NCBI GenBank assembly: GCA_035583445.1
Contig: DATEYD010000039.1
Span: forward strand, 1 to 59,678
Reading direction: 5' to 3'
DNA length: 59,678 bases
Source: Minisyncoccota bacterium
GTDB taxonomy: Bacteria; Patescibacteriota; Minisyncoccia; 2-02-FULL-40-12; GWA2-44-9
In this document: piece after piece, positions 1 through 59,678 of the stretch
Numbering within the stretch: the stretch's first letter is position 1
How the letters are laid out: the number at the start of each line of letters is the position of its first letter
The notes under the pieces: model-generated
The model's database searches: none
Seen by the model: only the letters and a program-made list of their open reading frames with translations
Told to the model about the DNA's origin: nothing
Position numbers and translations under genes: made by a program

Positions 1-3000
1 ACCTCACCGTCGCATCCGCAGGCTTCTCCACCACCTGGAACGGCAACTTCTCCCACATGCAGGGGAACGTGGGGATCGGGACATCAGCACCCTTCGCCAA
101 GCTCACAATCTCAGGCGGCGGTCTGGCATCCGAGAACCTCATTCTCGCCTCCAGCTCCGCCTCCATCCTCGCTCCCGTCACCGGCTTTGCGGGGTATACC
201 CAGTTCTCCGGCGGCTTAGGTACCGGGGGCACCGACTCGACGACAGCGGCGTTCCGACTCACGAATACCGGCAACTTGGTGAACATCGGCGCCATCCAGG
301 CAGGCCAGACGCTCCTGACCAGAGGCGGTACCTTCGCTACGGCGGTGAACTACTCGACCGGATTGGGTGCCTACAGCGTCGCGCTTGCCGACCTGAACGG
401 CGATAACAAGCTGGACGCCGTCACTGCGGACAACAGCGGCCCGGACACCGTCACCGTGCTCCTCAACGACGGTAGTGGCGCCTTCCCGGCCTCAACCAGC
501 TACGCGACCGGTCTGGACCCGGTCAGGGTGGCTGCAGCGGATCTGACCGGAGATGGCAAAACCGACCTCGTGGTCGTGAACAACTCCGGGAACTCCGTAT
601 CGGTGTTTCGGAACAATGGCGGCGGCACTTTCGCCGCGAAGACCGACTACGCGGTAGGGGGAGGTCCGTGGTCTGTCGCGCTCGGCGACGTGAACGGTGA
701 CGGGAAAGCCGACATCGCCGTTACGAACATTTCTGATACCACGGTCTCCGTGCTCTTGAACAACGGGGACGGCACCTTCGCTGCGAAGGCTGACTACGCA
801 ACGGCGTCCGGCCCGGCCGGGGTCGCGTTGGCTGATGTCAACGGGGACGGAAAAGCCGACCTCATCGTGTCCGATGTGAATGTGCATCTCGTCTCGGTTC
901 TCCTGAACGACGGGGACGGCACCTTCGCCGCCAAGGCCGACTACGGGACCGACACGAACCCGTACAGCGTCGCGGTGGCGGACGTGAACGGCGATCGCAA
1001 GATCGACATCGTCACGGGCAACAATTTCGGCGGGAGCGTCTCGGTCCTCCTGAACCTTGGTGATGGCACGTTCGACACGAACATCGATTACGCCACCAAC
1101 GGAAGCCTCACGGTCGCCCTCGCCGACTTCGATGGCGACGGCACGCCCGATATCGTCACCCAGAACGACGGCGCGAGCAACGTTTCCGTGCTGCTGAACG
1201 ACGGAGATGGCACCTTTGCCGCCAAAACGGACTACGCGACGGATACCGCCCCCTACGCGATCGCCGCCGCCGACGTCAACGGGGATGGGAAGCCCGATAT
1301 CGTCAGCGCGAACCTCGGCGGCACGATATCGGTCCTCCTGAACCAGGCCTCCGTGCTTTTCTATGCGCAGGTATCCTCGGGCAATGTCGGCGTTGGGACC
1401 TCCAGTGTTACGGATGCCAAACTGGAGGTCGCCGGCACCGCCAGCATTTCCGGCTTAACGCTCATCAACAACTCCGCCTCCGTCTCCGGCAATTTCGAGC
1501 TGGGAGGCACCGTCTCCTCCAATTGGATCCCCACCATCGACAACACGTACTCCCTGGGCACCTCGGCATTGAAGTGGTCCAACCTCTTCGCCACCAATGC
1601 CTCGGTCTCGAGCACCCTGGAAGCCAACATCGCCTCCGTCTCGCAGCTGTACATCGGCGGCTCCGCGTTCCTCCCCGGCGTCTACGCCTCGATCTCCCAG
1701 AACTGGGACCCCAACGGCGATAACCTGTACTCCCTGGGTGACTCCGCAAACCGATGGAAGGACCTGTATATCTCCTCCGGCTCCCTCTACATCGGCATGA
1801 CGGGTGACGAGGCATCGGTCAGCTACCATCCCACCGCCGACGAATTCCGCGTCAACATCCTCGGCACCCGTGCGCTCGCAGTCGACGCAGGCGTCCGCTA
1901 CAGCGCCGCACTCGGGTTCGGTGCGCTCAAATCGGCGACGGGGACCGCGAACACCGCCGTCGGCTACGGCGCCCTGACCTCGGACACCACGGGTGCGAGC
2001 AACACCGCGGTCGGCTTCTACGCGCTGTACGCGAACACGACCGGGTCCGAGAACAACGCCTTCGGCATCCAGTCGCTCCAGAGCAACACCACCGGCACTA
2101 AGAACGTTGCCATCGGGAATCTCGCGCTCTTCCAGAACGCGACTGGCTCCTACAACACAGCGGTCGGTCTGACGGCTCTCCGGGCGAACACGGGCGGCCA
2201 GAGCAACACGGCGCTCGGGTTTGAGTCCCTGATCAGCAACACGATTGGCGACTACAACTCCGCGGTTGGCCGTGACACGTTATACGAGAACACGACCGGG
2301 AGCTACGGCGTTGCCATAGGGTACGGAGCCCTCTACAACAACACGACCGGCCAACACAACGTGGCCGTCGGCTCAGGCGCGCTCCGCTCCGTCACGACCG
2401 CGGGCGACAACCTCGCGCTCGGAGCCAGCGCCGGATACAGCGCACTGGGCTCCGGCAATGTCTTCATTGGCCGCTCTGCCGGCTACGGCGAGACCGGCTC
2501 AAACACGCTCTGGATCGAGAACTCCAACGTCGCCTCATCCTCTGCTCTGATCTACGGCGAGTTCGACAACAACTACCTCTCGTTCAACGCAAATACCTCC
2601 ATCTCCGGCAACTTCGAGCTGGGAGGCACCATCTCCTCCAATTGGATCCCCACCATCGACAACACGTACTCCCTGGGCACCTCGGCGCTCCGCTGGCGTG
2701 ACCTGTACCTCGCCTCCGGCTCGCTCCACATCGGCACCGACGGGGATGAAGCCATCATCGACTACAACGTCAACGATGATTACCTCGCGTTCAAGCCGGA
2801 CGGCACGGTCAACCGTCTCCAGCTCTTCGACACTGGTGCTGCATCACTGTCGAATACGTTGTACGTGACAAGCGGGGGTAATGTCGGTATCGGAACAACA
2901 GCTCCAGCAGCACGGCTCTCGGTATTGGGACCGAATGCAGGACCGATCCAGAACTGGCTCAGATCATCTGACAGCGGTGTTCTCGGGTACGTCATGGATG

Positions 3001-6000
3001 GAGGACAGGGTGCGGGACCCGGTCTCGGGTTCACATCATCCGGACATACGACATTCGTCAATCCTTCGGGATATGGCACGTTCTTCTCCGGCGGGTCGGT
3101 CACCATCGATACCGCCTACAACGGCTCGCAATCGCTGCTCGTCGACTTATCGTACTCCGGCATCGCAGCCGCGAAGGGGATTGTCGTCAAAGGCGCTGCG
3201 AACCAAACCGCCGACCTCCAACAATGGCAGAACAACAGCGGTGTCACGATGGCGAGCATCAGCGCTGCGGGCGCGCTCGAAATCGGGGTTGATATGGAAG
3301 CCGCGTCGAAGAGTCTGATCCTCAGACCGAATACTCCAAACCTCTATGGTTCGAAGGACCAGTATGCTCTGTACGTGGATATGTTGGGAACCATTAACCA
3401 CGGCCTCTACACGAGTCGCGTCATGGATGCAATCAGGGTGCAGAGCCAGAGCGTGTATGGCACTGGTGGGAGCGCCCCCTCGTTCCGTGTGACCCAAGCT
3501 GGATCGGTGATCATCTCGCCCGACACTGGCTATTCGAATACCACATCGAATCCGAGCTATGCGCTCAGGGTGGCGCCTGTTTCCAACGGCACCTATTACC
3601 CAACCGTCGATTACGATGTGCTCCAGATCGTTGCAACTAACTCGGCGTATGGCCTCTACACGACCGCTGAGATGCGTATGCTGCGCGTCAAGGATCGCTA
3701 TGACGGTGAGGCGTTCGTCGTGAACAGCCTCGGTAATGTTGGTATCGGGAAGCTGTATCCGACCGCGGATCTCGACGTGCTTGGGAATGCGTCAATTTCC
3801 GGCACGTTCCAATTGAACGGGGACATGCTCGCCTCGCATTCAGGGAATGTTGGCATCACGCTGAACTCCACCACTTCTGATGACGCGAAGTTCGTCATCC
3901 AAGCAACGGGTGCTTCAGATCGCCTAGATATCCTGGGGTCCGCATCGCAATCGCTTCTCACCATCCTGAAGAACGGCAACATCGGCATCGGTACCACGGC
4001 CCCGTACGCCCCGCTCTCGATCGAGGCTCCACGCGTGGCTACTGGTGCCGGTACGTTCCTCACGATGCGCGGCCTCTCAAACGGTGCACTCTGGTCGTTC
4101 GCCGAGGAAGTCGACAGTTCGTTCACGATCGGGTTGGACGCTGAAAACAGACACATCATAGAGCTAACCTATACCGGGAACGCATCGATCTCAAACGCAA
4201 TCTGGGCATCAAACGGGGGGAATGTAGGCCTTGGTACCACGAGCCCGACGCTTGGCAGGCTGCAAATCGAGATGCCGAATGCCGCAAATGGGAACTTCAT
4301 CTCCTTCAAACAGGTGTCGAATGGGGAAAACTGGGCGATTGCCGACAAGAACAGCGGCAACCTGGTGATCCGGGACGTGTCGGCGACGCGCAATTTGATC
4401 GAGTTCACAACCGCCGGTATCGCCTCGATATCAAACGTGATGGTGGTTCAGAATGCTGGCAACGTCGGCATCGGCACGAGCAACCCCACATCAGCGCTGC
4501 ATATTGTCAGCAATGCAAGCACACTCCTAAACGTTGCTTCGGGTTCGAATTCCCGCTTGGTAGTGCTCGAGAATGGAAACGTGGGAATCGGGACGGCAAC
4601 CCCTACCTCGACACTGAATGTGAACACATCGGCAGCGAACAGCGATTTCGGTCTCGTCCTGAGTGTCGTGGGCACCGAACGAATCCAACTCAATCCCTAC
4701 GATGCCGGAGGAGCGACCCGCATTAGCTTTACTCCGATTTCTGCGAATGCGGCGGTCATTGATTCATCTGATGATCTACGACTAGCGCCGGCGTCCCATC
4801 TCAATATCTCGTCGGGCTCGAACCTCTATGCACGATTCAACGCAACGACCCAGGGCTTCGTGGTCGGCGGCAACTTCTACAGTATCAATCCGCCGACTTG
4901 GGGCGCAATCATTGAAGGCAATGTTGGCATCGGCACCTCCAACGTCGATCAGAAGCTCGAGATCGCAGGCACCGCCAGCATCTCCGGCCTGACCCTGATC
5001 AACAACTCCGCCTCCATCTCCGGCAACTTCGAGCTGACCGGCACTGTCTCTTCGCACCTCATACCGACAACCCATGACGCATTCGATCTAGGCAGTACGA
5101 CGAATCGCTGGAGGGATCTCTACCTTGCCTCCGGTTCTCTGCACATCGGCACCGACGGGGACGAAGCCGTCATCGACTACAATGTCAATGATGACTACCT
5201 GAGCTTCAAGCCGGACGGGACGACCACTGCAATGTCCATTTCCGACAACAGTACCGTCGGCATCGGCACCACGGCTTCTACCAGCCCCCTCTCCGTCTTC
5301 TCCTCGGCAGCCTCCGGTGTCTCCGATGTTCTCACTATCGGCCATCTGACGACCGAGCTAGGCTTCACCGTGGATGGCGGCGGTACGCTGACCGACAACC
5401 TCATAAGTTACTGGAAGCTGGACGAAAAGAACGGCACCCGAGCCGATAGTATTGGGACGAACCACCTCACCGACAACAACACGGTGGGGGTGAGCTACCA
5501 GGGGCCGACGGGGACAGTGGCAAATTTCGTCGCGGCGAACAGCGAGTCTCTCATCAATGCATCCGTGTTAGACAGCTTGGCGGGAGAAGATGCAACATTT
5601 CTCTACTGGTACTACCCAACGTCCAGTGGTCAAGTTTGGATTGCGGGCGGTAGTGCTGGTGGATGGAACAGTTCTTTCGAGATGTACCACAATAACACGG
5701 CATACACTGTCGCTTTCTACGACGACAATGAAGGACTGAACGAGAGGGACTACATCGGCCATCAGTCCCCATTAGGCCTCAATCAATGGCACTTAGTTGG
5801 GTTCACCTACGATAATTCCACGAAGACTAGCACCGTTTTCCTCGACGGGGAGGAGAGCAATACGACTTCAGTTCTCACTAATGGGATCAACTGGGACGGT
5901 GCTCCCGACTTCAATCTTGGCGGAGGTCCAATCTTTGATTACGAGACGCATAAAAGCGGTCCAGCCGCGTTCTGGAACAGGGTTCTCTCCACAGTGGAAT

Positions 6001-8867
6001 TAGATGCCCTCTTTAACTCCGGAAAAGCGAAGACGTACGCGGAGCTCACCGCGGCAGAAAAGGCGGGACTCGTCTCCTACTGGAACATGGACGAAGTCTC
6101 GGGCAACCGCGCAGATTCTTACGACTCAAACGACCTTAGCGACGTGAATACCGTCGGTAGCGCAACGGCTGTCGCCGGCGCGATGCACAACGCCGCGGCG
6201 AGCTTTGTGGCGGCGGGCAGTGAGTACCTGTCACTGAACACAGGTCTCAATTCCACGGTGAAAACCACCTCGATGTGGATTTACACGACCACGCTTGCAG
6301 AAACCGAATTCCCGCTCACCTTCCAAGATGACGCAGGCCACTATGCATATCACTTTCAAGTGTATGGTGGGGCGTTCCATTTCTACGTCGAAGGGGTGGA
6401 CAATCCCATCGTCGCGTCTTCTATTACCACTGACGCCTGGCATCACGTCGTCGCGGAGCTGAATCAGACCGCGAAGACGCTCAAGATGTGGATTGACGGA
6501 ACGCAGGTGGGCGGGACCGTCACCTACACCACTGGTACGCCGTACACGGCAACGAAAATGGCGATCGGGACGCAGCCTGTATCCCCGGGCTACTACTGGC
6601 AGGGTCTTGTCGACGAAGTCGTTGTCTGGTCCCGCGCCCTGACCCCGACGGAACTTTCCAACCTCTATAACGCAGGAGCGGGCAATACACTGCAGTTCGC
6701 GCCTGTGGACAACGCGATGCTCTTCCGGTCCACGAACAGCGGCCTGGCCGTCTCCGATGTCGCCCGCATCAATGCGCTCTTCACGGACGCCACCGACGGC
6801 TCCGAGACATCGGCATTGACCTTCCAGACGCGCAGCGCCGGTTCCGCGCTCCAAGAACGCTTGCGCATCGACAGCGACGGCAATGTCGGCATCGGAACAA
6901 CTTCACCTGCGGCGAAACTGCACATCACGGGGTCTACCACCGGAAGCGGCGCGACCGCTATCGGAGCCCTGTCTATCGCTGCCAACCTGACGAACAGCAC
7001 CGCAAGCGGGTTCCAATTCGGTGAGCAGCACATCTTCACGGTCGACGGAACAGTAGCGGGGACCGAGGAGGGCGTGCTCATCCGTATGATCGATAACACC
7101 TCGCTTTCCAACACCGTCCGCGCATTGGAGGTGCAGGCGTACTCGGGAACCAACACATCAGGCGTGAACACCGCTATCGCGGCGTTCGGTAGGACGTTCG
7201 GTATTCAGGGCACTACCGATGCAACTGCAGCTGCTGATACCGTTCCTGCCGCTATATTCGCGTATCTGGATAACCAAGCAGTCCCGACCACGGGGAACGC
7301 GATCCGTGCCTATACGGATCATGCGACTGCGGCGACGCTGGTCCATTTCGTCCAAGCATCCTCGTCATTCAGCGGCACCGGGCTGCTCATGAACTTCGCC
7401 ACCGGCGGCGGGACATTCACCGGCAAGTACCTTGATCTCCAGAGCGATGGCACGACAAAATTGTCGATCCTCGCATCTGCGGCGATGGGCATCGGCAACA
7501 CGACACCCGCTGCCGGCATGATGCTGGACGTCCAGGGTCGCGTGCAAGTGAACCTCACCGGCACTCAGGCGACCTACGCGGTCTGTCACGGGACAAACGG
7601 GCAGAGCAGCGATCAGGAGCTAGTAGACTGCAATCCAACTGCCGACGCTGACTACATGGAAATGTATCCGTTCGAGACAGATATCCAGGAGGGCATGATC
7701 GTCGTGCCGAGCTCCGTTTCGTTCGTGACCGCGAACAACAATAGCCTCGTACCGAAATTGCGGGCGGCCACCCGACCATATGACAGCACACTCATGGGTG
7801 TCGTGTCGGTCGCAAGCCAGGCCGGGGAATTCAACAGCATCGGGCACAACATCCCGGCCGGAGCGAACCCGAAGCCGATCGCCCTCAAGGGGCGCGTGAA
7901 GGTGCTCGTGTCCTTGGAGAACGGACCGATTCGTGTAGGGGATCGCATCACCTCATCCAACATCCCAGGTATTGGTATGCGTGCCACGCAGTCTGGACAG
8001 GTCATCGGTATGGCACTCGAACCGCTCTACGTGGTGCCCTCCGGGTCGTATGCCGAGGTGCTTGTATTCGTGGATGTTGGCTACTGGGCGCCCAGTATCG
8101 ATGAGGAGCTCGCATCCTTGGCGAGCGAGAGTAGCGATTCCGGCAGCCTAAGCTCTAGCTTGGATACGATCTTTAACGCCATCGTCGGATGGTTCGAAGA
8201 CACACTAAATATCACGCTCCAGAGCGGCCTTGTGAAGTCGGTCACGGGGTGGTTTATCGAGGTACGGACCGAGAAGCTCTGTGTGGGGAGTACCTGCGTC
8301 GACGAGGCTCAGCTGAAGTCGCTCCTCGAAAACGCAAATATTACGCCACTTCCGACACCAACCCTGGCCCCTGAAGGTTTGAGTATCTCGTCCTGTGAGG
8401 TGGGGGATGAATGGCAATGGACGATTGTGAATGGGGATGCGAGTGATACCACATTCAACTGGCAGCTTGGCCCCACACTCGCGAGCATCTCAGGACAAGG
8501 GACAGTACGGGCCGGAGACAGTACGAGCTTCCTGACTATTCCGTACCCGTCCGATCCCTTCATGTACGTAGCTCCCGTTGGCGAAATGTACGGAACGGGT
8601 ACCGCGTTCCAGTACGGAGTGTGCCCAGGGACAACTACTACAACTCCTACGAGTACCGTATCCCCGACATCAACACCAGAGTCCACGCCCTCAACGACGA
8701 TAGAGCCGACACCTGAAGCAACAACCGAACAGACGCTGGAACCTACGCCTGAGCCGACATCATCACCCACACCCGAGACGACCCAAGAGGTGACCCCTGA
8801 ACCCACCCCTGAACCCACCCCTGAACCCACCCCTGAACCAACGCCCGAGCCGACCCCAAAGATATAG
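1..8867 (+). CDS. giant surface protein, 5' partial (FG-GAP/VCBS propeller, tail-fibre-like repeats, two LamG/ConA-like lectin modules, PT-rich tail)
   Basis: ORF 57..8867 (2936 aa). The frame stays open back to base 3 (LTVASAGFSTTWNGNFSH before the first M), so the gene probably starts upstream of the window. It has seven ADVNGDGKxD FG-GAP-like blades and 13 GNVGIGTxxP collar motifs. It also has NTAxGxxALxxNTTG 14-15 aa repeats. Two modules with SYWK/NxDE...WHxV...VDEVxVW resemble LamG. The C-terminus is TPEPTPEP. Confidence 0.85.
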   Translation, partial: LTVASAGFSTTWNGNFSHMQGNVGIGTSAPFAKLTISGGGLASENLILASSSASILAPVTGFAGYTQFSGGLGTGGTDSTTAAFRLTNTGNLVNIGAIQAGQTLLTRGGTFATAVNYSTGLGAYSVALADLNGDNKLDAVTADNSGPDTVTVLLNDGSGAFPASTSYATGLDPVRVAAADLTGDGKTDLVVVNNSGNSVSVFRNNGGGTFAAKTDYAVGGGPWSVALGDVNGDGKADIAVTNISDTTVSVLLNNGDGTFAAKADYATASGPAGVALADVNGDGKADLIVSDVNVHLVSVLLNDGDGTFAAKADYGTDTNPYSVAVADVNGDRKIDIVTGNNFGGSVSVLLNLGDGTFDTNIDYATNGSLTVALADFDGDGTPDIVTQNDGASNVSVLLNDGDGTFAAKTDYATDTAPYAIAAADVNGDGKPDIVSANLGGTISVLLNQASVLFYAQVSSGNVGVGTSSVTDAKLEVAGTASISGLTLINNSASVSGNFELGGTVSSNWIPTIDNTYSLGTSALKWSNLFATNASVSSTLEANIASVSQLYIGGSAFLPGVYASISQNWDPNGDNLYSLGDSANRWKDLYISSGSLYIGMTGDEASVSYHPTADEFRVNILGTRALAVDAGVRYSAALGFGALKSATGTANTAVGYGALTSDTTGASNTAVGFYALYANTTGSENNAFGIQSLQSNTTGTKNVAIGNLALFQNATGSYNTAVGLTALRANTGGQSNTALGFESLISNTIGDYNSAVGRDTLYENTTGSYGVAIGYGALYNNTTGQHNVAVGSGALRSVTTAGDNLALGASAGYSALGSGNVFIGRSAGYGETGSNTLWIENSNVASSSALIYGEFDNNYLSFNANTSISGNFELGGTISSNWIPTIDNTYSLGTSALRWRDLYLASGSLHIGTDGDEAIIDYNVNDDYLAFKPDGTVNRLQLFDTGAASLSNTLYVTSGGNVGIGTTAPAARLSVLGPNAGPIQNWLRSSDSGVLGYVMDGGQGAGPGLGFTSSGHTTFVNPSGYGTFFSGGSVTIDTAYNGSQSLLVDLSYSGIAAAKGIVVKGAANQTADLQQWQNNSGVTMASISAAGALEIGVDMEAASKSLILRPNTPNLYGSKDQYALYVDMLGTINHGLYTSRVMDAIRVQSQSVYGTGGSAPSFRVTQAGSVIISPDTGYSNTTSNPSYALRVAPVSNGTYYPTVDYDVLQIVATNSAYGLYTTAEMRMLRVKDRYDGEAFVVNSLGNVGIGKLYPTADLDVLGNASISGTFQLNGDMLASHSGNVGITLNSTTSDDAKFVIQATGASDRLDILGSASQSLLTILKNGNIGIGTTAPYAPLSIEAPRVATGAGTFLTMRGLSNGALWSFAEEVDSSFTIGLDAENRHIIELTYTGNASISNAIWASNGGNVGLGTTSPTLGRLQIEMPNAANGNFISFKQVSNGENWAIADKNSGNLVIRDVSATRNLIEFTTAGIASISNVMVVQNAGNVGIGTSNPTSALHIVSNASTLLNVASGSNSRLVVLENGNVGIGTATPTSTLNVNTSAANSDFGLVLSVVGTERIQLNPYDAGGATRISFTPISANAAVIDSSDDLRLAPASHLNISSGSNLYARFNATTQGFVVGGNFYSINPPTWGAIIEGNVGIGTSNVDQKLEIAGTASISGLTLINNSASISGNFELTGTVSSHLIPTTHDAFDLGSTTNRWRDLYLASGSLHIGTDGDEAVIDYNVNDDYLSFKPDGTTTAMSISDNSTVGIGTTASTSPLSVFSSAASGVSDVLTIGHLTTELGFTVDGGGTLTDNLISYWKLDEKNGTRADSIGTNHLTDNNTVGVSYQGPTGTVANFVAANSESLINASVLDSLAGEDATFLYWYYPTSSGQVWIAGGSAGGWNSSFEMYHNNTAYTVAFYDDNEGLNERDYIGHQSPLGLNQWHLVGFTYDNSTKTSTVFLDGEESNTTSVLTNGINWDGAPDFNLGGGPIFDYETHKSGPAAFWNRVLSTVELDALFNSGKAKTYAELTAAEKAGLVSYWNMDEVSGNRADSYDSNDLSDVNTVGSATAVAGAMHNAAASFVAAGSEYLSLNTGLNSTVKTTSMWIYTTTLAETEFPLTFQDDAGHYAYHFQVYGGAFHFYVEGVDNPIVASSITTDAWHHVVAELNQTAKTLKMWIDGTQVGGTVTYTTGTPYTATKMAIGTQPVSPGYYWQGLVDEVVVWSRALTPTELSNLYNAGAGNTLQFAPVDNAMLFRSTNSGLAVSDVARINALFTDATDGSETSALTFQTRSAGSALQERLRIDSDGNVGIGTTSPAAKLHITGSTTGSGATAIGALSIAANLTNSTASGFQFGEQHIFTVDGTVAGTEEGVLIRMIDNTSLSNTVRALEVQAYSGTNTSGVNTAIAAFGRTFGIQGTTDATAAADTVPAAIFAYLDNQAVPTTGNAIRAYTDHATAATLVHFVQASSSFSGTGLLMNFATGGGTFTGKYLDLQSDGTTKLSILASAAMGIGNTTPAAGMMLDVQGRVQVNLTGTQATYAVCHGTNGQSSDQELVDCNPTADADYMEMYPFETDIQEGMIVVPSSVSFVTANNNSLVPKLRAATRPYDSTLMGVVSVASQAGEFNSIGHNIPAGANPKPIALKGRVKVLVSLENGPIRVGDRITSSNIPGIGMRATQSGQVIGMALEPLYVVPSGSYAEVLVFVDVGYWAPSIDEELASLASESSDSGSLSSSLDTIFNAIVGWFEDTLNITLQSGLVKSVTGWFIEVRTEKLCVGSTCVDEAQLKSLLENANITPLPTPTLAPEGLSISSCEVGDEWQWTIVNGDASDTTFNWQLGPTLASISGQGTVRAGDSTSFLTIPYPSDPFMYVAPVGEMYGTGTAFQYGVCPGTTTTTPTSTVSPTSTPESTPSTTIEPTPEATTEQTLEPTPEPTSSPTPETTQEVTPEPTPEPTPEPTPEPTPEPTPKI
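1476..1624 (+). repeat. 149-nt cassette, near-identical to 23248..23396 (2 mismatches by hand alignment)
   Basis: Direct reading shows gcctccgtctccggcaatttcgagctgggaggcaccgtctcctccaattggatccc... at both sites. It encodes SVSGNFELGGTVSSNWIPTIDNTYSLGTSALKWSNLFATNASVS. Confidence 0.9.
8793..8852 (+). repeat. tandem 12-nt coding repeat (acccctgaaccc, 4 copies plus 1 degenerate) encoding TPEP
   Basis: Read directly. Units lie at 8793, 8805, 8817 and 8829, with a degenerate unit at 8841. Confidence 0.85.
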
Positions 8868-8911
8868 AACAGCCGCATAAATAGTCGCATATTATATAGT
8901 CCCGATTTACG

Positions 8912-8955
8912 TCATTCGTGAGTAATAGACAGATTATCCACAAGTTCATTCGTGA
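8912..8955. promoter_or_regulatory. two direct copies of TCATTCGTGA, 34 bp apart, upstream of the PaaX-like gene (candidate operator)
   Basis: Copies lie at 8912-8921 and 8946-8955 in an AT-rich gap. The motif resembles the TGATTC half-site I recall for E. coli PaaX operators; this is from memory and unverified. Confidence 0.3.
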
Positions 8956-9014
8956 CGAAACGCTAAATCAGCCAGAATCGTCACATTGGTTGATGTATCT
9001 ACTGACACAGATCG

Positions 9015-9042
9015 GTGACGTATGACACGCGGACACTATCAT
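9015..9042 (+). promoter_or_regulatory. candidate promoter GTGACG-16-TATCAT, 7 nt before the ATG at 9050 (leaderless)
   Basis: Hexamers read directly. There is no Shine-Dalgarno sequence before 9050. Confidence 0.3.
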
Positions 9043-9049
9043 CACGCTT

Positions 9050-9661
9050 ATGAAGAAGAATATGGACACAGAGAGCCACACTGAGCCCGGTGGCATCCCT
9101 CGACCGGATATTACCGTCGCGCACAATATTCTTCTCGCGCTCGCGCAGAAGGGTCGCTTGAGTTTCAAGGAACTCATGAGCATGCCGCTGACAACGAAAG
9201 GCATTGCACGGAGAACTGCCAATAGCTATTACACCGCCCTAGCTCGATTGAAGAGACGACGCCAGATCGTTCGCACAACAGATCATCGTTATGAATTGAC
9301 CCAGATAGGTGAGTATGCGGCCATGAAGGCGTTCGTCAGGAAGGAAATAGTGGTACTAGAGGAGGCACGCATGGCCGAAAAAACGAGCACACCCACGGCC
9401 CAGCGTTGGGATGGTAAATGGCGGATCGCAATCTTCGACATGCCGGAATCCAAGAGACCACTGAGGGACTATCTCCGTGGGATGCTGAAACGGCTTGGTT
9501 GTCGAGAGTTCCAGCGCAGTATGTGGATATATCCGCACCGACTGCCGCCTTTCGTTGGGAAGTTATTCGAGGATCCGCAGGTACGTAAGTATGTGAGGCT
9601 TCTGACAGTGTCTGACATAGACTATGATGATGATATACAAAGGAAATTCAAAATACGATAG
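9050..9661 (+). CDS. PaaX-like transcriptional regulator (winged helix plus Cas2-fold C-terminal domain)
   Basis: 203 aa. The motif WDGKWRIAIFDMPESKRPLRDYLRGMLKRLGCREFQRSMWIYP is the typical PaaX-family core, and the N-terminal part looks like a winged helix. Confidence 0.75.
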   Translation: MKKNMDTESHTEPGGIPRPDITVAHNILLALAQKGRLSFKELMSMPLTTKGIARRTANSYYTALARLKRRRQIVRTTDHRYELTQIGEYAAMKAFVRKEIVVLEEARMAEKTSTPTAQRWDGKWRIAIFDMPESKRPLRDYLRGMLKRLGCREFQRSMWIYPHRLPPFVGKLFEDPQVRKYVRLLTVSDIDYDDDIQRKFKIR

Positions 9662-9869
9662 GTGCATTTATGAATGTATATTTATAAAGCGTATGTACAT
9701 TAATGATAGGATTCATTGTATTTTGTCCTACTGAGAGGTATGCCACCTCAGACAGTGCAAGATCCGCATTGCCGGTTATGACGGCAGCTATTTGCGAGGG
9801 GATCATGCTCGGTTAGTCAATTATTTATGGATTATGGCGGAGAATCGGGAAAATCATGAGAGAAACCGG

Positions 9870-9910
9870 TGATATACTTAGTTTGGTCATGCAAATATGG
9901 CATGACCAAA
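9870..9910 (+). promoter_or_regulatory. extended -10 (TGATATACT, 9870-9878) followed by a perfect 11-bp inverted repeat TTTGGTCATGC-N7-GCATGACCAAA (9882-9910) that abuts the ATG at 9912
   Basis: Read directly. The repeat arms are 9882-9892 and 9900-9910. Confidence 0.45.
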
Positions 9911-9911
9911 C

Positions 9912-12900
9912 ATGAAGCGTACCGTTGCCATATGGCGTAGCGTAGTGTTTGTGGTTGTGGGAGGTTTAATTGCCTTGTATTTTGCGTACTCGATTCCTAC
10001 CGCTGTCCATGCCAATTCGTATTGCGGCAAGACATTTGGCACCGAACAAGGCGGAATCACGGGCAATACCATAACCTTGACCGTGAACGTGCAGAACGGA
10101 CAGCGATTTAGCAATCCAAACATCACGATCAGCGGCTCGATCACATCTGTTCTGGGAATGAGCCAATGGGCGGTAGACAGTAGTGGGAGGTGCACAACGC
10201 CCCCTGGTGCACAATATGAACGAGCGACCATCGGTCCGGTCCGAATACAATTGAATGGAGACTCAGGGAGGTGTGGCAGCGGTGCGACATGCACCAGAAG
10301 CTCCGACAATTCACACGTTAGCTTCTTGCGCTCTGTGACCCTCAGCCCGGGCGCGAACACGATTCACCTTCAGATGCATCATGCGTATGAACGGTACTTT
10401 ATCGACCAAGGCTGCAACGTCGGTGGAGTGCTATGCACGCTTGGTACACGGTCTGAGCCAGCGATACGTGATATCACCGTGTTTTACGATCTGCCTCCGG
10501 AGAATCCGGCCCCGACTACGTTTTCGGTACAGTGTGGTACGGATCGAAATACGCTCACCTGGTCCGCTCTTAGCGCCGGATCCGACCGAAATACAATACT
10601 TCGCTCAGTCGATGGCGGCCTATTCGCATCGATCCAGCACACCACGCCTCTTACGGCGACTAGCTATACGGACCCGGACGTCGCATCGGGTCACTCGTAT
10701 AAATACGTCATTCAGAACTGCGCGAACGGAACGCTGTGCCGATCGAATGAAGTGTCATGCGCAAATAGTTTAGCGCCCGGAATGATTACCGGGATCTGCA
10801 AATGGGTCGATAATCGACCGCAGGTCGTGCTCTCGTGGTCTCAATCGGCACAGTTGCCGAATATCGCAACGACGAATGTTCTCGAAAAAGGTGATGCGTA
10901 CCCGCTTGATCCCACAAAATATTGGGGATCATTGTCGAACGAGCCGGGAATATACCAATACACCGATGCGACTGTCGAGCTGAACACCCAGTATCAGTAC
11001 CGCATCAAATACCGGCCCGATCTTCCATCACAAAATACGTACAACGTCTTCGTCTCAGCAGCGAGCTGTGGTGGTCCGATTCAACCGAACCAGCCTGTTT
11101 CTATTTCTCCTGCTTTTCAGAATGTGAAGCCAAATGTTTCCGCGGTTCTCCGCGCGACCGGCGGAACAGGTGAGTATGAGTGGGATGCTCCCGGAGGCGT
11201 GATTAGCGGCGCAGGATCTGAAATCACCGTATCATTCACGAATCCGGATCCCACGGCTATCACGCGGTACGTCACTGCTCATTCTGGCGGGCAGATCGCC
11301 ATCGCCAACGTGCAAGTCGATGGCGTGGAAACACTGAAGGATACCATCGACCTGTCTGCTGGGGGCGCTGGCATCCTCATCAATGATGGTGATGAACTCA
11401 CCGACGCCCGATCAGTCACCGTAAGGCTGACGCACGGTTTCGCCGCGGTCGCCACGTCGAGCATCACGATGCGAGTGGCAGACTCTGAAGCCGCATTGAA
11501 TACCGTCGCGGCACAGCCGTTCGCACAGACGGTTACCTGGGATTTGTGCGGCAACAACGCCGACTGTCCAGAAGCACCGTACCGCGTGTATGCCCGGTTT
11601 GACACGCCTACCAACGACGTCACGCATGGCCCAACGTTCGACGAGATTTCGCTCCAGATCGCGATCCCTGAATCCATCGCGAGTGTAATCATCGATGGGG
11701 GAGCAATCCAGGCAGACGACAGGACGGTTACCCTCTCGCTCTGGCATGGATTCGAAGGCATTGCTGACGGCGATGTCTTGGTCCAGCTGGCGAACCGAGC
11801 GGACCTCTTGGCTGACGCCTATCCGTTCCCTTACCAGTCATCCGCGGTGTGGGATCTCTGTGCAGGGCCGGATCCGGTCTGTGCCGATGGTGATCATAAG
11901 GTGTTCGCCCGATTCATCAATGTGCGTGACGGCCGCTATCTGGATGCCTCGGACAGCATCTTCTACGACTCACCATGGCCGGATTGGGGAGTTCGCATCA
12001 ACAATGACGCAGCGTCGGCCGATTCGTCGAATGTACAGCTGACCCTCAACCCGGTGTTCGCCGCGGGAGGCACGCAGATGTCAGTCAGCAACCGAGCCGA
12101 TTTCTCCGATGCAATGCCGATTCCGTATCTCGGGACATTCACATGGGATCTCTGCGATGGCATCGATGCGGCGTGCGGTCCTGGCACCGCTCTGCCACAT
12201 ACGGTGTATATGCGGTTCGAGTCGCTCGCGACCGGCTCCTGGCCGGGTCCGCGATCGCCTGCATATCGCGATGACATTCTCGTCAGCGGCATACCGACCC
12301 CATTACCAGGACCGGCAGCGGTCCTCATCAATGACGGGGCGGCTTCTACCATGTCTCGGCGCGTCACCCTGACGTTGGCGGAGCCGTTCGGCGGGAGTGG
12401 TGTCACCATGCGGCCAGTGAATGTAATAGCGCTGACCGAACGCGACCGCGAAGTGATCAGGGATTTGCATGGCGGCGGATTGCCCGGCGAGGAGGGCGCC
12501 CGATCTCCGCTTTGGGTGAGCCCGCAGGAGCGGGTGACGCAAGGGTATTCGACGAGTCCTGCCAGCGGGGTGAACCAAGGTGCAGGACGATCGTTCCCCA
12601 TCCTCACGGATACCGGACTGAGCGTGGAGGAGTTGGAATCGGTGTCAGAGCGTGCCTTCGTGCCGAGCATCGATGAGTGGGATCTGTGCGGGAATGCAGC
12701 GGTCTGTCCTCTCGGGGAATATGCTGTCTTCGTCCAGTACTACAAGCGCGCCACGCTTACTGGAAGTCTCGGTTCGTTTGCCGAGGTGTCCGACCTCATT
12801 TCCGAGATCTATTTCGATACCGTCCAACTCGGTCCTACACCCACGCCAACGCCGACCCCGACGGAATCACCGACCCCAACGCCGACTGCGACCGCATCAC

Positions 12901-13979
12901 CGACGACGACTGCCGTGCCCACGGGAACCGTGTCTCCCGGACCGGGCGCATCGCCCTCGCCGACCGACGGGCAACCGCCCGGCTGGGTCCCGGATGCGAT
13001 CTCTGATGCGCTCGACAAGCTCACGCAGGCTGTCGAGCCGGCGCAAGACGTCGTTGCTCCGCTGTCGGTCGCTTCCGCAGCTGCGGTGGCCGTGTCCGTC
13101 GTTGCCGCCGCATCCGCGCTCGCATCGGGTTCCAGCGTCGCCGCAGTGGCATCAGCAGGCTGGCAATGGTTTATGGGGCTTCTGGGGCTGCTCCCCAAGC
13201 GCAAGAAGGTCTGGGGCACGGTATATAACGCGCAAACCAAACGTCCGATCCCGTTCGTTCGGGTCCAGCTCCTGGACCGCAATCGGCGCGTGCTCGAGGT
13301 CCGTATCGCTGATAAGGACGGTCGGTACGGATTCCTGACCACACCCGATTCACTGCATGCGCAGAACATCCAAATATCGATCGCGCCATCTGCGCCGGGC
13401 TATTCCTTTCCGGCACATACGAGCGCGACCATCGATACGTTCGTGTACAACAACCTCTATTACGGCGATCTCATCGCGGTGAGCCAGGACACGCTCGTGA
13501 ACTTCGACATCCCCATGGATCCTGTAAGGCCTGCGGCTGCGCCTTTATTCGCAACGTCGCCCTCCATCGCGTTGGGCGCATCGGTGGCCGCAATCGCTGA
13601 TGCGGGATTCTGGCTCGGATTGATCATGGTCCCGTTGAATTTCCTGATCACACCCAATCCGTTCACGTTCAGTACCGTGTGCCTATTCCTCGGCGCAGTT
13701 TCGCTGCGCATTTGGGGGGTGACTCCTCGGCCGTTCGGGACAGTCGTCGATGCGCAGACCGGACGGCCCATGCCGTTCGCGCTCGTAACGCTCAATGATT
13801 TGAACGGACGACGTGTCGCCTTTGCTGTGTCTGACGAGCAGGGACGATGGGTGATGACTGCAGAGCGGGGGAGTTATGAACTGAGCGCCGTCACGCCGGC
13901 AACGATCCAGCCGCCACGGCAATCGCGTGCTACCATCAAGGTGAAGAAAGGATGGATTACCCGAGAGATCAACGTATGA
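9912..13979 (+). CDS. large membrane-anchored surface protein (FN3/Ig-like region, four WDLC beta-sandwich repeats, PT linker, C-terminal TM plus double CarboxypepD_reg-like module)
   Basis: 1355 aa with an N-terminal hydrophobic anchor. It has repeats ending in WDLC..C..G...V.ARF, a PTPTPTPT linker, and the motifs KKVWGTVYNAQTKRPIPFVRVQLLD and RPFGTVVDAQTGRPMPFALVTLND. Confidence 0.85.
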   Translation: MKRTVAIWRSVVFVVVGGLIALYFAYSIPTAVHANSYCGKTFGTEQGGITGNTITLTVNVQNGQRFSNPNITISGSITSVLGMSQWAVDSSGRCTTPPGAQYERATIGPVRIQLNGDSGRCGSGATCTRSSDNSHVSFLRSVTLSPGANTIHLQMHHAYERYFIDQGCNVGGVLCTLGTRSEPAIRDITVFYDLPPENPAPTTFSVQCGTDRNTLTWSALSAGSDRNTILRSVDGGLFASIQHTTPLTATSYTDPDVASGHSYKYVIQNCANGTLCRSNEVSCANSLAPGMITGICKWVDNRPQVVLSWSQSAQLPNIATTNVLEKGDAYPLDPTKYWGSLSNEPGIYQYTDATVELNTQYQYRIKYRPDLPSQNTYNVFVSAASCGGPIQPNQPVSISPAFQNVKPNVSAVLRATGGTGEYEWDAPGGVISGAGSEITVSFTNPDPTAITRYVTAHSGGQIAIANVQVDGVETLKDTIDLSAGGAGILINDGDELTDARSVTVRLTHGFAAVATSSITMRVADSEAALNTVAAQPFAQTVTWDLCGNNADCPEAPYRVYARFDTPTNDVTHGPTFDEISLQIAIPESIASVIIDGGAIQADDRTVTLSLWHGFEGIADGDVLVQLANRADLLADAYPFPYQSSAVWDLCAGPDPVCADGDHKVFARFINVRDGRYLDASDSIFYDSPWPDWGVRINNDAASADSSNVQLTLNPVFAAGGTQMSVSNRADFSDAMPIPYLGTFTWDLCDGIDAACGPGTALPHTVYMRFESLATGSWPGPRSPAYRDDILVSGIPTPLPGPAAVLINDGAASTMSRRVTLTLAEPFGGSGVTMRPVNVIALTERDREVIRDLHGGGLPGEEGARSPLWVSPQERVTQGYSTSPASGVNQGAGRSFPILTDTGLSVEELESVSERAFVPSIDEWDLCGNAAVCPLGEYAVFVQYYKRATLTGSLGSFAEVSDLISEIYFDTVQLGPTPTPTPTPTESPTPTPTATASPTTTAVPTGTVSPGPGASPSPTDGQPPGWVPDAISDALDKLTQAVEPAQDVVAPLSVASAAAVAVSVVAAASALASGSSVAAVASAGWQWFMGLLGLLPKRKKVWGTVYNAQTKRPIPFVRVQLLDRNRRVLEVRIADKDGRYGFLTTPDSLHAQNIQISIAPSAPGYSFPAHTSATIDTFVYNNLYYGDLIAVSQDTLVNFDIPMDPVRPAAAPLFATSPSIALGASVAAIADAGFWLGLIMVPLNFLITPNPFTFSTVCLFLGAVSLRIWGVTPRPFGTVVDAQTGRPMPFALVTLNDLNGRRVAFAVSDEQGRWVMTAERGSYELSAVTPATIQPPRQSRATIKVKKGWITREINV

Positions 13980-16900
13980 AAATCAGGCACCACAATCCGC
14001 TGCACATCGTCGCGGTCGCTGGACTGGTGATGGTCTTGGTTGCTGCATACCAGGATCCTGACCTCTCACGGTATCTGGTGCACTGGCCAGGCACGGGACA
14101 CGCGGACTTTAGCGAGGACGCAACGGATGTGCTGGGGCAAGTCGATGGTGCGGACACGCCATACTTCACAGTGAACGGCGTGGATAACCAACCCAATGCC
14201 CGGAGTATGGGATTAGCATTCTCAGTCGCCATCGATGCGGTTGGCCACCGACTTTTCGCTACTGATTCCTTGGGCAATAACCGAGTTCTGGTGTTCAACC
14301 TTGACGTAAATAATCAGCTAACCGATTCGATCGCCGATGCAGTCCTTGGGCAGCCCGATTTCAAAAGCAACGACCCCGATCTCTCCATATCAGGTCTCGA
14401 TGAATCGTCCGCCGTGGCATATGACCCCGACACACAACTATTGTATGTGGAAGATATGAATAACGCTCGTATCGTCGTGTACGACGTTACTTCGATCACG
14501 AACGGTGAAGATGCGGTATACGTCATTGGCCAGGATTCATTTACTGAGTTCGACGGGTTCCAAACGACCGCTTGGCACTTCGACTTCAGCGGCGGACTTC
14601 CGGGGCATCTTGCCATAGATAGTGAGGGTGGCCGTTTGTTCGTCGCCGACAGCGATGGAGAGCGTGTCCTCGTATTTGATGTATCGCTTGCGAATCTTGC
14701 CAGCGAGGCAAATGGGCTCGATGATGGCATACTGATGAATGCTGAGTACGTCATCGGTCAGCCGGACTTCGACACCGCAGAGGGAGGGCTTGTCGATATT
14801 CAAACCACAAACCTCCCCTTAGGCGTCGCATTCCTCGCGTCGGACTCACAGGATTTGCTCTTCGTCGCAGACTCCGGCAATCACCGAATCCTTGTGTTCG
14901 ATGTAACACCGGGAACGCTGGTGAACCAACCGAACGCGATCCGTGTCCTAGGTCACTCGGACTTCGATACACAGACGAACGGTACCAGCTCGACGGAGAT
15001 GTGGGTTCCTGCGGGATTGAGCATTGATGAATCCGGCCCTCGCCTGTTCATTGCGGAGCGGGACAATAACCGCGTTACCGTCTTCGATATTTCCTCAATC
15101 GATAACGGTGAAGCGGCGGTCGGGGTTCTTGGGCAGGAAGACCTTGACTCGAATGGTGCTCAAGTAGCGAGTGACGGATTCGAGTGGCCATACGGCATCG
15201 CATACGACGGAACATCCTCGCGGCTATTCGTCGCGGACTCGTCGAATCGTCGCATCCTCGAATTCGATGTAGCGACAGTCATAAATGGTGAAGAAGCGGT
15301 GGGTGGGCTTGGGCATCTGGATGAGAGCGATAGCATGGTATTCACGACCAGTTCCACAACCAACCCGCAGGGCATGAACACGAATAACGGGAGTACGGGG
15401 GTAGCGCTTGATGATACGAACCACCGGTTGTTCGTTTCCGATTCTCTGAACGCTCGCGTGCTCGTTTTCGAGCTCGATGTCGATAACACACCCGTCGATC
15501 ATACGGCGGATTTTGTGCTTGGGCAGCCGGACTTCTTCACGATTGATGCGGGTGTCACCCAGACGAAGCTGACGTTGCCGCTGGGCCTGGCGTACGATCC
15601 AACCAACGATCGCCTGTTCGTTGCTGATTCTGCGAGCCATCGTGTCATGGTGTTTGATACGGCCGCAATCACGAACGGTGAAGGCGCCATCAATGTCGTT
15701 GGTCAGTTAGATTTCTCATCATCGGATTTCTCCGTCGATCAAATTCATCTGAACAACCCGAGCGGAGTCGCATACGATCCAACGACGGATCGCCTGTTTG
15801 TAGCGGACACGGACCATAATCGGGTTATGGTATTCGATGCAGACCCGGCAGTGCTCATCCCGAATGTCACGAATGGGCCGCTTGCGGTCAATGAGCTAGG
15901 GCAAGACGATAGCGATGAGAGCGGAGATTATTACGATACCTCAAACTCCGCTACCAGCCTGCTAGGGATGAGTTCACCGATCGACGTTACGTTGGATGAA
16001 GGCGAACAGCGGCTCTTCGTCAGTGATCGCGATAATAATCGCGTGACCGTGTTCGATGTCGACACGACCGTTCTGATTCCTGACGATGACCCGGACAACG
16101 GCACGAATGGGCCGAATGCCATCAATGTGCTTGGACAGCCGGATTTCAGTAGCTGGTCGAGTTGTGGAACCCCCGACGCAAGCTGTTTCGATACGCCCAA
16201 CGGCATTTTCTACGATGCCGCGACGGGTGATCTATTGGTCGCCGATTATAACAACAATCGCATCCTCGAATTCAGTGCCGCGTCAGGCTCACTGTCAAAC
16301 GATGATGATGCTGTCGAAGTGTGGGGGCAGCCGGATTTCGCAACAAACGACGGGCACTCAACGACTCAATCCGGGTTCTCTTCGCCAACGAGTGTGGTGA
16401 GGGGTTCGCCGATGTACGTCGTTGATGGCGGAAATAACCGAGTCGTGATCTTTGGGACGGTCTCCAGCACACCAACACCCGGAGGACAAATCGGCAATCC
16501 GATTTACTATCCTCCCGGATATACCGGATTCTTCCCCATTCGTATCACGGTGAACGATGACGATTCATCGACCGACTCACGCAATGTGATTGTGCAGGTG
16601 TACGCGGACTTTACTGACTCATTCGCAGGCACCGTCGATCTCATGCTTTCGAATGTTCCTGATTTCTCGACGTTCCTGCCGTTCCGGTATGTCATCAACA
16701 ATGCAGTTAGCGACCGCCTCGCGTGGCCCAAGACCATTTCCTGGGATCTGTGCTTTGGGCTTCCGGCTGATCAGCCATGTAATCCGGGCCAGAAGACCGT
16801 CTATGCCCGATTCTACCCGAACATCCCACAACCGACACCCGCGCGCATAACACCAACTCCAATACTCAGGGTATCGCCGACCGCCACTCTAACGCCCACG

Positions 16901-17134
16901 CCAGTGATGACGACCATCATTCCGAAACCCGTTTGTCCTACGAACTGTCGGCAACTTGGCCTGTACGAGCCAGGGGAGGTGACTGAGACAGGCTGCACAT
17001 CGCCCGGGCCGTGGGGGTACAACACCTGCCTGCGTTCTGATCCATCGGTGACATGCAAGACGATTCATCGTGCCGCAGGTCCAAATTGCTACGTGCCAAA
17101 CCAACATACAAACTACTGCTTCAGATGCCCGTAA
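13976..17134 (+). CDS. NHL-repeat surface protein (about 12 blades), one WDLC repeat, Cys-rich C-terminus
   Basis: ORF 13952..17134. The ATG at 13976 forms an ATGA overlap with the upstream stop; the alternative start is 13952. There is a TM segment after the start. I count 12 motifs of the type LFVADSxNxRVxVFD. The protein ends with an 8-Cys tail. Confidence 0.85.
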   Translation: MKIRHHNPLHIVAVAGLVMVLVAAYQDPDLSRYLVHWPGTGHADFSEDATDVLGQVDGADTPYFTVNGVDNQPNARSMGLAFSVAIDAVGHRLFATDSLGNNRVLVFNLDVNNQLTDSIADAVLGQPDFKSNDPDLSISGLDESSAVAYDPDTQLLYVEDMNNARIVVYDVTSITNGEDAVYVIGQDSFTEFDGFQTTAWHFDFSGGLPGHLAIDSEGGRLFVADSDGERVLVFDVSLANLASEANGLDDGILMNAEYVIGQPDFDTAEGGLVDIQTTNLPLGVAFLASDSQDLLFVADSGNHRILVFDVTPGTLVNQPNAIRVLGHSDFDTQTNGTSSTEMWVPAGLSIDESGPRLFIAERDNNRVTVFDISSIDNGEAAVGVLGQEDLDSNGAQVASDGFEWPYGIAYDGTSSRLFVADSSNRRILEFDVATVINGEEAVGGLGHLDESDSMVFTTSSTTNPQGMNTNNGSTGVALDDTNHRLFVSDSLNARVLVFELDVDNTPVDHTADFVLGQPDFFTIDAGVTQTKLTLPLGLAYDPTNDRLFVADSASHRVMVFDTAAITNGEGAINVVGQLDFSSSDFSVDQIHLNNPSGVAYDPTTDRLFVADTDHNRVMVFDADPAVLIPNVTNGPLAVNELGQDDSDESGDYYDTSNSATSLLGMSSPIDVTLDEGEQRLFVSDRDNNRVTVFDVDTTVLIPDDDPDNGTNGPNAINVLGQPDFSSWSSCGTPDASCFDTPNGIFYDAATGDLLVADYNNNRILEFSAASGSLSNDDDAVEVWGQPDFATNDGHSTTQSGFSSPTSVVRGSPMYVVDGGNNRVVIFGTVSSTPTPGGQIGNPIYYPPGYTGFFPIRITVNDDDSSTDSRNVIVQVYADFTDSFAGTVDLMLSNVPDFSTFLPFRYVINNAVSDRLAWPKTISWDLCFGLPADQPCNPGQKTVYARFYPNIPQPTPARITPTPILRVSPTATLTPTPVMTTIIPKPVCPTNCRQLGLYEPGEVTETGCTSPGPWGYNTCLRSDPSVTCKTIHRAAGPNCYVPNQHTNYCFRCP

Positions 17135-18699
17135 AGAAGCTGTTCCTCATCATCGTCGACGGATTCGGACTGGCTGGGCCTGAACCTGGCAATGCGATTC
17201 TGAAGGCAGGGATGCCCTACGTCGACTCCCTTATTGCCAAATACCCGGCGCTTTCTGTCGCGGCAGCAGGGCTTGTAGTAGGTCTTCCGTGGGGGCAGCC
17301 GGGTAACTCGGAAGTTGGTCACTCTGCCATCGGTACTGGGCGCATCGTGATTCAGGATTTGGCGCATATCAACGGGGAGATCAGGCGCGGCAACTTCTAC
17401 AAGAACCCAGCCCTTCTGGAGGCAGTGGAACATGCAAAAAAGAACGACTCTGCGCTACATTTGATGGGCTGCACAAGCCCAGGAGGCATTCATTCCCACG
17501 TCGACCACCTCATTGCCCTTATCGAGCTCGCCCAACGCCACAAAGTGGGCAAAATATTCGTCCATTTCATTGCTGATGGCCAGGACATGCCACCCCAGGA
17601 TTCGATCAATGTGCTCCAGATGCTCGAACCGTACCTCCAAAAGGCTGGCGCGCGTATCGCATCAGTACAGGGTCGCAGTTATGCCATGGACCGTATTAAT
17701 AACTGGGCACTAACCGAGAAGGTGTGGCATGCAGCGGCGCTTGGAGATGCGCCAGGCATCGACAATGTGACCGAGTATATCCGATCCCAGTACACAAGGG
17801 GGGAGACGGACTATTCGATGGCACCAGTGACCGTAAAAGAGGGCGGGACTCCCGTAGGAGCACTACTGGACAACGATTCATTCATATTCTTTGACTTCCG
17901 CAACGATCGGGTGCGGCAACTGGCCGCTCCATTTATCATGAGCGACAAATTTGAATCTTTCGACCGAGTACGTACACCGAATAATGTCAAAGTCGTAACA
18001 ATGACGAAATATGCGGAAGATTACGACGTTCCGGTAGCATATCCGGCACCCAACCTACAGATGACATTAGGTCAAGTCATCGCGGACGCCGGATGGCAGC
18101 AGTGGCGCATTGCAGAGAAGGAGAAGGAAGCCCACGTAACGAATTTCTTTAATGGAGGCCGTGTTTTGCCATTTAACGGTGAGCAGCGGGATATAGTATC
18201 CTCCCGTATGATGAAGGGCAAAGAATACATTGAGCATCCGGAGATGTCGGCGCACCAAATCGCATCGTCAATAAAGGCTAAAGTTAGCGATGATGCTAGG
18301 CTATTTGTGATAAACATCGCAAATCTTGACATGATTGGGCATACCGGCGACCTCGACGCCACCGTAAACGCTGTCCATGTCGTGGACGATTGTATCAGGG
18401 ATATCGTCGAAGAGATCAAAAAGAACAAGGAATGTGGCGTTGTAATCACCGCGGACCACGGAAATGCCGAGGAACTCATCGATCCGCTCACAGGGAAAGG
18501 TGATACCCAGCACTCGACTAGAAACGTACCAGCAATATTTATATCCGAAGAACTCACGGGAAAGGGGGACGTAGCCAAAAATCTCGAAATATTAGCTGGC
18601 GAGGCTCCGATAGGCACGCTTGTGGATATCGCACCCACCGTTCTAGCTATGATGGGCCTTGAAAAGCCGACGGAAATGACGGGATCACGATTGATCTGA
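17125..18699 (+). CDS. gpmI: 2,3-bisphosphoglycerate-independent phosphoglycerate mutase
   Basis: The protein starts MPVKKLFLIIVDGFGLAG and also contains SEVGH and ITADHGNAE motifs. The ATG at 17125 overlaps the upstream gene by 10 nt; the ORF track start at 17053 lies inside the previous gene. Confidence 0.9.
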   Translation: MPVKKLFLIIVDGFGLAGPEPGNAILKAGMPYVDSLIAKYPALSVAAAGLVVGLPWGQPGNSEVGHSAIGTGRIVIQDLAHINGEIRRGNFYKNPALLEAVEHAKKNDSALHLMGCTSPGGIHSHVDHLIALIELAQRHKVGKIFVHFIADGQDMPPQDSINVLQMLEPYLQKAGARIASVQGRSYAMDRINNWALTEKVWHAAALGDAPGIDNVTEYIRSQYTRGETDYSMAPVTVKEGGTPVGALLDNDSFIFFDFRNDRVRQLAAPFIMSDKFESFDRVRTPNNVKVVTMTKYAEDYDVPVAYPAPNLQMTLGQVIADAGWQQWRIAEKEKEAHVTNFFNGGRVLPFNGEQRDIVSSRMMKGKEYIEHPEMSAHQIASSIKAKVSDDARLFVINIANLDMIGHTGDLDATVNAVHVVDDCIRDIVEEIKKNKECGVVITADHGNAEELIDPLTGKGDTQHSTRNVPAIFISEELTGKGDVAKNLEILAGEAPIGTLVDIAPTVLAMMGLEKPTEMTGSRLI

Positions 18700-18839
18700 T
18701 TTCTGTCTATATTGGGACTAGGTATAAACAGAAGATAAGGCAACGCAAAATTAGTAATATTATAGGGAAGCCATAAGTAAGTATATTAGGATATATATAC
18801 TACTAAATCCATTGTAAATATTGGTAGAGACGAATTAGC

Positions 18840-18853
18840 CAGCAATATTGCTG
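18840..18853. promoter_or_regulatory. perfect 14-bp palindrome CAGCAATATTGCTG in a 280-nt AT-rich gap
   Basis: Read directly. Confidence 0.3.
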
Positions 18854-18963
18854 TAATAGGGAAACTCCTGTCAGAGACATCATGAATAACGTCTGACACT
18901 GAAGATCCGTTAGGAATTAGTAAGTCTCGACCGTGCTGACGTGTAAGATGTTGGCTCATGGCG

Positions 18964-18972
18964 TGATAAAAT
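18964..18972 (+). promoter_or_regulatory. extended -10 TGATAAAAT, 8 nt before the ATG at 18981
   Basis: Read directly. There is no SD, which implies a leaderless start. Confidence 0.4.
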
Positions 18973-18980
18973 GAATTGTC

Positions 18981-19259
18981 ATGCCAGTAGAGCATAACGC
19001 ACATCGGCTCATACGATCGGCCGCCATTGTTAGTGGTTCTGTAGTTGTGATCGTCGGAGTATACGCCATGACCGGAGCAGGCTCGACGCAACCTCCGGAC
19101 GTGCCAACTGTAGGAACGTATCGTGATCAATCATCAATATTCGATGCTATCGCAAGTGAGACGTACGATTCCTCATTGATTACTGCCGATCCGAACGGCA
19201 GCGCGTTCGAGATCGCGAAATGCATCATCGGGAAGATTACAGGAGGATCATGTCCATAG
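18981..19259 (+). CDS. small membrane-anchored protein resembling the N-terminal cassette of the 21577 gene
   Basis: 92 aa with a TM segment. IFDAIASETYDSSLITADPNGS here compares with IFDSVASDSYDSSGITADQNGS in the 21577 product. Confidence 0.5.
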   Translation: MPVEHNAHRLIRSAAIVSGSVVVIVGVYAMTGAGSTQPPDVPTVGTYRDQSSIFDAIASETYDSSLITADPNGSAFEIAKCIIGKITGGSCP

Positions 19260-21580
19260 CGAAAAAGCACAATCGTACGTGGACTGCTATCGGAATTGCT
19301 ATAGCCGTATTGGCGATTCCAGGCATGATTGTCGCGCTGAACATAGACTCGACCTATAAATACGCGTGGGGTGAGAATATTGGGTGGATCAATTTCGGTA
19401 CCTCCGAAGGCGACGTGGACGTGTCCACGACGGACATCGACGGTTACGCATGGGGTGAGAATGTGGGATGGATATCGCTGACGTGCGACAACACATCGAG
19501 TTGTGGAGTGGTAAACTATGGGGTCACTCGTTCGGGAGACGAACTTTCCGGATATGCATGGGGAGAAAATGTCGGATGGATATCGTTTGCGTGTGAGAAC
19601 ACTTTATCGTGCGGTACCGTCGATTACGGTGTCGAGGTTGATTCAATTACTGGTGATTTTTCCGGTTATGCATGGGGTGAGAACATCGGATGGATCATCT
19701 TCAATTGCGAAACAACGTCGTCGTGCATCGCCGTAGACTACAAGGTGAAAACCAGCGCAACTGCCACGCCGACACCAACGACAAGTTCTCCGCCGGGCGT
19801 TCCTCCAATTATGTTGCCTCCTCCTGCAACGGCGACACCAACCGCAAGTGTGACACCAACTGCTTCGCCCACGATATCGGTAGCACCCACTGTAATACCA
19901 ACGACAACGCCGACAACGACACCGTCTGTATCTCCAATAGTGACTCCTACGACCACGCCGCCGCCGGCTACGCCAACAACTGCACCATCGCCGACAACCA
20001 CCGTACCGCCAACTGAGCGTCCGCCAACCGAGGTCATCGGTAGAGGACTAGATGTCGCTGCTCGGGCGATATTCGGTGTCATTGGCGCTATTGTGGGTGG
20101 TATTTCAGACGCATGCGATGACAGCGCAGTACAGACAGGCGCGTGCGGAGCGACCGCGGTTAGCTCGCTGATAGCAGTTCTAGGAATCGTTGCCATGCTG
20201 CTCCAACAAGAGGTTGCTGCCGCCACGTTTTCGATGCTGCAAGTCGTCGGTCTGAAGAAGCGCGCTCGCGTATGGGGAACAGTCTATGATACACGCACGA
20301 AGCGTCCCGTACCGCTCGCAAAGACCGAACTCTTGGATGCCGTGGGTCGCGTTCTTGAAACGCGGTATGCGGATCGGGATGGGAGATACGGATTCTTGCT
20401 ATCGCCCTCGATGCTCCATGCGGGAGAACAGGTACAAATTTCGATCCGCGTCGCGAAGCCAGGATTCCATTTCCCTTCCTCGCTCATCACCTCAGGTACG
20501 GATTACTTCGTCTATGACCATGTCTACCAGGGCGGATCGATCTCGGTTCGTTCCGATTCGGCTCTCACCTTCAATATTCCGATGGATTCAACCGCGAGCT
20601 TCCGCGCCGGCCTGAGCGGCTTCGGGCGCTCGATGACCGGTCCGCTCATCGACCGCATACTGAACCTCGGCTTCTACGCCGGTCTCATATTGGTGCCTCT
20701 GAACTTGTATCTGGTTCCCAACACGAAGAACCTCATCATCCTCATCGTATTCCTTGCCGCGAACCTCTTCCGCCTTTTGGCGCATTTCCGACCATACGGC
20801 ACTACCATCGATGCAAGAACCGGCCAGCGGCTGGCGTTCGCGCTCATTACATTGAATGAACCTGATGGCGGACGCGTTACATTCTCCGTGTCTGACGAAT
20901 TCGGGCGCTACATTCTGTCCGCCGAAAAGGGGCACGAATACGACCTCGTCGCACATACACCTGCCAATGTCAGCCCGCAGCGGGAGACTCGTGAACGCAT
21001 TCGCCTGAAATCCGGATGGATGACGCAGACGATTGTTGTCGGCAAGAGTGAGCTGCAGGCTCCGCCCAGACCCCCAGCCCACGCTCCGCCACCGCTGTCC
21101 CCATCGATTTCGTCGGCACCTCAACCTTCAACAGGGCCGTCGGGTCTTATCCTGTCGGTGCTGTTCTTCCTATTTGCCATCGGATTTTCTGCTGGCCGGC
21201 CTCGTCTTCCGGTCGGGGCTATGGCCGAGGGGGTCGATGAGGTATACGCGCTGATGCACCCAAACGTCGCCGCAATTGCTGAGGTACTTCGTGAGAATAC
21301 GCCACTGATCGAGATCCTATCGCTCATCGCGACCGCGACGGTCCTTGCCGGAGCTATTCTGGCTGGACGCGAGGCGCTCAGGAATTGGCTGCGTGGACGT
21401 CAGTCGCAGATGCATAAAACAACCCGGACCATCGGGACAACCGCATTTGTTATCGGTGTGATCGTCGTGCCGATGGCATATCTGTTGAATCCTACAACAG
21501 GTCGCGCTGTGCTAGGCATCGCGTTCCTTGCGGTATCCGGCATTTGGGCTCATGCAAAAAGAAAACTCATCCGCATATGA
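19250..21580 (+). CDS. membrane protein with four GYAWGENxGWI Cys-containing repeats, a PT linker and a C-terminal TM plus double CarboxypepD_reg-like module
   Basis: ORF 19220..21580. AGGAGG at 19241-19246 favours the ATG at 19250. It contains the motifs RARVWGTVYDTRTKRPVPLAKTELLD and RPYGTTIDARTGQRLAFALITLNE, and several C-terminal TM helices. Confidence 0.8.
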   Translation: MSIAKKHNRTWTAIGIAIAVLAIPGMIVALNIDSTYKYAWGENIGWINFGTSEGDVDVSTTDIDGYAWGENVGWISLTCDNTSSCGVVNYGVTRSGDELSGYAWGENVGWISFACENTLSCGTVDYGVEVDSITGDFSGYAWGENIGWIIFNCETTSSCIAVDYKVKTSATATPTPTTSSPPGVPPIMLPPPATATPTASVTPTASPTISVAPTVIPTTTPTTTPSVSPIVTPTTTPPPATPTTAPSPTTTVPPTERPPTEVIGRGLDVAARAIFGVIGAIVGGISDACDDSAVQTGACGATAVSSLIAVLGIVAMLLQQEVAAATFSMLQVVGLKKRARVWGTVYDTRTKRPVPLAKTELLDAVGRVLETRYADRDGRYGFLLSPSMLHAGEQVQISIRVAKPGFHFPSSLITSGTDYFVYDHVYQGGSISVRSDSALTFNIPMDSTASFRAGLSGFGRSMTGPLIDRILNLGFYAGLILVPLNLYLVPNTKNLIILIVFLAANLFRLLAHFRPYGTTIDARTGQRLAFALITLNEPDGGRVTFSVSDEFGRYILSAEKGHEYDLVAHTPANVSPQRETRERIRLKSGWMTQTIVVGKSELQAPPRPPAHAPPPLSPSISSAPQPSTGPSGLILSVLFFLFAIGFSAGRPRLPVGAMAEGVDEVYALMHPNVAAIAEVLRENTPLIEILSLIATATVLAGAILAGREALRNWLRGRQSQMHKTTRTIGTTAFVIGVIVVPMAYLLNPTTGRAVLGIAFLAVSGIWAHAKRKLIRI
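19361..19750 (+). repeat. coding tandem repeats (36-38 aa units) with the pattern GYAWGENxGWIxxxCxxxxSCxxVxY
   Basis: Four copies can be read in the translation: YAWGENIGWINFG, GYAWGENVGWISLTCDNTSSCG, GYAWGENVGWISFACENTLSCG and GYAWGENIGWIIFNCETTSSCI. Confidence 0.8.
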
Positions 21581-24500
21581 TGCCTCCTCCCTCCCACTCC
21601 CTGAACAAGGCATCCCTGGCCGCCTTCCTCTCGGTCCTGGTATTGGCCGTGGCGACCTCTGCCGGCTCCCTGACCCCCTCGGCATTACCCGACTCTACGA
21701 TGCACACCCTGGAGGAGATCTTCGATTCGGTCGCCTCAGATTCCTACGATTCCTCAGGAATCACGGCAGATCAGAACGGCTCCCTCCTGGCCAACCTCAA
21801 GTACATCAACTCCCAGCTCGGGTGGGCCTCCGTATCCGGTGACCTCTACTTCCTGGGCACCGGCAACGTCGGGATCGGGGACACCACGCCGGAGACGGAG
21901 TTCGAAGTCCTCGGAACCGCATCGGTGTCAAGCCTCTACATTGGGGGAGTGCTCTGGAACCCTGCGGGGGCGTCATCCCTTTCCGCGACACTCGAGATCA
22001 CTGGTGACGGCACCATCGACATACTGAAGCTCACCGAATCGGACTCCGCGAAGTCTTACGGGCTCGTTGTTCGCGATGGCGACCTCTTTGTTCGAGCGCC
22101 GAGTACTTCGGATGCGTTCTCCACGCACTGGAACGTGTTGTCAGTTGCCTCGAATTCTCTGGCAACTACTTTAGGGACGCCGGCCTCTCCGGTGCTGGTC
22201 GGATCCCGTGTGAACCCGCTCGGCAACAATGTATATGCCGCATACGTTTCGGGAAAATATGCGTACACAGCACAATCAACCGGACTCGTGGTTATCGATA
22301 TATCAAATCCCGCGTCACCGTCCATGGTGGGTACCACCACCATTGGCGGACTGGGTCTCGATGTCGTTGTTGCCGGCCAATATGCCTACTTAGCGAACGA
22401 TTCGAATGGGCTCGTCATCTTTGATGTCTCAAATCCAGCAGCTCCAATATTCGCGGGGCAATATGATTCATCGGGAGCTGCTCGGGCCGTCGATGTATCC
22501 GGAAGGTACGCTTACCTTGGTCATGATTCCACGATCAGCGTTATTGATATCTCCAATACATCAAATCCTATAGTGGTGGGCACGGTTGGCGCATCCGGAT
22601 CAATTAATAGCGCGACCGTTCATGGTTCCTATCTTTTTGTCGGGGCAGGCGCAGCAGGCCTCGATATCGTTGATATCTCGGAACCGACAAATCCAATGGT
22701 TGTGACGACATACGATACATCCGGATTCTGTCAGGAGGCTGTCGTCGTCGGTCGATACGCATACGTTGCTGACTTCGGTGGTGGTCTCGTGATTCTCGAC
22801 GTTTCCGATCCAACGAATCCAACATTAGTGACCGCCCTTGCAACAGGCGGAACCCCCACGAGTGTCGTGGTCGCCGGAAAATACGCATACGTTGCTGATC
22901 AAGATGGCGGACTCAAGATTATCGATGTCAGTACGCCCAGCACCCCCTCGATCGTTGGAACGATCAATATGTCCGATGGGTCTGAGGACGACGTCTTTGT
23001 TGCCGGGCGATATGCATATGTATCCAACACGAGTCCGGGAAACGGTGGCTTCCATATCGTTGACGTAGGGGGCCTCCAAGTACATGCGCTTGATGCAGGT
23101 AGCTTCAGCGCGAACAGTATTGCGACATGGAATGATGTCGATATTGGCAATAACCTGCTTGTGCGCAACGGGCTAAACGTCGGCGCGGGCGGATTATTGG
23201 TGAACGGATTTACAGGATTTGCCAGTGCGTCATGGTTCGGTTCTCACGCCTCCGTCTCCGGCAATTTCGAGCTGGGAGGCACCGTCTCCTCCAATTGGAT
23301 CCCTACCATCGACAACACGTACTCCCTGGGCACCTCGGCATTGAAGTGGTCCAACCTCTTCGCCACCAATGCCTCGGTCTCGGGCACCCTGGAAGCGAAC
23401 ATCGCTTCGGTGAGCCAGCTGTACATCAATGGAAGCCTGTTTTCGCCGGCGTCGGCCGGAGGCTGGACCGACGATGGGACGGTTGTTCGCCTCACGACCA
23501 TCACCGACAACGTCGGCATCGGGACGACGACGCCCGGATACAAACTCGAGATCGGCACCCCGGGCGACATCAATCTTGCATCGTCAGGGGCGGCATTCCG
23601 TATCGCGGGCTCCAGTGTTCTCAGTGTGAAGGGGTTGGGAAACACTTGGGTAGGCGTTGGGCCGGGAAGTGCCAATACCACCGGCTACTGGAACACGGGT
23701 ATCGGCTACCAATCTCTGGACACCAACACGACCGGACACGGCAATATCGCCATGGGTTATCAGGTGTTGACCGACAATACGGACGGACACTGGAATACCG
23801 CGATCGGCTACCTGGCGCTCGGTGACAACACCACAGGAGCGGGAAACAGCGCCTACGGCTTCCAGGCGCTCATGGCCAATACCACCGGTTCCTACAACAT
23901 CGCCATCGGCAATGCAGTCGCTACTTCCAACACCACTGGCTCTCACAACGTCGCCATCGGTTACGCTGCGTTCCAAAACAATATTTCAGGACATGAGAAC
24001 GTCGCGATCGGTGATGCTGCTCTTCGTCTCACCACGGGCTCCGACAACCTCGCGCTCGGAGCCAGCGCAGGATACAGCGCACTAGGCTCCGGCAACGTCT
24101 TCATCGGCCGTTCTGCCGGCTACTCCGAGACGGGTTCCAATCGGCTCTATATCGACAACTCTGATACCGCGACCCCGCTCATCTACGGCGAGTTTGACAA
24201 CGACTATCTCTCGTTCAACGCCAATACTTCCATCTCCGGCAACTTCGAACTTACTGGTCTTGCTTCTATCAGCGGCGGCGTCTATTTCACAAATCTGGCA
24301 TCAACCGGTGCCGGATACAACTTCGTCTGCCGTGATCCTGTTACGGGCATCATTACTCATGCAGCGACATGCACTCCCTCGGCTCTACGTTTCAAGGAGA
24401 ACGTTCAGGACCTAACCCATGGATTGGATTGGGTCTCCCAGCTTCGTCCGGTCACATTCGATTGGAAGCACAGCGGCGAACCCTCTCTCGGCTTCATCGC

Positions 24501-25125
24501 CGAAGAGGTCGCCTCGGTCAGCCCGTTGCTTGCCCTCTATCAGGAAGGCGAGATCTTCAGCGTGAACTACCAAATCATGACCGCGGTCCTCGCGGGGTCC
24601 ATTCAGGAGCTGGCGTCACGACAGTACCGGTTGGAAGAGTTGATGGCGATGCAGACCGGAATACGAACAGAGGAATCAGGCAATTCCGCACTTTCGGGTC
24701 TCTTCTCCTCTATTATCGGCATGTTCAAAGACCTTCTGGGCATCGGATTCGAACAGGGAAGCATTCAGGCTGATCGAGTGCGTGCGGATTCCGTCGAGCT
24801 TGAGACCGGCGTCACCATCAAAGACCGATCTACTGGTGGCTACTACTGTCTCCAGATGGTGGACGGCATCCTGCGCACCATCCTTGGTCCTTGTGGTTCG
24901 ACGACTCTTGAACCGACCCCATCGATTTCAACTCCTGAGCCATCACCCATAACAGCCGAAACCCCGATCTCATCGGAATCTCCGGTTCCCTCGGATATAA
25001 CGGAACCAATCTCCGCTCCCGAGCTCACCCCCAAACCGACGCCCGAGCCCACTCCGGAGCCTACCCCCGAATCGGCCCCAGAACCAACTCCCGAACCAAC
25101 ACCCGCAGAGGACCAATCTTCGTAA
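21577..25125 (+). CDS. tail-fibre-like surface protein (LVIVD propeller, NTAxGY repeats, Peptidase_S74-type intramolecular chaperone, PT-rich tail)
   Basis: ORF 21544..25125. The first ATG, at 21577, forms an ATGA overlap with the upstream stop. There are about 7 LVIVD blades (GLVIFDVSNPAAP and similar). SALRFKENVQDL...GFIAEEV matches the S74 chaperone signature. The C-terminus is TPEPTPEPTPE. Confidence 0.85.
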   Translation: MMPPPSHSLNKASLAAFLSVLVLAVATSAGSLTPSALPDSTMHTLEEIFDSVASDSYDSSGITADQNGSLLANLKYINSQLGWASVSGDLYFLGTGNVGIGDTTPETEFEVLGTASVSSLYIGGVLWNPAGASSLSATLEITGDGTIDILKLTESDSAKSYGLVVRDGDLFVRAPSTSDAFSTHWNVLSVASNSLATTLGTPASPVLVGSRVNPLGNNVYAAYVSGKYAYTAQSTGLVVIDISNPASPSMVGTTTIGGLGLDVVVAGQYAYLANDSNGLVIFDVSNPAAPIFAGQYDSSGAARAVDVSGRYAYLGHDSTISVIDISNTSNPIVVGTVGASGSINSATVHGSYLFVGAGAAGLDIVDISEPTNPMVVTTYDTSGFCQEAVVVGRYAYVADFGGGLVILDVSDPTNPTLVTALATGGTPTSVVVAGKYAYVADQDGGLKIIDVSTPSTPSIVGTINMSDGSEDDVFVAGRYAYVSNTSPGNGGFHIVDVGGLQVHALDAGSFSANSIATWNDVDIGNNLLVRNGLNVGAGGLLVNGFTGFASASWFGSHASVSGNFELGGTVSSNWIPTIDNTYSLGTSALKWSNLFATNASVSGTLEANIASVSQLYINGSLFSPASAGGWTDDGTVVRLTTITDNVGIGTTTPGYKLEIGTPGDINLASSGAAFRIAGSSVLSVKGLGNTWVGVGPGSANTTGYWNTGIGYQSLDTNTTGHGNIAMGYQVLTDNTDGHWNTAIGYLALGDNTTGAGNSAYGFQALMANTTGSYNIAIGNAVATSNTTGSHNVAIGYAAFQNNISGHENVAIGDAALRLTTGSDNLALGASAGYSALGSGNVFIGRSAGYSETGSNRLYIDNSDTATPLIYGEFDNDYLSFNANTSISGNFELTGLASISGGVYFTNLASTGAGYNFVCRDPVTGIITHAATCTPSALRFKENVQDLTHGLDWVSQLRPVTFDWKHSGEPSLGFIAEEVASVSPLLALYQEGEIFSVNYQIMTAVLAGSIQELASRQYRLEELMAMQTGIRTEESGNSALSGLFSSIIGMFKDLLGIGFEQGSIQADRVRADSVELETGVTIKDRSTGGYYCLQMVDGILRTILGPCGSTTLEPTPSISTPEPSPITAETPISSESPVPSDITEPISAPELTPKPTPEPTPEPTPESAPEPTPEPTPAEDQSS
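23248..23396 (+). repeat. partner copy of the 149-nt cassette at 1476..1624
   Basis: Hand alignment gives 147 of 149 identical positions. The flanks on the 5' side are unrelated. Confidence 0.9.
24379..24645 (+). other. predicted intramolecular chaperone / autoproteolysis domain (Peptidase_S74-like); candidate cleavage Ser codon at 24379
   Basis: PSALRFKENV resembles the S-D-x-R-x-K-E-N signature of endosialidase/tail-fibre chaperone domains. It is followed by LDWVSQLRPVTFDWK and GFIAEEVASV. Confidence 0.55.
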
Positions 25126-25177
25126 ACCTACATATCCCCAGGCTATAGACGGGGCGGGTTTACTTCCCATTCCACAC

Positions 25178-25186
25178 TGATAAGAT
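25178..25186 (+). promoter_or_regulatory. extended -10 TGATAAGAT upstream of the 25231 gene
   Basis: Read directly. Confidence 0.3.
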
Positions 25187-25230
25187 AGGGGCGATAACAA
25201 ACGGCCGCGGAGGGTGGCCGAAATCACCAG

Positions 25231-25938
25231 ATGAGTACCGGAGCAAAATTCATAGTCGGTCTGTCGATCGTAGCGGTGGTAGGGGTCGGCGGGTGGTTCG
25301 CATGGCGCTCGCAGTCCGTGAGCGATCTTGCGGAGCTATCCACGAACTTGGGGGCGAAGCTGACGGATGAGCAGGTGCAGCGCGTGGTTGACCACCTCGC
25401 GACGTTCGTCGCGATCCCGGAGGGAGAGCAGCCGTCCGCGGTCGTCCTCGACGACACCGAAGAGCGCGCACGCCAGCAGTCGTTCTTCCGCGATGCGAAA
25501 GACGGTGACATCCTCATCTACTTCGCGAACCGCGCCATCATCTTCGACCCCATCGCTGACAAGCTGGTGAACGTCGGCCCGGTTGTCCGTGCGGACGAGT
25601 CTCCCGCGCCGACCGCATCAGACAGCGAACCCCTGGCCACGCCGATCCCACCTGAGGAGACATCGGTCGAGGTGCGCAACGGCACCAAGACTGCAGGTCT
25701 TGCGGGGACCACAGCAAGCGGCCTGAAGAGCGAATATGCCTGGATCGTCAAAACCTCGGCATCCGATGCCAGTAAGAACATCTACACCGGCACGACATTG
25801 GTAGACCTCAGCAAAGGCGCAAAACCTGGTGCTTTAGCGGCTTTGGAAGAGGAATTCGGCGTCAAAGCAGTCTCAACCTTGCCCCAGGGAGAAGCGTCGT
25901 CCACAGCTGACTTCGTGGTCATCCTCGGGACGAAGTGA
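25231..25938 (+). CDS. LytR_C domain-containing membrane protein
   Basis: 235 aa with an N-terminal TM segment. VEVRNGTKTAGLAGTTASGLK...TTLVDL is typical of a LytR C-terminal domain. Confidence 0.75.
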   Translation: MSTGAKFIVGLSIVAVVGVGGWFAWRSQSVSDLAELSTNLGAKLTDEQVQRVVDHLATFVAIPEGEQPSAVVLDDTEERARQQSFFRDAKDGDILIYFANRAIIFDPIADKLVNVGPVVRADESPAPTASDSEPLATPIPPEETSVEVRNGTKTAGLAGTTASGLKSEYAWIVKTSASDASKNIYTGTTLVDLSKGAKPGALAALEEEFGVKAVSTLPQGEASSTADFVVILGTK

Positions 25939-25963
25939 TATACTCTGGGTGGATTCTGGTGAA

Positions 25964-26000
25964 GCAAAAACCGGCTTGAAGGGAGCCGGTTTTTGCTTTA
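25964..26000 (+). terminator. rho-independent terminator
   Basis: The stem GCAAAAACCGGCT/AGCCGGTTTTTGC has a 7-nt loop and is followed by TTTA. Confidence 0.75.
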
Positions 26001-26013
26001 TCGTTGACTGAGA

Positions 26014-28401
26014 ATGGCTCGCAGGAAATACATGCTCCTTGTGGAATTCCCGTACCCCTCGGGTGATTTGCACATCGGGCACTGGTACACCTTTGCGGTC
26101 TCCGACATCCTCGCGCGCTACCTGCGCATGAAGGGCGAGTACGAGATCATGTATCCCATCGGATTCGACGCGTTCGGCCTGCCGGCGGAGAACGCCGCCA
26201 TCAAGCACGGAACGACACCTGCGAACTGGACCGAAACGAACGTCGAACGCATGACCCAGCAGCTGAAGAACATGCACGCATCGTTCGATTGGGACCGGCT
26301 GGTGAACACCTCGCATCCCGATTACTACCGGTGGACCCAGTGGATCTTCCTGAAGCTTTTCGAACAGAAGCTCGCATACCGAGCGAGCACGATCGTGAAC
26401 TGGTGTCCGAAGGACAAGACGGTCCTTGCTAACGAGCAAGTGACGGATGGCTGCTGCGAGCGGTGCGACAGCCCCGTCGAACAGCGCGAACTGGAACAGT
26501 GGATGTTCAAGACGACCGCGTTCGCCGACGCCCTCGCAGACGACCTTGAGGACTTGGATTGGACCGAAACCATCAAATCCGCACAACGGAACTGGATCGG
26601 GCGATCGACCGGCGCACTGATTAAGTGGCCGCTTCGGGTGCCCGGGATCAAGGATGAGGAGAACATTCTGGAAACGTTCACGACCCGTGCCGATACGCTC
26701 TTCGGCGCTACCTTTCTGGTCATCTCCCCGGAACTGGGCAAAAAGTGGCTTTCTACGGGCTGGGACGCACCAAACCATGTGCGTGCATATATAGAGGAAG
26801 CTCTGGGCAAGCGCGAGCTCGATCGCTTAGAGGGCGGAAAGGAGAAAACGGGGGTCGATTCCGGTGCCTCAGCGGTGCATCCACTGACCGGCGAAACAGT
26901 CCCTGTATGGGTGGCCGACTACGTGCTCGGATCTTACGGGACCGGTGCGATCATGGCGGTGCCTGCGCATGACCAGCGGGATTATGAATTCGCAAACAAA
27001 TTCAATATTCCTGTCACATGCGTTATTGATCCGCCAGAATCGTTAGTCGCTCAACTTGGCGATACGCTGTCAGATGCGCAACGCCAGACACAGAATCAGC
27101 GAGAATCTATACTTGCCGGTAAGGCTGTTTACGAAGGAGATGGAAATTTGATCAATTCGGAAGCATTCAATGGTCTGAATGCTAAAGATGCGGTGAAATC
27201 AATTACCAAGGCATTGAAGGAGAAGGGGATGGGCAGATCGGAGACGCAATACAAGCTCCGAGACTGGGTGTTGTCCCGTCAGCGATACTGGGGGTGCCCG
27301 ATTCCCATGATCAAATGCCCCTCCTGCGGGTACGTGCCGGTCTCGAAGGACGATCTGCCCGTGAAATTGCCTGCTTTGGAGGACTTCAAGCCGGCTAATG
27401 ACGGGCGTTCACCGCTGGCGAAAGCAGGGGATTGGCTCAAAGTGAAATGTCCGACATGCGGGGAACCCGCAGAGCGCGAGACCGACACCATGGACACCTT
27501 CGTGGATTCCAGCTGGTACTTCCTGCGCTACGCGGACCCGAAGAACGCGAAGAAATTCGCCGATCCCAAACACCTCAAAGAATGGATGCCGGTTCCGCTC
27601 TACATCGGTGGACCGGAGCACAACACGATGCATTTGCTCTATGCGCGGTTCATCACCAAGGCGCTGCACGCCGGCGGACACCTGTCGTTCAATGAGCCGT
27701 TCACCACGCGTCGCAACCATAGCGTCATCCTTGGCGCCGACGGCAATCGCATGTCGAAAAGCCGCGGGAACGTGGTCGACCCTGACCACGAGGTGAAGAC
27801 CTACGGCGCGGACACGGTGCGCATGTACTTGGCGTTCATGGGGCCGTATTCCGACCAGACCATGCCATGGGACCCGAACGGGATCACCGGCGTACACCGA
27901 TTCCTCAAACGTGTACGCGCGCTGTATGAGAAGGAACCCGTGAGTGAGGAGGATCCCGATGTGGAGCGTGCGTTACATGCAGCGACTAAAAAAGTCAGCG
28001 CGGACATCCCGGAACTGAAATACAACACCGCGATCAGTGAACTCATGAAGACGCTGAACCTGATCGAGGAGCACAATTCGGGGCTCACCAAGAAACAGCG
28101 AGGACGATTTCTGGCAATCGTGGCACCGTTTGCTCCCGAATTGTCCGAGGAACTCCAGAAGGGGATCCACGACGAATCGTGGCCTGAATATGATGAGAAT
28201 ATCCTGAAAACCTCGACCGTCGAAATACCCGTGCAGGTCAACGGCATCCTCCGTGGGCACATCACACTTGCACCGGATGCAGGTGAGGCCGAGGCGGTAT
28301 TTGCCGCCAAACAAGATGCGGGCGTCGAACGGTACCTGGCTGAAGGTGAGCCCCGGAAGGTCATCTACAAGCCGGGCAAGCTCCTGAACCTTGTCGTATA
28401 A
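26014..28401 (+). CDS. leuS: leucyl-tRNA synthetase (short N-terminus)
   Basis: 795 aa. Motifs include FPYPSGDLHIGHWY, GFDAFGLPAENAA and a KMSKS-type RMSKSRGN. An in-frame TGA lies at 26005-26007. Confidence 0.95.
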   Translation: MARRKYMLLVEFPYPSGDLHIGHWYTFAVSDILARYLRMKGEYEIMYPIGFDAFGLPAENAAIKHGTTPANWTETNVERMTQQLKNMHASFDWDRLVNTSHPDYYRWTQWIFLKLFEQKLAYRASTIVNWCPKDKTVLANEQVTDGCCERCDSPVEQRELEQWMFKTTAFADALADDLEDLDWTETIKSAQRNWIGRSTGALIKWPLRVPGIKDEENILETFTTRADTLFGATFLVISPELGKKWLSTGWDAPNHVRAYIEEALGKRELDRLEGGKEKTGVDSGASAVHPLTGETVPVWVADYVLGSYGTGAIMAVPAHDQRDYEFANKFNIPVTCVIDPPESLVAQLGDTLSDAQRQTQNQRESILAGKAVYEGDGNLINSEAFNGLNAKDAVKSITKALKEKGMGRSETQYKLRDWVLSRQRYWGCPIPMIKCPSCGYVPVSKDDLPVKLPALEDFKPANDGRSPLAKAGDWLKVKCPTCGEPAERETDTMDTFVDSSWYFLRYADPKNAKKFADPKHLKEWMPVPLYIGGPEHNTMHLLYARFITKALHAGGHLSFNEPFTTRRNHSVILGADGNRMSKSRGNVVDPDHEVKTYGADTVRMYLAFMGPYSDQTMPWDPNGITGVHRFLKRVRALYEKEPVSEEDPDVERALHAATKKVSADIPELKYNTAISELMKTLNLIEEHNSGLTKKQRGRFLAIVAPFAPELSEELQKGIHDESWPEYDENILKTSTVEIPVQVNGILRGHITLAPDAGEAEAVFAAKQDAGVERYLAEGEPRKVIYKPGKLLNLVV

Positions 28402-28409
28402 CGGAATCG

Positions 28410-28418
28410 TGGTATTAT
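28410..28418 (+). promoter_or_regulatory. extended -10 TGGTATTAT upstream of the KH-domain gene
   Basis: Read directly. Confidence 0.35.
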
Positions 28419-28448
28419 AGGCGGGTATCTGACTAACCGCATAACCGC

Positions 28449-28781
28449 ATGGCAGACGATCATGACCGGGAGTTCGTAGAGTATGTGATCAAGAACATCG
28501 TTACCAAGCCGGAGGCAGTGCAGGTGACTCGGACGGTGGATGAGCTGGGAGTGCTCCTGACCGTGAAGGTGTCGCCCGAAGACATGGGCCTCCTGATCGG
28601 TCGTAGCGGCTCCACCGCGAAAGCGGTCCGCACGCTTGCCCGCATCGTGGGCATGCGCTCTAACTCGCGCGTGAACGTGCGCATCGAGGAGCCTGAGGGC
28701 GGTCGCTTGGACAAGGGACTCATGGGGTCCAAAGAAGGCGCTTCCCGGGATGTCGAGGAGATCCTGGGGGATCTGCAGTAG
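28449..28781 (+). CDS. KH-domain RNA-binding protein (YlqC/UPF0109-like)
   Basis: 110 aa. Contains VEYVIKNIVTKPEAVQV...LLIGRSGSTAKAVRTLARIVG. Its position upstream of trmD is the conserved arrangement. Confidence 0.85.
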   Translation: MADDHDREFVEYVIKNIVTKPEAVQVTRTVDELGVLLTVKVSPEDMGLLIGRSGSTAKAVRTLARIVGMRSNSRVNVRIEEPEGGRLDKGLMGSKEGASRDVEEILGDLQ

Positions 28782-28790
28782 TATTCAGAT

Positions 28791-28817
28791 CAAGGCCCGC
28801 CCGAGTGGCGGGCCTTG
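28791..28817 (+). terminator. perfect 11-bp hairpin CAAGGCCCGCC/GGCGGGCCTTG (attenuator/terminator, no U-tract)
   Basis: Read directly. Confidence 0.45.
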
Positions 28818-28826
28818 CATCCGCAC

Positions 28827-29459
28827 ATGAAGCGTTTTGACATCATCACCATCTTCCCTGACATCTTCAGTGGATTCCTCGGAGAATCCCTGATCTCGAA
28901 AGCCATCAAGAAACGGCTCATTTCGGTGCGCACCCACTACCTTCGCACATGGACGACCGACCGGCACCAGACGGTGGACGGAACGCCCTACGGGGGCGGC
29001 CCCGGGTTGGTGATGAAGGTGGAGCCCATCATGAAAGCGGTCCGCGACCTGATAAGAGGCGCATCGAAGAAGGCTCTTGTCATCCTGTTCTCGCCGCGGG
29101 GGAAACAGATGGACCAAGCGATGGTGAAGCGCTGGGCGAAGCTCGACCGCCTTGTCTTCATCTGCGGCCGCTACGAAGGCGTCGACGAACGGGTGGCAAA
29201 ATACATCGCCGATGAGGTGGTGTCCGTCGGTCCCTACGTGCTGACCGGTGGGGAGGTCGCCGCGATGGCCGCCATCGAAGCGGTCGCCCGCCTCGTCCCG
29301 GGATTCATGCATGATGTCGGCAGCCAGACCAAGGAGGACCATCCCCAGTTCACGAAACCGGATGTCATCGTCATCGCGGGGAGGAAGCGCTCGGTTCCGA
29401 AGGTCCTCCTCTCCGGAGACCACGCCAAGATCAAAGCCTGGCGCGAATCGCATCGCTAA
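28827..29459 (+). CDS. trmD: tRNA (guanine37-N1)-methyltransferase
   Basis: The protein starts MKRFDIITIFPDIF and contains YGGGPGLVMKVEPI and GRYEGVDERV. The ATG at 28827 lies after the hairpin; the ORF track start at 28815 is a TTG. Confidence 0.9.
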   Translation: MKRFDIITIFPDIFSGFLGESLISKAIKKRLISVRTHYLRTWTTDRHQTVDGTPYGGGPGLVMKVEPIMKAVRDLIRGASKKALVILFSPRGKQMDQAMVKRWAKLDRLVFICGRYEGVDERVAKYIADEVVSVGPYVLTGGEVAAMAAIEAVARLVPGFMHDVGSQTKEDHPQFTKPDVIVIAGRKRSVPKVLLSGDHAKIKAWRESHR

Positions 29460-29470
29460 TGCGAAAAGAG

Positions 29471-29498
29471 AACCCGCGCGGGAGACCGCACGGGTTTT
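29471..29498. terminator. bidirectional terminator hairpin between convergent genes
   Basis: AACCCGCGCGG-GAGA-CCGCACGGGTT, with T-runs on both strands. Confidence 0.55.
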
Positions 29499-30673
29499 CA
29501 GAACGACACGCTCAGGGAGACGACCGAACCGATGTTGCCCCGCGTGTTCGTGGTGAACGTCGTCGGGATCAGTGCCGCGCCCTCAGGGAGTGGGACATGC
29601 GGGGGAACTCCGATCGCGAGCACGGCGACGCCTCGGCGCACCGCGGGATCGGGGAACCCGATCGCGTCGAGGTAGCGCAGACGGTCATGCATCGCGACGT
29701 CGGTCAAAAGAACCCCGCCTCCCAATGGCCCGGTCGGCTTGAACACGCCGGATCGGGGGGCTCCCAGGTGCTTACGGACGCCGGCGGTCAGGGTGAAGCG
29801 CCCACGGGTAGTTTGGAACCCGGCGATCGCGTCGCTGGACCCGTTGAACTCCAGGGTCGGCGTGTGGTAGCCAATCGGACGCCAACCGCCGAACTCGCCG
29901 ATGAGCCAGAGACGGTTCGCCAGTCGGTACCGAGCGCCGATGCCAGTATGCAGCAGGCCGGGACGCTCCGCTTTTGGCGCGTTGCTCGCGTCCGCGGTGA
30001 TGAAACGGTCACGATGCCCGAGTGCACCGTAGTGCGTGTACCCGAGGTTCACCGACGTCCGGAAACGCCCGAAGTCCCACGTCGCTGCACCATGGATCCG
30101 AACGTCGGTCGACCCGGCCCCGGATCCCTTCTGGAGGTCTTCGAGAGCGTTCGACGAGGTCATGATCGCCCGGGCGCCGATGGCGATGGACGGAGCGGCA
30201 CCGTGTTGATGTCGGACGAGGACCCTGAACCCCATCGCATACTCGCCATCGCGCATCTCGGTGATGCTCGACGAGCTTCGCGGCAGGAAGGGCATCGGCA
30301 TGTACATCACCCGGTACGGCGCCTGGGGAGGTTCGCCGCTGGCGACGAAGATGTCCATGGGCGGCGGGGGGATCGGGGGATCACCCGGGACGACCACGCC
30401 GCGCGCGATCTGGTAGGTTGCTGCGAACTCGACATGCCGGACGATGCCGATCCGGCACGAGAGTGCGAGATCGGTGATGTCGAGACCGAACGGGTCACGA
30501 TCATAGTTGTCGAAGCTCAGACCGCACGCCCCATGCCGGGGCGGTACGATGTGCGCCTCCTCGACGCTCAGGAGACCGCCGCCAGCAGGTCCGGTCCACG
30601 GGGTCTGGGCAGTTGCCGGGGATGTGCACAAGAGGGCGCCGCTGAGGACGCCCGATACGAGGATTACCCGCAT
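29498..30673 (-). CDS. secreted beta-barrel-like protein (outer-membrane-protein-like, C-terminal ...SLSVSF)
   Basis: ORF 29498..30685. GGAGGA lies 5 nt before the ATG at 30673. The signal peptide is MRVILVSGVLSGALLCTSPATAQ. The sequence shows an alternating hydrophobic pattern and ends in Phe. The overlapping + ORF 29459..30748 is an Arg-rich shadow. Confidence 0.6.
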   Translation of the reverse strand: MRVILVSGVLSGALLCTSPATAQTPWTGPAGGGLLSVEEAHIVPPRHGACGLSFDNYDRDPFGLDITDLALSCRIGIVRHVEFAATYQIARGVVVPGDPPIPPPPMDIFVASGEPPQAPYRVMYMPMPFLPRSSSSITEMRDGEYAMGFRVLVRHQHGAAPSIAIGARAIMTSSNALEDLQKGSGAGSTDVRIHGAATWDFGRFRTSVNLGYTHYGALGHRDRFITADASNAPKAERPGLLHTGIGARYRLANRLWLIGEFGGWRPIGYHTPTLEFNGSSDAIAGFQTTRGRFTLTAGVRKHLGAPRSGVFKPTGPLGGGVLLTDVAMHDRLRYLDAIGFPDPAVRRGVAVLAIGVPPHVPLPEGAALIPTTFTTNTRGNIGSVVSLSVSF

Positions 30674-30739
30674 GACGTCCTCCATTGTGAAGGATACGAC
30701 AAGAGGAATCGTACCCGGTTTTCAAGGTTCCGCCTACCC

Positions 30740-30767
30740 TTGACCTGAACCGGAGGTCATGTATACT
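30740..30767 (+). promoter_or_regulatory. candidate rRNA promoter TTGACC-16-TATACT
   Basis: Hexamers lie at 30740-30745 and 30762-30767, about 180 nt upstream of the 16S 5' end. Confidence 0.35.
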
Positions 30768-30837
30768 GTTCGGGTAGTCTGCTGGGATATCCCGATGAAG
30801 GACATCCTCGACTAAACAAGCGAATACAACGTAGTAC

Positions 30838-30875
30838 GACCCCGTATGCCTCCCGGCGCGGAGGCATACGGGGTC
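30838..30875 (+). other. perfect 16-bp GC-rich hairpin in the putative 16S leader
   Basis: GACCCCGTATGCCTCC-CGGCGC-GGAGGCATACGGGGTC, read directly. Confidence 0.6.
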
Positions 30876-31467
30876 GTGGTATGCAGAGACCGCGACCAGA
30901 TCGTTTCCAACTTGACACAGTCAATCATAACCTAGCCTATATAAGAGAGTTTGATTCTGGCTCAGGATGAACGCTGGCGGCGTGGATAAGGCATGCAAGT
31001 CGAACGAACCATCCATTGAAGAAGTTGAGATTACATCAAGGCGACGGATACGGATGGTTAGTGGCGAACGAGTTAGTAACACCTTGGTACATACCCGGAA
31101 GTCGGGCACAACGGGTCGAAAGATCCGCTAATTCCCGATAGTGCAGCAATGCTAAAGAAGCAATTCGCTTCCGGAGTGGCCTAGGTCCTATCAGGTAGTT
31201 GGTGGGGTAATGGCTCACCAAGCCAATGACGGGTAGGGGGCGTGAGAGCGTGGCCCTCAACGACGGAACTGAGATACGGTCCGTACACCTACGGGTGGCA
31301 GCAGTCGAGAATATTCGACAATGGGGGAAACCCTGATCGAGCGACGCCGCGTGCAGGAAGAAGGCCTTCGGGTTGTAAACTGCTTTTGCCAGGGAAGAAT
31401 TTTGACGGTACCTGGAGAATAAGGGGTTGCTAACTCTGTGCCAGCAGCAGCGGTAATACAGAGACCC

Positions 31468-31498
<31 letters not shown>

Positions 31499-32253
31499 GG
31501 CGAGTAGCCGGTCGTGTTAGTTTGATGTCAAACCTTGGGGCCCAACCCCAAGCCTGCATCGAAAACGGCACGGCTAGAGTCGGTGAGAGGCGGACGGAAC
31601 GTACGGTGTAGGGGTGAAATCCACTGATATCGTACGGAACACCAAAAGCGAAGGCAGTCCGCTAGCGCCGCACTGACGGTCAATCGCGAAAGCGTGGGGA
31701 TCAAAAAGGATTAGATACCCTTGTAGTCCACGCCCTAAACGTTGCCAACTGGCTATCGGGAGCATCGACCCTTCCGGTGGCGAAGCTAACGCGTTAAGTT
31801 GGTCGCCTGGGAAGTACGAGCGCAAGCTTAAAACTCAAAGAAATAGGCGGGACTTCGCACAAGCAGTGGATCATGCGGTTCAATTCGACTCTAACCGAGG
31901 AACCTCACCAGGGCTTGAAATCCAGACGTAATCCTTCCGAAAGGTTGGACCCCGAAAGGCGGCTGGACAGGTGCTGCACGGCTGTCGTCAGCTCGTCACG
32001 TGAGTGGTCTCCTTAAGTGGATCAACGAGCGCAACCCCTACGATGTGTTATATGTGTCACATCGGACTGCTGCGGTAACGCAGAGGAAGGTGGGGATGAC
32101 GTCAAGTCAGCGTGGCCCTTTGATGCCCTGGGCTACACGCATGATACAATGGATGTTACAACGGGTTGCCAAGCCGCGAGGCGGAGCTAATCCCATCAAA
32201 GGCATCCTCAGTTCGGATAGGAGGCTGCAACTTGCCTCCTTGAAGCTGGAATT

Positions 32254-32293
<40 letters not shown>

Positions 32294-32310
32294 TCGAAGT
32301 TTGCACTCAC

Positions 32311-33146
32311 AATGAAAGCGCCCGGCAGGTGGCGCTTCCAGACGGTTTGAATCCGTCCCTCGGAGCGATCCGAGCGTAGCCGGAGGCTAGTCGCACCCCG
32401 CGAGGGGTACGGCAAAGGAGCCCGAGGCAAACCGTAGCTCTTCAATGAGAGCGGCGTCGTATTGACCCATGACTGGCAGTGAGCATGGGGAAGATACATC
32501 ACAGGGACGCAGAAGAGATGCGGGGAATGGAAGTGTCATTGACCCGGGGAGATCTGTCGCAGTACAATGGATTTGACGCTGCGTCAGAAGTCAGCTCGGT
32601 CGTAGTATTCGGGATGCATGCATCCCGGAGAAGGACCGTCTCCGAAACATGTTGAGTCCGCAATATATCGTCGGTTTGGTTGATGGGGAGGGAAGCTTCA
32701 CCGCGTACGTCCGGGACCCGGACAAGGGTGGTGACGTGAAGCGACGGGTGTACGTAGAACCGAGGTTTTACATCAAGCTGATCGAACGGGATCGATCGAT
32801 CCTGTATCAGCTGAAACGGTACTTCGGCTGCGGCAACGTCTACTTCCAGCGCGATGCGCGCCCCAACCATCAGCAATGCTATCGATATGAAGTGTTCAAT
32901 TGGGGAGACCTACGGAAGACGATCATACCGTTCTTCCGGAAGCATCCTCTCCGCCTGGCCTCGAGGCGCCGTGATTTCCGCATATTCTGCGAAATCATGG
33001 AGCGCATCGAACGGGGCGAACATGGAACACGTGCAGGACTCAAGCGTCTGTGCCGTCTCAAGGCACGGATGCACTAGGAGCTCGTCGCATGCGGGAAACC
33101 CGCAGGTGCGATGGGAACGTCAACTCTGAAATCCCAGAGGACAATT
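32311..33146 (+). mobile_element. intron-like intervening sequence (probable group I intron) in the 16S decoding-centre region; boundaries approximate
   Basis: It lies between TTGCACTCAC (matching TTGTACACAC near E. coli position 1400) and GCCCGTCA. It contains GNRA-capped helices (ccccGCGAgggg, cggGAAAccg) and a homing endonuclease ORF. Confidence 0.7.
32649..33077 (+). CDS. LAGLIDADG homing endonuclease, single-motif type
   Basis: 142 aa. IVGLVDGEGSFTAYV is a LAGLIDADG motif. The size and single motif suggest a homodimeric I-CreI-like enzyme. Confidence 0.9.
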   Translation: MLSPQYIVGLVDGEGSFTAYVRDPDKGGDVKRRVYVEPRFYIKLIERDRSILYQLKRYFGCGNVYFQRDARPNHQQCYRYEVFNWGDLRKTIIPFFRKHPLRLASRRRDFRIFCEIMERIERGEHGTRAGLKRLCRLKARMH

Positions 33147-33468
33147 GCCCGTCAACTCAAGGGAGCCGGTAATACCTGAAGACCCCTAAATATCTGGGGG
33201 GACACGGTAGGATCGGTAACAGGGAGTAAGTCGTAACAAGGCAAGGCTAGCGGAAGCTGGTCTTGGATCACCTCCTTTCTATTCTTGCTTTTCCTTCGCG
33301 GAAAACAGAATAAAAGATAAAGGTAGTCGATAGAGGGTGTACGTCGCATGGCCCGTAAGGGTCTTCCGGCGTACGGTCTCTGCCAGGTCCGATGGCGAAA
33401 TCGGAGTTCCGTTCATGGTGCAAGGAACACAAACGCACTCTAGGTATGATTGACTGTGTCAGGCTGGA

Positions 33469-33497
33469 ACAAGAACGCTCCTCTGGAGCGTTCTTGT
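33469..33497 (+). terminator. hairpin ACAAGAACGCTCC/GGAGCGTTCTTGT downstream of 16S
   Basis: A 12-13 bp stem, read directly. There is no clear U-tract. Confidence 0.45.
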
Positions 33498-33541
33498 GTC
33501 GTGTACCGATTCTGCTAATCTGCCGTGGTCAGGAGGTCTTT

Positions 33542-34126
33542 ATGCGGGAGGTGACGAAGATCATCGGGGTCAGGCTGTACGCGTGGGATGAGGCACCGTA
33601 CCAGTATCGCCAGCTACTGGAGGACGCCATCCGTGCACGAAACGGGGCCCAGCCGTCCTACTCCAAGTACCGGGTCGGGTGTGCCATGCGAAGCGCGCAA
33701 GGTAAGATCTACACCGGCGCCAACGTGGAGAACGTGGCGTACACGCCCACGATGCATGCCGAGTGGCTCGCGGCTTCATCGCTTGCCATGCAGGAAGGCA
33801 TCGCGCAGGCGGAAGGATACCTGGTTCGGGACCGATTCGTCCGGAAGATCGCCGCGGTGGCGGTCGTGGGAGCGCCGGGCGATGTGACTATCGCGCTGCC
33901 ACCCAAACCCTGGCCTCCCGGCTCTTTCCCTGACGATCCGTTCCAGTGGTCCATCGCGCCCTGCGGCCTATGTCGGCAGGTCATCTGGGAGAACTGCATG
34001 GGCGACCCATCGGTGCCACTCATCGAGCTGACGCCCACCGGCGAGGTCTCGGTGACCACGATGGGGGAGGCCTATCCCTTTCCGTTCGGGCCGGACGCTC
34101 TGGGCATCGACGTCTGGCGAGCGTGA
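33542..34126 (+). CDS. cdd: cytidine/deoxycytidylate deaminase-family protein
   Basis: AGGAGG lies 5 nt before the ATG at 33542. The zinc motifs HAE and PCGLCRQ are present, with an unusually long spacer between them. Confidence 0.75.
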   Translation: MREVTKIIGVRLYAWDEAPYQYRQLLEDAIRARNGAQPSYSKYRVGCAMRSAQGKIYTGANVENVAYTPTMHAEWLAASSLAMQEGIAQAEGYLVRDRFVRKIAAVAVVGAPGDVTIALPPKPWPPGSFPDDPFQWSIAPCGLCRQVIWENCMGDPSVPLIELTPTGEVSVTTMGEAYPFPFGPDALGIDVWRA

Positions 34127-34131
34127 CCGGC

Positions 34132-34166
34132 AAGAACCCGCCCTCTGACGAGAGCGGGTGTTTCTT
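34132..34166. terminator. imperfect hairpin with T-run between convergent genes
   Basis: CCCGC/GCGGG core followed by TGTTTCTT. Confidence 0.4.
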
Positions 34167-34168
34167 AT

Positions 34169-34534
34169 CTACTGGATGGTCACCGAGCAGGGGATGCGCT
34201 GCCATTGACCCCCGACACCCGGGACGAATACGGAGACCGTTTTTTTACCGATCGTATCATAGGTGACCGAGAGTTTGCCCCCATCTTGGAATCGGACGCG
34301 TCCCGAGTCGGCGCTCCATGCATAGGGAAGTGCGGGATCGAGACCGATCACCGTGAAGAGCACGGCCTGTCCCACCGCGGCGACCGTTCGATCGGGAGCG
34401 CATACAACGTCAGCGGCGCTGCCGCGGGACAGATCAAAATCGACAGCGATCTGCGTCGCCAATCCGGAGATGCCGATGTAGACCCCCACGCCAAGCATGA
34501 GGACCATGACGATTGCGACGGAGATAGGGCGCAT
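34169..34534 (-). CDS. small membrane-anchored PKD-like domain protein
   Basis: 121 aa with an N-terminal TM segment. VLFTVIG...YAWSADSG...VTYDTIGKKTVSVFV is PKD-like. Confidence 0.55.
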   Translation of the reverse strand: MRPISVAIVMVLMLGVGVYIGISGLATQIAVDFDLSRGSAADVVCAPDRTVAAVGQAVLFTVIGLDPALPYAWSADSGRVRFQDGGKLSVTYDTIGKKTVSVFVPGVGGQWQRIPCSVTIQ

Positions 34535-34536
34535 GG

Positions 34537-35277
34537 CTAGCGGATCTGGTAGGTCAGGGTGACGGTGACTTCGATCTCGTTCTGCCCGGTCGGGAGCTCA
34601 GGTGCCCCACCGCCCCCGCCGATGCCATCAGCGGCCGTGCGGCCGTAGGGGACCGGCGAGCCGCTCGTCCCTTCGGAGAAGCCGACGATGCGGCCGAGTT
34701 TGATGCCAAGATCATCGCGCAGCGCCTTTGCCTTGTCCTTCGCGTTCTCGATAGCTTGTTCACGTGCCTGGGCTTCGAGCTCTTCGGGGTCATCGATCGT
34801 GAACTGGAAGTTGTTCACCTGGTTCACGCCAGCGCCGACGACGCCATCCAGGATCTCGTTGGCCTTCTCGAGGTCGCGGATCTTCACGGTCAACGACTGG
34901 GTGACCTGGTAGCCGCGGATCCGGCTGCGGCCATCGATGTAGTCGTACATCGGGTAGATGCTGTAGCTGGACGTGCGGATGTCATCCTCGCTGATGCCGG
35001 CATCCTTCAGGAATTGCACGACGGTCTGGGATTTCGCGTTCGCGTCAGTCTGCGCGCGTTCGGCGGTCGTTCCTTCGATGCTGATGGCGAGTTCGGCGAC
35101 CGCGACGTCAGGCTTCGCGAGGACGGTACCCGTCCCGGAGAAGGAGACCGTGTCGGAACGGTTCCCGACACTGGCCGTGTAATCCATATTCTGGATGAGC
35201 CACAGCCCTGCGAGCGCGAACACCGCGATCAATACCCAGCCTCCGACCTGAAACTCCTTTCGAAATTGTTCGATCAT
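34537..35277 (-). CDS. SIMPL (DUF541) domain protein
   Basis: 246 aa with a TM segment. Contains AKPDVAVAELAI, GYQVTQSLTVKIRDLEKANEILD and AIENAKDKAKAL. Confidence 0.85.
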   Translation of the reverse strand: MIEQFRKEFQVGGWVLIAVFALAGLWLIQNMDYTASVGNRSDTVSFSGTGTVLAKPDVAVAELAISIEGTTAERAQTDANAKSQTVVQFLKDAGISEDDIRTSSYSIYPMYDYIDGRSRIRGYQVTQSLTVKIRDLEKANEILDGVVGAGVNQVNNFQFTIDDPEELEAQAREQAIENAKDKAKALRDDLGIKLGRIVGFSEGTSGSPVPYGRTAADGIGGGGGAPELPTGQNEIEVTVTLTYQIR

Positions 35278-35407
35278 ATGTTAGGGGAGTGATTCGCTAC
35301 GCGTTCATCATAGCATACGAACGGGGAATGAGGAGGCGGAAATCAGATTATGCGACATGATAATCGCTTGACTGCATCGGGAAGAATCCTCACCCTTTTG
35401 ATTGCTT

Positions 35408-36040
35408 ATGGTGAAGCTGCCTCGAAAATCGCTTGAGCGCGATCTGCTCGCGCAGGGCTATACCTGCATCATCGGCCTCGACGAGGTTGGCATGGCGTGT
35501 TTGGCCGGACCGGTCGTCGTCGGAGCCGCATTGTTTCGCCCCAAGTTCTTCGCGGGGCGTTGGAAGAAGCTCCAATATCTCCGCGATTCGAAACTGCTCC
35601 AGGCGAACCACCGCGAGCGGTATGCGCTCGAGCTCGCCTCGCACCGGTACATCCGCCACGCGATCGCGGTCGTGCACCCGCATGAGGTGGATCGGCTCAA
35701 CGTATACCATGCGGCGCTCGCCGGCATGCGGCGTGCATTAGGGCGCCTGGGACTGACCACGAAGGATAGGCCGTTCATCCTCATCGACGGCAGAGGCCGC
35801 ATCCCGAAGATCCGCTGGCCGCAGCAGGCGATCGTGAAGGGCGATCGGAAGGTGTTCTGCATCGCGGCGGCCTCGGTCCTGGCAAAGGTGCACCGCGACG
35901 CGATGATGGTACGTTATGCGACACGATACCCCGGGTACGGCTTCGAGGTGCACAAGGGGTATCCGACGAAGATGCATCGCGAACGCCTGAATAAGCTGGG
36001 GATGTCCCGTCTCCACCGAAAGTCGTTCCACGTGCATTGA
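35408..36040 (+). CDS. rnhB: ribonuclease HII
   Basis: GLDEVGMACLAGPVVVGA, DSKLL and IDG motifs. The first ATG is at 35408; the ORF track start at 35402 is a TTG. Confidence 0.9.
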   Translation: MVKLPRKSLERDLLAQGYTCIIGLDEVGMACLAGPVVVGAALFRPKFFAGRWKKLQYLRDSKLLQANHRERYALELASHRYIRHAIAVVHPHEVDRLNVYHAALAGMRRALGRLGLTTKDRPFILIDGRGRIPKIRWPQQAIVKGDRKVFCIAAASVLAKVHRDAMMVRYATRYPGYGFEVHKGYPTKMHRERLNKLGMSRLHRKSFHVH

Positions 36041-36095
36041 CATCGGGGTGTCCCTTCGGTATTGTCAGGTCTCCGTTCGTATACAAGGAGGTCGT

Positions 36096-36677
36096 ATGTC
36101 CAAGCAGCAGCCGGTCTACTTCGACCGATCCGGGACTCCCATCACGATCATGGGCGTGCTGACCGGGGTGGTCCTCACCCTGGTGTGCGGCGTGCTGCTC
36201 TACCACTTCTGGTACGTGCGGCCGCACACGGTGCCGGTGAACCCGCAGAACCGCGGCATCTCGGTGGGCTTTGAGCTCATCCCCGAAGACATGGAGCCGT
36301 ACCGGGGCCTCGTCTCGTACGAGGCGGAATACGGTCCGTCGACCGTCTGGCACCCCGAGTTCCTCTTCCCGCCGGCGGTGTGGCCGGGAGGACTGCACAC
36401 CGAGCTCGTGTACTGGACGCGGGACGGGGTGAAGAAGACGCGACGGTCCTCGTTCTTCATCGCCTGCGACCCCGACCGGGTGTACTACCCTATCGACCAG
36501 GTCCGGGAGGTCATCCTGCACCAGGTCGACGACCGAGGGCTGATATTCGTCCTGGTGGCTGTCCAGGTCCGCAACACGTCACCCTCGACGATTCCCGTGC
36601 TCATGCCTCGGATTGTGACGCCCCAAGCCAATCCCACGCTGTCTCCGCGGCCGAGATGGTCCCGAGTCCCCGCCTGA
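36096..36677 (+). CDS. hypothetical single-pass membrane protein
   Basis: AAGGAGG lies before the ATG at 36096. There is a TM helix, GVLTGVVLTLVCGVLLY. No family was recognised. Confidence 0.55.
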   Translation: MSKQQPVYFDRSGTPITIMGVLTGVVLTLVCGVLLYHFWYVRPHTVPVNPQNRGISVGFELIPEDMEPYRGLVSYEAEYGPSTVWHPEFLFPPAVWPGGLHTELVYWTRDGVKKTRRSSFFIACDPDRVYYPIDQVREVILHQVDDRGLIFVLVAVQVRNTSPSTIPVLMPRIVTPQANPTLSPRPRWSRVPA

Positions 36678-36697
36678 TCCTGGCGGGGGCCTTTTTT
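36668..36697 (+). terminator. rho-independent terminator (7-bp GC stem plus T6)
   Basis: CCCCGCC...GGCGGGG followed by GCCTTTTTT. Confidence 0.7.
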
Positions 36698-36738
36698 GTG
36701 GACAAGCGCCCGCGTGAAAGGCGGTATACTGGCTCCAT

Positions 36739-37767
36739 ATGGCACGCATCGCGATGAACGGGTTCGGACGCATTGGACGTGCGTTCTTCAAGCTGGCGCT
36801 CACGAGGCCTGATCTTGATATCGTGGCGATCAACGACCTGGGAGATCCCGAGAACCTTGCGTATCTTCTGCGCTTCGATTCCGCGTATGGCCGGTACAAT
36901 CAGGAAGTCCGCGTCGAGGAATCCGACGGGAAGCGGTGGCTCGTGGTCGGCGACCGAAAGGCGATGTTCCTGCAGGAGAAGGATCCGACCGACCTTCCCT
37001 GGGAAGCGTTGGACATTGACATCGTCGTCGAGGCGACCGGGGTGTTCGAATCGTACGAGAAGGCACGCGTGCACATCACGGCCGGCGCGAAGCGCGTCGT
37101 CCTGACCGCGCCCGCAAAGGACGAGGACGGGCCGGATGCGAAGACGGTGCTCATGGGGGTGAATCCCGACGCGCTGAAGACCTGCGTGCTCTCGAGCAAC
37201 GGGTCCTGCACCACGAACTCGGCATCGCCCGTGCTGCAGATCCTCTCTGAGCATCTGGGCGTGAAGAAGGCGTTCCTCACGACGACGCACGGCTACACAG
37301 CGACGCAGAGCCTGATCGATGGGCCGGTGAAGGGGCACGACCTGCGTCGAGGACGTGCCGCCGCAGCCAACATCGTTCCCAGCACCACAGGGGCGACCAT
37401 CGCCGTCGCGCGCGCCATTGAAGGGCTCGCCGGCAAGTTCGACGGCATCTCGATGCGCGTGCCGATCCTGACCGGTTCCCTCTCGGCGATCGTCTTCGTC
37501 TCCAAGCACAAGACGACCATCGACGAAATCAATGAGATTCTTGAGAAGGCCGAGCGCGAGGAACGGTGGAAAGATATCTTTCGAACCACGAGGGAACCAC
37601 TCGTATCTTCGGATATCATCGGCGAACCCCATGCCGCCATCGCCGACCTGTCGCTCACCAAGGTGGTTGATGGTGACCTGTGTGCGGTCTATTCCTGGTA
37701 TGACAACGAGTACGGTTACACGGTATCGCTGGTGCAGCATGTGATGGAGGTCGCCAAGTCGCTCTGA
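36739..37767 (+). CDS. gap: glyceraldehyde-3-phosphate dehydrogenase, type I
   Basis: NGFGRIGR, an SCTTN-type motif (NGSCTTNS) and WYDNEYGY. TATACT at 36725-36730 lies 8 nt before the ATG. Confidence 0.95.
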   Translation: MARIAMNGFGRIGRAFFKLALTRPDLDIVAINDLGDPENLAYLLRFDSAYGRYNQEVRVEESDGKRWLVVGDRKAMFLQEKDPTDLPWEALDIDIVVEATGVFESYEKARVHITAGAKRVVLTAPAKDEDGPDAKTVLMGVNPDALKTCVLSSNGSCTTNSASPVLQILSEHLGVKKAFLTTTHGYTATQSLIDGPVKGHDLRRGRAAAANIVPSTTGATIAVARAIEGLAGKFDGISMRVPILTGSLSAIVFVSKHKTTIDEINEILEKAEREERWKDIFRTTREPLVSSDIIGEPHAAIADLSLTKVVDGDLCAVYSWYDNEYGYTVSLVQHVMEVAKSL

Positions 37768-38630
37768 TGTCTGAATATATTTCTGAAGCAAAGATCAAGG
37801 AGCTCGAGCTCAAGGCCAATGACATCCGTCAGGACATCGTGAAGATGCTGGTGGAAGCGGGCTCCGGGCATACGGCAGGACCGCTTGGCATGGCGGACAT
37901 ATTCACCGCGATGTATTTCCATGTGTTGAATCACCGGCCCCAGGAACCCATGTGGCCGAACCGTGATCGACTCGTCCTATCCAACGGCCATATCACGCCG
38001 GTCCGATATGCGGCCATGGCGCATGCCGGATATTTCCCTCGCGAAGAGCTGATGACCCTACGAAAGCTCGGTTCGCGGCTGCAGGGCCATCCCGAACGCG
38101 AACGACTTCCCGCGTTGGAGACGACCTCCGGTCCCTTGGGATCAGGCCTGGGCCAGGCGGTCGGCATGGCCATCGCCGCGCGCATGGACGGCGCTGCGTG
38201 GCGGACGTACTGCTTCATGTCCGACGGCGAGCAGGATTCGGGCATCACGTGGGAGTCGGCCATGCTGGCCGGCAAGAAGAAGCTATCGAACCTGACCGGG
38301 ATCATCGACCGCAACAACATCCAAATCGACGGCATGACCGAGGATGTGATGCCCCTGGAACCGCTGCGGGACAAATGGGCGGCGTTCAACTGGCATGTCC
38401 TGGAGGTGGATGGGCATAACATCGAGGCGTTCGTGGACGCGATCCAAGAAGCGAAGGCAGTCTACGAGAAACCAACGGTCATCATTGCCCATACGATTCC
38501 TGGCAAAGGAGTCCCCGAAATCGAATTTGACTACAAATGGCATGGGATTCCGCCCGACAAGGCACAGGCGAAGCAGTTCCTGAACGATTTGCGTACCATG
38601 CGTGGCAGGATCCAATCCGAACACCAATGA
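37767..38630 (+). CDS. transketolase, N-terminal subunit (split form)
   Basis: GSGHTAGPLGMADIF, LSNGH and GSLGQG-like motifs. 287 aa. Confidence 0.9.
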   Translation: MSEYISEAKIKELELKANDIRQDIVKMLVEAGSGHTAGPLGMADIFTAMYFHVLNHRPQEPMWPNRDRLVLSNGHITPVRYAAMAHAGYFPREELMTLRKLGSRLQGHPERERLPALETTSGPLGSGLGQAVGMAIAARMDGAAWRTYCFMSDGEQDSGITWESAMLAGKKKLSNLTGIIDRNNIQIDGMTEDVMPLEPLRDKWAAFNWHVLEVDGHNIEAFVDAIQEAKAVYEKPTVIIAHTIPGKGVPEIEFDYKWHGIPPDKAQAKQFLNDLRTMRGRIQSEHQ

Positions 38631-39043
38631 TCCGCGATATTACGATGATCATATCGGTCCTGGTATCCGTGGTGTCGGTCGGATTTGGGCTGTACAAGAA
38701 CATCGAGGCGGGCAATGCCCGCGGGTACGCATACGAACAGGCATACCGCGTCCTCAATGTGGTCCAACAGGCGAACATCAGCACGGCGGCAAAGGCCGCG
38801 ATTACCAACGATGCCCTTGAGACGTTCGGCACGCCGCCCCCGGTCATCGATCTGTCACGTTCCCGTGCTGATGTCGGGGAATCCGAGCCATGCACCGACG
38901 ATGTCCGCGTCTCCTGTGCCTCGCTTGCGGACCGTCTCGCCGAGGCGAATGCCCTCTGCAAGAAAGAGAAGACGGTCAGCTGCGCCGCTGCCGATGACAT
39001 GAAAGCGAGCATCCTGCAGCAGAAGTGCTACACCTGCTTCTAA
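38627..39043 (+). CDS. small membrane-anchored Cys-rich protein (paralog 1)
   Basis: The ATG at 38627 is in an ATGA overlap with the tkt-N stop. There is a TM helix, and the C-terminal region has 6 Cys residues (PCTDDVRVSCASL...C...C...CYTCF). Confidence 0.55.
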   Translation: MIRDITMIISVLVSVVSVGFGLYKNIEAGNARGYAYEQAYRVLNVVQQANISTAAKAAITNDALETFGTPPPVIDLSRSRADVGESEPCTDDVRVSCASLADRLAEANALCKKEKTVSCAAADDMKASILQQKCYTCF

Positions 39044-39046
39044 TCC

Positions 39047-39433
39047 ATGCCGATCCAACGCCGCCTCATCTTCCCGCTCGCCATGTTCATCCTCGCCGGT
39101 GCGTCGTTCGCATATGGGACATGGCAATGGATGACCGCGCGTGCGGTCCAGGCATCCGCGGACCAGCGCATCGCGCACGTCCTCGACTCGGTTGAAGGGA
39201 ACACATCATGGAGCGATCGGCAGAAGCAGGCATTCTACATCGCGCTCTTCAAGGACTACCCGGCGGGACCGACGATATTCGGGATCGATCTGTCCGGATC
39301 GTTCGCTGCCGAACCCGCGGACCAATGCGTGAACGATGGCCAGCGGACCGTGTGCCGTTCGCTGTATGAAGCCGGCGCCGATTCGAAGACGCTCATGTCG
39401 GTCTGTGGTGCCTGTAATCCCTCGACGCCATGA
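39047..39433 (+). CDS. small membrane-anchored Cys-rich protein (paralog 2)
   Basis: 128 aa with a TM helix. QCVNDGQRTVCRSL...VCGAC parallels the Cys pattern of the upstream ORF. Confidence 0.55.
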   Translation: MPIQRRLIFPLAMFILAGASFAYGTWQWMTARAVQASADQRIAHVLDSVEGNTSWSDRQKQAFYIALFKDYPAGPTIFGIDLSGSFAAEPADQCVNDGQRTVCRSLYEAGADSKTLMSVCGACNPSTP

Positions 39434-40437
39434 TCCTGCGTTCACGATTCACGCTTGCGCCGATGGCCGATCGCTCCGATCCCACAAAGATGGCCATGGT
39501 GCCAACGCGCGATGGCTACGGGAAGGGGCTCGTCGAAGCGGGCACAAAAGATGACCACATCGTGGTGCTGTGCGCGGATCTCGTGGAGAGCACGCGCAGT
39601 CATTGGTTTGCCGAACAGTTCCCCAACCGGTTCGTAGAGATCGGGGTCGCCGAGCAGAATCTCGCGGTCGTCGCATCAGGTATGGCCGCGGCCGGGAAGA
39701 TCCCGTTCATCTCCAGCTACGCCACCTTCAGTCCGGGCAGGAACAACGAGCAGATCCGCACCAACATCTGCCTCAATAATCAGCCGGTGAAGATCGCGGG
39801 AGCGCACGCGGGGATTTCGGTGGGGCCGGACGGCGCGACGCACCAAGCGCTCGAAGACATCGCGCTCATGCGCGTTATGCCTCGCATGGTCGTCATAGTT
39901 CCCTGCGATGCCCTTGAGGCGCAGAAGGCGACCGTCGCTGCGGCATCAAACGGCAAGCCCACGTACCTTCGCTTGGGCCGCGAGAAGTCGCCCGTCATCA
40001 CCACTCCGCAGACCCCGTTCGAGATCGGCAGGGCGCTCGTGCTGCGCGACGGCGAGGATTGCGCGCTCATCGCCTGCGGCATTCTTGTTGATGAGGCGCT
40101 GCGAGCGGCTGATATCCTCTCGGAGAACGGCATGCAATGCATGGTCATCAACAACCACACCATCAAACCGATGGACGAGGACATGATCGTCGCCGCCGCG
40201 CAGCGATGCGGCGCGGTCGTCACCATCGAGGAGCACCAAATCGCCGGCGGCATGGGTTCGGCGGTCGCCGAACTACTCGCTCGGCGCCATCCGGTACCTC
40301 AGGAATTCGTCGGCATGCAGGACCAGTTCGGAGAATCGGGCTCGACGCGCGAGCTGCTTGAGCATTTCAAGCTGACGGCACCACACATCGCCGACGCGGC
40401 ACGGAAAGTCGCCGTCCGCAAACGAAAGAACAAATAA
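39430..40437 (+). CDS. transketolase, C-terminal subunit (split form)
   Basis: TRDGYGKGL, FVEIGVAEQNLAVVASGMA and GATHQALEDIA. There is an ATGA overlap with the upstream ORF. The true start may be a downstream ATG (39463 or 39493). Confidence 0.9.
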   Translation: MILRSRFTLAPMADRSDPTKMAMVPTRDGYGKGLVEAGTKDDHIVVLCADLVESTRSHWFAEQFPNRFVEIGVAEQNLAVVASGMAAAGKIPFISSYATFSPGRNNEQIRTNICLNNQPVKIAGAHAGISVGPDGATHQALEDIALMRVMPRMVVIVPCDALEAQKATVAAASNGKPTYLRLGREKSPVITTPQTPFEIGRALVLRDGEDCALIACGILVDEALRAADILSENGMQCMVINNHTIKPMDEDMIVAAAQRCGAVVTIEEHQIAGGMGSAVAELLARRHPVPQEFVGMQDQFGESGSTRELLEHFKLTAPHIADAARKVAVRKRKNK

Positions 40438-40459
40438 CGCGCCCGTCGGGCGCGTTATT
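40433..40459. terminator. perfect 12-bp palindromic hairpin spanning both convergent stop codons
   Basis: AATAACGCGCCC-GTC-GGGCGCGTTATT, read directly. Confidence 0.6.
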
Positions 40460-41009
40460 CGGTTGCTTCTTTCGGTTGCTTCATGAGCTCTTTGACCTTC
40501 GCGAAGTCCTGTTCCAGAAGGATCTTCGTGATCGGATCCTTCGCAGCCCGTTCGGGGTGGAAGGTCGGCAGGAGTCGGTACGTGCCCAAGGGGAAGGTTC
40601 GGCCGTGCACGTTCTCGACGGGGATGCGCAGCCCCACGCCATTGAGAGCGAGGTTGCCAAGGGTGATGACGATATCCGGGTTCACTGTGCGGATCTCCTC
40701 CTTCAGGAAGGTGGCGTGGCTCTTGATCTCCTTCGGAGTCGGCATGTGCTCCGGGTTCGGGCGGTATTTGACGACGTTCGTCACATACACCTTCTGCGGG
40801 CTGATACCAGCCTGCTTGAGTAAGGCATTGAGCATCTTGGCGTGCGGGCCGCCGACGGGTTTCTTCTCCTTCTCGCCGTGGGCGTCGAGCATCTCGGAGA
40901 CGACTACGACCCTCGCGCTGGAGGCGCCCCGCCCGAAGACCAGCGTTCGGCCCTTGAATTTCTCCTGGAGCGCTTTGTTGACTGACGTAAGCGTCTTCGT
41001 CTCAGTCAT
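40455..41009 (-). CDS. uracil-DNA glycosylase superfamily protein (family 4/5-like, divergent)
   Basis: 184 aa. VYVTNVVKYRP, an LG-type motif (ITLGNLA) and TFHPE follow the UDG family 4 layout. However, the GEAPG motif reads SEMLD and the protein contains no Cys. Confidence 0.7.
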   Translation of the reverse strand: MTETKTLTSVNKALQEKFKGRTLVFGRGASSARVVVVSEMLDAHGEKEKKPVGGPHAKMLNALLKQAGISPQKVYVTNVVKYRPNPEHMPTPKEIKSHATFLKEEIRTVNPDIVITLGNLALNGVGLRIPVENVHGRTFPLGTYRLLPTFHPERAAKDPITKILLEQDFAKVKELMKQPKEATE

Positions 41010-41060
41010 ATTTATGGAAAAATATTAGCATATCTGGCTGATTTTGGCAATACCTCACGC

Positions 41061-41089
41061 GAACCGCCGGCCTCGAAAGCCGGCGGTTC
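41061..41089 (-). terminator. perfect 11-bp hairpin downstream of tRNA-Ile
   Basis: GAACCGCCGGC-N7-GCCGGCGGTTC. Confidence 0.45.
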
Positions 41090-41095
41090 TGACGG

Positions 41096-41167
41096 TGGGC
41101 GGCATAGGAATCGAACCTATGACCTCTGTCTTATCAGGACAGCGTTCTACCACTGAACTAGCCGCCC
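41096..41167 (-). tRNA. tRNA-Ile (anticodon GAU)
   Basis: I folded the cloverleaf by hand: GGGCGGC acceptor stem, GTTC/GAAC D stem, CTGTC-CTGATAA-GACAG anticodon arm and ATAGG-TTCGATT-CCTAT T arm. No CCA is encoded. Confidence 0.9.
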
Positions 41168-41175
41168 GTCCGCGC

Positions 41176-41204
41176 ATAATAGTCCAAAAGCTGGTGTTTT
41201 GCAA
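41176..41204 (-). promoter_or_regulatory. promoter TTGCAA-17-TATTAT for tRNA-Ile
   Basis: Read on the minus strand. The -10 ends 8 nt before the tRNA 5' end. Confidence 0.5.
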
Positions 41205-41211
41205 GGGATTT

Positions 41212-41220
41212 TGGTATAAT
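41212..41220 (+). promoter_or_regulatory. extended -10 TGGTATAAT for tRNA-Ala
   Basis: It lies 12 nt upstream of the tRNA 5' end. Confidence 0.45.
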
Positions 41221-41232
41221 AGTCGAGCATTC

Positions 41233-41304
41233 GGGCCGTTAGCTCAGTGGTAGAGCACCTCATTTGCAATGAGGGGGTCGCCGGTTCAAATCCGGCACGG
41301 TCCA
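41233..41304 (+). tRNA. tRNA-Ala (anticodon UGC)
   Basis: Hand-folded. The anticodon arm is CCTCA-TTTGCAA-TGAGG, the G3:U70 identity pair is present and the discriminator is A. No CCA is encoded. Confidence 0.9.
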
Positions 41305-41310
41305 CAACGC

Positions 41311-41871
41311 ATGGCCCAGCACGACGTCCCGTTCATCTCCCAATACGCGGATATCGGCTCCCACGAGTGGCGAGCTCGGGGGTGCGGCATTGCCGCGCTG
41401 AAGATGGTCATAGACTATTGGGCGGGATCACGCCCGTCGCTGCGGGTGCCTCCTTTGGACGAATTACTCCAAGAGGGATTGGCGCAGGGGGCGTATCGCG
41501 AGGGCATCGGATGGACCCATCGCGGGTTGGTTGCCGTTGCGCAGCGCCACGGGTTCGACGGATTCAATGTCGATTTCGCAGAACAAGGGCAGACGCCGAA
41601 ATCCGCAGATGATGCATTCGCTGCGTTGTGCGTGCAGGTGGAGCGCGGACCAGTTCTGGTGAGCGTCCATTCCGGCATGGATCCCAATCGCGGCGGGGGC
41701 CATATCGTGGTGGTTACCGGCATCCATGACGGCATCGTTTTCTACAACGATCCCGAGCAATTGGAACAACGCGAAGGGCGGATGGCGCTTGCAGCGGCCT
41801 TGTTCACGCACGCGTTCAAGCGCCGCTACATCGTCATAGTCCCGGCGGGTTCGGAATCGCCCCGCCCGTAG
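41311..41871 (+). CDS. papain-like cysteine peptidase, C39-like
   Basis: The ATG at 41311 is 6 nt after the tRNA-Ala 3' end. PFISQY...WRARGCGIAALKMV and GGGHIVVVTGI provide a Cys/His pair in a peptidase_C39_2-like pattern. Confidence 0.65.
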   Translation: MAQHDVPFISQYADIGSHEWRARGCGIAALKMVIDYWAGSRPSLRVPPLDELLQEGLAQGAYREGIGWTHRGLVAVAQRHGFDGFNVDFAEQGQTPKSADDAFAALCVQVERGPVLVSVHSGMDPNRGGGHIVVVTGIHDGIVFYNDPEQLEQREGRMALAAALFTHAFKRRYIVIVPAGSESPRP

Positions 41872-43501
41872 GCTCGGTCGGTGTCGTCGGTTGCGCCGGA
41901 GGGGGCGTCTTTTTCTTTCGGAGCATGAGCATGCCGATGGTGCCGAACACCAGGACCCCTACTCCTCCGAGGATATAGGGTGCGAGTGCGATAGCACGCT
42001 CCATGAGGGACACGGTGCGCTGGTGCACAATGACAGGTGCGGCGACCTTCTGATACAGCCCATCCTCATTTGAATATACGATGACCGTGTATTCTCCGTC
42101 GCCCAAAGGACCGGTGTAGGTGCTGGTGCCGGTGACGGTGATCGAGCGGACGAGACTACCATTGGCATCGAAAATATCGACACGATAGCCGTTCGCGGGT
42201 GGGCCGCCTTCCGGCTCGTCCCAGGTAAGTTCTGCGCCACCGTCGCCTTCGTCCGGCGTCTCATCGACGACGATTGTCGGTGTGGGGGTCGGGGATGCGG
42301 GCGGAGGGGTGGGGGTCGGGGATGCGGGCGGAGGGGTCGGCGTAGCAGCTCGGAAATCGACGGTCGCGATCCCCGTGTTCCCAGCGATATCGTGGGTCGT
42401 GATGCGGGCACGGTATGCCTCTCCCGCCTCAAGTCCCTCGACGGAGATCGCATGCTCAAGCTCGAAGGTGGCATCGTCATCACCGCCTGCGTTGATGAGG
42501 TAGGGCAGACTTTGCACGACCACGAACCCGTTCGTAGCCTCGTTGGTCGTCCAGGCGATCGTGACGCCGGTGGCGGTAATGACCGCGGCACGAGCATTGG
42601 TGATGACTGGGGGCTGTGTGTCGGGCGTGGGGGTAGGCGTCGCCGAGGTCGTCGGCGAGACAGTCACAAACAGGGTCGGCGTCGGGGTCGCAGTGACGCC
42701 GGCGCCCAGCGCGATGAATGTTCCAGCGGCCGTCGTTTCATTGCCCCATACATCACGTACCGTCAATGTATAATCGTAGCTTGTGCCGGGATTTACCGCG
42801 AACGATACCGAGCATGCCGTGACTCCGGGAATGCACGAGGCATATTCGCCGCTATAAGGGATGGTGGTGGCACCAACAACGACCTTGCCGTCGACCGGCT
42901 CGTTCGCACTGAATAAGATCGAAACCTGGCCAAGGGTCTCCTGTACGACCTGGACATTACTCAACTGCGGCGGCGATCCCTCCGTGGTCTCGTGGAGACC
43001 GAACAAAAATCCATACGCCTGATCTTCTCCGTCGATACGCGCAGTACCGTAGCTGTAGATCGCCTCAGGAGGCGCGTTATGAGGCAGGACACGGTTCGTT
43101 GTCGCGTAATACAATCGGAGCGTCGGCGATGCGGTGTCGATCCGCACGCGATACACGGCGCTTGCTGCGACCGGCAGCTGCGCCGGCCAGTCGAAATGGA
43201 ACCGAGTCCCCGTTTCCGAGTCGGCGATCGAGGGGACGGTGACCGTACGCGAGGTGATGGTAGAGCCTGCCGCGTTCAACAGGGCGAACGTCACCGAGCT
43301 TGCGGTGCTGGCATCACTGACCCAGAAGTCCATGCCGCTGAAGTATTCATTGGCAGGGACGAACACCTGTTCGACGCTGCCCAACGAGGCGACCAGGAGC
43401 GATTGCGCGTGGTCGGGGTGGAACTCGAGGTAGAGCGCGGCAGAGGCAACCGAAATGAGACCGAACAGCAACACCAGGATGACAAGAGAACGAAGAAGCA
43501 T
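41834..43501 (-). CDS. surface protein with FN3-like domains, PT linkers and a C-terminal TM anchor
   Basis: ORF 41834..43828. A signal peptide, MLLRSLVILVLLFGLISVASA, starts at the ATG at 43501, and a terminator lies upstream of that position. GVTIAWTTNEATNG...YRARITTHDIAGN is FN3-like. The 3' end overlaps the convergent C39 gene by 38 nt. Confidence 0.75.
   Translation of the reverse strand: MLLRSLVILVLLFGLISVASAALYLEFHPDHAQSLLVASLGSVEQVFVPANEYFSGMDFWVSDASTASSVTFALLNAAGSTITSRTVTVPSIADSETGTRFHFDWPAQLPVAASAVYRVRIDTASPTLRLYYATTNRVLPHNAPPEAIYSYGTARIDGEDQAYGFLFGLHETTEGSPPQLSNVQVVQETLGQVSILFSANEPVDGKVVVGATTIPYSGEYASCIPGVTACSVSFAVNPGTSYDYTLTVRDVWGNETTAAGTFIALGAGVTATPTPTLFVTVSPTTSATPTPTPDTQPPVITNARAAVITATGVTIAWTTNEATNGFVVVQSLPYLINAGGDDDATFELEHAISVEGLEAGEAYRARITTHDIAGNTGIATVDFRAATPTPPPASPTPTPPPASPTPTPTIVVDETPDEGDGGAELTWDEPEGGPPANGYRVDIFDANGSLVRSITVTGTSTYTGPLGDGEYTVIVYSNEDGLYQKVAAPVIVHQRTVSLMERAIALAPYILGGVGVLVFGTIGMLMLRKKKTPPPAQPTTPTEPTGGAIPNPPGL
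42284..42337 (-). repeat. perfect 27-nt tandem duplication (2 copies) encoding TPPPASPTP
   Basis: gggggtcggggatgcgggcggaggggt occurs at 42284-42310 and again at 42311-42337. Confidence 0.9.
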
Positions 43502-43516
43502 CGTACCTCTAGTATA

Positions 43517-43548
43517 ACAAAACACCGCCTGACCGGGCGGTGTTTTGT
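43517..43548 (-). terminator. rho-independent terminator after the major pilin gene
   Basis: 13-bp perfect stem ACAAAACACCGCC/GGCGGTGTTTTGT, followed by a T-run on the minus strand. Confidence 0.8.
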
Positions 43549-43559
43549 GTCGATTCACG

Positions 43560-44015
43560 TTATCGGACGACGTTGATGACCTCATTAAGCTCCGCGTACG
43601 GAGCGCTGATGGTAATGCGGCCGTCCGAGTTGCGGACGAACGTATACCCGGTCGAAGCAAGATCCGCGCCATCCGTGGGGTCAACGACCATCGTCGAGAC
43701 GTACGTCGGGACGATGCAGGATGCAAGGTCGAAACCACCCGAGCCAATGACGACCGTCGTGTCCGTCGCAGGTAACACGGGGCAGTCTGCCGGGGTCCCG
43801 GCGCGCCAGCTGCCGCGGCCATCAGCAAGGCGCTGGCCGACCGCGTTCAGGATCGTGTTGATGTTGCTCCAGCGCTGCGTGTTGCGTGCCTGGGCGAACT
43901 GCCGGCCCGGGTTCAACGCGACGATGACGACTGCTGCCAAAATGGCGATGATACCGATAACGACGAGGATTTCAATAAGCGTGAAACCCTTCTGCTTTTG
44001 CCAGATTCCCTTCAT
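43560..44015 (-). CDS. type IV pilin / pseudopilin (probable major pilin)
   Basis: MKGIWQKQKG|FTLIEILVVIGIIAILAAVV is a class III signal with Phe+1 and Glu+5. Confidence 0.9.
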   Translation of the reverse strand: MKGIWQKQKGFTLIEILVVIGIIAILAAVVIVALNPGRQFAQARNTQRWSNINTILNAVGQRLADGRGSWRAGTPADCPVLPATDTTVVIGSGGFDLASCIVPTYVSTMVVDPTDGADLASTGYTFVRNSDGRITISAPYAELNEVINVVR

Positions 44016-44145
44016 ATGGTTTCAGTTGATATTAGAGTCAATACAAGAAGAATGAATTTGCGCTGCAGCACCATGCATGGTGTGCTTCAGCGTATCGACC
44101 GTGCACTAAGTATACCGTGGTTTTGGTCTGCCTTTATCCACAGAC

Positions 44146-45603
44146 TCACTGTTTCTCGTTCCACAGGATCGGGGTGTAGTAATCGGCGGTGAGCGGGAAG
44201 CTCGGTGGCGGACCGTAGAGCAGGTTCGCATCGTAGATGATGACGCGGTCCTCGTAGCCGGTGTCATCGGTATAGGCGAATCCGTACCGTTGGAATGAGC
44301 CGATCATCCCGTAGCTCGTGATGGAGTCGCGTTCATGGTAGGGGTCGCACCGATCGGAGGTCCACGATGGCGGACGGTAATAGTACCGACCGACGCGTCC
44401 GTTCTGGGCCATCAACGCCGCGTCGATGCGCAGATCCGTGTCAGACGTCATACCGATGTTGATGTTCTCTTGGGCGACCAACGAGAGGACGTCACTGCCG
44501 TCGTAGTTCGTGTAGGTCAGATCGTCAGTGACGCTGATGCTGCGCCAGGTGGTCGGGTTGTCAGGGAACTCTCCTGCAACAACGCTGATACGCGCGCTGT
44601 CGATCTGGCCGCGGACCCATACGTCATCTTCCAGGAAAATAAGGCCGTTGCTCGGGAACGGGTAGGTGCCGATGGTTGATCGGGTGCCTACCGACCATGT
44701 ACCCCATTTCGATTGGCTCAGATAGTTGGTGCATCCCGACGGCGGGGCAATGGTGGCGGTCACCAGATTGAGCGTGAAGGTATCGTTGGTGTTGAGCACC
44801 ACTTCGTATCCCGGATAGCTGGTCGAGGCTCGGTAGAAACCGTTGGCAATCGCATCCGTCCGCATATCGGCCAGAGCCTGGGTGATGCCGATGAAGTCGG
44901 CAGTGGGGACGCCGATCTGCCGTCCCGCGACGAACACGTCCGGACGGGCTGGCGGCGGAGGCGGCGGGCTCGGGGAGCACGTCACGGTCGGATCGGTCGG
45001 GGCAACATGCGTGTGAACGCCATACTCGGTAGCGCCATCGTGGTCGGGATCGTCGTAGCACTGTAGGGAGCTCGTTACCTGGTTGTACGCGATGCCATCC
45101 ATGCGAATACCGGCATTGGAGTGGATCGGTCCGTACAGCACCGTCCCCTCGCCGAAACGCACATTGTTGCCAATGACCGCGGCGTACTTCGCGAACGACG
45201 GGATCGCCATCGTTGCCTCGATGATCTTGCTGATGGCCGGGTTGGCGAGCGTGGTACCGGTCGATTCGATGTCCACGACGGTCGAGCCGGTGGGCGGTGG
45301 CACGATATCCAGCGTGAAGCTGCCGAGCGGATTCCCGTCCTTGTCGTTGAAGGTATGGACGTACGGACCGTCATCGTCCGCGCCGTCCTTGTAATCCTGG
45401 GGTGCGTGCGCTAGGTGCCACCGATAATATTCGATGCCCGCTTCCGCGATCATGAAGGACTGCGCAGCGTCCACATCGCGGAAGACCGCATTGAGATTGA
45501 AATCCGCCCACACGACGAACCCGGACATCACGATAACCGCGACCGTCCCGAAAATCAGGACGTAGAGGGAAATCTGACCCGGTGAGGTTGAGTGGATGTT
45601 CAT
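44146..45603 (-). CDS. pilus-associated protein (PilX-like N-terminal anchor, large extracellular domain)
   Basis: 485 aa with an N-terminal TM segment and no G|F..E motif. It is coupled by ATGA overlap to the upstream pilin-like gene. Confidence 0.6.
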   Translation of the reverse strand: MNIHSTSPGQISLYVLIFGTVAVIVMSGFVVWADFNLNAVFRDVDAAQSFMIAEAGIEYYRWHLAHAPQDYKDGADDDGPYVHTFNDKDGNPLGSFTLDIVPPPTGSTVVDIESTGTTLANPAISKIIEATMAIPSFAKYAAVIGNNVRFGEGTVLYGPIHSNAGIRMDGIAYNQVTSSLQCYDDPDHDGATEYGVHTHVAPTDPTVTCSPSPPPPPPARPDVFVAGRQIGVPTADFIGITQALADMRTDAIANGFYRASTSYPGYEVVLNTNDTFTLNLVTATIAPPSGCTNYLSQSKWGTWSVGTRSTIGTYPFPSNGLIFLEDDVWVRGQIDSARISVVAGEFPDNPTTWRSISVTDDLTYTNYDGSDVLSLVAQENINIGMTSDTDLRIDAALMAQNGRVGRYYYRPPSWTSDRCDPYHERDSITSYGMIGSFQRYGFAYTDDTGYEDRVIIYDANLLYGPPPSFPLTADYYTPILWNEKQ

Positions 45604-46196
45604 ATTTCTCCGCGAAGATTTCGGATCGTGATATAGATGGACAGCGTTGCGGGCAAGGGCGGCTGGAGCGGGTCGATATCGGTCGTGCCCGATACACCGA
45701 TCATCCGGATCGTGTTGAGGTCGATCGGGAACGCGAGCGAACCGGTGTCGGGCGGATACCCTTCGGGATAGTAGGAGAACACGGGACCCGGTACCAAGAA
45801 ACGGGCGGCGTCGATGACGATCTCGTTCGCCGGCGGATAGGCTGCCGGCTCATCATCCGTGGGTTCGATGACGCCTTTTTTCAATGTGGTCCCGTCCAGG
45901 AAGTAGCGGATCTGCTCGAAGATCCCGTCATTGTCCGTGTCGGCGAAGAATGCGAACTCCGTGTCCGTGGCAATGGCGATCGGATACGCACCGTTTTCTC
46001 CGGGACCCATGGATCGCACCTCGGTGAGCATGGTGCGCAGGGTCAGGGCAAGATCGCGCTCACCTTCCAGGCGCGCGTTCAGATCGGTGCCGAATTCGGC
46101 GACGTCCAAGCTGAATGTGGTCACGATCGCGATGACGCCGGTCGCAATGGCCATGGCGATCAGTAGTTCCAGGAGCGTGATGCCGCGCGTCGTCAT
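45600..46196 (-). CDS. minor pilin-like protein
   Basis: MTTRG|ITLLELLIAMAIATG is a prepilin-type N-terminus. The ATG at 46196 is in an ATGA overlap with the upstream stop. Confidence 0.75.
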   Translation of the reverse strand: MTTRGITLLELLIAMAIATGVIAIVTTFSLDVAEFGTDLNARLEGERDLALTLRTMLTEVRSMGPGENGAYPIAIATDTEFAFFADTDNDGIFEQIRYFLDGTTLKKGVIEPTDDEPAAYPPANEIVIDAARFLVPGPVFSYYPEGYPPDTGSLAFPIDLNTIRMIGVSGTTDIDPLQPPLPATLSIYITIRNLRGEI

Positions 46197-47932
46197 GGCG
46201 ATTGCAGGGTTACCTCGATCCGTTGCCAGGCCTCGAGCAGATCGATCTCGCCACTGAAATCGGCAAATCCGGGTTTGGTGACCGTCAGCGTGTATGAGGT
46301 GTTCTGGAGTTCCGTGAAGTATGCCTGCCCAGGAACCAGACAATTGGATGAAAAATTGATTGTCACGTCATCCACGGAAGGCGTAGCGTCCGGATCGGTC
46401 GTTTCGAGGGTTGCTCGATAGCGGAGATATCGGTTATTGGCCACGACTACGGGAAGTCCCTGTCCCAGAGCGGTGAAGTATGTCGCTGCGGTGCCATCCG
46501 GGCCGACATAGTTCCACGTTGCAAGGTCGTTGTTGGCGGCGATCTGGAACCGGACATCGGTGCCCGACAGTTCAGTTGCGGTCCAATCCAGGGTTTGAGG
46601 GGTCGTTCCCGCCGTTCCCAGATCAATCGTACGTGACTCCAGCCACTGGCTGGCGCTGGCATACTGACCGTCGACGCTGGCGATGGTGATAGACCCGCCG
46701 ATCTCCACATCCTCGGAACGGTCGGTGAACGATCCCTCGCTCCAGACGGTATCGGTCACCGACCATTGGCCGGTGGTGCGGGTTCGGCCATAGGCACCGC
46801 CCGCGATGCGGACCGTCGCGCCATCCACGGGCGTACCATCGGCGGCAGCGACCGCGATGGTCGCGACCGTCGGCGAACGTGATGCGACAAGCCAGGTCAT
46901 CTCGTGGGTCGTGTCAGGATCCACGATCATACTGAGGTTCGTCGCGGTGCCCGCGATCGCCATGAGCGTATCGGTCGCTTCGAGCGTGTAGGTGTCCCAC
47001 GCGAGCTGGTCCAGGATGAGCTGGCCTGAAGCGCCGATGGTATGTGACTGGGCATACTGCGGCACATCGGGTTCTGTCGCGATGACGCGGACCCCGGTCA
47101 TAAGAAAGTCCAATGACGCCGGAGCGGCGCAAAAAGGATCTCGGACATTGACGGTCAGCTCCGATACGAGGTCGATGCGCAACGAGCTGATCGTCAGCGC
47201 CTGGGTGGCGACGGTCGCATCGGGCTGCGTCGTGTTCGGCGGGTTCCCGGGCGGGTACGTCTGATCGGACGAATACCCCGGTTTGCTGACCTCGATGTGA
47301 TACGCAGCCGATCCGGTTGCGATATCGACGAGCTGAAGCTCGCCGTTCAGGTTTGTGCTGTCCGTCAGGTTGATCGCAGCGGCCGGGTTGGTTACATGCA
47401 CGGTCGCACCTGCGACCGGCTCGCCCGAGGCGTCGAGCACACGGACGAAAAGGTTGCCGTTCTTGGTCGAACTCTCGAGGTTCTTTGGGGCCACATAGGT
47501 GGACATGCGGATGAGGTCGTATCGCGGGCAGACATCGCAGATGATCTGGAATTCGACGAGCTTGTAATCCGCTGGCGCCGTGTCGTTCGGTTCGCTGCCC
47601 AGGACGCCATCGAACGGGTCGTCAATGTTGCGGACGAACGTGTGCAGCTCGTAGGGGATTTCGTCGACCACGATATCCTGGACCTGCGGCAGGAGACCGG
47701 TCGGAACGCCTCCCTCGGTGCCGACATCCTCGTATCGCATGTTCCGGACGAGCTCGATCTGGCTTTCGATGATGGAAAGGGCGGAGGAGTTGTACTGGGA
47801 CGATTGGATGATGTCCAATACGCTCCGATATCCGACGAAGATGCCGGTGGAGATGATCGCAAAAACCGCGAGGCCGATCAGGGTCTCGATGAGCGTGAAC
47901 CCCCGTGATGTGCGAAGTCCCTCCTGGTGCAT
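46193..47932 (-). CDS. giant pilin-like protein (~580 aa) with a CarboxypepD_reg-like insert
   Basis: MHQEGLRTSRG|FTLIETLIGLAVF is the prepilin-type N-terminus. LFVRVLDASGEPVAGATVHVTNP...YHIEVSKPGY is the insert. The ORF track start at 47938 is a TTG. Confidence 0.8.
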   Translation of the reverse strand: MHQEGLRTSRGFTLIETLIGLAVFAIISTGIFVGYRSVLDIIQSSQYNSSALSIIESQIELVRNMRYEDVGTEGGVPTGLLPQVQDIVVDEIPYELHTFVRNIDDPFDGVLGSEPNDTAPADYKLVEFQIICDVCPRYDLIRMSTYVAPKNLESSTKNGNLFVRVLDASGEPVAGATVHVTNPAAAINLTDSTNLNGELQLVDIATGSAAYHIEVSKPGYSSDQTYPPGNPPNTTQPDATVATQALTISSLRIDLVSELTVNVRDPFCAAPASLDFLMTGVRVIATEPDVPQYAQSHTIGASGQLILDQLAWDTYTLEATDTLMAIAGTATNLSMIVDPDTTHEMTWLVASRSPTVATIAVAAADGTPVDGATVRIAGGAYGRTRTTGQWSVTDTVWSEGSFTDRSEDVEIGGSITIASVDGQYASASQWLESRTIDLGTAGTTPQTLDWTATELSGTDVRFQIAANNDLATWNYVGPDGTAATYFTALGQGLPVVVANNRYLRYRATLETTDPDATPSVDDVTINFSSNCLVPGQAYFTELQNTSYTLTVTKPGFADFSGEIDLLEAWQRIEVTLQSP

Positions 47933-47934
47933 GA

Positions 47935-49008
47935 TCAACGGCCGAGCGTCTGTGAGATGGAATAGATTGGCGTGATGATGGAGATGGCGACGAACACGAC
48001 GACCCCACCCATGATCAACAGCATCGCTGGCTCGAGGATATTACTGAAGTTCTTGGTCGCGCCATCGAGCTCTCCTTCGTAGAAGTCCGCGAGGAAGATG
48101 AGCGTTTCGTCCAATTTGCCGGTGTTCTCGCCGACGGCCGCCATCTGGGAGAACGTCGCCGGGAAGAGTTTGGGGTTGGCGATCATGGACCGGCTCATCG
48201 GCTCACCGCCCTGGACCGCCTTCGAGATCTCGAGGATTTCCTGCCGATAGACGCGATTGGCTAACGTCGCGCTCGTAATCTCGAGCGCCTGGACGATCTT
48301 CACGCCGCCGCGCAGCAGCAGGTTCATGGTACGGGCGATGGTGACCACATTGACGTATGTCGACATACGGCCAACGAACGGAAGGCCTAAGATGAACCGA
48401 TGCCAGCGCATCCGGATCGGGGGATTCTGGATGGCGACAAAGAAAAGGATGACGAGCGCGATTAACCCGAAAAACACCCATACCCCGTACGCGAACATGA
48501 ACTCGGAAAGCGCGATGAAGATCCGAGTGGTCAGGGGGAGGGTGACGTTCAGCGACGTCAGGACCGGGAGGATCTTCGGAAAGATGAAGAATGACATAAT
48601 ACCTGTCACACCCACCGTCGCGAACAGAATGACGATAGGGTAGGCCATCGCGCCCCGGATCTTCTTATTCAGCTCGTTCTTTTTCTCCAGCTCGATCGCG
48701 AGGTATTTGAAGTTCTCCGAGAGCGTGCCGGACGTCTCGCCGACGCGGACGAGGTTGATGAAGAAGTCGCCGAACAGACGTCCGAACTTCTCCATCGCGA
48801 CGGACAAGTAGTGGCCGTTGCGCACGTCCGCGATCAGGCTGTCGAGCACCTTGACGAACGGCTTTGACGTCGTCTGTTTCTTGAGGACCTCGAGCGCCTC
48901 CAGTACCTGCATCCCCGAACGCGTCATCATCTCCATGTGGCGCGCAAAGAGCATGCGGTCGCGCAGGGACAGTCGGAAGAATAGGGTGTTGAGATTCGTC
49001 TTACTCAT
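47935..49008 (-). CDS. pilC: type IV pilus / T2SS platform protein (GspF/PilC family)
   Basis: GspF-type repeats and TM helices (RGAMAYPIVILFATVGV, ILEPAMLLIMGGVV). The first ATG is at 49008; the ORF track start at 49017 is a GTG. Confidence 0.9.
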   Translation of the reverse strand: MSKTNLNTLFFRLSLRDRMLFARHMEMMTRSGMQVLEALEVLKKQTTSKPFVKVLDSLIADVRNGHYLSVAMEKFGRLFGDFFINLVRVGETSGTLSENFKYLAIELEKKNELNKKIRGAMAYPIVILFATVGVTGIMSFFIFPKILPVLTSLNVTLPLTTRIFIALSEFMFAYGVWVFFGLIALVILFFVAIQNPPIRMRWHRFILGLPFVGRMSTYVNVVTIARTMNLLLRGGVKIVQALEITSATLANRVYRQEILEISKAVQGGEPMSRSMIANPKLFPATFSQMAAVGENTGKLDETLIFLADFYEGELDGATKNFSNILEPAMLLIMGGVVVFVAISIITPIYSISQTLGR

Positions 49009-50719
49009 GGATGACACGCAGCACTTCCTCGATGGTCGTCTTACCCTCGACTGCCTTCAGGAATCCGTCCTCCAGCAGGGTGGTCATCCCGTTCTTCACG
49101 GCGATGCGCTTCACCTCGCCGGCATCAGCACGGCGCATGATGGCCTCGCGGATGAAGTCGCTCATCTCCAGGATCTCGTAGATGCCCAATCGGCCGAAGT
49201 ACCCGGTATGGTTACAGACGTCGCACCCCTTTCCCACGAAAAATTCACGGTGGTTCCCGAGCAGGGCTTCGGGAACGCTCTCCTTGAGCGCGGCGAACTC
49301 GGCATCCGTGATGCGTCGCGGCGTTTTACAGTGGGGACAGATGGTGCGGACCAAACGTTGGCCGATGGCGACATTCACGGTCGAGGCGACCAGGAACGGC
49401 TCCACCCCCATATCCAGCAATCGGGGCAACGTCGTTGCCGCATCGTTCGTGTGCAGCGTTGCCAAGAGCTTGTGACCGGTCAGTGCAGCGTTGACTGCGA
49501 TGGATGCGGTCTCCTCATCGCGGATCTCACCGACCATGATGATGTTCGGATCCTGCCGGAGGATCGAGCGCAACCCGGCGGCGAAGGTAAGCCCGGTTCG
49601 GGTGTTCACCTGGATCTGGTCCACGCCGTCCAACGAATACTCGATCGGGTCCTCCAGGGTGATGATCTGGACCTCGCGGGTGTTGAGCTCCTTGAGGATG
49701 GTGTAGAGCGTCGTGGTCTTTCCGGACCCGGTCGGCCCGGTCGCCAGGATCATCCCATACGGCGTTTGGACCGCGTGGCGGATCTTCGCCCGATTGTCGT
49801 CGGTGAATGCCAGATCCTCGAGCGAGTTGATCGATGTCTGTTCCGCCAAGAGCCGCAGGACGGCGTTCTCTCCGTAGTACGTGGGGACGATGCTGACACG
49901 GACATCGAAGAGCGTCTCGGGCTTCACGATACGCATACGGAACCGCCCGTCCTGGGCCGCCTGGTGTTCGTCGGTGCGCATGCCGCCAAGCACCTTGATG
50001 CGGGCGATGATGCCCGGCTGTAAGGCTTTGGCGAACGAGAATACGTCATTGAGAATGCCGTCGACGCGCATGCGCGCGAGAAAGCTCTCCTCGAATGGCT
50101 CGAGGTGGATGTCCGATGCGCGTGCCAAGAACGCGTACGTCATCATGTCGTCGACGAGCGAGATGATGGAAATATCCGCTTCCGAGCGCTTGAGCGTTTC
50201 CTCGAGTCGAGTGCGGGTCTCGATGGCAAGCTGCGCCCGTTCGGGCCCGGAGATTCCCAGCGGCTTCGCCGCCGCCGGCCCGGCCTCAGCATTCTTGCTA
50301 GAGACCTTCTGCTTCGGTACTGCCCGTGGGGCGGGCACAGGCGCACCGCCTACCATCGCCGCCGTCGTCGAGATGATCGTCTCTGCTCCGGCGTCCCGCT
50401 TGATTAGGTACGACGTCGCGCCCAACTCTGTCGCCTTCTTGATGTCGTCGGCGTTGTTCGTGGCGAAGAGCACCAGGATGGGCGCCTTCGCGTCCTCTTC
50501 GCGCATGTCCTTCAGGATGGCCCAGCCATCGGGCTTGCCGACAACCGGTAAGTCCAGAATCACCACATCCGGCGCGTTTGCCTTGAACTGCTTCACGCCG
50601 TCTGCACCGTTCTCCGCGTGAATGACCGCGAACCCTTGATGAGTAAGCTTCTCTGACAGCACTTGAGCGACGAAGAAGTTGTCCTCGACGATCAAAACCT
50701 GTTTGTTTCCCTTAGCCAT
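49001..50719 (-). CDS. pilB: receiver (REC) domain fused to a PilB/GspE-type assembly ATPase
   Basis: The N-terminus VLIVEDNFF...VVILDL...LVLFAT...YLIKR carries all receiver signature positions. The C-terminal part has the Walker A motif GPTGSGKTTT, an Asp box and a tetracysteine CPHC...CDVC. Confidence 0.9.
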   Translation of the reverse strand: MAKGNKQVLIVEDNFFVAQVLSEKLTHQGFAVIHAENGADGVKQFKANAPDVVILDLPVVGKPDGWAILKDMREEDAKAPILVLFATNNADDIKKATELGATSYLIKRDAGAETIISTTAAMVGGAPVPAPRAVPKQKVSSKNAEAGPAAAKPLGISGPERAQLAIETRTRLEETLKRSEADISIISLVDDMMTYAFLARASDIHLEPFEESFLARMRVDGILNDVFSFAKALQPGIIARIKVLGGMRTDEHQAAQDGRFRMRIVKPETLFDVRVSIVPTYYGENAVLRLLAEQTSINSLEDLAFTDDNRAKIRHAVQTPYGMILATGPTGSGKTTTLYTILKELNTREVQIITLEDPIEYSLDGVDQIQVNTRTGLTFAAGLRSILRQDPNIIMVGEIRDEETASIAVNAALTGHKLLATLHTNDAATTLPRLLDMGVEPFLVASTVNVAIGQRLVRTICPHCKTPRRITDAEFAALKESVPEALLGNHREFFVGKGCDVCNHTGYFGRLGIYEILEMSDFIREAIMRRADAGEVKRIAVKNGMTTLLEDGFLKAVEGKTTIEEVLRVIHE

Positions 50720-51110
50720 GGGCGAGTTCTTGAATGCGGGCGATGATGTCGGAAAGACTGGACGTCTTTTTCATGAAGTCGACTGCGCCGAGCTCCTGCG
50801 CGATGTTCTTGTCGATCCACGCGTGGTCCACGTCTTCCTCGCCGAATGCACTCAGGAAGAGGATGGGGATGCCCTTGAGCTCAGGATCGCCCTTCAATGC
50901 AACGACCGCCTCCGTGCCGGACATCACGGGCATGCGGACGTCCATCACGATCAATGCCGGCGCATGATGCTGAGCTGCGGCGATCGCTTCCTTGCCGTTC
51001 CCAGCGATAGCGACGTCGAAGCCAACAGCCTCCAGCTTCATGCGGAGGATGTCGCGCAGTTTCTCATCGTCATCAACAATCAACACCAGTGGCTTCGAAG
51101 CGTCAGCCAT
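50712..51110 (-). CDS. stand-alone CheY-like response regulator
   Basis: 132 aa. LIVDDDEKL, LIVMDVRMP, LFLSAFG and DFMKK motifs. Confidence 0.9.
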   Translation of the reverse strand: MADASKPLVLIVDDDEKLRDILRMKLEAVGFDVAIAGNGKEAIAAAQHHAPALIVMDVRMPVMSGTEAVVALKGDPELKGIPILFLSAFGEEDVDHAWIDKNIAQELGAVDFMKKTSSLSDIIARIQELAHG

Positions 51111-51128
51111 ATGTACCAGTATACCACG

Positions 51129-52724
51129 CTAGCGGACTGAGCTGATGCGCACGAAGAATGTGCTGCCCTTGTTCGTTCCCGGTGAAGTCGCCCAGATGTC
51201 CCCATGGTGTGCTTGGACGATCTGCTTTGCGATATACAGGCCCAATCCCGAGCCTATGTACGCGTGCTCGGTCGACGGATCGCGGACGTATTGCATGAAG
51301 ATCCGGGGAAGAACCGCAGGGGGGATTCCGCGTCCGGTGTCCGCGACGGAGATCAGGATATTCGTCCCTTCATTACCGATACGAACATGGACGGTGCCTT
51401 GATCGGTATACTTGCATGCGTTGTCGATGATGTTTTGGATCACTTGGCGGAATTTCACCGGGTCGACCCGGGCCCACGGCCGCGTGGCATCGATGACCAG
51501 GTCGAGGCGCACCTGTTTCTGCTGGGCGGTGGGGGTGAGCTCGCGTATGACGTCCCCGGTCAGCTGCACGATATTCGTGCGCTTGAAGTCGTACTTCACC
51601 TTACCCTCCTCAAGTCGGCGCAGGTCCAAGAAATCGTCTACCAGCCGCACCAACTGATCAGCCGAAAGCTCGATGTCGTGCGCGGTCTTGATGGCAGTTG
51701 CCGGGAGCTTCCCGAGGGATCCGTCAGTGAATAACTGCGCTTGCCATTTAATCGCGGCCAGGGGCGCCTTGATCTGGTGGGAGGCGAAGGATAGGAATTG
51801 CGACTTCATACGCCCCAATTCCTGCAGCCGTGCATTGGCCTCCTGCAGCGACTCCGTCATTTTATGCATGTGTTCGTTCTGCTGGATCTCGTTTTTGACG
51901 CTTCGGATGAGAAAGGTGCCGAATCCGGTTGCCAGAACGATGCCGAGGACGTTCATTGCCCGCAAGAACGGGTCGTTCGTGAAAATCGCTTGTGAGAACA
52001 GGGCGGCGACCAGGGCGATGGTGAAGAGCTCGGCCCCGATGACCCGGATGCGCATAAAATGGTTGCGCACGATGGCCAGGGCGATGAACGAGACCATGAT
52101 GATCGTAGAGAGCGGTCCCAGGCCGATATATTTCGCGTTCCCCAGCTGCACGAGGATGATATTCAGGGCGCTGCCGATGACGGCCGTCGCGAACGTCCCC
52201 ATGAACACCATCATCAGCGCCCCACGCTCGTTCCGGTCGGTGCTGGCGCGATAGCGCTGGTAGAGGCGGCCGAACGACGCCGCCATCAATGCCGCGAAGT
52301 AGAAGATGAAGTAGAGGTGCTGTGGGCCGAGGATGATGTATCGATTGCCGTTGCCGGCATCGATGACCCTGCGGATGAAATCGGGAGAGCCGAAGGCGAG
52401 GGCAATGATCGCTAGTGCGCCGCCGATCACAATCGTGTGGTGGTAGGTCGGGAGCGTGCGTCCGGTGAAGAACAGCACGAAATACCAGAAGGTCACCGCG
52501 ATCGCGGTCCCGCTCGCATACGCGAACGCAAGCGCAAGCCGCATGTGTTCCGGGTCGACAAATAAACGCAATGCAAGGATCGAGGCGATCCAGGAGATCA
52601 CCGATCCGATGAACACGACGTACGCGACATGGGTCCGCTGCTTCGGACTGTCGAGGTAGATAACGAAACCCAGAGCGCCGCAAAAGAAGCCAACAACCGC
52701 AAGCGCGCCAGAAAGCATGTCCAT
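51129..52724 (-). CDS. sensor histidine kinase with a multi-pass (about 7 TM) N-terminal domain
   Basis: H-box FLSFASHQIKAPL, N-box QVIQNIIDNACKY, and G-boxes DTGRGIPP and GSGLGLYIAKQIV. Confidence 0.9.
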   Translation of the reverse strand: MDMLSGALAVVGFFCGALGFVIYLDSPKQRTHVAYVVFIGSVISWIASILALRLFVDPEHMRLALAFAYASGTAIAVTFWYFVLFFTGRTLPTYHHTIVIGGALAIIALAFGSPDFIRRVIDAGNGNRYIILGPQHLYFIFYFAALMAASFGRLYQRYRASTDRNERGALMMVFMGTFATAVIGSALNIILVQLGNAKYIGLGPLSTIIMVSFIALAIVRNHFMRIRVIGAELFTIALVAALFSQAIFTNDPFLRAMNVLGIVLATGFGTFLIRSVKNEIQQNEHMHKMTESLQEANARLQELGRMKSQFLSFASHQIKAPLAAIKWQAQLFTDGSLGKLPATAIKTAHDIELSADQLVRLVDDFLDLRRLEEGKVKYDFKRTNIVQLTGDVIRELTPTAQQKQVRLDLVIDATRPWARVDPVKFRQVIQNIIDNACKYTDQGTVHVRIGNEGTNILISVADTGRGIPPAVLPRIFMQYVRDPSTEHAYIGSGLGLYIAKQIVQAHHGDIWATSPGTNKGSTFFVRISSVR

Positions 52725-52741
52725 AGAAAGAGGAAGAAAAA

Positions 52742-52777
52742 GCCCCGCATCCCCATGATACCACGAGGGGGCGGGGC
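52742..52777 (-). terminator. terminator hairpin after the KAS III gene; its loop carries TGGTATCAT (extended -10, 52755-52763) for the kinase operon
   Basis: GCCCCGC CCCC...GGGG..GCGGGGC followed by TTTTTCTT on the minus strand. Confidence 0.5.
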
Positions 52778-52784
52778 GAGCGCG

Positions 52785-53873
52785 TCAGGGGACGCGCACA
52801 ACGGCGGTGCCGTACTGCCAGCCGGCGCCGATGGCGGCGAGGAGCACGAGATCACCGGAGCGGATCCGGCCCTGCTGCTTGGCCTCGGTATACGCGACCG
52901 GCACGGTCGCGGTGTCCAGGTTGCCGTAGCGCTCGACGTGCACCTCGACGCGGTCGATCGGGATGCCGTTTTCGGTGGTGATACGCTCGAGCAGGCGGTG
53001 GTTCACCTGGTGGATGATGAACCGGTCGAACTCGGTCATCGTCAGCCCGGTCGCGGCCTGCATCTCCTGAAGGATCCTCCGGAAGAGGTGTGACGCTTCG
53101 CGGGCGATGAGCCGGGTATCCATGTTGAACCGGTGCAGGTATGCGCTGACCGTCGCATGGGTCGCCGGGTACAGGGAGCCGCCCCCGAGGTACTCGATGG
53201 GGTTGTTCGTGGGCGCCACGCCGACCGAAGAGCGCAGGATGCCAGCGCCCGGGCGATCGGATGCTTCGACCACGAATGCCGCGGCGCCTTCGCCGAAGAT
53301 GTAGATGCCCGCCCGTTCCCGGGACAGGTATCCTTCGCGTTCGGGACTGGGCATCCCTTCGTAGGCGGTGATGTAGGACCCCGGAGAAACCGAGCCGACG
53401 ACCAGCAGGCGCTTGCGCTTGCCCGCGCGGATGTCGGAATCAGCCAGGTCAAGCGCGAACAGGAACCCTCCGCACCCGACCGCGGTCAGGCCGACCGCGG
53501 ACGAAAACGTCTCCTCTTCCTTCTCCCGCATGCCCAGTCTGGCGTGCAGGGTGCACGCGGGATCAGGCAGCAACTGGCGGGGAGTCGTCGTCGCCCAGTA
53601 CACGCGGTCGATGTCCGATGCGGCGACGCCGGCATCGTCCAGCGCCATGCGAGCGGCGGCGACGCTCTGGGTCAGGTCGTAGTCGGGCAGCCCCGTGCGG
53701 GCCGTGAAGTCGAACGACGACGTCCGCGTGATGATGCCCAGCTTGGAGTACACCCAGTCGGGCGTCCACCGCGGTTCGTCCGTAGGCTTCGGCAGGTACC
53801 GGTAGATCTCCTCGTTGGTGGCGCGGACCGGCGGCAGGCTCATGCCACAGCCGGTGATGACGGGTATTGGCAT
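52785..53873 (-). CDS. beta-ketoacyl-ACP synthase III family protein (FabH-like)
   Basis: The start is MPIPVITG at 53873, with AAGGGGG upstream. The candidate catalytic triad is Cys (VGCGGFLFAL), His (IIHQVN) and Asn (YGNLDTATVP). Confidence 0.85.
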   Translation of the reverse strand: MPIPVITGCGMSLPPVRATNEEIYRYLPKPTDEPRWTPDWVYSKLGIITRTSSFDFTARTGLPDYDLTQSVAAARMALDDAGVAASDIDRVYWATTTPRQLLPDPACTLHARLGMREKEEETFSSAVGLTAVGCGGFLFALDLADSDIRAGKRKRLLVVGSVSPGSYITAYEGMPSPEREGYLSRERAGIYIFGEGAAAFVVEASDRPGAGILRSSVGVAPTNNPIEYLGGGSLYPATHATVSAYLHRFNMDTRLIAREASHLFRRILQEMQAATGLTMTEFDRFIIHQVNHRLLERITTENGIPIDRVEVHVERYGNLDTATVPVAYTEAKQQGRIRSGDLVLLAAIGAGWQYGTAVVRVP

Positions 53874-53971
53874 GCGGCAACCCCCTTTTTCGATGGAATG
53901 ACCTGTGCCGAGGATACCAGAATGGGGTCCCGGCGGGTATCCCAAGACGCGTGTTGCTTTTTATGTCCGGA

Positions 53972-53980
53972 TGATACAAT
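53972..53980 (+). promoter_or_regulatory. extended -10 TGATACAAT, 7 nt before the ATG at 53988
   Basis: Read directly. Confidence 0.4.
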
Positions 53981-53987
53981 GCCACAT

Positions 53988-54752
53988 ATGGCACAAGACC
54001 TTAGCCAACGCGTTCCCGGTATTTCCGTGGTCGGAGAAGCCGGTCCGGAGAACCAGGGGTTCCCGACTGTCGATGCGCTGAACGAGTCGTTCATTGACCG
54101 CATGGCCCGGGGCGCTTATTTGCGCCAAAAGAATATGGTGGGAGCGCCCGAATCGCAGATCCTCGGCGCAATCGATGTACAGGAGACCTCGTACGTCAAC
54201 GCGTTCAAGGAGTTCTGGGAGAAGAAAGGCATGCCGGTGGACAATATGGCGCGCAAACTCGCATGGCAGAAGGTGCGCAAGATGGCCATCGATCGCTACG
54301 CCGCATACATCCAGAACCCGCCCACGGAAGCACCTGCCACGAGAGCATCACCCGTTCCCAAGCCCATCGTGGAGCCGCCCCCCACGCCCGCTGAAGAACC
54401 AGAGGAATATCCCGTCGCGGAGATCATCCCCGAGGTTCCTGAGAATCTACTGATCGATCGGTGGTATAAATGGAATATGGAGAAACTCAGCGCAGAAACG
54501 CTCGGGAACTTCAACGCGAGGTTCGTATGGGAACTGAGTAGGGCGATGAGTCAGCTCTCGAAGGATCCCTCGGAGCGCGACTCGCAGATGAAGGAGATCC
54601 GCGGCATCTACGACAGCATCGTCTTCCGCATGTACCAGAACGCGAATCCTGGCATTGAGCTAGATACGCTTCGGGAGGAATTCCAGCGAGCACTGCCGAG
54701 CTATTGGCAATCGGTGCTTGAAGCCCTCAGGCTGCATACGCCGCAATCGTAG
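53988..54752 (+). CDS. hypothetical protein with a central Pro/Glu-rich linker
   Basis: This is the C-terminal part of ORF 53133..54752; the upstream part of that ORF is antisense to the KAS III gene. Candidate starts are 53979 or 53988. No family was recognised. Confidence 0.55.
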   Translation: MAQDLSQRVPGISVVGEAGPENQGFPTVDALNESFIDRMARGAYLRQKNMVGAPESQILGAIDVQETSYVNAFKEFWEKKGMPVDNMARKLAWQKVRKMAIDRYAAYIQNPPTEAPATRASPVPKPIVEPPPTPAEEPEEYPVAEIIPEVPENLLIDRWYKWNMEKLSAETLGNFNARFVWELSRAMSQLSKDPSERDSQMKEIRGIYDSIVFRMYQNANPGIELDTLREEFQRALPSYWQSVLEALRLHTPQS

Positions 54753-54754
54753 GC

Positions 54755-55729
54755 ATGGAACTCCTCGCCATCATCCTCCTCGTCGTCGTGCTTGCCGCGA
54801 TGGGATACATCGCGTTCTTGCTCCGTCGTCCGAAATCCGATCTCTCCGACCCGATGATCGAGCTGACGAAGCAGCTGTACCAGCAGCTGGAACACACCCG
54901 GCAGGCATCTGAGCGATCCACGCAGTCCGTCTTGTCACAGGTACAGTCCTTCACGAGGGGGATGACCGAGCTGCAGGAGGAAGTGAAGCGCGTGCAGGAA
55001 CAGGTCCAGCACGTCGTATCCTTCCAGGACATCTTCCGATCGCCGAAGCTGCGCGGCAACTGGGGCGAATACTCATTGGAGAGCGCACTGTCGCAATATT
55101 TCCCTCGGGGGGCTTGGGAAGTGCAGCATACGTTCGCATCCGGCGACATCGTCGATGCGATCCTGAAGCTGCCCAACGACCTCATCGTGCCGATCGATTC
55201 CAAGTTCAACTGGGAGAACTTCCAGAAGATGGCGGAGTCCGACAATGATATCGCCCGCGATGGGTTCCGGAAGCAGTTCCTGAGCGACGTGAAGAAGAAA
55301 GTGGACGAGATTGCGTCCAAATACATCCTGCCCGGCGAGGGTACGACCGATTTCGCGCTCATGTACGTGCCTGCCGAGACGGTCTACTACGAGATCATCA
55401 ACCATGTCCGTGAAGCCGACGTCACCGATTATGCGCGACGCAAGAAGGTCATCCTCTGCTCTCCCAGCACCTTCTATCTGACGGTCACCGCAGTCCAGCA
55501 TTGGTTCCATGACGTGGAGTTCTCGAAGCAGACCCGGGACATCTTCAAGCGGCTCGCACGGATCGTGCAGGATGCCGGCAAGCTTGCGGACGATTTCACG
55601 ATGCTCGGCAAGCACCTGACCAATGCCACGACCGCGCACGAAGGCGCGCAGAAGCGCCTGGACCTCCTGGTCGAGCGGACGCAGCGCGTCATCGAGCTGG
55701 GCGAAGAACAGAAGAAGCTCGAGCACTAA
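54755..55729 (+). CDS. rmuC: DNA recombination protein RmuC
   Basis: N-terminal TM segment and coiled coil. Contains RGNWGEYSLESAL, PIDSKF and DFALMYVPAETVYYE. Confidence 0.85.
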   Translation: MELLAIILLVVVLAAMGYIAFLLRRPKSDLSDPMIELTKQLYQQLEHTRQASERSTQSVLSQVQSFTRGMTELQEEVKRVQEQVQHVVSFQDIFRSPKLRGNWGEYSLESALSQYFPRGAWEVQHTFASGDIVDAILKLPNDLIVPIDSKFNWENFQKMAESDNDIARDGFRKQFLSDVKKKVDEIASKYILPGEGTTDFALMYVPAETVYYEIINHVREADVTDYARRKKVILCSPSTFYLTVTAVQHWFHDVEFSKQTRDIFKRLARIVQDAGKLADDFTMLGKHLTNATTAHEGAQKRLDLLVERTQRVIELGEEQKKLEH

Positions 55730-55814
55730 TAAGACGCCCCGGCAATGAAGCCGGAGCATTCGCGGGGGCACGTGGAAAAGAACGCCCCACAGCATACGGC
55801 CATGGGGCAGAGGA

Positions 55815-56030
55815 TCAGGACTCGCGGAACCGGAGCGGAAGCAGCTCGGGAGTTTCCAGTGGCATGACGGTCATTATGATCCCCACCGTTCCGTCGCCTT
55901 GCAGGGGGAACCCGCGGATGATGACGCGATGGTTGAGGATGCCGCCTCTGAGGATGTGACCATGCAGGTACCACGCGGCTTCCGGGACCTCGACGCCCAC
56001 GGCGAGCTGCACGTTCGGATGCAGGGTCAT
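55815..56030 (-). CDS. hypothetical small protein
   Basis: 71 aa. Its ATG is in an ATGA overlap with the upstream ORF. No family was recognised. Confidence 0.4.
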   Translation of the reverse strand: MTLHPNVQLAVGVEVPEAAWYLHGHILRGGILNHRVIIRGFPLQGDGTVGIIMTVMPLETPELLPLRFRES

Positions 56031-56440
56031 TCGAGCCTCGTGAAGGACGTGATCCGCGGCGCACAGAACGTCCAGACCGCGATCCCGACGCGCGGATGCC
56101 TGACAGGGGCCTCGCTGAGGAACTCATGTGCCTCGCCGAGCAAATCGCGGGCCATCGACTCGGTGTAGGCCAGGAGGCCGAACCCGATCCGGAACGGCTG
56201 ACCACCGATGATCCGGTGGACCTCACCGAACGTCTTCGGATAGCCGGGGATGAAGTACCGCTGGTAGCGGCACAGCGGCAGACCGACATCCGGGATCTGC
56301 GAAAGCTTGCCCTGCTTCTGGACCCGCTGCTGGGCGAGGAATTGGTCGATGTCCTTCTCGGCCTTGGCCCACCAGCCTGCCCAGAAGGCATTGGCGATTT
56401 CGGAATCGTATCCGATGCCAGCCCAGTAAATCTCGTGCAC
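56027..56440 (-). CDS. hypothetical protein
   Basis: 137 aa. It has a GTG start preceded by GGAGGT. The composition is protein-like, unlike the overlapping Arg/Ser/Pro-rich ORF 55726..56391. Confidence 0.5.
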   Translation of the reverse strand: MHEIYWAGIGYDSEIANAFWAGWWAKAEKDIDQFLAQQRVQKQGKLSQIPDVGLPLCRYQRYFIPGYPKTFGEVHRIIGGQPFRIGFGLLAYTESMARDLLGEAHEFLSEAPVRHPRVGIAVWTFCAPRITSFTRLE

Positions 56441-56525
56441 AGCGCACCTCCGGGAGGGTAATACTACAAATATACGTTCATGTCAATTCAATCACATCTG
56501 CTGCGATTTCGTGTACACTATCGAT

Positions 56526-57449
56526 ATGAAACCGACCTTGGTCACGTCGTACATCCATCCCGATCTCGATGGCATCTCAGGCATCATCGGGTACGCCGAA
56601 TATCTGGAGAAGAACGACACGCCTGCCGTGGCAGGGATCCTGGGAGAGCCGCAGTTCGAGGCAATCTACATGCTCGACCGGTTCGGGGTCGCGCATCCGC
56701 GGACCATCCAGAATGCGGATGAGTTCGATCAGGTCGTCCTAGTCGATGCCAGCGACCGCAACGACCTCGGAGGGATGATCGCGCCGGAGAAGATCACCGA
56801 GATCATCGACCACCGCGTGGTTCATGAAGCCAACGCATTTCCCAATGCGCGCGTGCAGATCGAGCTGGTCGGCGCGTCTGCCACCCTCATTACGGAGAAG
56901 TTCATGCAGGGCACCGTCGAACCGTCGCGGGAGGTCGCGTCGCTCCTGTGCGGCGGCATCATCTCGAACACCCTCAATTTCAAAGCATCGGTCACGACCG
57001 GACGCGATCGGGCAGCAGCGGCGTGGCTGAACCGCATCGCCGGATTGCCCGAGGATTTCTGGCGGGAGATGTTCATGGCGAAGTCCGATGTCAGCGGCGA
57101 ACGGCTCGCGCAACGGATGCGCGGCGATTCCAAGTGGTACGTGCTGAACGGAAAACGGGTCGGCATCACTGAGATCGAGATGATTGGGGCACGGGCGCTC
57201 GTGACCGAGCGGGCTGATGAGATCATCGGCATCCTCGCCGATATCATGAAGGAGCGACAGCTCGACTTCATCTTCCATAACACCGTCGAGCTCGAGGAGC
57301 TGCGGACGTTCCTGGTCGCAAGCGATCCTGCGACGCAGCAGCTGCTCCGGGATGCCGTCCAGGCAACGTTTACCGGGAGCGTCGCTGAATTGCCATACCT
57401 CTTGATGCGCAAAGAGATCATACCGCTCTTGAAGCAGGCGTTGGGATAA
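56526..57449 (+). CDS. DHH/DHHA2 phosphoesterase, family II inorganic pyrophosphatase-like
   Basis: MKPTLVTSYIHPDLDGISG, VLVDASD, IIDHR (in place of DHH) and ELVGASATLI. TACACT lies 6 nt before the ATG at 56526. Confidence 0.75.
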   Translation: MKPTLVTSYIHPDLDGISGIIGYAEYLEKNDTPAVAGILGEPQFEAIYMLDRFGVAHPRTIQNADEFDQVVLVDASDRNDLGGMIAPEKITEIIDHRVVHEANAFPNARVQIELVGASATLITEKFMQGTVEPSREVASLLCGGIISNTLNFKASVTTGRDRAAAAWLNRIAGLPEDFWREMFMAKSDVSGERLAQRMRGDSKWYVLNGKRVGITEIEMIGARALVTERADEIIGILADIMKERQLDFIFHNTVELEELRTFLVASDPATQQLLRDAVQATFTGSVAELPYLLMRKEIIPLLKQALG

Positions 57450-57455
57450 CATTGG

Positions 57456-57464
57456 TGGTAGAAT
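57456..57464 (+). promoter_or_regulatory. extended -10 TGGTAGAAT overlapping the first ATG of the CBS gene
   Basis: Read directly. The ATGs at 57469 and 57475 lie 4 and 10 nt downstream. Confidence 0.35.
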
Positions 57465-58173
57465 GGGGATGAATATGCCGAACGGAACACTCAAAGTCAG
57501 CGATGTGATGACCAAGGACGTCCTGGCGATCGACGTGGATGACACGTTGGACGTTATCGCCGGCCTCTTCGAAAAGTACGACTACGACGGCATGCCGGTC
57601 GTGGACAAGGATCGCGTCCTGAAAGGCATCATCACCGGCTACGACATGATTCTGCAGTCGTCGGACGTGCATCTGCCCACGCTGTTGCGGCTGATGGAGC
57701 AGATCGCGCGCGAGAAGGGCGACCGCAAGGACATCGACCAGCATTTCAAGAAGCTCCGCGACATCAAGGCGACTGCCATCATGAACCCCAATCCGGTGAG
57801 CGTCCGGTCAGATGCCACCCTGGAGGAGGCGGCGAAGGCATTCGCCGACCATCCGAAAGCGAATCCGCTGTCGGTCGTGGACGAAAACGGGAAACTGGTT
57901 GGCATCATCTCCCGTTACGACATCATCAAATTCTTCAACGAGACGTACCTGCAGCGCGTCGTGCAGTCGGCTGGCGGCACCGAGGCATTCAAGGAATTCC
58001 CGACGAAGTCGGAGCACGAGGTCGAAGAGGCGGTGAAGCAGGTGGAAGAGAAGTTCCTCATCGTCTCCAAGCGCCGCCCGCTCATCTGGAAGTACCTGGC
58101 CATCGCCATGTTCGCCGCCGGGCTGGTCGCCGCGACTGCTCTCATCATCCGGATCGTGCAGCGGGGCGGCTAA
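57463..58173 (+). CDS. CBS-pair protein with a C-terminal TM anchor
   Basis: Two CBS motifs (VMTKDVLAIDVDDTL...GMPVVD and IMNPNPVSVRSDATL...PLSVVD) and a C-terminal helix, YLAIAMFAAGLVAATALII. The true start may be 57469 or 57475. Confidence 0.85.
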   Translation: MGMNMPNGTLKVSDVMTKDVLAIDVDDTLDVIAGLFEKYDYDGMPVVDKDRVLKGIITGYDMILQSSDVHLPTLLRLMEQIAREKGDRKDIDQHFKKLRDIKATAIMNPNPVSVRSDATLEEAAKAFADHPKANPLSVVDENGKLVGIISRYDIIKFFNETYLQRVVQSAGGTEAFKEFPTKSEHEVEEAVKQVEEKFLIVSKRRPLIWKYLAIAMFAAGLVAATALIIRIVQRGG

Positions 58174-58213
58174 GAACGGTTGCGCCACTGCCGGGTTGCT
58201 TCGGGAACAAAAC

Positions 58214-58237
58214 GCGTAGGAAATACGCTATTTTTTT
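58214..58237 (+). terminator. short hairpin GCGTA/TACGC followed by T7
   Basis: Read directly. The stem is only 5 bp. Confidence 0.4.
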
Positions 58238-58251
58238 GGACAAACGGCATC

Positions 58252-58280
58252 TTGCATATATAGAGGAAAAGTGATATAAT
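58252..58280 (+). promoter_or_regulatory. near-consensus promoter TTGCAT-17-TATAAT with TG extension
   Basis: The -35 is at 58252-58257 and the -10 at 58275-58280, with TGA immediately upstream of the -10. Confidence 0.6.
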
Positions 58281-58368
58281 AGTAGGCGATACGGTGGGCA
58301 ATGGGGCCTGCCGATGATCGTTCCCAATCGACGTTCCACTGGCCCGCGATAGCGGGCTGGGAGGTCAT

Positions 58369-59678
58369 ATGAAGGCGTTGATCAAGCCGCAGCCGTGCGA
58401 CGAGGTCGTGACGCACTGGAACCCGCATCCCGACGAGGGGCTCGGGTACTTCCTAGGCAAGCGCTTCGCGAAGCACATCTTCCGGGGCATCGAGAACGCC
58501 AAGCTGGTCCTGCTCAACGCGGGCCAGCGCCCGCCCAACGGCGTGAGCGTCCAGCAGTACGAGAAGACGCGACTCGTGCTCGGCACCTGCCTGGGCCGTT
58601 ACGACGAGCACGGCCTCAACGAGGACGTGCGGAGCCGCTACGCCGCCTCATCCCTGGTCGCTCGCGACCAGGGACTGACGGAGGACCCGGCGCTGAAGCC
58701 GATCCTCGAGTACACGGTCGACAACGACCGCAACGCGCATCGCGCCACCTGGGACATCGCGTCCATTATGTTCGGGGTGAACGTGCTCCTGCTTCAACCG
58801 GAAAACGCCCAGATCACGCTCGACCTCGCCTACGACTGGTTCGACGTCGCGTACGACTACTTCGCGATGCGGATCAAGCAGGGCGAGAAGCCCACGCGCC
58901 CGAAGGGCGAGTTGTCTCTCAACGACTACATCGTGTCGTGGCTCATCCAGGCGTTCGACTTCGACCACGTCATCGCGTCCAGCAACGGCCTGACCGCGCG
59001 TCAGGTCGCCGAGACGCTCGGCATCGCCGACCGTCCGGAGCTCAAGCGCATCCTGGAACTGTCCGAGCGCAAGCACACCGAGGGCCCGGCTACGGACTTC
59101 GACATCTACACCTTCGTGGAGATGGCCGTCGTCACCGGCCATTCCAACGACTGGATCTACGAGCGGCTGGCGCTGATGTTCAACGCCCGCCGCCGCGAGG
59201 AGAAGCTCTTCTACCGGGAGATCGACACCCTGCCCGAGACCGCTTCCTTCGTGCAGATCTGGCGCAACCCGGCCAACCCCGAGGTTCCCATCTTCGTCCG
59301 CAGCACGCCTGCGGACCGGGAGGCCGTCCATCAGACGTGGGCGAAGAAGCAGTACAAGCTCCTCTTCACGATCGGCATCGTCGAGTCCGACTCGCCGGTG
59401 GCGCACAAGGCGTTCCGGTACAAGCACCGGATGGACGTGATGATCATCAGGAAGACCAACGGCTACACGGCGATCAACATCGGACGCCTGCCGCGCGGCC
59501 CGTTCGCGTTCCGGCTCCGCAAGGCGGAATCGAACAGCGAGTACCTCACCATGGACGAGCTCCTGCGGGACGGCAACACGTACGACCCCGACGGCCGCCA
59601 GCGTCCCTGGTGCAACTTCAAGGAAGGCGGCTGGCTCCTGAACGGCGCGTTCACCGCGTTGGACCAGAAGCAGCTGCC
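58369..59678 (+). CDS. unknown protein, 3' partial (tentatively a MYG1/UPF0160-like metal-dependent hydrolase)
   Basis: It is not in the ORF track because there is no stop within the window. My hand translation gives more than 436 codons without a stop. GGAGG lies 4 nt before the ATG. THWNPHPDE and GRYDEHG loosely resemble the MYG1 motifs THxGxFHxDE and RYDHH. Confidence 0.7.
   Translation, partial: MKALIKPQPCDEVVTHWNPHPDEGLGYFLGKRFAKHIFRGIENAKLVLLNAGQRPPNGVSVQQYEKTRLVLGTCLGRYDEHGLNEDVRSRYAASSLVARDQGLTEDPALKPILEYTVDNDRNAHRATWDIASIMFGVNVLLLQPENAQITLDLAYDWFDVAYDYFAMRIKQGEKPTRPKGELSLNDYIVSWLIQAFDFDHVIASSNGLTARQVAETLGIADRPELKRILELSERKHTEGPATDFDIYTFVEMAVVTGHSNDWIYERLALMFNARRREEKLFYREIDTLPETASFVQIWRNPANPEVPIFVRSTPADREAVHQTWAKKQYKLLFTIGIVESDSPVAHKAFRYKHRMDVMIIRKTNGYTAINIGRLPRGPFAFRLRKAESNSEYLTMDELLRDGNTYDPDGRQRPWCNFKEGGWLLNGAFTALDQKQL

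Follow-up and report, generated by a model that had tools for sequence, protein, structure and literature searches.

The window, a 59.7-kb stretch of DNA, encodes within its first 25 kb six large plus-strand proteins (P1, P3, P4, P6, P7 and P8) that together account for about 22.25 kb (Table 1), and both the ORFs and the NCBI gene calls bear out the sequence-only reading on this point. NCBI gene calls on CAYPIP010000008.1 (GCA_964410885.1), an almost identical contig with 2 base differences in about 24,000, confirm ORF sizes of 1355, 1052, 776 and 1182 aa, and the exact P3 protein is present in that assembly. P6 is absent from the NCBI gene calls, yet is kept in relatives, where proteins with 44–49% identity are encoded at the same position in L002, L003 and L006 and similar small proteins were found too. 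P1 comprises at least 2954 aa in the window; on the NCBI contig, where its frame is still open at contig base 1, its length is no less than 3147 aa. The genes had been described as two overlap-coupled runs, and overlaps of 4 nt (P3/P4), 10 nt (P4/iPGM), 10 nt (P6/P7) and 4 nt (P7/P8) are indeed real; however, the run from 9912 to 18699 closes with the housekeeping gene iPGM, which had not been listed, and a PaaX-like gene lies inside the locus. The genome belongs to the CPR/Patescibacteria, a possibility that had been raised: when iPGM is compared, the closest matches come from Patescibacteria MAGs. One relative's contig has a length of 562 kb, which, like the insertion in the 16S gene described below, was also counted toward this placement.

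Table 1. Coordinates of genes and protein features in the window.
Feature	Coordinates	Strand	Basis or composition
P1, giant protein, 5' end cut by window	3..8867	+	frame open to base 3
P1 seven-bladed FG-GAP/VCBS (PF13517) beta-propeller	300..1337	+	Pfam FG-GAP_3, 7 stretches, E 4.6e-52
P1 tail-fibre/tail-spike-like module	1374..2882	+	phrog_4636 tail spike, E 6e-18; phrog_19602 tail fibre
P1 array of GNVGIGT-headed modules, ~80 aa each	2877..5282	+	motif positions
P1 two LamG/concanavalin-A-like lectin-fold domains	5385..6707	+	Pfam Laminin_G_3, 2 stretches, E 2.1e-24
P1 C-terminal domain, phage beta-tulip/pre-neck-appendage (phi29 gp12 C-terminal) type fold	7620..8102	+	AF2, Foldseek
P1 tail: conserved C-x-G-x-x-C-V segment, small Cys-containing domain, Pro/Thr-rich low-complexity end	8100..8864	+	sequence reading
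PaaX/Cas2-like putative regulator	9050..9661	+	Pfam PaaX_M, E 2.5e-20
P3	9912..13979	+	signal or anchor; ~1000-aa Ig/fn3-like ectodomain (4 'WDLC' repeats); PT linker; membrane module
P3 membrane module	12969..13976	+	Pfam CarboxypepD_reg; two helical hairpins (4 predicted TM helices)
P4	13976..17134	+	signal or anchor; ~12 NHL blades (two propellers); one WDLC Ig-like domain; Cys-rich C-terminus
iPGM (gpmI), 2,3-bisphosphoglycerate-independent phosphoglycerate mutase	17125..18699	+	TIGR01307, E 6.6e-154
P6, 92 aa, signal peptide and P8-type N-module only	18981..19259	+	homologous to P8 residues 1-90
P7	19250..21580	+	signal or anchor; 4 YAWGENxGWI repeats; PT linker; membrane module; extra C-terminal TM helices
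P8, complete phage-fibre-like protein, 1182 aa	21577..25125	+	Pfam, PHROGs, NCBI gene call
P8 signal peptide (h-region, then T-S-A|G) and conserved N-module	21577..21861	+	sequence reading
P8 LVIVD beta-propeller, ~7 blades	22219..23076	+	Pfam LVIVD, 6 stretches, E 1.9e-68
P8 tail-fibre/tail-spike-like stalk and NTAxG beta-helix repeats	23194..24321	+	PHROGs, E 3e-34 to 4e-13
P8 Peptidase_S74 intramolecular chaperone	24364..24681	+	Pfam PF13884, 39.8 bits vs cut-off 22
P8 post-chaperone tail: Cys pair and Pro/Thr/Glu-rich end	24682..25122	+	sequence reading
LytR_C-domain membrane protein, downstream backbone gene	25231..25938	+	Pfam LytR_C, E 2.4e-7

The FG-GAP, LamG, NHL, LVIVD and Peptidase_S74 domains named in the sequence-only reading survive Pfam searches and the repeat counts agree as well. 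Regular expressions detected 7 FG-GAP Ca-type loops and, with a loose pattern, 13 + 2 = 15 GNVGIGT motifs, whereas strict patterns gave 9 NHL cores and 5 LVIVD units, which rise to about 12 and about 7 when degenerate copies recognized by eye are included. The NTAxG repeats had been compared with YadA heads as well as tail fibres, and only the latter likeness held, as PHROGs families for tail fibres and tail spikes match P8 (E 3e-34 to 4e-28) and P1 (E 6e-18) and no Pfam YadA or Hep_Hag family does.

In the case of P8, the signal peptide is followed by an N-module with the consensus GSLTP..P..TM.TL.EIF..ASxxYDSS..A..NGSL, with which giant proteins of L006 and L027 begin as well, and which occurs in 20 or more protein clusters within the best 150 of a search over 1.84 billion proteins. 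The PHROGs families matched by the stalk are those of virion structural, tail-spike and tail-fibre proteins, and when stalk and chaperone were used in tblastn, tail-fibre or tail-spike genes were matched in 178 GenBank phage records at 27–33% identity. P8 retains the Ser/Lys motif of S74 chaperones, with Ser935 (24379-24381) as the predicted scissile residue and Lys940 (24394-24396) as its partner, and the pattern S-x-x-R-x-K is kept across 7 aligned homologues. Cleavage at this site would free the post-chaperone tail, analogues of which are present in P0024 and P0033. As the signal peptides of P8, its homologues and P6 are of the AxA type, these proteins are more likely to be released from the membrane and held otherwise, and among the parts of P1 and P8 nothing was found that would retain them on the cell if their signal peptides are cleaved.

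The propeller of P1 displays seven loops of the form [AG]D[LVF][NDT]GD..[LTAIP]D and its gene segment contains 147-nt direct repeats. The adjacent tail-fibre/tail-spike-like module is a mosaic copy of the P8 module, with near-identical flanks around divergent beta-helix repeats: identity is 54% overall, whereas 60 of the 61 residues of the 5' flank are identical and DNA 1475-1655 is 95% identical to 23247-23427. For the GNVGIGT array no Pfam family was detected, even when cut segments served as the query. The C-terminal domain was modeled by AF2 with a core pLDDT of 85–95, and Foldseek searches with this model retrieved a 'Preneck appendage protein' from BFVD (E 1.9e-10) and, from the PDB, phage decoration trimers (E 1e-4) and the C-terminal fragment 3gqh of phi29 gp12 (E 3e-3), with moderate TM-scores of 0.45–0.6 for the fold matches. 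Only 8 sequence homologues of this domain were found, it matches no Pfam family, including Peptidase_G2, and it has no sequence match among GenBank phages. In relatives, LVIVD proteins of otherwise similar build end either in S74 or in a P1-type C-terminal domain, and in L005, L006 and L027 a P1-type tail comes after the C-terminal domains as well. Judging from the structural model, the P1 domain is a candidate auto-chaperone.

P3 and P7 are of a different kind. Each hairpin of the P3 membrane module precedes a transthyretin/CnaB-like (CarboxypepD_reg) beta-sandwich (AF2 mean pLDDT 82), and Foldseek relates these sandwiches to CnaB domains of Gram-positive adhesins and pilins. Homologues of the module are mostly stand-alone proteins of 310–360 aa, the few named ones being from Patescibacteria, and the module occurs joined to three different ectodomain types. 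The module of P7 is a paralogue of that of P3; the architecture of P7 is the same in P0166 from a Parcubacteria MAG, and orthologues in L002, L003 and L006 are 50–52% identical. P4 (NHL match in Pfam, E 1.5e-49) has orthologues in L002, L003 and L027. All products had been said to begin with a hydrophobic anchor or signal and to be membrane-anchored, but P8 and P6 appear to carry cleavable signal peptides rather than anchors and the start of P1 is cut off; of the six proteins, P3 and P7 alone are predicted to be stably anchored, by way of the C-terminal 4-helix module, which appears to be specific to Patescibacteria.

Comparison of synteny with related genomes indicates conservation of the same island with differing giant genes. 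Its frame is kept in five GTDB species representatives and in L026/L027: L005, L006 and L026/L027 have the PaaX-like gene in the corresponding position, and the LytR_C gene adjoins LeuRS in L004, L005 and L006. The upstream border in L027 is formed by RsmI-MetRS-TatD, and in L028 proteins that combine LVIVD with S74 adjoin the membrane module in another genomic context. Of the 10 closest metagenomic loci, 9 have iPGM next to the membrane module, whereas of the 31 metagenomic loci with a length of 8 kb or more, 5 contain the N-module and 3 each S74, the tulip domain or LVIVD, so that the link between membrane module and fibre genes is only partial and the adjacency of iPGM much stronger. The 'super-locus' is a mosaic of a conserved backbone (PaaX, membrane module, iPGM, LytR_C and LeuRS) and a variable giant-gene cargo, rather than a single coherent operon-like apparatus.

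Several known systems resemble parts of this cargo, although the island itself was not found reported in the literature searched. P8 has its modules in the same order as endosialidase endoNF of coliphage K1F and other S74 tail spikes, with an attachment module at the N-terminus, then propeller, stalk and S74 with its Ser/Lys pair; on the side of P8 this is based on PF13884, the S-x-x-R-x-K pattern and tail-spike PHROGs families. In contrast to endoNF, P8 is encoded on a bacterial chromosome without virion genes, has a Sec signal peptide and an LVIVD rather than a sialidase propeller, and continues after the chaperone with the Cys pair and the Pro/Thr-rich tail, which spans about 150 aa. The S74 domain of T5 pb1 cleaves itself at Ser1264, activated by Lys1269 five residues further on (PMC4690869), and the same S+5=K spacing is seen for Ser935/Lys940 at the end of the likewise long fibre P8, which is cellular and has a propeller in place of the bullet-shaped receptor-binding domain of pb1. 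The P1 C-terminal domain resembles in fold the phi29 gp12 pre-neck appendage, which has a C-terminal auto-chaperone of Peptidase_G2 type, and beta-tulip decoration trimers; it forms the end of a fibre or beta-helix protein, in the position taken by S74 in paralogues, but differs in the lack of Peptidase_G2 and GenBank phage matches noted above, in its moderate TM-scores and in showing no recognized cleavage site. YadA-family trimeric autotransporters are also elongated, presumed trimeric, and rich in short Asn/Thr/Gly-containing repeats, whereas the giant proteins match neither Hep_Hag/YadA_head nor YadA_anchor in Pfam, have no C-terminal beta-barrel and contain repeats that match tail-spike PHROGs. 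Cellular proteins with a phage-derived type of module are also known: MYRF and MrfA, membrane transcription factors of eukaryotes with an S74-type ICA domain, have adopted the phage triple-beta-helix and S74 module for trimerisation-dependent self-cleavage (PMC3742443, PMC8326128). MYRF cleavage frees a transcription factor inside the cell, whereas P8-type proteins are predicted to be exported and the freed part would be the chaperone with its tail.

Taken together, we favor, at a probability of about 0.6, a chromosomal surface-protein island for Sec-exported, trimerising and self-processing fibres that most likely adhere to a partner (host) cell. P1, P8 and the mini-protein P6 (class A) would follow the plan of a phage receptor-binding protein encoded by a cell. 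They would start with a Sec signal peptide and an N-module, and the latter may be a cell-proximal end that docks to a partner in the cell envelope, comparable to the virion-binding N-terminus of tail fibres; the beta-propeller and/or LamG domains would bind ligand, the tail-fibre/tail-spike repeats would build the stalk, and a C-terminal auto-chaperone would drive trimerisation and then, by self-cleavage, remove both itself and the Pro/Thr-rich tail. This auto-chaperone would be S74 in P8, cut before Ser935, and the phi29-gp12-like beta-tulip domain in P1; the AF2 models are of monomers. In P3 and P7 (class B), long Ig-like or repeat ectodomains would be held in the membrane by the 4-helix module, and P4 would represent a third kind of cargo, with its double NHL propeller after a signal or anchor. 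Modules may be exchanged the way phage receptor-binding proteins swap theirs, with surface glycans or proteins of the partner cell as the probable target. The suggested role in host attachment draws on domain content, on variability between relatives and on likeness to Saccharibacteria adhesins.

The same proteins might instead be generic envelope or S-layer-type proteins for surface integrity, nutrient capture or abiotic attachment, taking no part in host recognition and with phage-like parts serving as a scaffold for folding and trimerisation. In our search hit list, generic surface or S-layer-type proteins with FG-GAP, NHL and LVIVD propellers are common among free-living organisms, being abundant in cyanobacteria, archaea and many other lineages; the membrane module and iPGM are conserved even without a nearby fibre gene, and the sandwiches of the module resemble stalk domains of Gram-positive surface proteins. 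However, relatives with the same frame have markedly different sets of giant genes and the paralogues are mosaic, which fits recognition proteins under diversifying pressure better than a structural layer, and the LamG and VCBS domains point to ligand binding. Furthermore, Southlakia cannot grow as an epibiont without surface proteins that have VCBS (PF13517), fn3 and dockerin domains (PMC10633639). These proteins (SEML1_0891 VCBS, 0890 fn3 and 0315 dockerin) come from the same superphylum, are predicted envelope proteins and have domains of glycan-binding type; the P1 propeller and the VCBS protein share PF13517 (formerly VCBS), a comparison at family level only, and no tail-fibre or S74 parts are described for the published Southlakia set. 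A generic envelope function is considered rather unlikely.

It is less probable still that the proteins are surface glycan-degrading or predatory enzymes, in which tail-spike-like beta-helices and propellers would act as depolymerases opening the host capsule or wall. P8 is laid out like an endosialidase, the repeats match tail-spike PHROGs and, weakly, Pfam End_tail_spike, and some proteins with NHL and SGL-type propellers are hydrolases, lactonases among them. However, profile searches revealed no significant catalytic family, with no match to sialidases, pectate lyases or glycoside hydrolases, and the End_tail_spike match lies below the cut-off and covers only the stalk motif (profile positions 93–158). 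A degraded prophage, tailocin or eCIS tail-fibre region devoid of cellular function would account for the true homology to phage tail fibres and spikes and for two phage-type C-terminal chaperone domains, but is already largely refuted and very improbable. The ORFs are long and intact and carry Sec signal peptides, which phage fibres do not have, IMG/VR holds only three distant relatives, and identity to phage genes is as low as 27–33%. Searches of the whole window revealed neither terminase or integrase genes nor genes for sheath, tube, baseplate, capsid, portal or tape-measure proteins, so that the earlier view that this is not a prophage tail module stands. The island is flanked by the same housekeeping genes in species with no more than 62–69% iPGM identity. 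In the window, the giant genes are accompanied by iPGM, LeuRS, TrmD and a 16S gene, the latter with an insertion bearing a LAGLIDADG ORF.

The first 25.1 kb of the window had been read from sequence alone as carrying six plus-strand genes; all six are present, but the total is eight, as a PaaX/Cas2-like gene and the gene for the phosphoglycerate mutase iPGM have to be added. Start codons of that reading agree with the NCBI gene calls on CAYPIP010000008.1 (GCA_964410885.1), a contig of the same DNA that differs at 2 positions over some 24 kb, and the two runs of overlapping genes were recovered, although the final gene of the first run encodes the glycolytic enzyme iPGM. The P1 frame has no upstream stop within the window and its version on the NCBI contig (3147 aa) is open at base 1, so that the true N-terminus of P1 lies beyond the available sequence. 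The remainder of the window is ordinary chromosome, with LytR_C, LeuRS, KhpA, TrmD, the 16S rRNA gene, RNase HII, GAPDH, a split transketolase, two tRNAs, a type IV pilus cluster and a two-component system. Positions 6896 and 23304 are the sole differences from the NCBI contig over the roughly 24 kb compared; one of them falls within 23247-23427, a segment 95% identical between P1 and P8, and may reflect gene conversion or mis-assignment of reads between paralogues. A promoter/terminator scan of 8-26.2 kb was left unused because its counts were at or below the shuffled expectation.

Features of the window referred to in the text
Feature	Position	Strand	Remarks
P1	3-8867	+	reading frame open at window edge
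PaaX/Cas2-like gene	9050-9661	+	
P3	9912-13979	+	1355 aa
P4	13976-17134	+	1052 aa
iPGM	17125-18699	+	TIGR01307, E 7e-154
P6	18981-19259	+	92 aa
P7	19250-21580	+	776 aa
P8	21577-25125	+	1182 aa
395-aa ORF	29498-30685	-	between trmD and 16S gene; clear signal peptide, beta-rich, ends ...SLSVSF
16S rRNA gene region	30939-33260		Rfam end at 32350; 1412 nt versus 1533-position model
LAGLIDADG homing-endonuclease ORF	32649-33077		between Rfam 16S end and 3' motif
Type IV pilus cluster	41834-52724	-	beside two-component system

Searches with Pfam profiles bore out nearly all of the domains that had been called from motifs. The FG-GAP/VCBS propeller of P1 is matched by PF13517 (FG-GAP_3; 7 stretches, E 4.6e-52) and contains seven Ca-binding-type D-x-N/D-G-D loops, and a predicted LamG/concanavalin-A-like lectin fold in the same protein is matched by PF13385 (Laminin_G_3; 2 stretches, E 2.1e-24). 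In P4, the NHL propeller (PF01436, E 1.5e-49) has 9 blade cores by a strict regular expression and about 12 when degenerate copies are counted, and P8 carries an LVIVD propeller (PF08309; 6 stretches, E 1.9e-68). The earlier counts of 7 FG-GAP loops and 15 loose GNVGIGT motifs were reproduced. The assignment that had to be given up is YadA: no Pfam match to a Hep_Hag/YadA head or a YadA anchor was found in P1 or P8, their C-termini are chaperone domains with PT-rich tails, not YadA anchor barrels, and among PHROG families it is those named 'tail spike' and 'tail fibre' that their NTAxG repeats match, not YadA heads. Pfam searches with cut P1 and P8 segments, seeking Peptidase_G2 and similar families, returned a weak End_tail_spike match and otherwise chance-level matches, and sequence searches of P1, P8 and the Peptidase_S74 segment of P8 against the PDB gave nothing useful. 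P3 and P7 contain neither a propeller nor a phage-type part; P3 carries Ig/fn3-like 'WDLC' repeats and P7 four YAWGENxGWI repeats. The Ig-like W-D-L-C repeat, about 100 aa long, ending 'W-D-L-C ... V-Y-A-R-F' and without a Pfam family, is shared by P3 (4 copies, 10014-12971) and the C-terminus of P4 (1 copy, 16700-17134), and P4 also has a Cys-rich C-terminal tail of about 65 aa with 9 Cys.

PF13884 detects the expected Peptidase_S74 domain (S74) in P8 at residues 948-994 of a 1193-aa reading (E 5.7e-10), scoring 39.8 bits where the curated threshold is 22; PHROG families of tail fibres and baseplates match this stretch as well. Where the domain begins, the sequence Ser935-Ala-Leu-Arg-Phe-Lys940 retains a scissile-type Ser with a Lys five residues on, which is the spacing of the scissile Ser1264 and Lys1269 in T5 pb1 (PMC4690869), and S-x-x-R-x-K is kept in 7 aligned LVIVD + S74 proteins. 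S74 lies C-terminal to a tail-spike/tail-fibre-like region (residues 540-915) that may be trimeric. When residues 540-1060 were used as query, tail-fibre and tail-spike genes were found in 178 GenBank phage records at 27-33% identity; in a homologue search with full-length P8, LVIVD matches from unrelated lineages dominate and S74 occurs in 6 of the 120 matches listed. The layout of P8 appears to parallel that of endosialidase tail spikes such as endoNF, in which an attachment module, a propeller, a stalk and S74 follow in this order. Cellular S74 proteins are known, including MYRF and many proteins annotated as 'tail fiber domain-containing', an annotation exemplified among the P8 homologues by the Babeliales protein P0057.

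P1 ends in a second type of domain, a candidate auto-chaperone of the beta-tulip/phi29 gp12 type (tulip domain), the AF2 model of which has a core pLDDT of 85-95. Only 8 sequence homologues were detected in 5.8 billion clusters, the isolated segment has no Pfam match at E<=1, Peptidase_G2 included, and tblastn found no match in GenBank phages. Structural comparison with BFVD returned a 'Preneck appendage protein' (E 1.9e-10, TM 0.59), and comparison with the PDB returned 3gqh, the C-terminal fragment of phi29 gp12 (E 3e-3), and 3suc (E 2.7e-2), with low TM-scores; the best PDB matches are beta-tulip trimers of phage decoration proteins. At two comparison loci in other genomes, L006 and L027, the P1-type domain stands in place of S74 at the end of LVIVD proteins with a P8-type N-terminus, so the two domains are positionally interchangeable, and we infer that they are functionally equivalent.

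The same N-terminal start, consisting of a basic n-region, a hydrophobic stretch and 'A-T/S-A|G-S-L-T-P', is found in P8, in P6, in both giant proteins of L027 and in both giant ORFs of L006, and the AxA-type site suggests, from the sequence and from what is generally known of Sec signals, cleavage by signal peptidase. The signal is followed by about 65 conserved residues, the N-module (..TM.TL.EI..IAS..YDSS..A..NGSL..LK.I). As the N-module profile had absorbed 327 columns from the protein P0024, most of its 8051 matches reflect GNVGIGT-type modules and only matches to profile positions 1-100 were counted. Among the top 150 protein clusters of this search of 1.84 billion proteins, at least 20 have the N-module at the N-terminus, in proteins ranging from about 100 aa (P6-like) to 2239 aa. 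P6 itself is a signal peptide plus the N-module and nothing else, and the NCBI record of this DNA lacks a gene call for it. Its counterparts occupy the same position in L002, L003 and L006 with 44-49% identity, and P6 may act as a cap, a competitor, a docking partner or a recombination cassette.

When loci anchored on iPGM were compared in five species representatives, the locus proved to be conserved in relatives as a frame of PaaX - membrane module - iPGM - P6 - P7 - LVIVD protein(s) - LytR_C - LeuRS - KhpA; in the window, the membrane module is the C-terminal part of P3, with a paralogue in P7. The giant genes within this frame vary: L004 passes from iPGM straight to LytR_C, L005 keeps no more than a roughly 270-aa membrane module and ORFs with LamG, L006 encodes one LVIVD protein of 1110 aa and another of about 2000 aa (a 2057-codon open frame), and in L002 and L003 the order of P3 and P4 is inverted. 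A relative carries the island on a 562-kb contig (L027) in the order RsmI-MetRS-TatD-[2239 aa LVIVD]-[1803 aa LVIVD+S74]-PaaX-[P3-like]-[NHL]-iPGM, which supplies the housekeeping upstream border absent from the window. In another assembly (L028), LVIVD + S74 proteins lie beside a membrane module between pyruvate kinase and PPDK. Metagenomic loci with the membrane module and a length of at least 8 kb number 31; in 11 of them, among which are 9 of the 10 closest, iPGM is its neighbour. The N-module occurs in 5 of the 31, and S74, the tulip domain and LVIVD in 3 each. These counts indicate that the membrane module and iPGM form the backbone of the island and that the fibres are variable cargo. 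The cargo is also mosaic: residues 492-880 of P1 and 558-897 of P8 share 54% identity overall, with near-identical flanks (60/61 residues; DNA 95% over 181 nt) around a divergent repeat core, a pattern familiar in phage fibre genes.

The membrane module, which makes up the C-terminal 336 aa of P3 and has a paralogue in P7, is mostly found as a separate protein of 310-360 aa; those few of its homologues that have names come from Patescibacteria. Its AF2 model (mean pLDDT 82) shows two helical hairpins, each followed by a beta-sandwich that resembles the CnaB/transthyretin-like stalk domains of Gram-positive adhesins and pilins. Two hairpins would place both sandwiches on the ectodomain side, the first hairpin being modelled with low confidence. 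Three types of ectodomain are fused to it, namely Ig-like (P3), YAWGEN repeats (P7 and P0166 from a Parcubacteria MAG) and LVIVD/Big_13 (L028). Since co-location with fibres is only partial, a dedicated fibre base is not claimed for the module and is kept as a weak possibility. The module, with its 2x CarboxypepD_reg, adjoins and often overlaps iPGM in many Patescibacteria loci (9/10 of the closest metagenomic ones), and with the position of the L028 copy between pyruvate kinase and PPDK this envelope protein is repeatedly linked to lower-glycolysis genes. Contigs of two other samples, L105 (ENA ERZ28563994) and L106 (ERZ4902897), are 99.6-99.7% identical to window positions 8024-12965, from the end of P1 through PaaX to P3. 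The L105 alignment ends within P3 at the PT-rich linker, and there its called gene stops at 1030 aa; either that population may have the P3 ectodomain as a protein separate from the membrane module, or the low-complexity linker may have caused a break in the assembly.

That the genome is of CPR type, as had been supposed, agrees with its nearest genomes, the peculiarities of its rRNA gene and, as regards genome reduction, the 562-kb contig of a relative. The best iPGM matches (62-69% identity) are in MAGs titled Candidatus Paceibacterota or Candidatus Saccharibacteria. The conserved 3' motif of the 16S gene, AAGTCGTAACAAGGcA, lies at 33228-33243, past both the Rfam-placed end and the LAGLIDADG ORF, so that about 0.9 kb seems to be inserted close to the 3' end of the gene; no 23S gene was found downstream, the two being unlinked. 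Insertions are described as a habit of CPR rRNA genes (PMC11270868), and the iPGM neighbours together with the LAGLIDADG-bearing 16S insertion thus support a placement of the window organism in the Patescibacteria (CPR).

The fibre-like parts could in principle be the remnant of a prophage, a tailocin or an eCIS. As had been noticed from the sequence, the 59.7 kb contain no baseplate, tape-measure, capsid, terminase, portal or integrase gene, and no tube, sheath or lysis gene was found there either. Together with the housekeeping genes that border the island in L027, this essentially refutes the remnant explanation. A scan of IMG/VR for viral loci close to the P8 fibre gave three distant ones only and hence no evidence of recent acquisition from a phage. 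For the proteins as cellular products, a generic envelope or S-layer role may be considered, as may that of a depolymerase; adhesion to a partner cell seems the most economical role, given the likely episymbiotic lifestyle and the finding that VCBS, fn3 and dockerin envelope proteins of Southlakia are essential for epibiotic growth (PMC10633639). The P1 propeller and the Southlakia VCBS protein belong to the same Pfam family, PF13517.

The partner-cell adhesion reading can be extended to a tentative proposal, to which we assign a probability of about 0.3: episymbiotic Patescibacteria may have domesticated the whole design of phage receptor-binding proteins as their own host-recognition fibres, with a docking module at the N-terminus, propeller or lectin 'tips' that can be exchanged, a trimeric stalk and one of two C-terminal chaperones that remove themselves, encoded in a recombination-prone island where, as happens in phages, the swapping of cassettes would alter or widen host range, and with the N-module and the mini-protein P6 as a new envelope-docking system. 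In the adhesion reading itself, the fibre proteins would be exported by Sec, trimerisation would be nucleated by the C-terminal chaperone, self-cleavage before Ser935 would free the chaperone and the Pro/Thr-rich tail, the N-module would retain the fibre at the envelope, and the propeller and LamG domains would bind ligand. Type IV pili and a few adhesins of cultivated Saccharibacteria apart, little is known of how ultrasmall episymbionts find and hold their hosts, and trimeric, self-processing, phage-style surface fibres would be a second, modular host-recognition device. If the proteins are such fibres, their gene content in metagenomes could predict host range, as with phage receptor-binding proteins, and they would be a bacterial case of cellular take-over of S74 and gp12-type auto-chaperones. 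Giant adhesin-like proteins are expected in CPR. In the literature searched, no earlier description was found of S74, LVIVD or tail-fibre proteins in Patescibacteria, of the present combination, of the N-module with a P6-type mini-protein, of the membrane module, of the interchangeable gp12-like C-terminal domain or of the island structure beside iPGM. The N-module, the P1-type C-terminal domain and the membrane module with its four helices and two sandwiches, none of which has its own Pfam family, offer handles for experiment and annotation.

Two further regions of the window were noted. The C-terminus of the 395-aa ORF looks like the end of an outer-membrane protein, which is unexpected in a presumed monoderm; Pfam and PDB gave no match to the ORF, the gene collection lacks it, an exact-sequence look-up found neither it nor LeuRS on record, and a 429-aa Arg-rich plus-strand ORF that overlaps it looks spurious. 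The type IV pilus cluster encodes a 664-aa fn3-like protein, a 485-aa protein without a family, PilC, a 581-aa pilin-like protein with N_methyl and CarboxypepD_reg (the sandwich family of the P3/P7 membrane module) and a PilB ATPase with an N-terminal response-regulator receiver domain, followed by a stand-alone receiver and a 7TM histidine kinase.

What the first reader, a model, noticed from the sequence alone, without database searches (positions are those of the whole stretch)
1476..1624. A 149-nt cassette, near-identical, shared by two giant genes 21.8 kb apart (partner 23248-23396): recent gene conversion or cassette exchange
By hand alignment, 1476-1624 and 23248-23396 differ at only 2 positions (C/T at 1528 vs 23300; A/G at 1611 vs 23383). 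The sequence immediately 5' of the block is unrelated in the two genes, and 3' of it identity decays quickly.

Older copies of the same protein module inside gene 1 (about 2598-2690 and 5010-5100) are much more diverged at third codon positions. A second shared block (about 2395-2600 vs 24040-24250, encoding NLALGASAGYSALGSGNVFIGRSAGY...) is clearly related but only moderately similar.

This patchwork looks like ongoing recombination between receptor-binding-type genes, which is one way to shuffle specificity modules.
Basis: seen in the sequence. Interest (0 to 1): 0.6.

Follow-up and report, generated by a model that had tools for sequence, protein, structure and literature searches.

The report
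Gene-conversion patch between two fibre genes
Two very large tail-fibre-like surface-protein genes of a tiny uncultivated (CPR-type) bacterium share a 150-base stretch because one copy recently overwrote the other, which is real but is an ordinary way for repeated surface-protein genes to evolve.

Summary
The core observation holds. Window 1475-1624 and 23247-23396 match at 148 of 150 bases.

That copy is not diverged: 2596-2686 is 96.7% identical to the block, so it is a third converted tract.

Synonymous divergence between the two genes steps from 0.026 inside the block to about 1.3-1.7 just outside it, and is 0.66 in the second shared block. Uniform recent duplication is therefore refuted.

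Copy A2 is a chimera with a breakpoint at 2686/2687 (Fisher p = 1e-14 at that post-hoc breakpoint; permutation p <= 1e-4).

A fourth copy in gene 1 encodes 91% the same peptide at only 78% DNA identity, so protein constraint does not explain the near-identity.

Two other assemblies reproduce every junction they cover. The longest exact shared run (78 nt) is shorter than the assembler's k of 141, so a mis-join is unlikely.

The host is a chromosome (16S rRNA, LeuRS, gpmI), not a phage. The tract encodes a conserved fibre motif and changes one residue, so it homogenises rather than shuffles specificity.

This scan has noted similar conversion patches on other DNA. Verdict: a real, recent gene conversion; a new member of a known kind.

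The parts
3..8867 (+). Gene 1. A giant surface protein, cut at its 5' end by the contig start. It continues upstream on contig C299 and in locus L017, so it is at least about 3,400 aa. It has FG-GAP repeats, fibre modules A, A2 and A3, two LamG domains and a PT-rich tail.
   Evidence: ORF list. Pfam FG-GAP_3 4.6e-52 and Laminin_G_3 2.1e-24. Upstream continuation shown.
21577..25125 (+). Gene 2. A tail-fibre-domain protein of 1182 aa from the ATG (an alternative TTG lies at 21544). It has an N-terminal TM anchor, an LVIVD propeller, module B, a beta-roll, a conserved cap and a Peptidase_S74 chaperone domain.
   Evidence: Pfam LVIVD 1.9e-68 and Peptidase_S74 5.7e-10. Other assemblies call it as 1182 aa. 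PHROG tail-fibre and tail-spike hits. Homologues are named 'tail fiber domain-containing protein'.
1475..1624 (+). Tract copy A, in gene 1. This is the probable donor.
   Evidence: 148/150 identical to copy B. Its GC3 of 0.88 fits the gene-1 flanks at 0.80 and 0.86.
23247..23396 (+). Tract copy B, in gene 2. This is the probable recipient.
   Evidence: Its GC3 of 0.86 exceeds the 95th percentile of 150-nt windows of gene 2 (0.82); the gene-2 flanks are 0.54 and 0.74. Site 23304 is T here and in L015 but C in L016.
2596..2686 (+). Tract copy A2, in gene 1. Its 5' part has been overwritten by A/B-type sequence. The minimal tract is 2613-2686. From 2687 onward it is A3-like.
   Evidence: 96.7% identical to A and 95.6% to B. 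In the minimal tract it matches A at 73/74 but A3 at only 44/74. Max-chi2 breakpoint at 2685/2687; informative sites 29:2 before and 11:63 after; Fisher 1.2e-14 at that post-hoc breakpoint; permutation p <= 1e-4.
1625..1664 (+). Old-homology 3' flank of A. Its partner in gene 2 is 23397-23436. The peptide is almost the same but the silent sites are saturated.
   Evidence: 27/40 nt identical. Over 1623-1670, dS is 1.29 and 6 of 14 codons for shared residues are identical.
4917..5222 (+). Older module A3 in gene 1. Its 5' part is related to the region upstream of A. Its 3' part is related to the 3' half of A2.
   Evidence: 79% to 1380-1519 and 76% to 2596-2807. dS is about 1.
2381..2620 (+). Block 2 in gene 1. 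This is the conserved cap of the beta-roll (DNLALGASAGYSALGSGNVFIGRSAGY...LIYGEFDN.YLSFNAN). It is of intermediate age.
   Evidence: 81% to 24016-24251. dS 0.66, with 43 of 62 codons identical. Sub-stretches 2405-2486 at about 94% and 2546-2618 at about 90%. The motif is family-wide (consensus).
24016..24251 (+). Block 2 partner in gene 2.
1671..2394 (+). Beta-roll repeat region (NTxG units) between the two blocks. It is homologous in the two genes, but its silent sites are saturated, so it serves as the background.
   Evidence: dS 1.7; 30 of 82 codons for shared residues are identical, which equals the codon-usage expectation of 0.345.

Best explanation
The near-identical block is the footprint of recent non-reciprocal homologous recombination (gene conversion) between paralogous fibre modules of two chromosomal surface-protein genes. 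The host is a small-genome, CPR/Patescibacteria-type bacterium.

About 150 nt were copied from one module onto the other without a crossover, probably from gene 1 onto gene 2. A second, shorter tract (74-91 nt) of the same sequence type overwrote the 5' half of another module inside gene 1 (A2).

The tracts lie on top of much older homology whose silent sites are saturated. Block 2 is an intermediate-age layer.

The converted piece encodes a conserved structural motif, so the effect is homogenisation (concerted evolution), not a change of specificity.

Shown: the mosaic, the divergence steps, the chimera, the reproducibility of the junctions and the presence of recA. Inferred: the enzymatic route (RecA strand invasion with repair or SDSA-type copying), the direction and the timing.
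For: 1. Silent-site step between gene 1 and gene 2:
- Block 1 has dS 0.026, with 45 of 46 identical codons.
- The 3' flank has dS 1.29 (6 of 14).
- The repeat region has dS 1.72 (30 of 82).
- Block 2 has dS 0.66 (43 of 62).
- Fisher test, block 1 against the rest: 2.5e-13.

2. Chance. Codon usage alone predicts 0.345 identity per codon, so P(>=45/46) is about 2e-21.

3. Chimera. A2 matches A at 73/74 but A3 at 44/74 in the minimal tract. Over the next 97 nt it matches A3 at 81/97 but A at 41/97. The breakpoint is at 2685/2687, with permutation p <= 1e-4.

4. Baseline. Module A0 lies upstream in gene 1 itself (contig C299, linked by L017). It encodes 91% the same peptide at 78% DNA identity. 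The protein therefore does not force DNA identity.

5. Not a mis-join. The genome was assembled at k=141 (141-nt contig-end overlaps). The longest exact shared runs are 78 nt (A-B) and 55 nt (A-A2). A 32-kb contig of another assembly carries A, A2 and B with identical junctions and only 2 differences over 31.5 kb. A third assembly carries B with both flanks.

6. recA is present.

7. Direction. The GC3 of the tract fits the gene-1 flanks and is an outlier in gene 2.
Against: - Coverage and spanning reads were therefore not examined.
- The three assemblies may derive from overlapping raw data.
- The 5' edge of the A-B tract coincides with the end of detectable DNA homology. A one-sided, homology-anchored insertion cannot be excluded for that edge.
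- Direction rests on composition alone.
- No orthologues close enough to date the event were found in 40 relatives or in the metagenome scan.
Confidence: 0.85

Rival explanations
1. Recent segmental insertion or replacement, rather than classical conversion. A piece of gene 1 was pasted into gene 2 by homology-facilitated illegitimate recombination. It was anchored in homology on the 3' side and joined illegitimately on the 5' side.
For: The 5' edge is abrupt and the upstream DNA is unrelated. The composition of the tract is foreign to gene 2.
Against: The region upstream of B still carries a degenerate version of the module's usual lead-in (LNVGAG..LLVNG against GNVGIGT...LDVxG in other copies and other genomes). 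The module therefore looks native and old in gene 2. The 3' flank shows old homology. A2 shows that true two-sided tracts do occur in this family.
Confidence: 0.07
2. Programmed cassette exchange. The shared block is a dedicated recombination site used to swap heads or shafts between surface fibres and so vary attachment, as in antigenic-variation systems.
For: The tract occupies the same architectural position (propeller-to-shaft junction) in both proteins. The exact runs of 78 and 55 nt would allow in-frame crossovers. One of the two A/B sites differs between assemblies.
Against: There are no silent or truncated donor cassettes, no site-specific recombinase and no inverted repeats at the tract. 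The exchanged piece is conserved rather than variable. No chimeric or deleted forms occur in three assemblies. Two other CPR genomes with the module lack such tracts.
Confidence: 0.04
3. Assembly artefact. The assembler or a polishing step copied or mis-joined one paralogue's sequence into the other.
For: The bin is fragmented (331 contigs) and holds two strains. Gene 1 itself is broken at a repeat between C299 and C39.
Against: No 141-mer is shared between the copies. The two copies keep two private differences. Identical junctions occur in contigs with different ends from two other assemblies. Both reading frames and the domain order are coherent.
Confidence: 0.02
4. Nucleotide-level function keeps the DNA identical. 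Candidates are a structured RNA, a regulatory site, or a template/variable repeat pair of a diversity-generating retroelement.
For: The genome does carry a diversity-generating retroelement, and CPR surface proteins are frequent targets.
Against: A0 encodes the same peptide with 22% DNA divergence. The RNA fold z-score is only -1.2. No reverse transcriptase lies near the tract, and there is no copy of the cassette on the RT contigs. The mismatches are C/T, A/G and G/A rather than adenine-specific. The true DGR on C116 shows 16 of 17 mismatches at template adenines.
Confidence: 0.02

Closest known systems
Segmental gene conversion between paralogous bacterial surface-protein genes, e.g. Brucella omp2a/omp2b (PMC7050475, which cites the review by Santoyo and Romero 2005)
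   Same: Two full-length paralogues in one chromosome exchange short segments non-reciprocally. This gives mosaic identity, with patches near 100% in a diverged background.
   Different: Here the paralogues are giant modular fibre proteins 21.8 kb apart in direct orientation, in an uncultivated CPR-type bacterium. Only a 150-nt conserved motif is affected, and an intragenic copy is converted as well. There is no species series to order the events.
Mycoplasma genitalium MgPa operon / MgPar recombination (PMC2169797)
   Same: It is a small-genome bacterium that uses homologous recombination among dispersed repeats of adhesin gene segments.
   Different: MgPar elements are truncated, non-expressed donors, and the exchanged parts are the variable regions. 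Here both partners are intact genes and the exchanged part is conserved. No population variation has been demonstrated.
Concerted evolution of rRNA operons by gene conversion (PMC8022953)
   Same: Dispersed repeats are homogenised by RecA-type conversion without loss of the intervening DNA.
   Different: In rRNA operons whole genes are kept identical under selection. Here short patches occur in otherwise saturated paralogues.
Mosaic phage tail-fibre genes that recombine at conserved motifs
   Same: The protein family is the same kind: PHROG tail-fibre and tail-spike families and the S74 intramolecular chaperone. A short identical patch lies between co-resident fibre paralogues.
   Different: The genes here are chromosomal, membrane-anchored bacterial proteins with beta-propeller heads. 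They are not virion parts.

Membership tests
Intragenomic gene conversion / concerted evolution | A tract of much higher identity than the surrounding homologous sequence, seen at silent sites | tested here: met
   dS is 0.026 in the tract against 1.3-1.7 in the flanking homologous codons. Fisher 2.5e-13. P about 2e-21 against codon usage.
Intragenomic gene conversion / concerted evolution | Phylogenetic incongruence along one copy (a chimera of two paralogue types) | tested here: met
   A2 is A/B-like up to 2686 and A3-like from 2687. Max-chi2 permutation p <= 1e-4.
Intragenomic gene conversion / concerted evolution | Non-reciprocal: both loci and the intervening DNA are retained | tested here: met
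   Both genes and the 21.8 kb between them lie on one contig in two assemblies.
Intragenomic gene conversion / concerted evolution | Homologous-recombination machinery present | tested here: met
   RecA match at 445.9 bits on contig C14.
Intragenomic gene conversion / concerted evolution | Paralogues within the genome closer to each other than to orthologues in sister genomes | tested here: inconclusive
   No close orthologues of either gene in 40 relatives, the species-genome collection or the metagenome contigs. Only distant modules at 41-67% aa identity were found.
Intragenomic gene conversion / concerted evolution | Read-level support for the junctions and allele linkage | not testable with these tools
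Diversity-generating retroelement (TR/VR pair) | Mismatches confined to adenines of one copy; reverse transcriptase adjacent; VR at the 3' end of the target gene | tested here: not met
   The mismatches are C/T, A/G and G/A. No RT lies in the window. The tracts are mid-gene. Positive control: the DGR on C116 has 16 of 17 mismatches at template adenines.
Programmed antigenic-variation cassette systems (pilE/pilS, MgPa/MgPar, msp2 type) | Silent or truncated donor cassettes feeding variable segments into an expression site | tested here: not met
   Both partners are long intact ORFs. The exchanged segment is the conserved motif and changes one residue.
Tail fiber domain-containing protein with Peptidase_S74 chaperone | C-terminal S74 intramolecular chaperone domain, preceded by beta-roll repeats and the SNxLYIxNS...PLIYGxF cap | tested here: met
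   For gene 2: Pfam PF13884 at 39.8 bits (cut-off 22). The family profile hits PDB 6F45, 7DC3 and 8JOV over the S74 part. The cap motif is in the consensus. The AF2 model is confident only for the beta-roll and S74 parts. Gene 1 has the repeats and the cap, but no S74 hit.
Collapsed-repeat or mis-join assembly artefact | Repeat at least as long as the assembly k; junctions not reproduced elsewhere | tested here: not met
   The longest exact run is 78 nt, below k=141. The junctions are identical in L015 and in L016/L017.

The most novel reading that the evidence does not exclude
The identical tracts are not just passive footprints. They could be maintained recombination joints at the propeller-to-shaft junction, letting this episymbiont-type bacterium reassort heads and shafts of its giant fibres. 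Possible products are in-frame hybrids of gene 1 and gene 2, and in-frame loss of the 373-codon beta-roll segment between A and A2. That would be a cassette-style surface-variation system in CPR bacteria.
Probability: 0.07. Interest if true: 0.6.

Novelty: new member of a known kind. Interest (0 to 1): 0.3.

Why it matters
It shows that the giant, fast-evolving surface fibres of a reduced-genome CPR-type bacterium are shaped by ordinary RecA-type exchange among their repeated modules. That exchange reaches between genes 21.8 kb apart.

This is useful background for anyone comparing such genes or building trees from their modules, because the paralogues are not independent.

It also bears on judging metagenome assemblies across such repeats.

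It does not reveal a new mechanism, and it does not show any change of binding specificity.

Tried and rejected
- Close orthologues: none found among 40 relatives, in the species-genome collection or in metagenome contigs. The event could therefore not be dated or polarised against orthologues.
- Exact look-up of gene 2 from the TTG start found nothing. The ATG-start form was on record.
- Organism name: cluster look-ups returned no names. The CPR/Patescibacteria assignment is inferred from relatives' genome sizes of 0.5-0.9 Mb and from the nearest module hits in Yanofskybacteria and Patescibacteria MAGs.
- Structure: PDB sequence searches gave nothing for the cassette. The AF2 model of gene 2 had mean pLDDT 46 and 38-46 over the cassette, so no fold statement is made for the tract.
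- NCBIfam gave no hits.
- DGR, structured RNA and assembly mis-join were considered and rejected.
- The SNP at 23304 between assemblies was at first read as strong evidence for ongoing exchange. It was downgraded: C is also the state in A, A2 and A0, so T may simply be a young mutation. The chance that one of 2 SNPs falls in a tract is about 1-2.5%.
- Two other CPR genomes carrying the module were checked for similar inter-gene tracts. None was found.

Full report
**Observation**

A direct alignment and a self-BLASTN of the window confirm the block. 1476-1624 and 23248-23396 are 147/149 identical, and the identity run starts at 1475/23247.

The two differences are at 1532/23304 and at 1611/23383.
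- 1532/23304 is C/T, a synonymous third-position change.
- 1611/23383 is A/G, changing Ser to Gly.

BLASTN extends the pair to 1475-1655 at 95%, after which similarity is lost. Upstream the DNA is unrelated.

2596-2686, inside gene 1, is 96.7% identical to 1477-1567 and 95.6% identical to 23249-23339. There are therefore three near-identical tracts, not two. The copy at 5010-5100 is indeed old (59-66%), and the second block, 2381-2620 vs 24016-24251, is 81% identical.

**What the genes are**

The window is one whole contig of a 1.37-Mb, 331-contig genome bin. Its genus and family relatives have genomes of 0.5-0.9 Mb.

The contig carries a 16S rRNA gene, tRNAs, leuS and gpmI. It is therefore chromosome, not phage.

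- Gene 1 (3-8867, cut at its 5' end) has FG-GAP repeats, several fibre modules and two LamG domains.
- Gene 2 (21577-25125) has an N-terminal anchor, an LVIVD propeller, a beta-roll of NTxG units, a conserved cap and a Peptidase_S74 intramolecular chaperone domain.

The fibre parts hit PHROG tail-fibre and tail-spike families. Thousands of homologues exist, and sources name them 'tail fiber domain-containing protein'. A profile of the family hits solved S74 domains 6F45, 7DC3 and 8JOV.

The cassette encodes ASVSGNFELGGTVSSNWIPTIDNTYSLGTSALKWSNLFATNASVS(S/G)TLEA. Its core, IPxIDNTYSLGxxxxRW, recurs in fibre proteins of Patescibacteria, Actinomycetota and others.

In both proteins the cassette sits between the propeller and the beta-roll.

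No structure could be assigned to the cassette. PDB sequence searches were empty. The AF2 model of gene 2 was confident only for the beta-roll and the S74 domain, with pLDDT of 38-46 over the cassette.

**Mosaic divergence**

A codon alignment of the collinear modules of the two genes (gene 1 1344-2760, gene 2 about 23130-24330) shows three age classes.

| Region | dS | Identical codons at shared residues |
|---|---|---|
| Block 1 | 0.026 | 45 of 46 |
| 16 codons immediately 3' (peptide ANIASVSQLYI.GS almost unchanged) | 1.29 | 6 of 14 |
| Beta-roll | 1.72 | 30 of 82 |
| Block 2 | 0.66 | 43 of 62 |

- Fisher tests give 2.5e-13 for block 1 against the rest and 1e-4 for block 2 against the beta-roll.
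- Local codon usage predicts 0.345 codon identity for shared residues. That is what the background shows. The probability of 45/46 under it is about 2e-21.
Divergence is not uniformly low, so a simple recent duplication of the whole region is refuted.

**The chimera**

Module A2 (from 2595) matches A at 73/74 in 2613-2686, but matches the older module A3 at only 44/74 there. Over the next 97 nt it matches A3 at 81/97 and A at 41/97.

Informative sites switch from 29:2 to 11:63 at 2685/2687. Fisher p is 1.2e-14 at that best breakpoint, and the max-chi2 permutation p is <= 1e-4.

Both module types, W-SNLFATNASVS and RW-RDLYLASGSLHIG, exist in other CPR genomes. A2 is therefore an old type-II module whose 5' half was overwritten by type-I sequence.

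**A baseline inside gene 1**

The 1,378-nt contig C299 turns out to be the upstream part of gene 1. A 32-kb contig from another assembly (L017) joins C299 to the start of the window.

C299 carries module A0, about 1.75 kb upstream of A. A0 encodes 91% the same peptide as A at only 78% DNA identity. Protein constraint therefore does not force DNA identity.

Other nucleotide-level explanations also fail.
- The RNA fold of the tract is unremarkable (z = -1.2).
- The tract is not part of a diversity-generating retroelement. Its mismatches are not adenine-specific and no reverse transcriptase is nearby.
- The genome's real DGR, on contig C116, shows the classic pattern of 16 of 17 mismatches at template adenines.

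**Artefact check**

The bin was assembled at k=141, as shown by exact 141-nt overlaps between contig ends. It also contains strain bubbles at 90-97% identity.

The longest exact runs shared by the tracts are 78 nt (A-B) and 55 nt (A-A2). No 141-mer is therefore shared, and the copies cannot be joined through the repeat in that graph.

Two other assemblies reproduce the arrangement.
- A contig of GCA_964410885.1 (L016/L017) carries A, A2 and B on one 32-kb contig. It has only two differences from the window over 31.5 kb.
- A MEGAHIT contig of ERZ4902897 (L015) carries B with both flanks.

One of the two differences from the GCA contig is exactly at 23304, where that assembly has the gene-1 base C. 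C is also the state in A, A2 and A0, so T may be a young, unfixed mutation in gene 2. Either way, the tract is about as young as the population's standing variation.

On its own, this SNP is only weak evidence for continuing exchange.

**Mechanism**

The best explanation is RecA-dependent gene conversion without crossover. recA is present.

The tract's GC3 is 0.86-0.88. That fits the gene-1 flanks (0.80 and 0.86). It lies above the 95th percentile of gene 2, whose flanks are 0.54 and 0.74. Gene 1 is therefore the probable donor; this is an inference.

The two genes are in direct orientation.
- A crossover at A x B would make an in-frame hybrid and delete 21.8 kb, including gpmI and three other large genes. 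That may explain why only non-crossover products are seen (inference).
- A x A2 would delete 1,119 nt (373 codons) in frame.

The remaining exact runs exceed the roughly 25-nt minimal processing segment known for E. coli recombination (established knowledge, not tested here). Further exchange therefore remains possible.

Functionally, the event homogenises a conserved structural motif and changes at most one residue. It does not shuffle specificity.

**Comparison and novelty**

This is the well-known phenomenon of segmental gene conversion among paralogous bacterial surface-protein genes. Known examples are Brucella omp2a/omp2b (PMC7050475), the M. genitalium MgPa/MgPar repeats (PMC2169797) and rRNA operons (PMC8022953).

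I found no paper linking gene conversion with CPR surface proteins in the searched library.

This scan has already noted similar patches on other DNA, in phage fibre paralogues and in an Uhrbacteria gene family.

Two other CPR genomes with the module show no such inter-gene tract.

Verdict: real, recent, well supported, and a new member of a known kind.

Noticed in passing
G000 contig C116 = L028: VR 427-536, TR 810-919, RT about 1501-2097 (locus coordinates): A classic diversity-generating retroelement elsewhere in the same genome. It has a 110-nt repeat pair at 85% identity, with 16 of 17 mismatches at adenines of the template copy. The variable copy ends a gene (...GVWDVGASSVVSPDGWDAGYLVVSRK*). 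A 342-aa RVT_1 ORF lies downstream.
   Followed up: partly
G000 contig C299 (L004) and L017:1-577; window 1: C299 is the upstream continuation of gene 1; L017 joins them at 99.8% identity. Gene 1 is therefore at least about 3,400 aa and is still open at its 5' end. The bin's assembly broke inside a roughly 1-kb internal repeat of gene 1.
   Followed up: yes
whole genome G000: The bin is a k=141 graph assembly with many 141-nt contig-end overlaps and many contig pairs at 90-97% identity. At 1.37 Mb it is about twice the size of its genus relatives (0.5-0.9 Mb). It probably holds two co-binned strains.
   Followed up: partly
window 23304: Over the 16.2 kb compared here (window 15231-31469), this is the only difference from an independent assembly (T here, C in GCA_964410885.1). 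It falls on one of the two sites that distinguish the cassette copies.
   Followed up: yes
window 30939-32350 and about 32649-33077: A 16S rRNA gene of 1,412 nt against a 1,533-position model. A LAGLIDADG endonuclease ORF lies about 300 nt downstream. No 23S rRNA was detected anywhere in the window.
   Followed up: partly
window 8766-8830: The Pro/Thr/Glu-rich tail of gene 1 differs between assemblies. L018 has a 12-nt deletion at 8797-8808, and L019 has a run of nine A-to-C differences. This may be repeat-length or low-complexity variation, or it may be assembly noise.
   Followed up: no
G000 contigs C162, C212, C210: Three further reverse-transcriptase (RVT_1) matches, in open frames of 591, 444 and 162 aa. 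They may be group II intron proteins.
   Followed up: no
window 449-1344: The FG-GAP blades of gene 1 form internal DNA repeats at 65-74% identity. These are ordinary old tandem duplications with no recent tracts.
   Followed up: partly
L015 against window 33770-33875 and 26674-26683: Differences between assemblies cluster here. There are 25 changes within about 105 nt at the end of the L015 contig, and three A-to-C changes in leuS. These are probably strain-variant or contig-end effects.
   Followed up: no

Follow-up and report, generated by a model that had tools for sequence, protein, structure and literature searches.

Introduction

CheY-like receivers lacking a DNA-binding output control the type IV pilus motor post-translationally in several bacteria. 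In Pseudomonas, the receiver-only regulators PilG and PilH act on the ATPase PilB in trans. The receiver-only regulator DrdR of Xanthomonas stimulates the ATPase activity of both PilB and PilT, to which it binds (PMC13507683), and the PATAN-REC regulators of Synechocystis are described as receivers acting in trans on PilB (bioRxiv 10.1101/2021.06.11.447907). The input to these trans-acting receivers is a CheA-type chemosensory array. A receiver (REC) tethered to a ring-forming ATPase is found in the AAA+ enhancer-binding proteins NtrC, NtrC1 and DctD, where phosphorylation controls hexamer assembly, positively or negatively. The ATPases PilB, PilF, MshE and GspE, among them Geobacter PilB (5TSG/5TSH) and Thermus PilF, have instead an MshEN domain as regulatory N-terminal domain.

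Here we describe a gene cluster in a stretch of 59,678 nucleotides, hereafter the window, from a member of the Patescibacteria with a tiny genome; homologues in public records carry the labels Paceibacterota or Yanofskybacteria. In this cluster one receiver is covalently part of the PilB motor, unlike the trans-acting regulators mentioned above. We found no paper describing this REC-PilB family.

Results

All the genes of the cluster lie on the minus strand, and Pfam confirmed the order that an earlier note had proposed: a 7TM histidine kinase, a free receiver, REC-PilB, PilC and then prepilin-type genes. The sensor kinase (531 aa, 51129..52724) comprises a multi-pass membrane HisKA_7TM domain (aa 8-226), HisKA (aa 306-374) and HATPase_c (aa 421-527), with the H-box SHQIK bearing His at residue 315 and with the N, G1 and G2 boxes present. 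The stand-alone single-domain response regulator (132 aa, 50712..51110; Response_reg E 1.9e-21) is canonical in an alignment of 17 orthologues, having a DD pair, Asp in VMDVRMP, Ser in LFLSAF and Lys in FMKK, besides a 6-residue insert in the alpha4 region; these orthologues constitute one clade (support 96) apart from the fused receivers.

Downstream of REC-PilB, a PilC/GspF-type platform protein (360 aa, 47935..49017; Pfam T2SSF E 4.2e-55 with two repeats, NCBIfam GspF/PilC) is followed by a large prepilin-type protein of 581 aa (46193..47938; G/FTLIE) that combines N_methyl with a CarboxypepD_reg-like domain. Next come a small prepilin-like protein (45600..46196; G/ITLLE, weak N_methyl match), of about 198 aa from the ATG at 46196, a start chosen from orthologue lengths, and a conserved 485-aa protein of the pilin block (44146..45603), which is anchored by a hydrophobic N-terminus, matched no Pfam family and finds its orthologues at E 1e-140 to 1e-247. 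The 151-aa pilin (43560..44015; KG/FTLIE, Pfam N_methyl E 4.3e-10, NCBIfam prepilin domain) is likely the major pilin. At the cluster end, a surface protein of about 555 aa (41834..43501, start 43501; Pfam fn3) shows a signal peptide, an fn3-like region, a Pro/Thr-rich linker and a C-terminal membrane anchor, and has orthologues in most complete fused loci.

The genes had been said to overlap by 4-8 nt throughout, which does not hold. An 18-nt gap separates the kinase from the free receiver, and PilB and PilC share 17 nt with the GTG taken as start, or 8 nt with the ATG that follows it. The overlap is 8 nt between the free receiver and REC-PilB and 4 nt (ATGA) between PilC and pilin and among the pilin genes. 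Within the 18-nt gap, 7 nt before the ATG of the free receiver, we found an extended -10-like box, GTGGTATACT (51118..51127, minus strand), a candidate promoter of a near-leaderless REC-pilB mRNA, and the same TGTGGTATACT box occurs 7-9 nt before this ATG in the same-genus loci L008 and L102, while similar boxes precede REC-PilB in the kinase-less loci L011 and L101. A GTGGTATCAT box (52755..52764, minus strand) precedes the kinase ATG by 31 nt and falls within a terminator-like hairpin with a T-run downstream of a FabH-like gene; the window contains 2 matches to this pattern, where 0.25 would be expected. The box before the free receiver suggests that the kinase may be transcribed separately.

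REC-PilB (50719..49001, minus strand) contains Response_reg at aa 8-108 (E 1.4e-18, 67.5 bits against a cut-off of 30.2) and T2SSE at aa 181-568 (E 9e-120). The Pfam scan found no MshEN/T2SSE_N domain, and the receiver stands, as had been claimed, where the N-terminal domain of PilB (MshEN, N1) usually is. The receiver domain covers aa 7-124 (50348..50701), where an AlphaFold2 model shows a full (beta-alpha)5 fold (pLDDT about 88-91). In the same model the linker (aa 125-180, 50180..50347) has a Pro/Ala/Lys-rich disordered stretch at 129-155 (pLDDT about 30) and then a helix at 158-177. The PilB/GspE-class core (N2 plus C-terminal domain, aa 181-572, 49001..50179) carries Walker A GPTGSGKTT, a Walker B-like IIMVGEIRD, a GH...HTNDA box and a CxxC...CxxC tetracysteine motif. 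Its best solved relative is Geobacter PilB 5TSG (E 1.7e-104), and 5TSH is the best Foldseek match (44% identity); the NCBIfam equivalog cut-offs for GspE and PilB were not reached. Mean pairwise identity among orthologues is 22% for the linker and 38% for the receiver, versus 69-75% for the ATPase, the receiver evolving about twice as fast.

The key positions of the fused receiver are Glu12, Asp13, Asp56, Phe85, Tyr104 and Lys107. Its earlier description as a complete receiver stands for the acidic pair, the acceptor Asp and the Lys, which are conserved, but not for the Thr: the Thr of LVLFAT is Thr87, which aligns with CheY Glu89, two residues past Phe85. The ungapped register (P80..K107 = CheY P82..K109) and the PDB alignments agree in placing Phe85 at the CheY Thr87 position. 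Among 119 homologues, 106 have Phe and 11 have Leu at position 85, 71 have Leu in the Thr87 column, and all have Asp56 and Lys107. Every member of the window's subgroup with its N-terminus present also carries Glu12 and Asp13, whereas some of the sister subgroup (L097, L098, L105, L106) have Ser or Lys at the second acidic position.

Of 105 genomes in the order to which the window belongs, 26 were found to have the fusion; it was not seen among the matches listed as best from about 375 genomes sampled from other orders of the phylum. In 17/21 fused loci the immediate upstream neighbour of REC-PilB is the free receiver, in many cases with an overlap, and REC, REC-PilB, PilC and pilins follow in this order in 17/21. 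The 7TM kinase falls inside the fetched flanks in 14/21, with unrelated genes between kinase and operon in L009, L010, L093, L109 and L110. In a 97%-complete genus-mate (G461), the only HisKA, the only kinase-type HATPase_c and the only two receivers are all in this operon, no DNA-binding regulator was found, and PilB is the receivers' only output domain. Four other relatives (G453, G457, G445 and G412; 92-100% complete) have no histidine kinase of any HATPase_c type and no free receiver, nor was acetate kinase found in them, and they retain REC-PilB with Glu12, Asp13, Asp56 and Lys107 intact. The loss of the kinase is always joint with that of the free receiver, so these two look like the cognate pair; the fused receiver is kept.

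That the window holds no pilT, pilD or pilMNO was borne out. A genome search located PilT on contig C104, PilD on C301, an MshEN-carrying PilB on C116, preceded by two ORFs that we read as PilN/O-like from their position, and a third PilB-class ATPase on C41. The window's genome, about twice as large as the genomes of the genus-mates, may represent a mixed bin, which makes its own whole-genome counts unreliable; the genus-mates have the same set (PilT, PilD and two further PilBs).

A REC-plus-N2 query from the window was used to survey the best 150 representatives at 50% identity. Receivers are C-terminal in 33, precede MshEN in 4 and are otherwise arranged in 4, and only 3 full-length proteins have REC replacing MshEN. 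The MshEN-N2-CTD-REC and REC-MshEN-N2-CTD ATPases, of which a Chloroflexota protein (L073) is an example with MshEN kept, fuse the same domain families, but in a different order and with independent origins. The closest ATPase cores (56-64% identity) belong to short, ComGA-like minimal PilBs of 410-450 aa in sister Patescibacteria operons, which share the gene order of PilC, 581-aa pilin, pilin of about 200 aa, 485-aa protein and major pilin and, unlike the window's operon, have no receiver and no adjacent two-component genes. Two short forms stand within the fused clade (73-77% identity), one being a secondary loss of REC and the other truncated where its contig stops.

The fused receivers group in a single clade (support 98), and in the ATPase tree the fused forms (subclade support 91) are nested among short PilBs (joint clade support 99), showing that the fusion arose once, from a short PilB without any N-terminal domain. 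The extension ATPase first lost MshEN/N1 and later gained a receiver, tethered by a flexible linker of roughly 30 residues. The sister group in this tree (support 98) consists of five PilBs, three of them Pfam-confirmed to carry MshEN with a free REC gene directly upstream. In other Patescibacteria (L032, L041, L053, L084; phmmer), kinase, REC, MshEN-PilB, PilC and the same minor pilins occur as separate genes, with MshEN confirmed by Pfam for L032 and L053, and L026 has the order REC, REC, PilB. Such unfused arrangements, in which the adjacency of kinase, REC and pilB recurs across lineages, support a functional link of REC with PilB. The 581-aa prepilin-type gene adjoins PilC in fused, short-PilB and MshEN-PilB loci alike.

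Discussion

We consider it probable that this is a minimal type IV filament operon of one order of Patescibacteria, with ATPase, platform and pilins and neither PilMNO nor secretin, whose REC-PilB motor is tuned by a two-component system. This system is the cell's only one in genus-mates and has no DNA-binding output, so it most likely acts post-translationally on this pilus motor. The kinase would phosphorylate the free receiver and perhaps also Asp56 of the fused one, and the phosphorylated state, or a contact between receivers, would alter hexamer assembly or ATPase activity of REC-PilB. REC-PilB shares with MshEN-type PilBs the N2 plus C-terminal core, the tetracysteine motif, the position of the gene beside PilC and pilins and a regulatory N-terminal domain on a flexible linker. 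With a receiver in place of MshEN, the motor would respond to a phosphoryl group or to contact with a receiver instead of to c-di-GMP or PilM/GspL docking; the cluster encodes no PilMNO. For such gating the nearest mechanistic analogy may be the NtrC-type proteins, although PilB-type secretion ATPases belong to a fold class unrelated to AAA+ and have no sigma-54 or DNA-binding function. By analogy, the free receiver could act like DrdR, PilG/PilH or the PATAN-REC regulators, with a membrane HisKA kinase as input here instead of a chemosensory array.

The earlier proposal of phosphorylation-dependent control at the ATPase itself is favoured by the fusion to the extension ATPase and the conserved acidic pair, Asp and Lys, and is weakened by the kinase-less relatives and by Phe85, since the fused receiver of the window's subgroup thereby lacks the conserved Thr/Ser switch. 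Phe at the switch position means that a phospho-signal, if any, does not pass through classical Thr-Tyr coupling, and it may be long-lived: CheY T87I is phosphorylatable and signalling-dead, with about 5-fold slower autodephosphorylation (PMC3774744). It is possible, though we give it clearly lower probability, that the fused receiver works independently of phosphorylation, as a pseudo-receiver used for docking or assembly on the motor, and that the kinase signals to the free receiver alone, which once phosphorylated would bind the fused receiver as a REC-REC heterodimer or the ATPase in trans, in the manner of PilG/PilH, PATAN-REC or DrdR-type regulators. The Phe itself, the co-loss of kinase and free receiver while the fused one stays, the lack of acetate kinase in kinase-less genomes, the altered second acidic residue of the sister subgroup and the documented PilB-binding receivers (PMC13507683; bioRxiv 10.1101/2021.06.11.447907) are all consistent with it. 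Against this stand Asp56 and Lys107, invariant in every homologue, and Glu12 and Asp13, invariant in the window's subgroup including kinase-less members. Pseudo-receivers usually lose these acidic, Asp and Lys pocket residues, although the pocket may persist for metal binding or structure.

That the kinase's real target is the fused receiver, the free one being a phosphate sink that shortens the signal, seems unlikely. A second CheY plays this part in some chemotaxis systems, and here one kinase serves two receivers, the free one with a fully canonical active site. However, the kinase is HisKA-class, not CheA, and HisKA enzymes usually act as both kinase and phosphatase, which leaves no obvious need for a sink. 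The free receiver equals the fused one in conservation and disappears together with the kinase, more in keeping with a cognate pair, and a stand-alone REC also precedes unfused MshEN-PilBs, which have no second receiver that it could drain. The two-component genes might also be no more than neighbours of the operon, with a target other than the pilus, a reading already disfavoured that we hold very improbable: the genes intervening between kinase and operon in five loci and the promoter-like box would suit it, but the free receiver sits immediately before REC-PilB in most fused loci, the only receivers of G461 have no other output domain than PilB, and the kinase-REC-pilB order recurs in other lineages.

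Returning to the tuned motor, relatives without kinase and free receiver keep REC-PilB intact, so the unphosphorylated motor must work and kinase-driven phosphorylation cannot be an obligatory on-switch; likewise, an acceptor site kept without the kinase points to a function of the fused receiver independent of it. A brake or bias is thus more likely, and we take the system to be an accessory that modulates pilus extension post-translationally. REC-PilB beside its kinase and free receiver constitutes a real, conserved and unstudied wiring.

Organization of the gene cluster

The pilus cluster lies on the minus strand and was recovered by Pfam with the composition reported in the earlier note, that is, a kinase, a free receiver, a receiver-fused PilB, PilC and pilins. 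It begins with a histidine kinase of 531 aa (52724..51129) with matches to HisKA_7TM (aa 8-226), HisKA (aa 306-374) and HATPase_c (aa 421-527); the H-box histidine is residue 315, in SHQIK, and the N, G1 and G2 boxes were all found. The kinase is followed by a free single-domain receiver of 132 aa (51110..50712, minus strand; Pfam E 1.9e-21, 76.8 bits) and by REC-PilB, a PilB-class ATPase of 572 aa (50719..49001, minus strand) in which Response_reg spans aa 8-108 (E 1.4e-18) and T2SSE aa 181-568 (E 9e-120). A PilC/GspF platform protein of 360 aa (49017..47935, minus strand) comes next, and then, on the same strand, the pilin block (a 581-aa protein with a CarboxypepD_reg-like domain, proteins of ~198 aa and 485 aa, and a 151-aa pilin) and, at the end of the cluster, a surface protein of ~555 aa with an fn3-like region. 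The HisKA/HATPase_c kinase with its H-box and the receiver encoded nearby, in a conserved adjacency, match the kinase-receiver pair of a classical two-component system; as the kinase is of the HisKA class and not of the CheA type, the cluster does not correspond to a Pil-Chp/Frz-type system (CheA, CheW and MCP). Upstream of the kinase there is a solitary FabH-like KAS III gene (52785-53945, minus strand), with a GC-rich hairpin and T-run coming after it.

The stop codon of the kinase and the start of the free receiver are separated by 18 nt. An extended -10-like box, GTGGTAT(A/C)(C/A)T, has only two matches in the window against 0.25 expected: GTGGTATACT (51118-51127, minus strand), located 7 nt before the ATG of the free receiver, and GTGGTATCAT (52755-52764, minus strand), located 31 nt before the ATG of the kinase and within the terminator-like hairpin that follows the FabH-like gene. 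The GTGGTATACT box was first spotted by eye, and the match count was tested afterwards. In same-genus loci this box is again found ahead of the free receiver, and kinase-less loci have similar boxes ahead of REC-PilB. A scan for consensus promoters and terminators gave nothing above the shuffled expectation. The boxes suggest a near-leaderless REC-pilB transcript from a candidate promoter at the box, with the kinase under a promoter of its own, operon boundaries being read here from sequence only.

The fused and the free receiver

A profile search agreed with the receiver identity that the earlier note had assigned to the N-terminal domain of the ATPase: it scored 67.5 bits against a curated PF00072 cut-off of 30.2, and the acceptor site is kept. 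In an AlphaFold2 model built with 119 homologues, residues 7-124 form a full (beta-alpha)5 domain of five strands and five helices (pLDDT ~88-91), followed by a disordered Pro/Ala/Lys-rich linker (129-155, pLDDT ~30) that makes a flexible tether, then by a helix (158-177) and the two ATPase domains. Glu12, Asp13, Asp56 and Lys107 occupy the positions of CheY Asp12, Asp13, Asp57 and Lys109, Asp56 and Lys107 being invariant among the 119 homologues. The domain had been described as a complete receiver, and this holds for the acidic pair, the acceptor Asp and the Lys, which are conserved, and fails at the end of beta4, where the Thr/Ser is missing. The Thr in LVLFAT that had been taken as the switch residue is Thr87 of the protein, a column mostly occupied by Leu in the homologues; the position of CheY Thr87 is held by Phe85, since the residue count from Pro80 to Lys107 equals that from CheY Pro82 to Lys109 in an ungapped register. 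Three independent PDB alignments concur on this placement, Phe85 is the final beta4 residue in the model, and its column contains Phe in 106 and Leu in 11 of the 119 homologues. A sister subgroup from another family of the same order (loci L095-L098, L105 and L106) carries Ser at position 85, thus Phe85 is derived; in four members of this subgroup the second acidic residue is replaced by Ser or Lys. The CheY T87I mutant is phosphorylatable, signalling-dead and dephosphorylates ~5-fold slower (PMC3774744). By analogy, Phe85 would speak against classical Thr-Tyr coupling and not against phosphorylation.

The free receiver has all the canonical residues (DD, Asp, Ser and Lys), and six extra residues are inserted in its alpha4 region. 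Also, in a fused-family member from Candidatus Yanofskybacteria (P0123 / P0271, OGN28768.1) the N-terminal domain misses Pfam Response_reg at E 1e-5, a hint that in some lineages the receiver is decaying.

The ATPase core

The T2SSE core (PF00437, E 9e-120) presents Walker A, Walker B, the His box and the tetracysteine motif, as read from the translation. PDB matches to REC-PilB were far stronger with PilB/PilF/GspE (E 1e-98 to 1e-104) than with PilT (~1e-28), the best solved relative of the core being Geobacter PilB 5TSG (E 1.7e-104); Foldseek gave 44% identity to 5TSH, and the structure search returned PilB cores only. By these matches the core is assigned to the PilB/GspE extension class, closer than to PilT, ComGA or TadA, with scores that stay below the NCBIfam equivalog cut-offs of both GspE (TIGR02533, 506.6 vs 630.25 bits) and PilB (TIGR02538, 465.1 vs 675.65 bits). 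MshEN/T2SSE_N (PF05157) is absent from REC-PilB according to Pfam and was found, by the same means, in unfused relatives and in the paralogue on contig C116 of the source genome. The idea that a receiver is a structural necessity in the stead of MshEN was rejected, as the nearest relatives work without any N-terminal domain.

Distribution and synteny

The REC plus T2SSE architecture is shared by over 120 clusters with 58-77% identity, and all of those with names are labelled Patescibacteria, Paceibacterota, Yanofskybacteria or Minisyncoccia. As to how often such fusions occur and in which lineages, a question raised by the earlier note, a full-length match to REC-PilB was found in 26 of the 105 genomes of the window's own order, this genome included; among them are 10 of the genus's other 11 genomes, and the matches span three of the order's four families. 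These prevalence figures come from whole-genome searches and not from the contig scan for relatives, which recovered at least one fused orthologue among the 80 loci listed. When 400 genomes sampled across the phylum were searched, no match listed covered the receiver part, and the best other matches were short PilBs of 412-458 aa that aligned only from residue ~140-185 to 572. A REC-linker-N2 query was additionally run against 1.84 billion 50%-identity representatives, and the best 150 were classified by script: three were full-length with the architecture of the window (REC in place of MshEN), four were REC-MshEN-PilB, 33 had a C-terminal receiver and four had a receiver otherwise arranged. 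From these counts, receiver-PilB fusions are common and polyphyletic as a class; the fusion type of the window is a narrow family.

Other arrangements of PilB were seen along the way. A Chloroflexota MAG (L073, JAMCWD010000022.1) contains tandem giant PilB genes (5130-8933 and 9083-12160); the 1267-aa protein combines two MshEN domains and T2SSE with numerous zinc ribbons and has a receiver at its C-terminus, and its 1025-aa neighbour is alike without the receiver. P0128 and P0145, two representative proteins of ~1000 aa, present two complete T2SSE cores in tandem per polypeptide, P0128 also with MshEN.

Synteny was compared over 21 fused loci. The order REC-PilB, PilC, 581-aa pilin, ~200-aa pilin, 485-aa protein, pilin and fn3 protein is kept as far as the contigs reach. 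In 17 of the 21 the free receiver directly precedes REC-PilB, and in 14 the fetched flanks contain a 7TM kinase, which adjoins in part of the loci and stands apart, behind CBS or other genes, in the rest. This pilin block was also found in two other contexts: beside a short PilB without N-terminal domain, where two-component genes are missing (L015, L016, L017 and L021), and alongside unfused genes for kinase, REC and MshEN-PilB (L032, L041, L053 and L084; MshEN Pfam-confirmed in L032 and L053). The gene order of L026 is REC, REC, PilB. In other Patescibacteria (L032, L041, L045, L053 and L084), a short, ~310-330-aa kinase without 7TM and a free receiver precede PilB and the same minor-pilin block. 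Such split loci indicate that control of this type of pilus by two-component genes predates the fusion and is more widespread.

Evolutionary order and kinase-less relatives

For the ATPase cores, a tree from a quick search, with SH-aLRT support values, was rooted on PilBs from outside Patescibacteria. Fused and short PilBs form one clade (support 99), with short PilBs basal and fused forms nested (support 91). Its sister group consists of five PilBs (support 98), three of which have a Pfam-confirmed MshEN and, upstream, a gene for a free REC. The receiver tree separates a clade of fused receivers (support 98) from one of the free receivers at fused loci (support 96), and both branch alike internally. 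The fusion has thus a single origin, and the best reading of the trees is that MshEN was lost first and REC then gained once. Recent duplication as the source of the free and fused receivers was rejected, given the two separate well-supported clades; they are best read as old, distinct partners.

The receiver has also been lost again. The closest ATPase orthologue (L091:7324-8814, genome G462, 77% identity) falls inside the fused clade without a receiver; its N-terminus of 90 residues matches no receiver query, and a divergently oriented pilin gene lies upstream. Judged by its place in the tree, this short form is a secondary receiver loss. Furthermore, L105:6360-12570 (genome G487) contains kinase, REC, REC-PilB, a second short PilB of 504 aa and PilC; this short PilB, likewise placed inside the fused clade, is a tandem motor duplicate without receiver.

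In G461, a genus-mate (3 contigs, 97% complete), one HisKA kinase and two receivers were found, all in this operon. No DNA-binding response regulator was found there, the only receivers being the free one and the PilB-fused one, and the operon kinase is the single kinase-type HATPase_c protein; the other HATPase_c protein, of ~720 aa, is taken to be gyrase B on size alone. Four other genomes (G453, G457, G445 and G412, 92-100% complete) lack a kinase orthologue, any HisKA match and any kinase-type HATPase_c. Their sole receiver is the PilB-fused one, which keeps Glu12, Asp13, Asp56, Phe85 and Lys107. As the four are scattered over the tree, kinase and free receiver were lost at least three independent times, and, being lost together, they behave as a unit: the two are co-inherited, and the fused motor persists without both. 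Acetyl phosphate was considered as donor in the kinase-less genomes and rejected on a search for acetate kinase, which was found in none of the five genomes (G461 and these four).

Other pilus genes of the genome

The PilM/N/O alignment proteins and the PilQ secretin of a type IVa pilus machine are absent from this cluster and from 20 orthologous clusters. The search of the genome for pilT and pilD, which the earlier note had proposed after seeing neither in the window, located the two genes elsewhere: PilT on contig C104, with a PilC, and PilD on C301. Contig C116 encodes the MshEN-bearing PilB (Pfam-confirmed) followed by PilC, and two ORFs upstream of it may be PilN/O-like, by position only; a third PilB-class ATPase of the source genome is on C41. 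Five genus-mates (0.6-0.8 Mb) have three PilB-class ATPases and one PilD each, and four of the five have one PilT-class ATPase. On that count REC-PilB is one of three extension motors, and its filament probably shares PilD.

The source assembly measures 1.37 Mb in 331 contigs, and the genus-mates (0.5-0.8 Mb) about half. Its small contigs carry extra receivers and kinases, with extra PilB fragments on C19 and C257, and GC does not separate the contigs (all 0.55-0.65). A mixed bin or the presence of two strains is a possible cause, hence whole-genome statements rest on the genus-mates.

Discussion

Our analysis describes the REC-PilB operon as a real, conserved and uncharacterised variant built from known parts. 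Control of PilB is known to take place through c-di-GMP on MshEN or through partners as PilZ/FimX, PilG/PilH, SgmX and DrdR. Receiver fusions go unmentioned in a 2024 review on the cofactors of PilB (PMC11656802), and no paper describing a receiver-fused PilB was found in our literature searches. As all parts are of known families and the fusion is widespread in metagenomes, it is not a new kind of system.

The earlier note had proposed control of the pilus ATPase by phosphorylation. The explanation that we favour is that the free receiver, and perhaps Asp56 of the motor too, would be phosphorylated by the 7TM kinase, and that the signal would alter the ring assembly or activity of REC-PilB. 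In NtrC-class ATPases receivers act on ring assembly or activity, and we propose the same for REC-PilB; DrdR, a free receiver that acts on PilB in trans (PMC13507683), offers another model for its control. In the main rival explanation, the fused receiver would do no more than dock the free receiver once this is phosphorylated. Because the kinase-less genomes keep REC-PilB, a motor with an unphosphorylated receiver must function, and the default, unphosphorylated state would be the active one. A more ambitious form of phosphorylation control, which we consider rather unlikely, is that the sole two-component system of ~0.7-Mb symbionts, with no transcriptional output, gates ring assembly of the extension ATPase via a tethered Thr-to-Phe receiver. 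The receiver would be a long-lived or non-classical phospho-switch pairing with the free receiver, imposing an NtrC1/DctD-like off-state lock on PilB, and might report contact with a host as sensed by the 7TM kinase.

In organisms where this single operon makes up all two-component genes, a motor that carries its own receiver would make for an exceptionally simple system of one sensor, one or two receivers and one motor, for which the kinase-less lineages are natural controls. It would let one ask how phosphorylation gates a secretion-type hexameric ATPase, and it could also reveal what an ultrasmall episymbiont chooses to sense.
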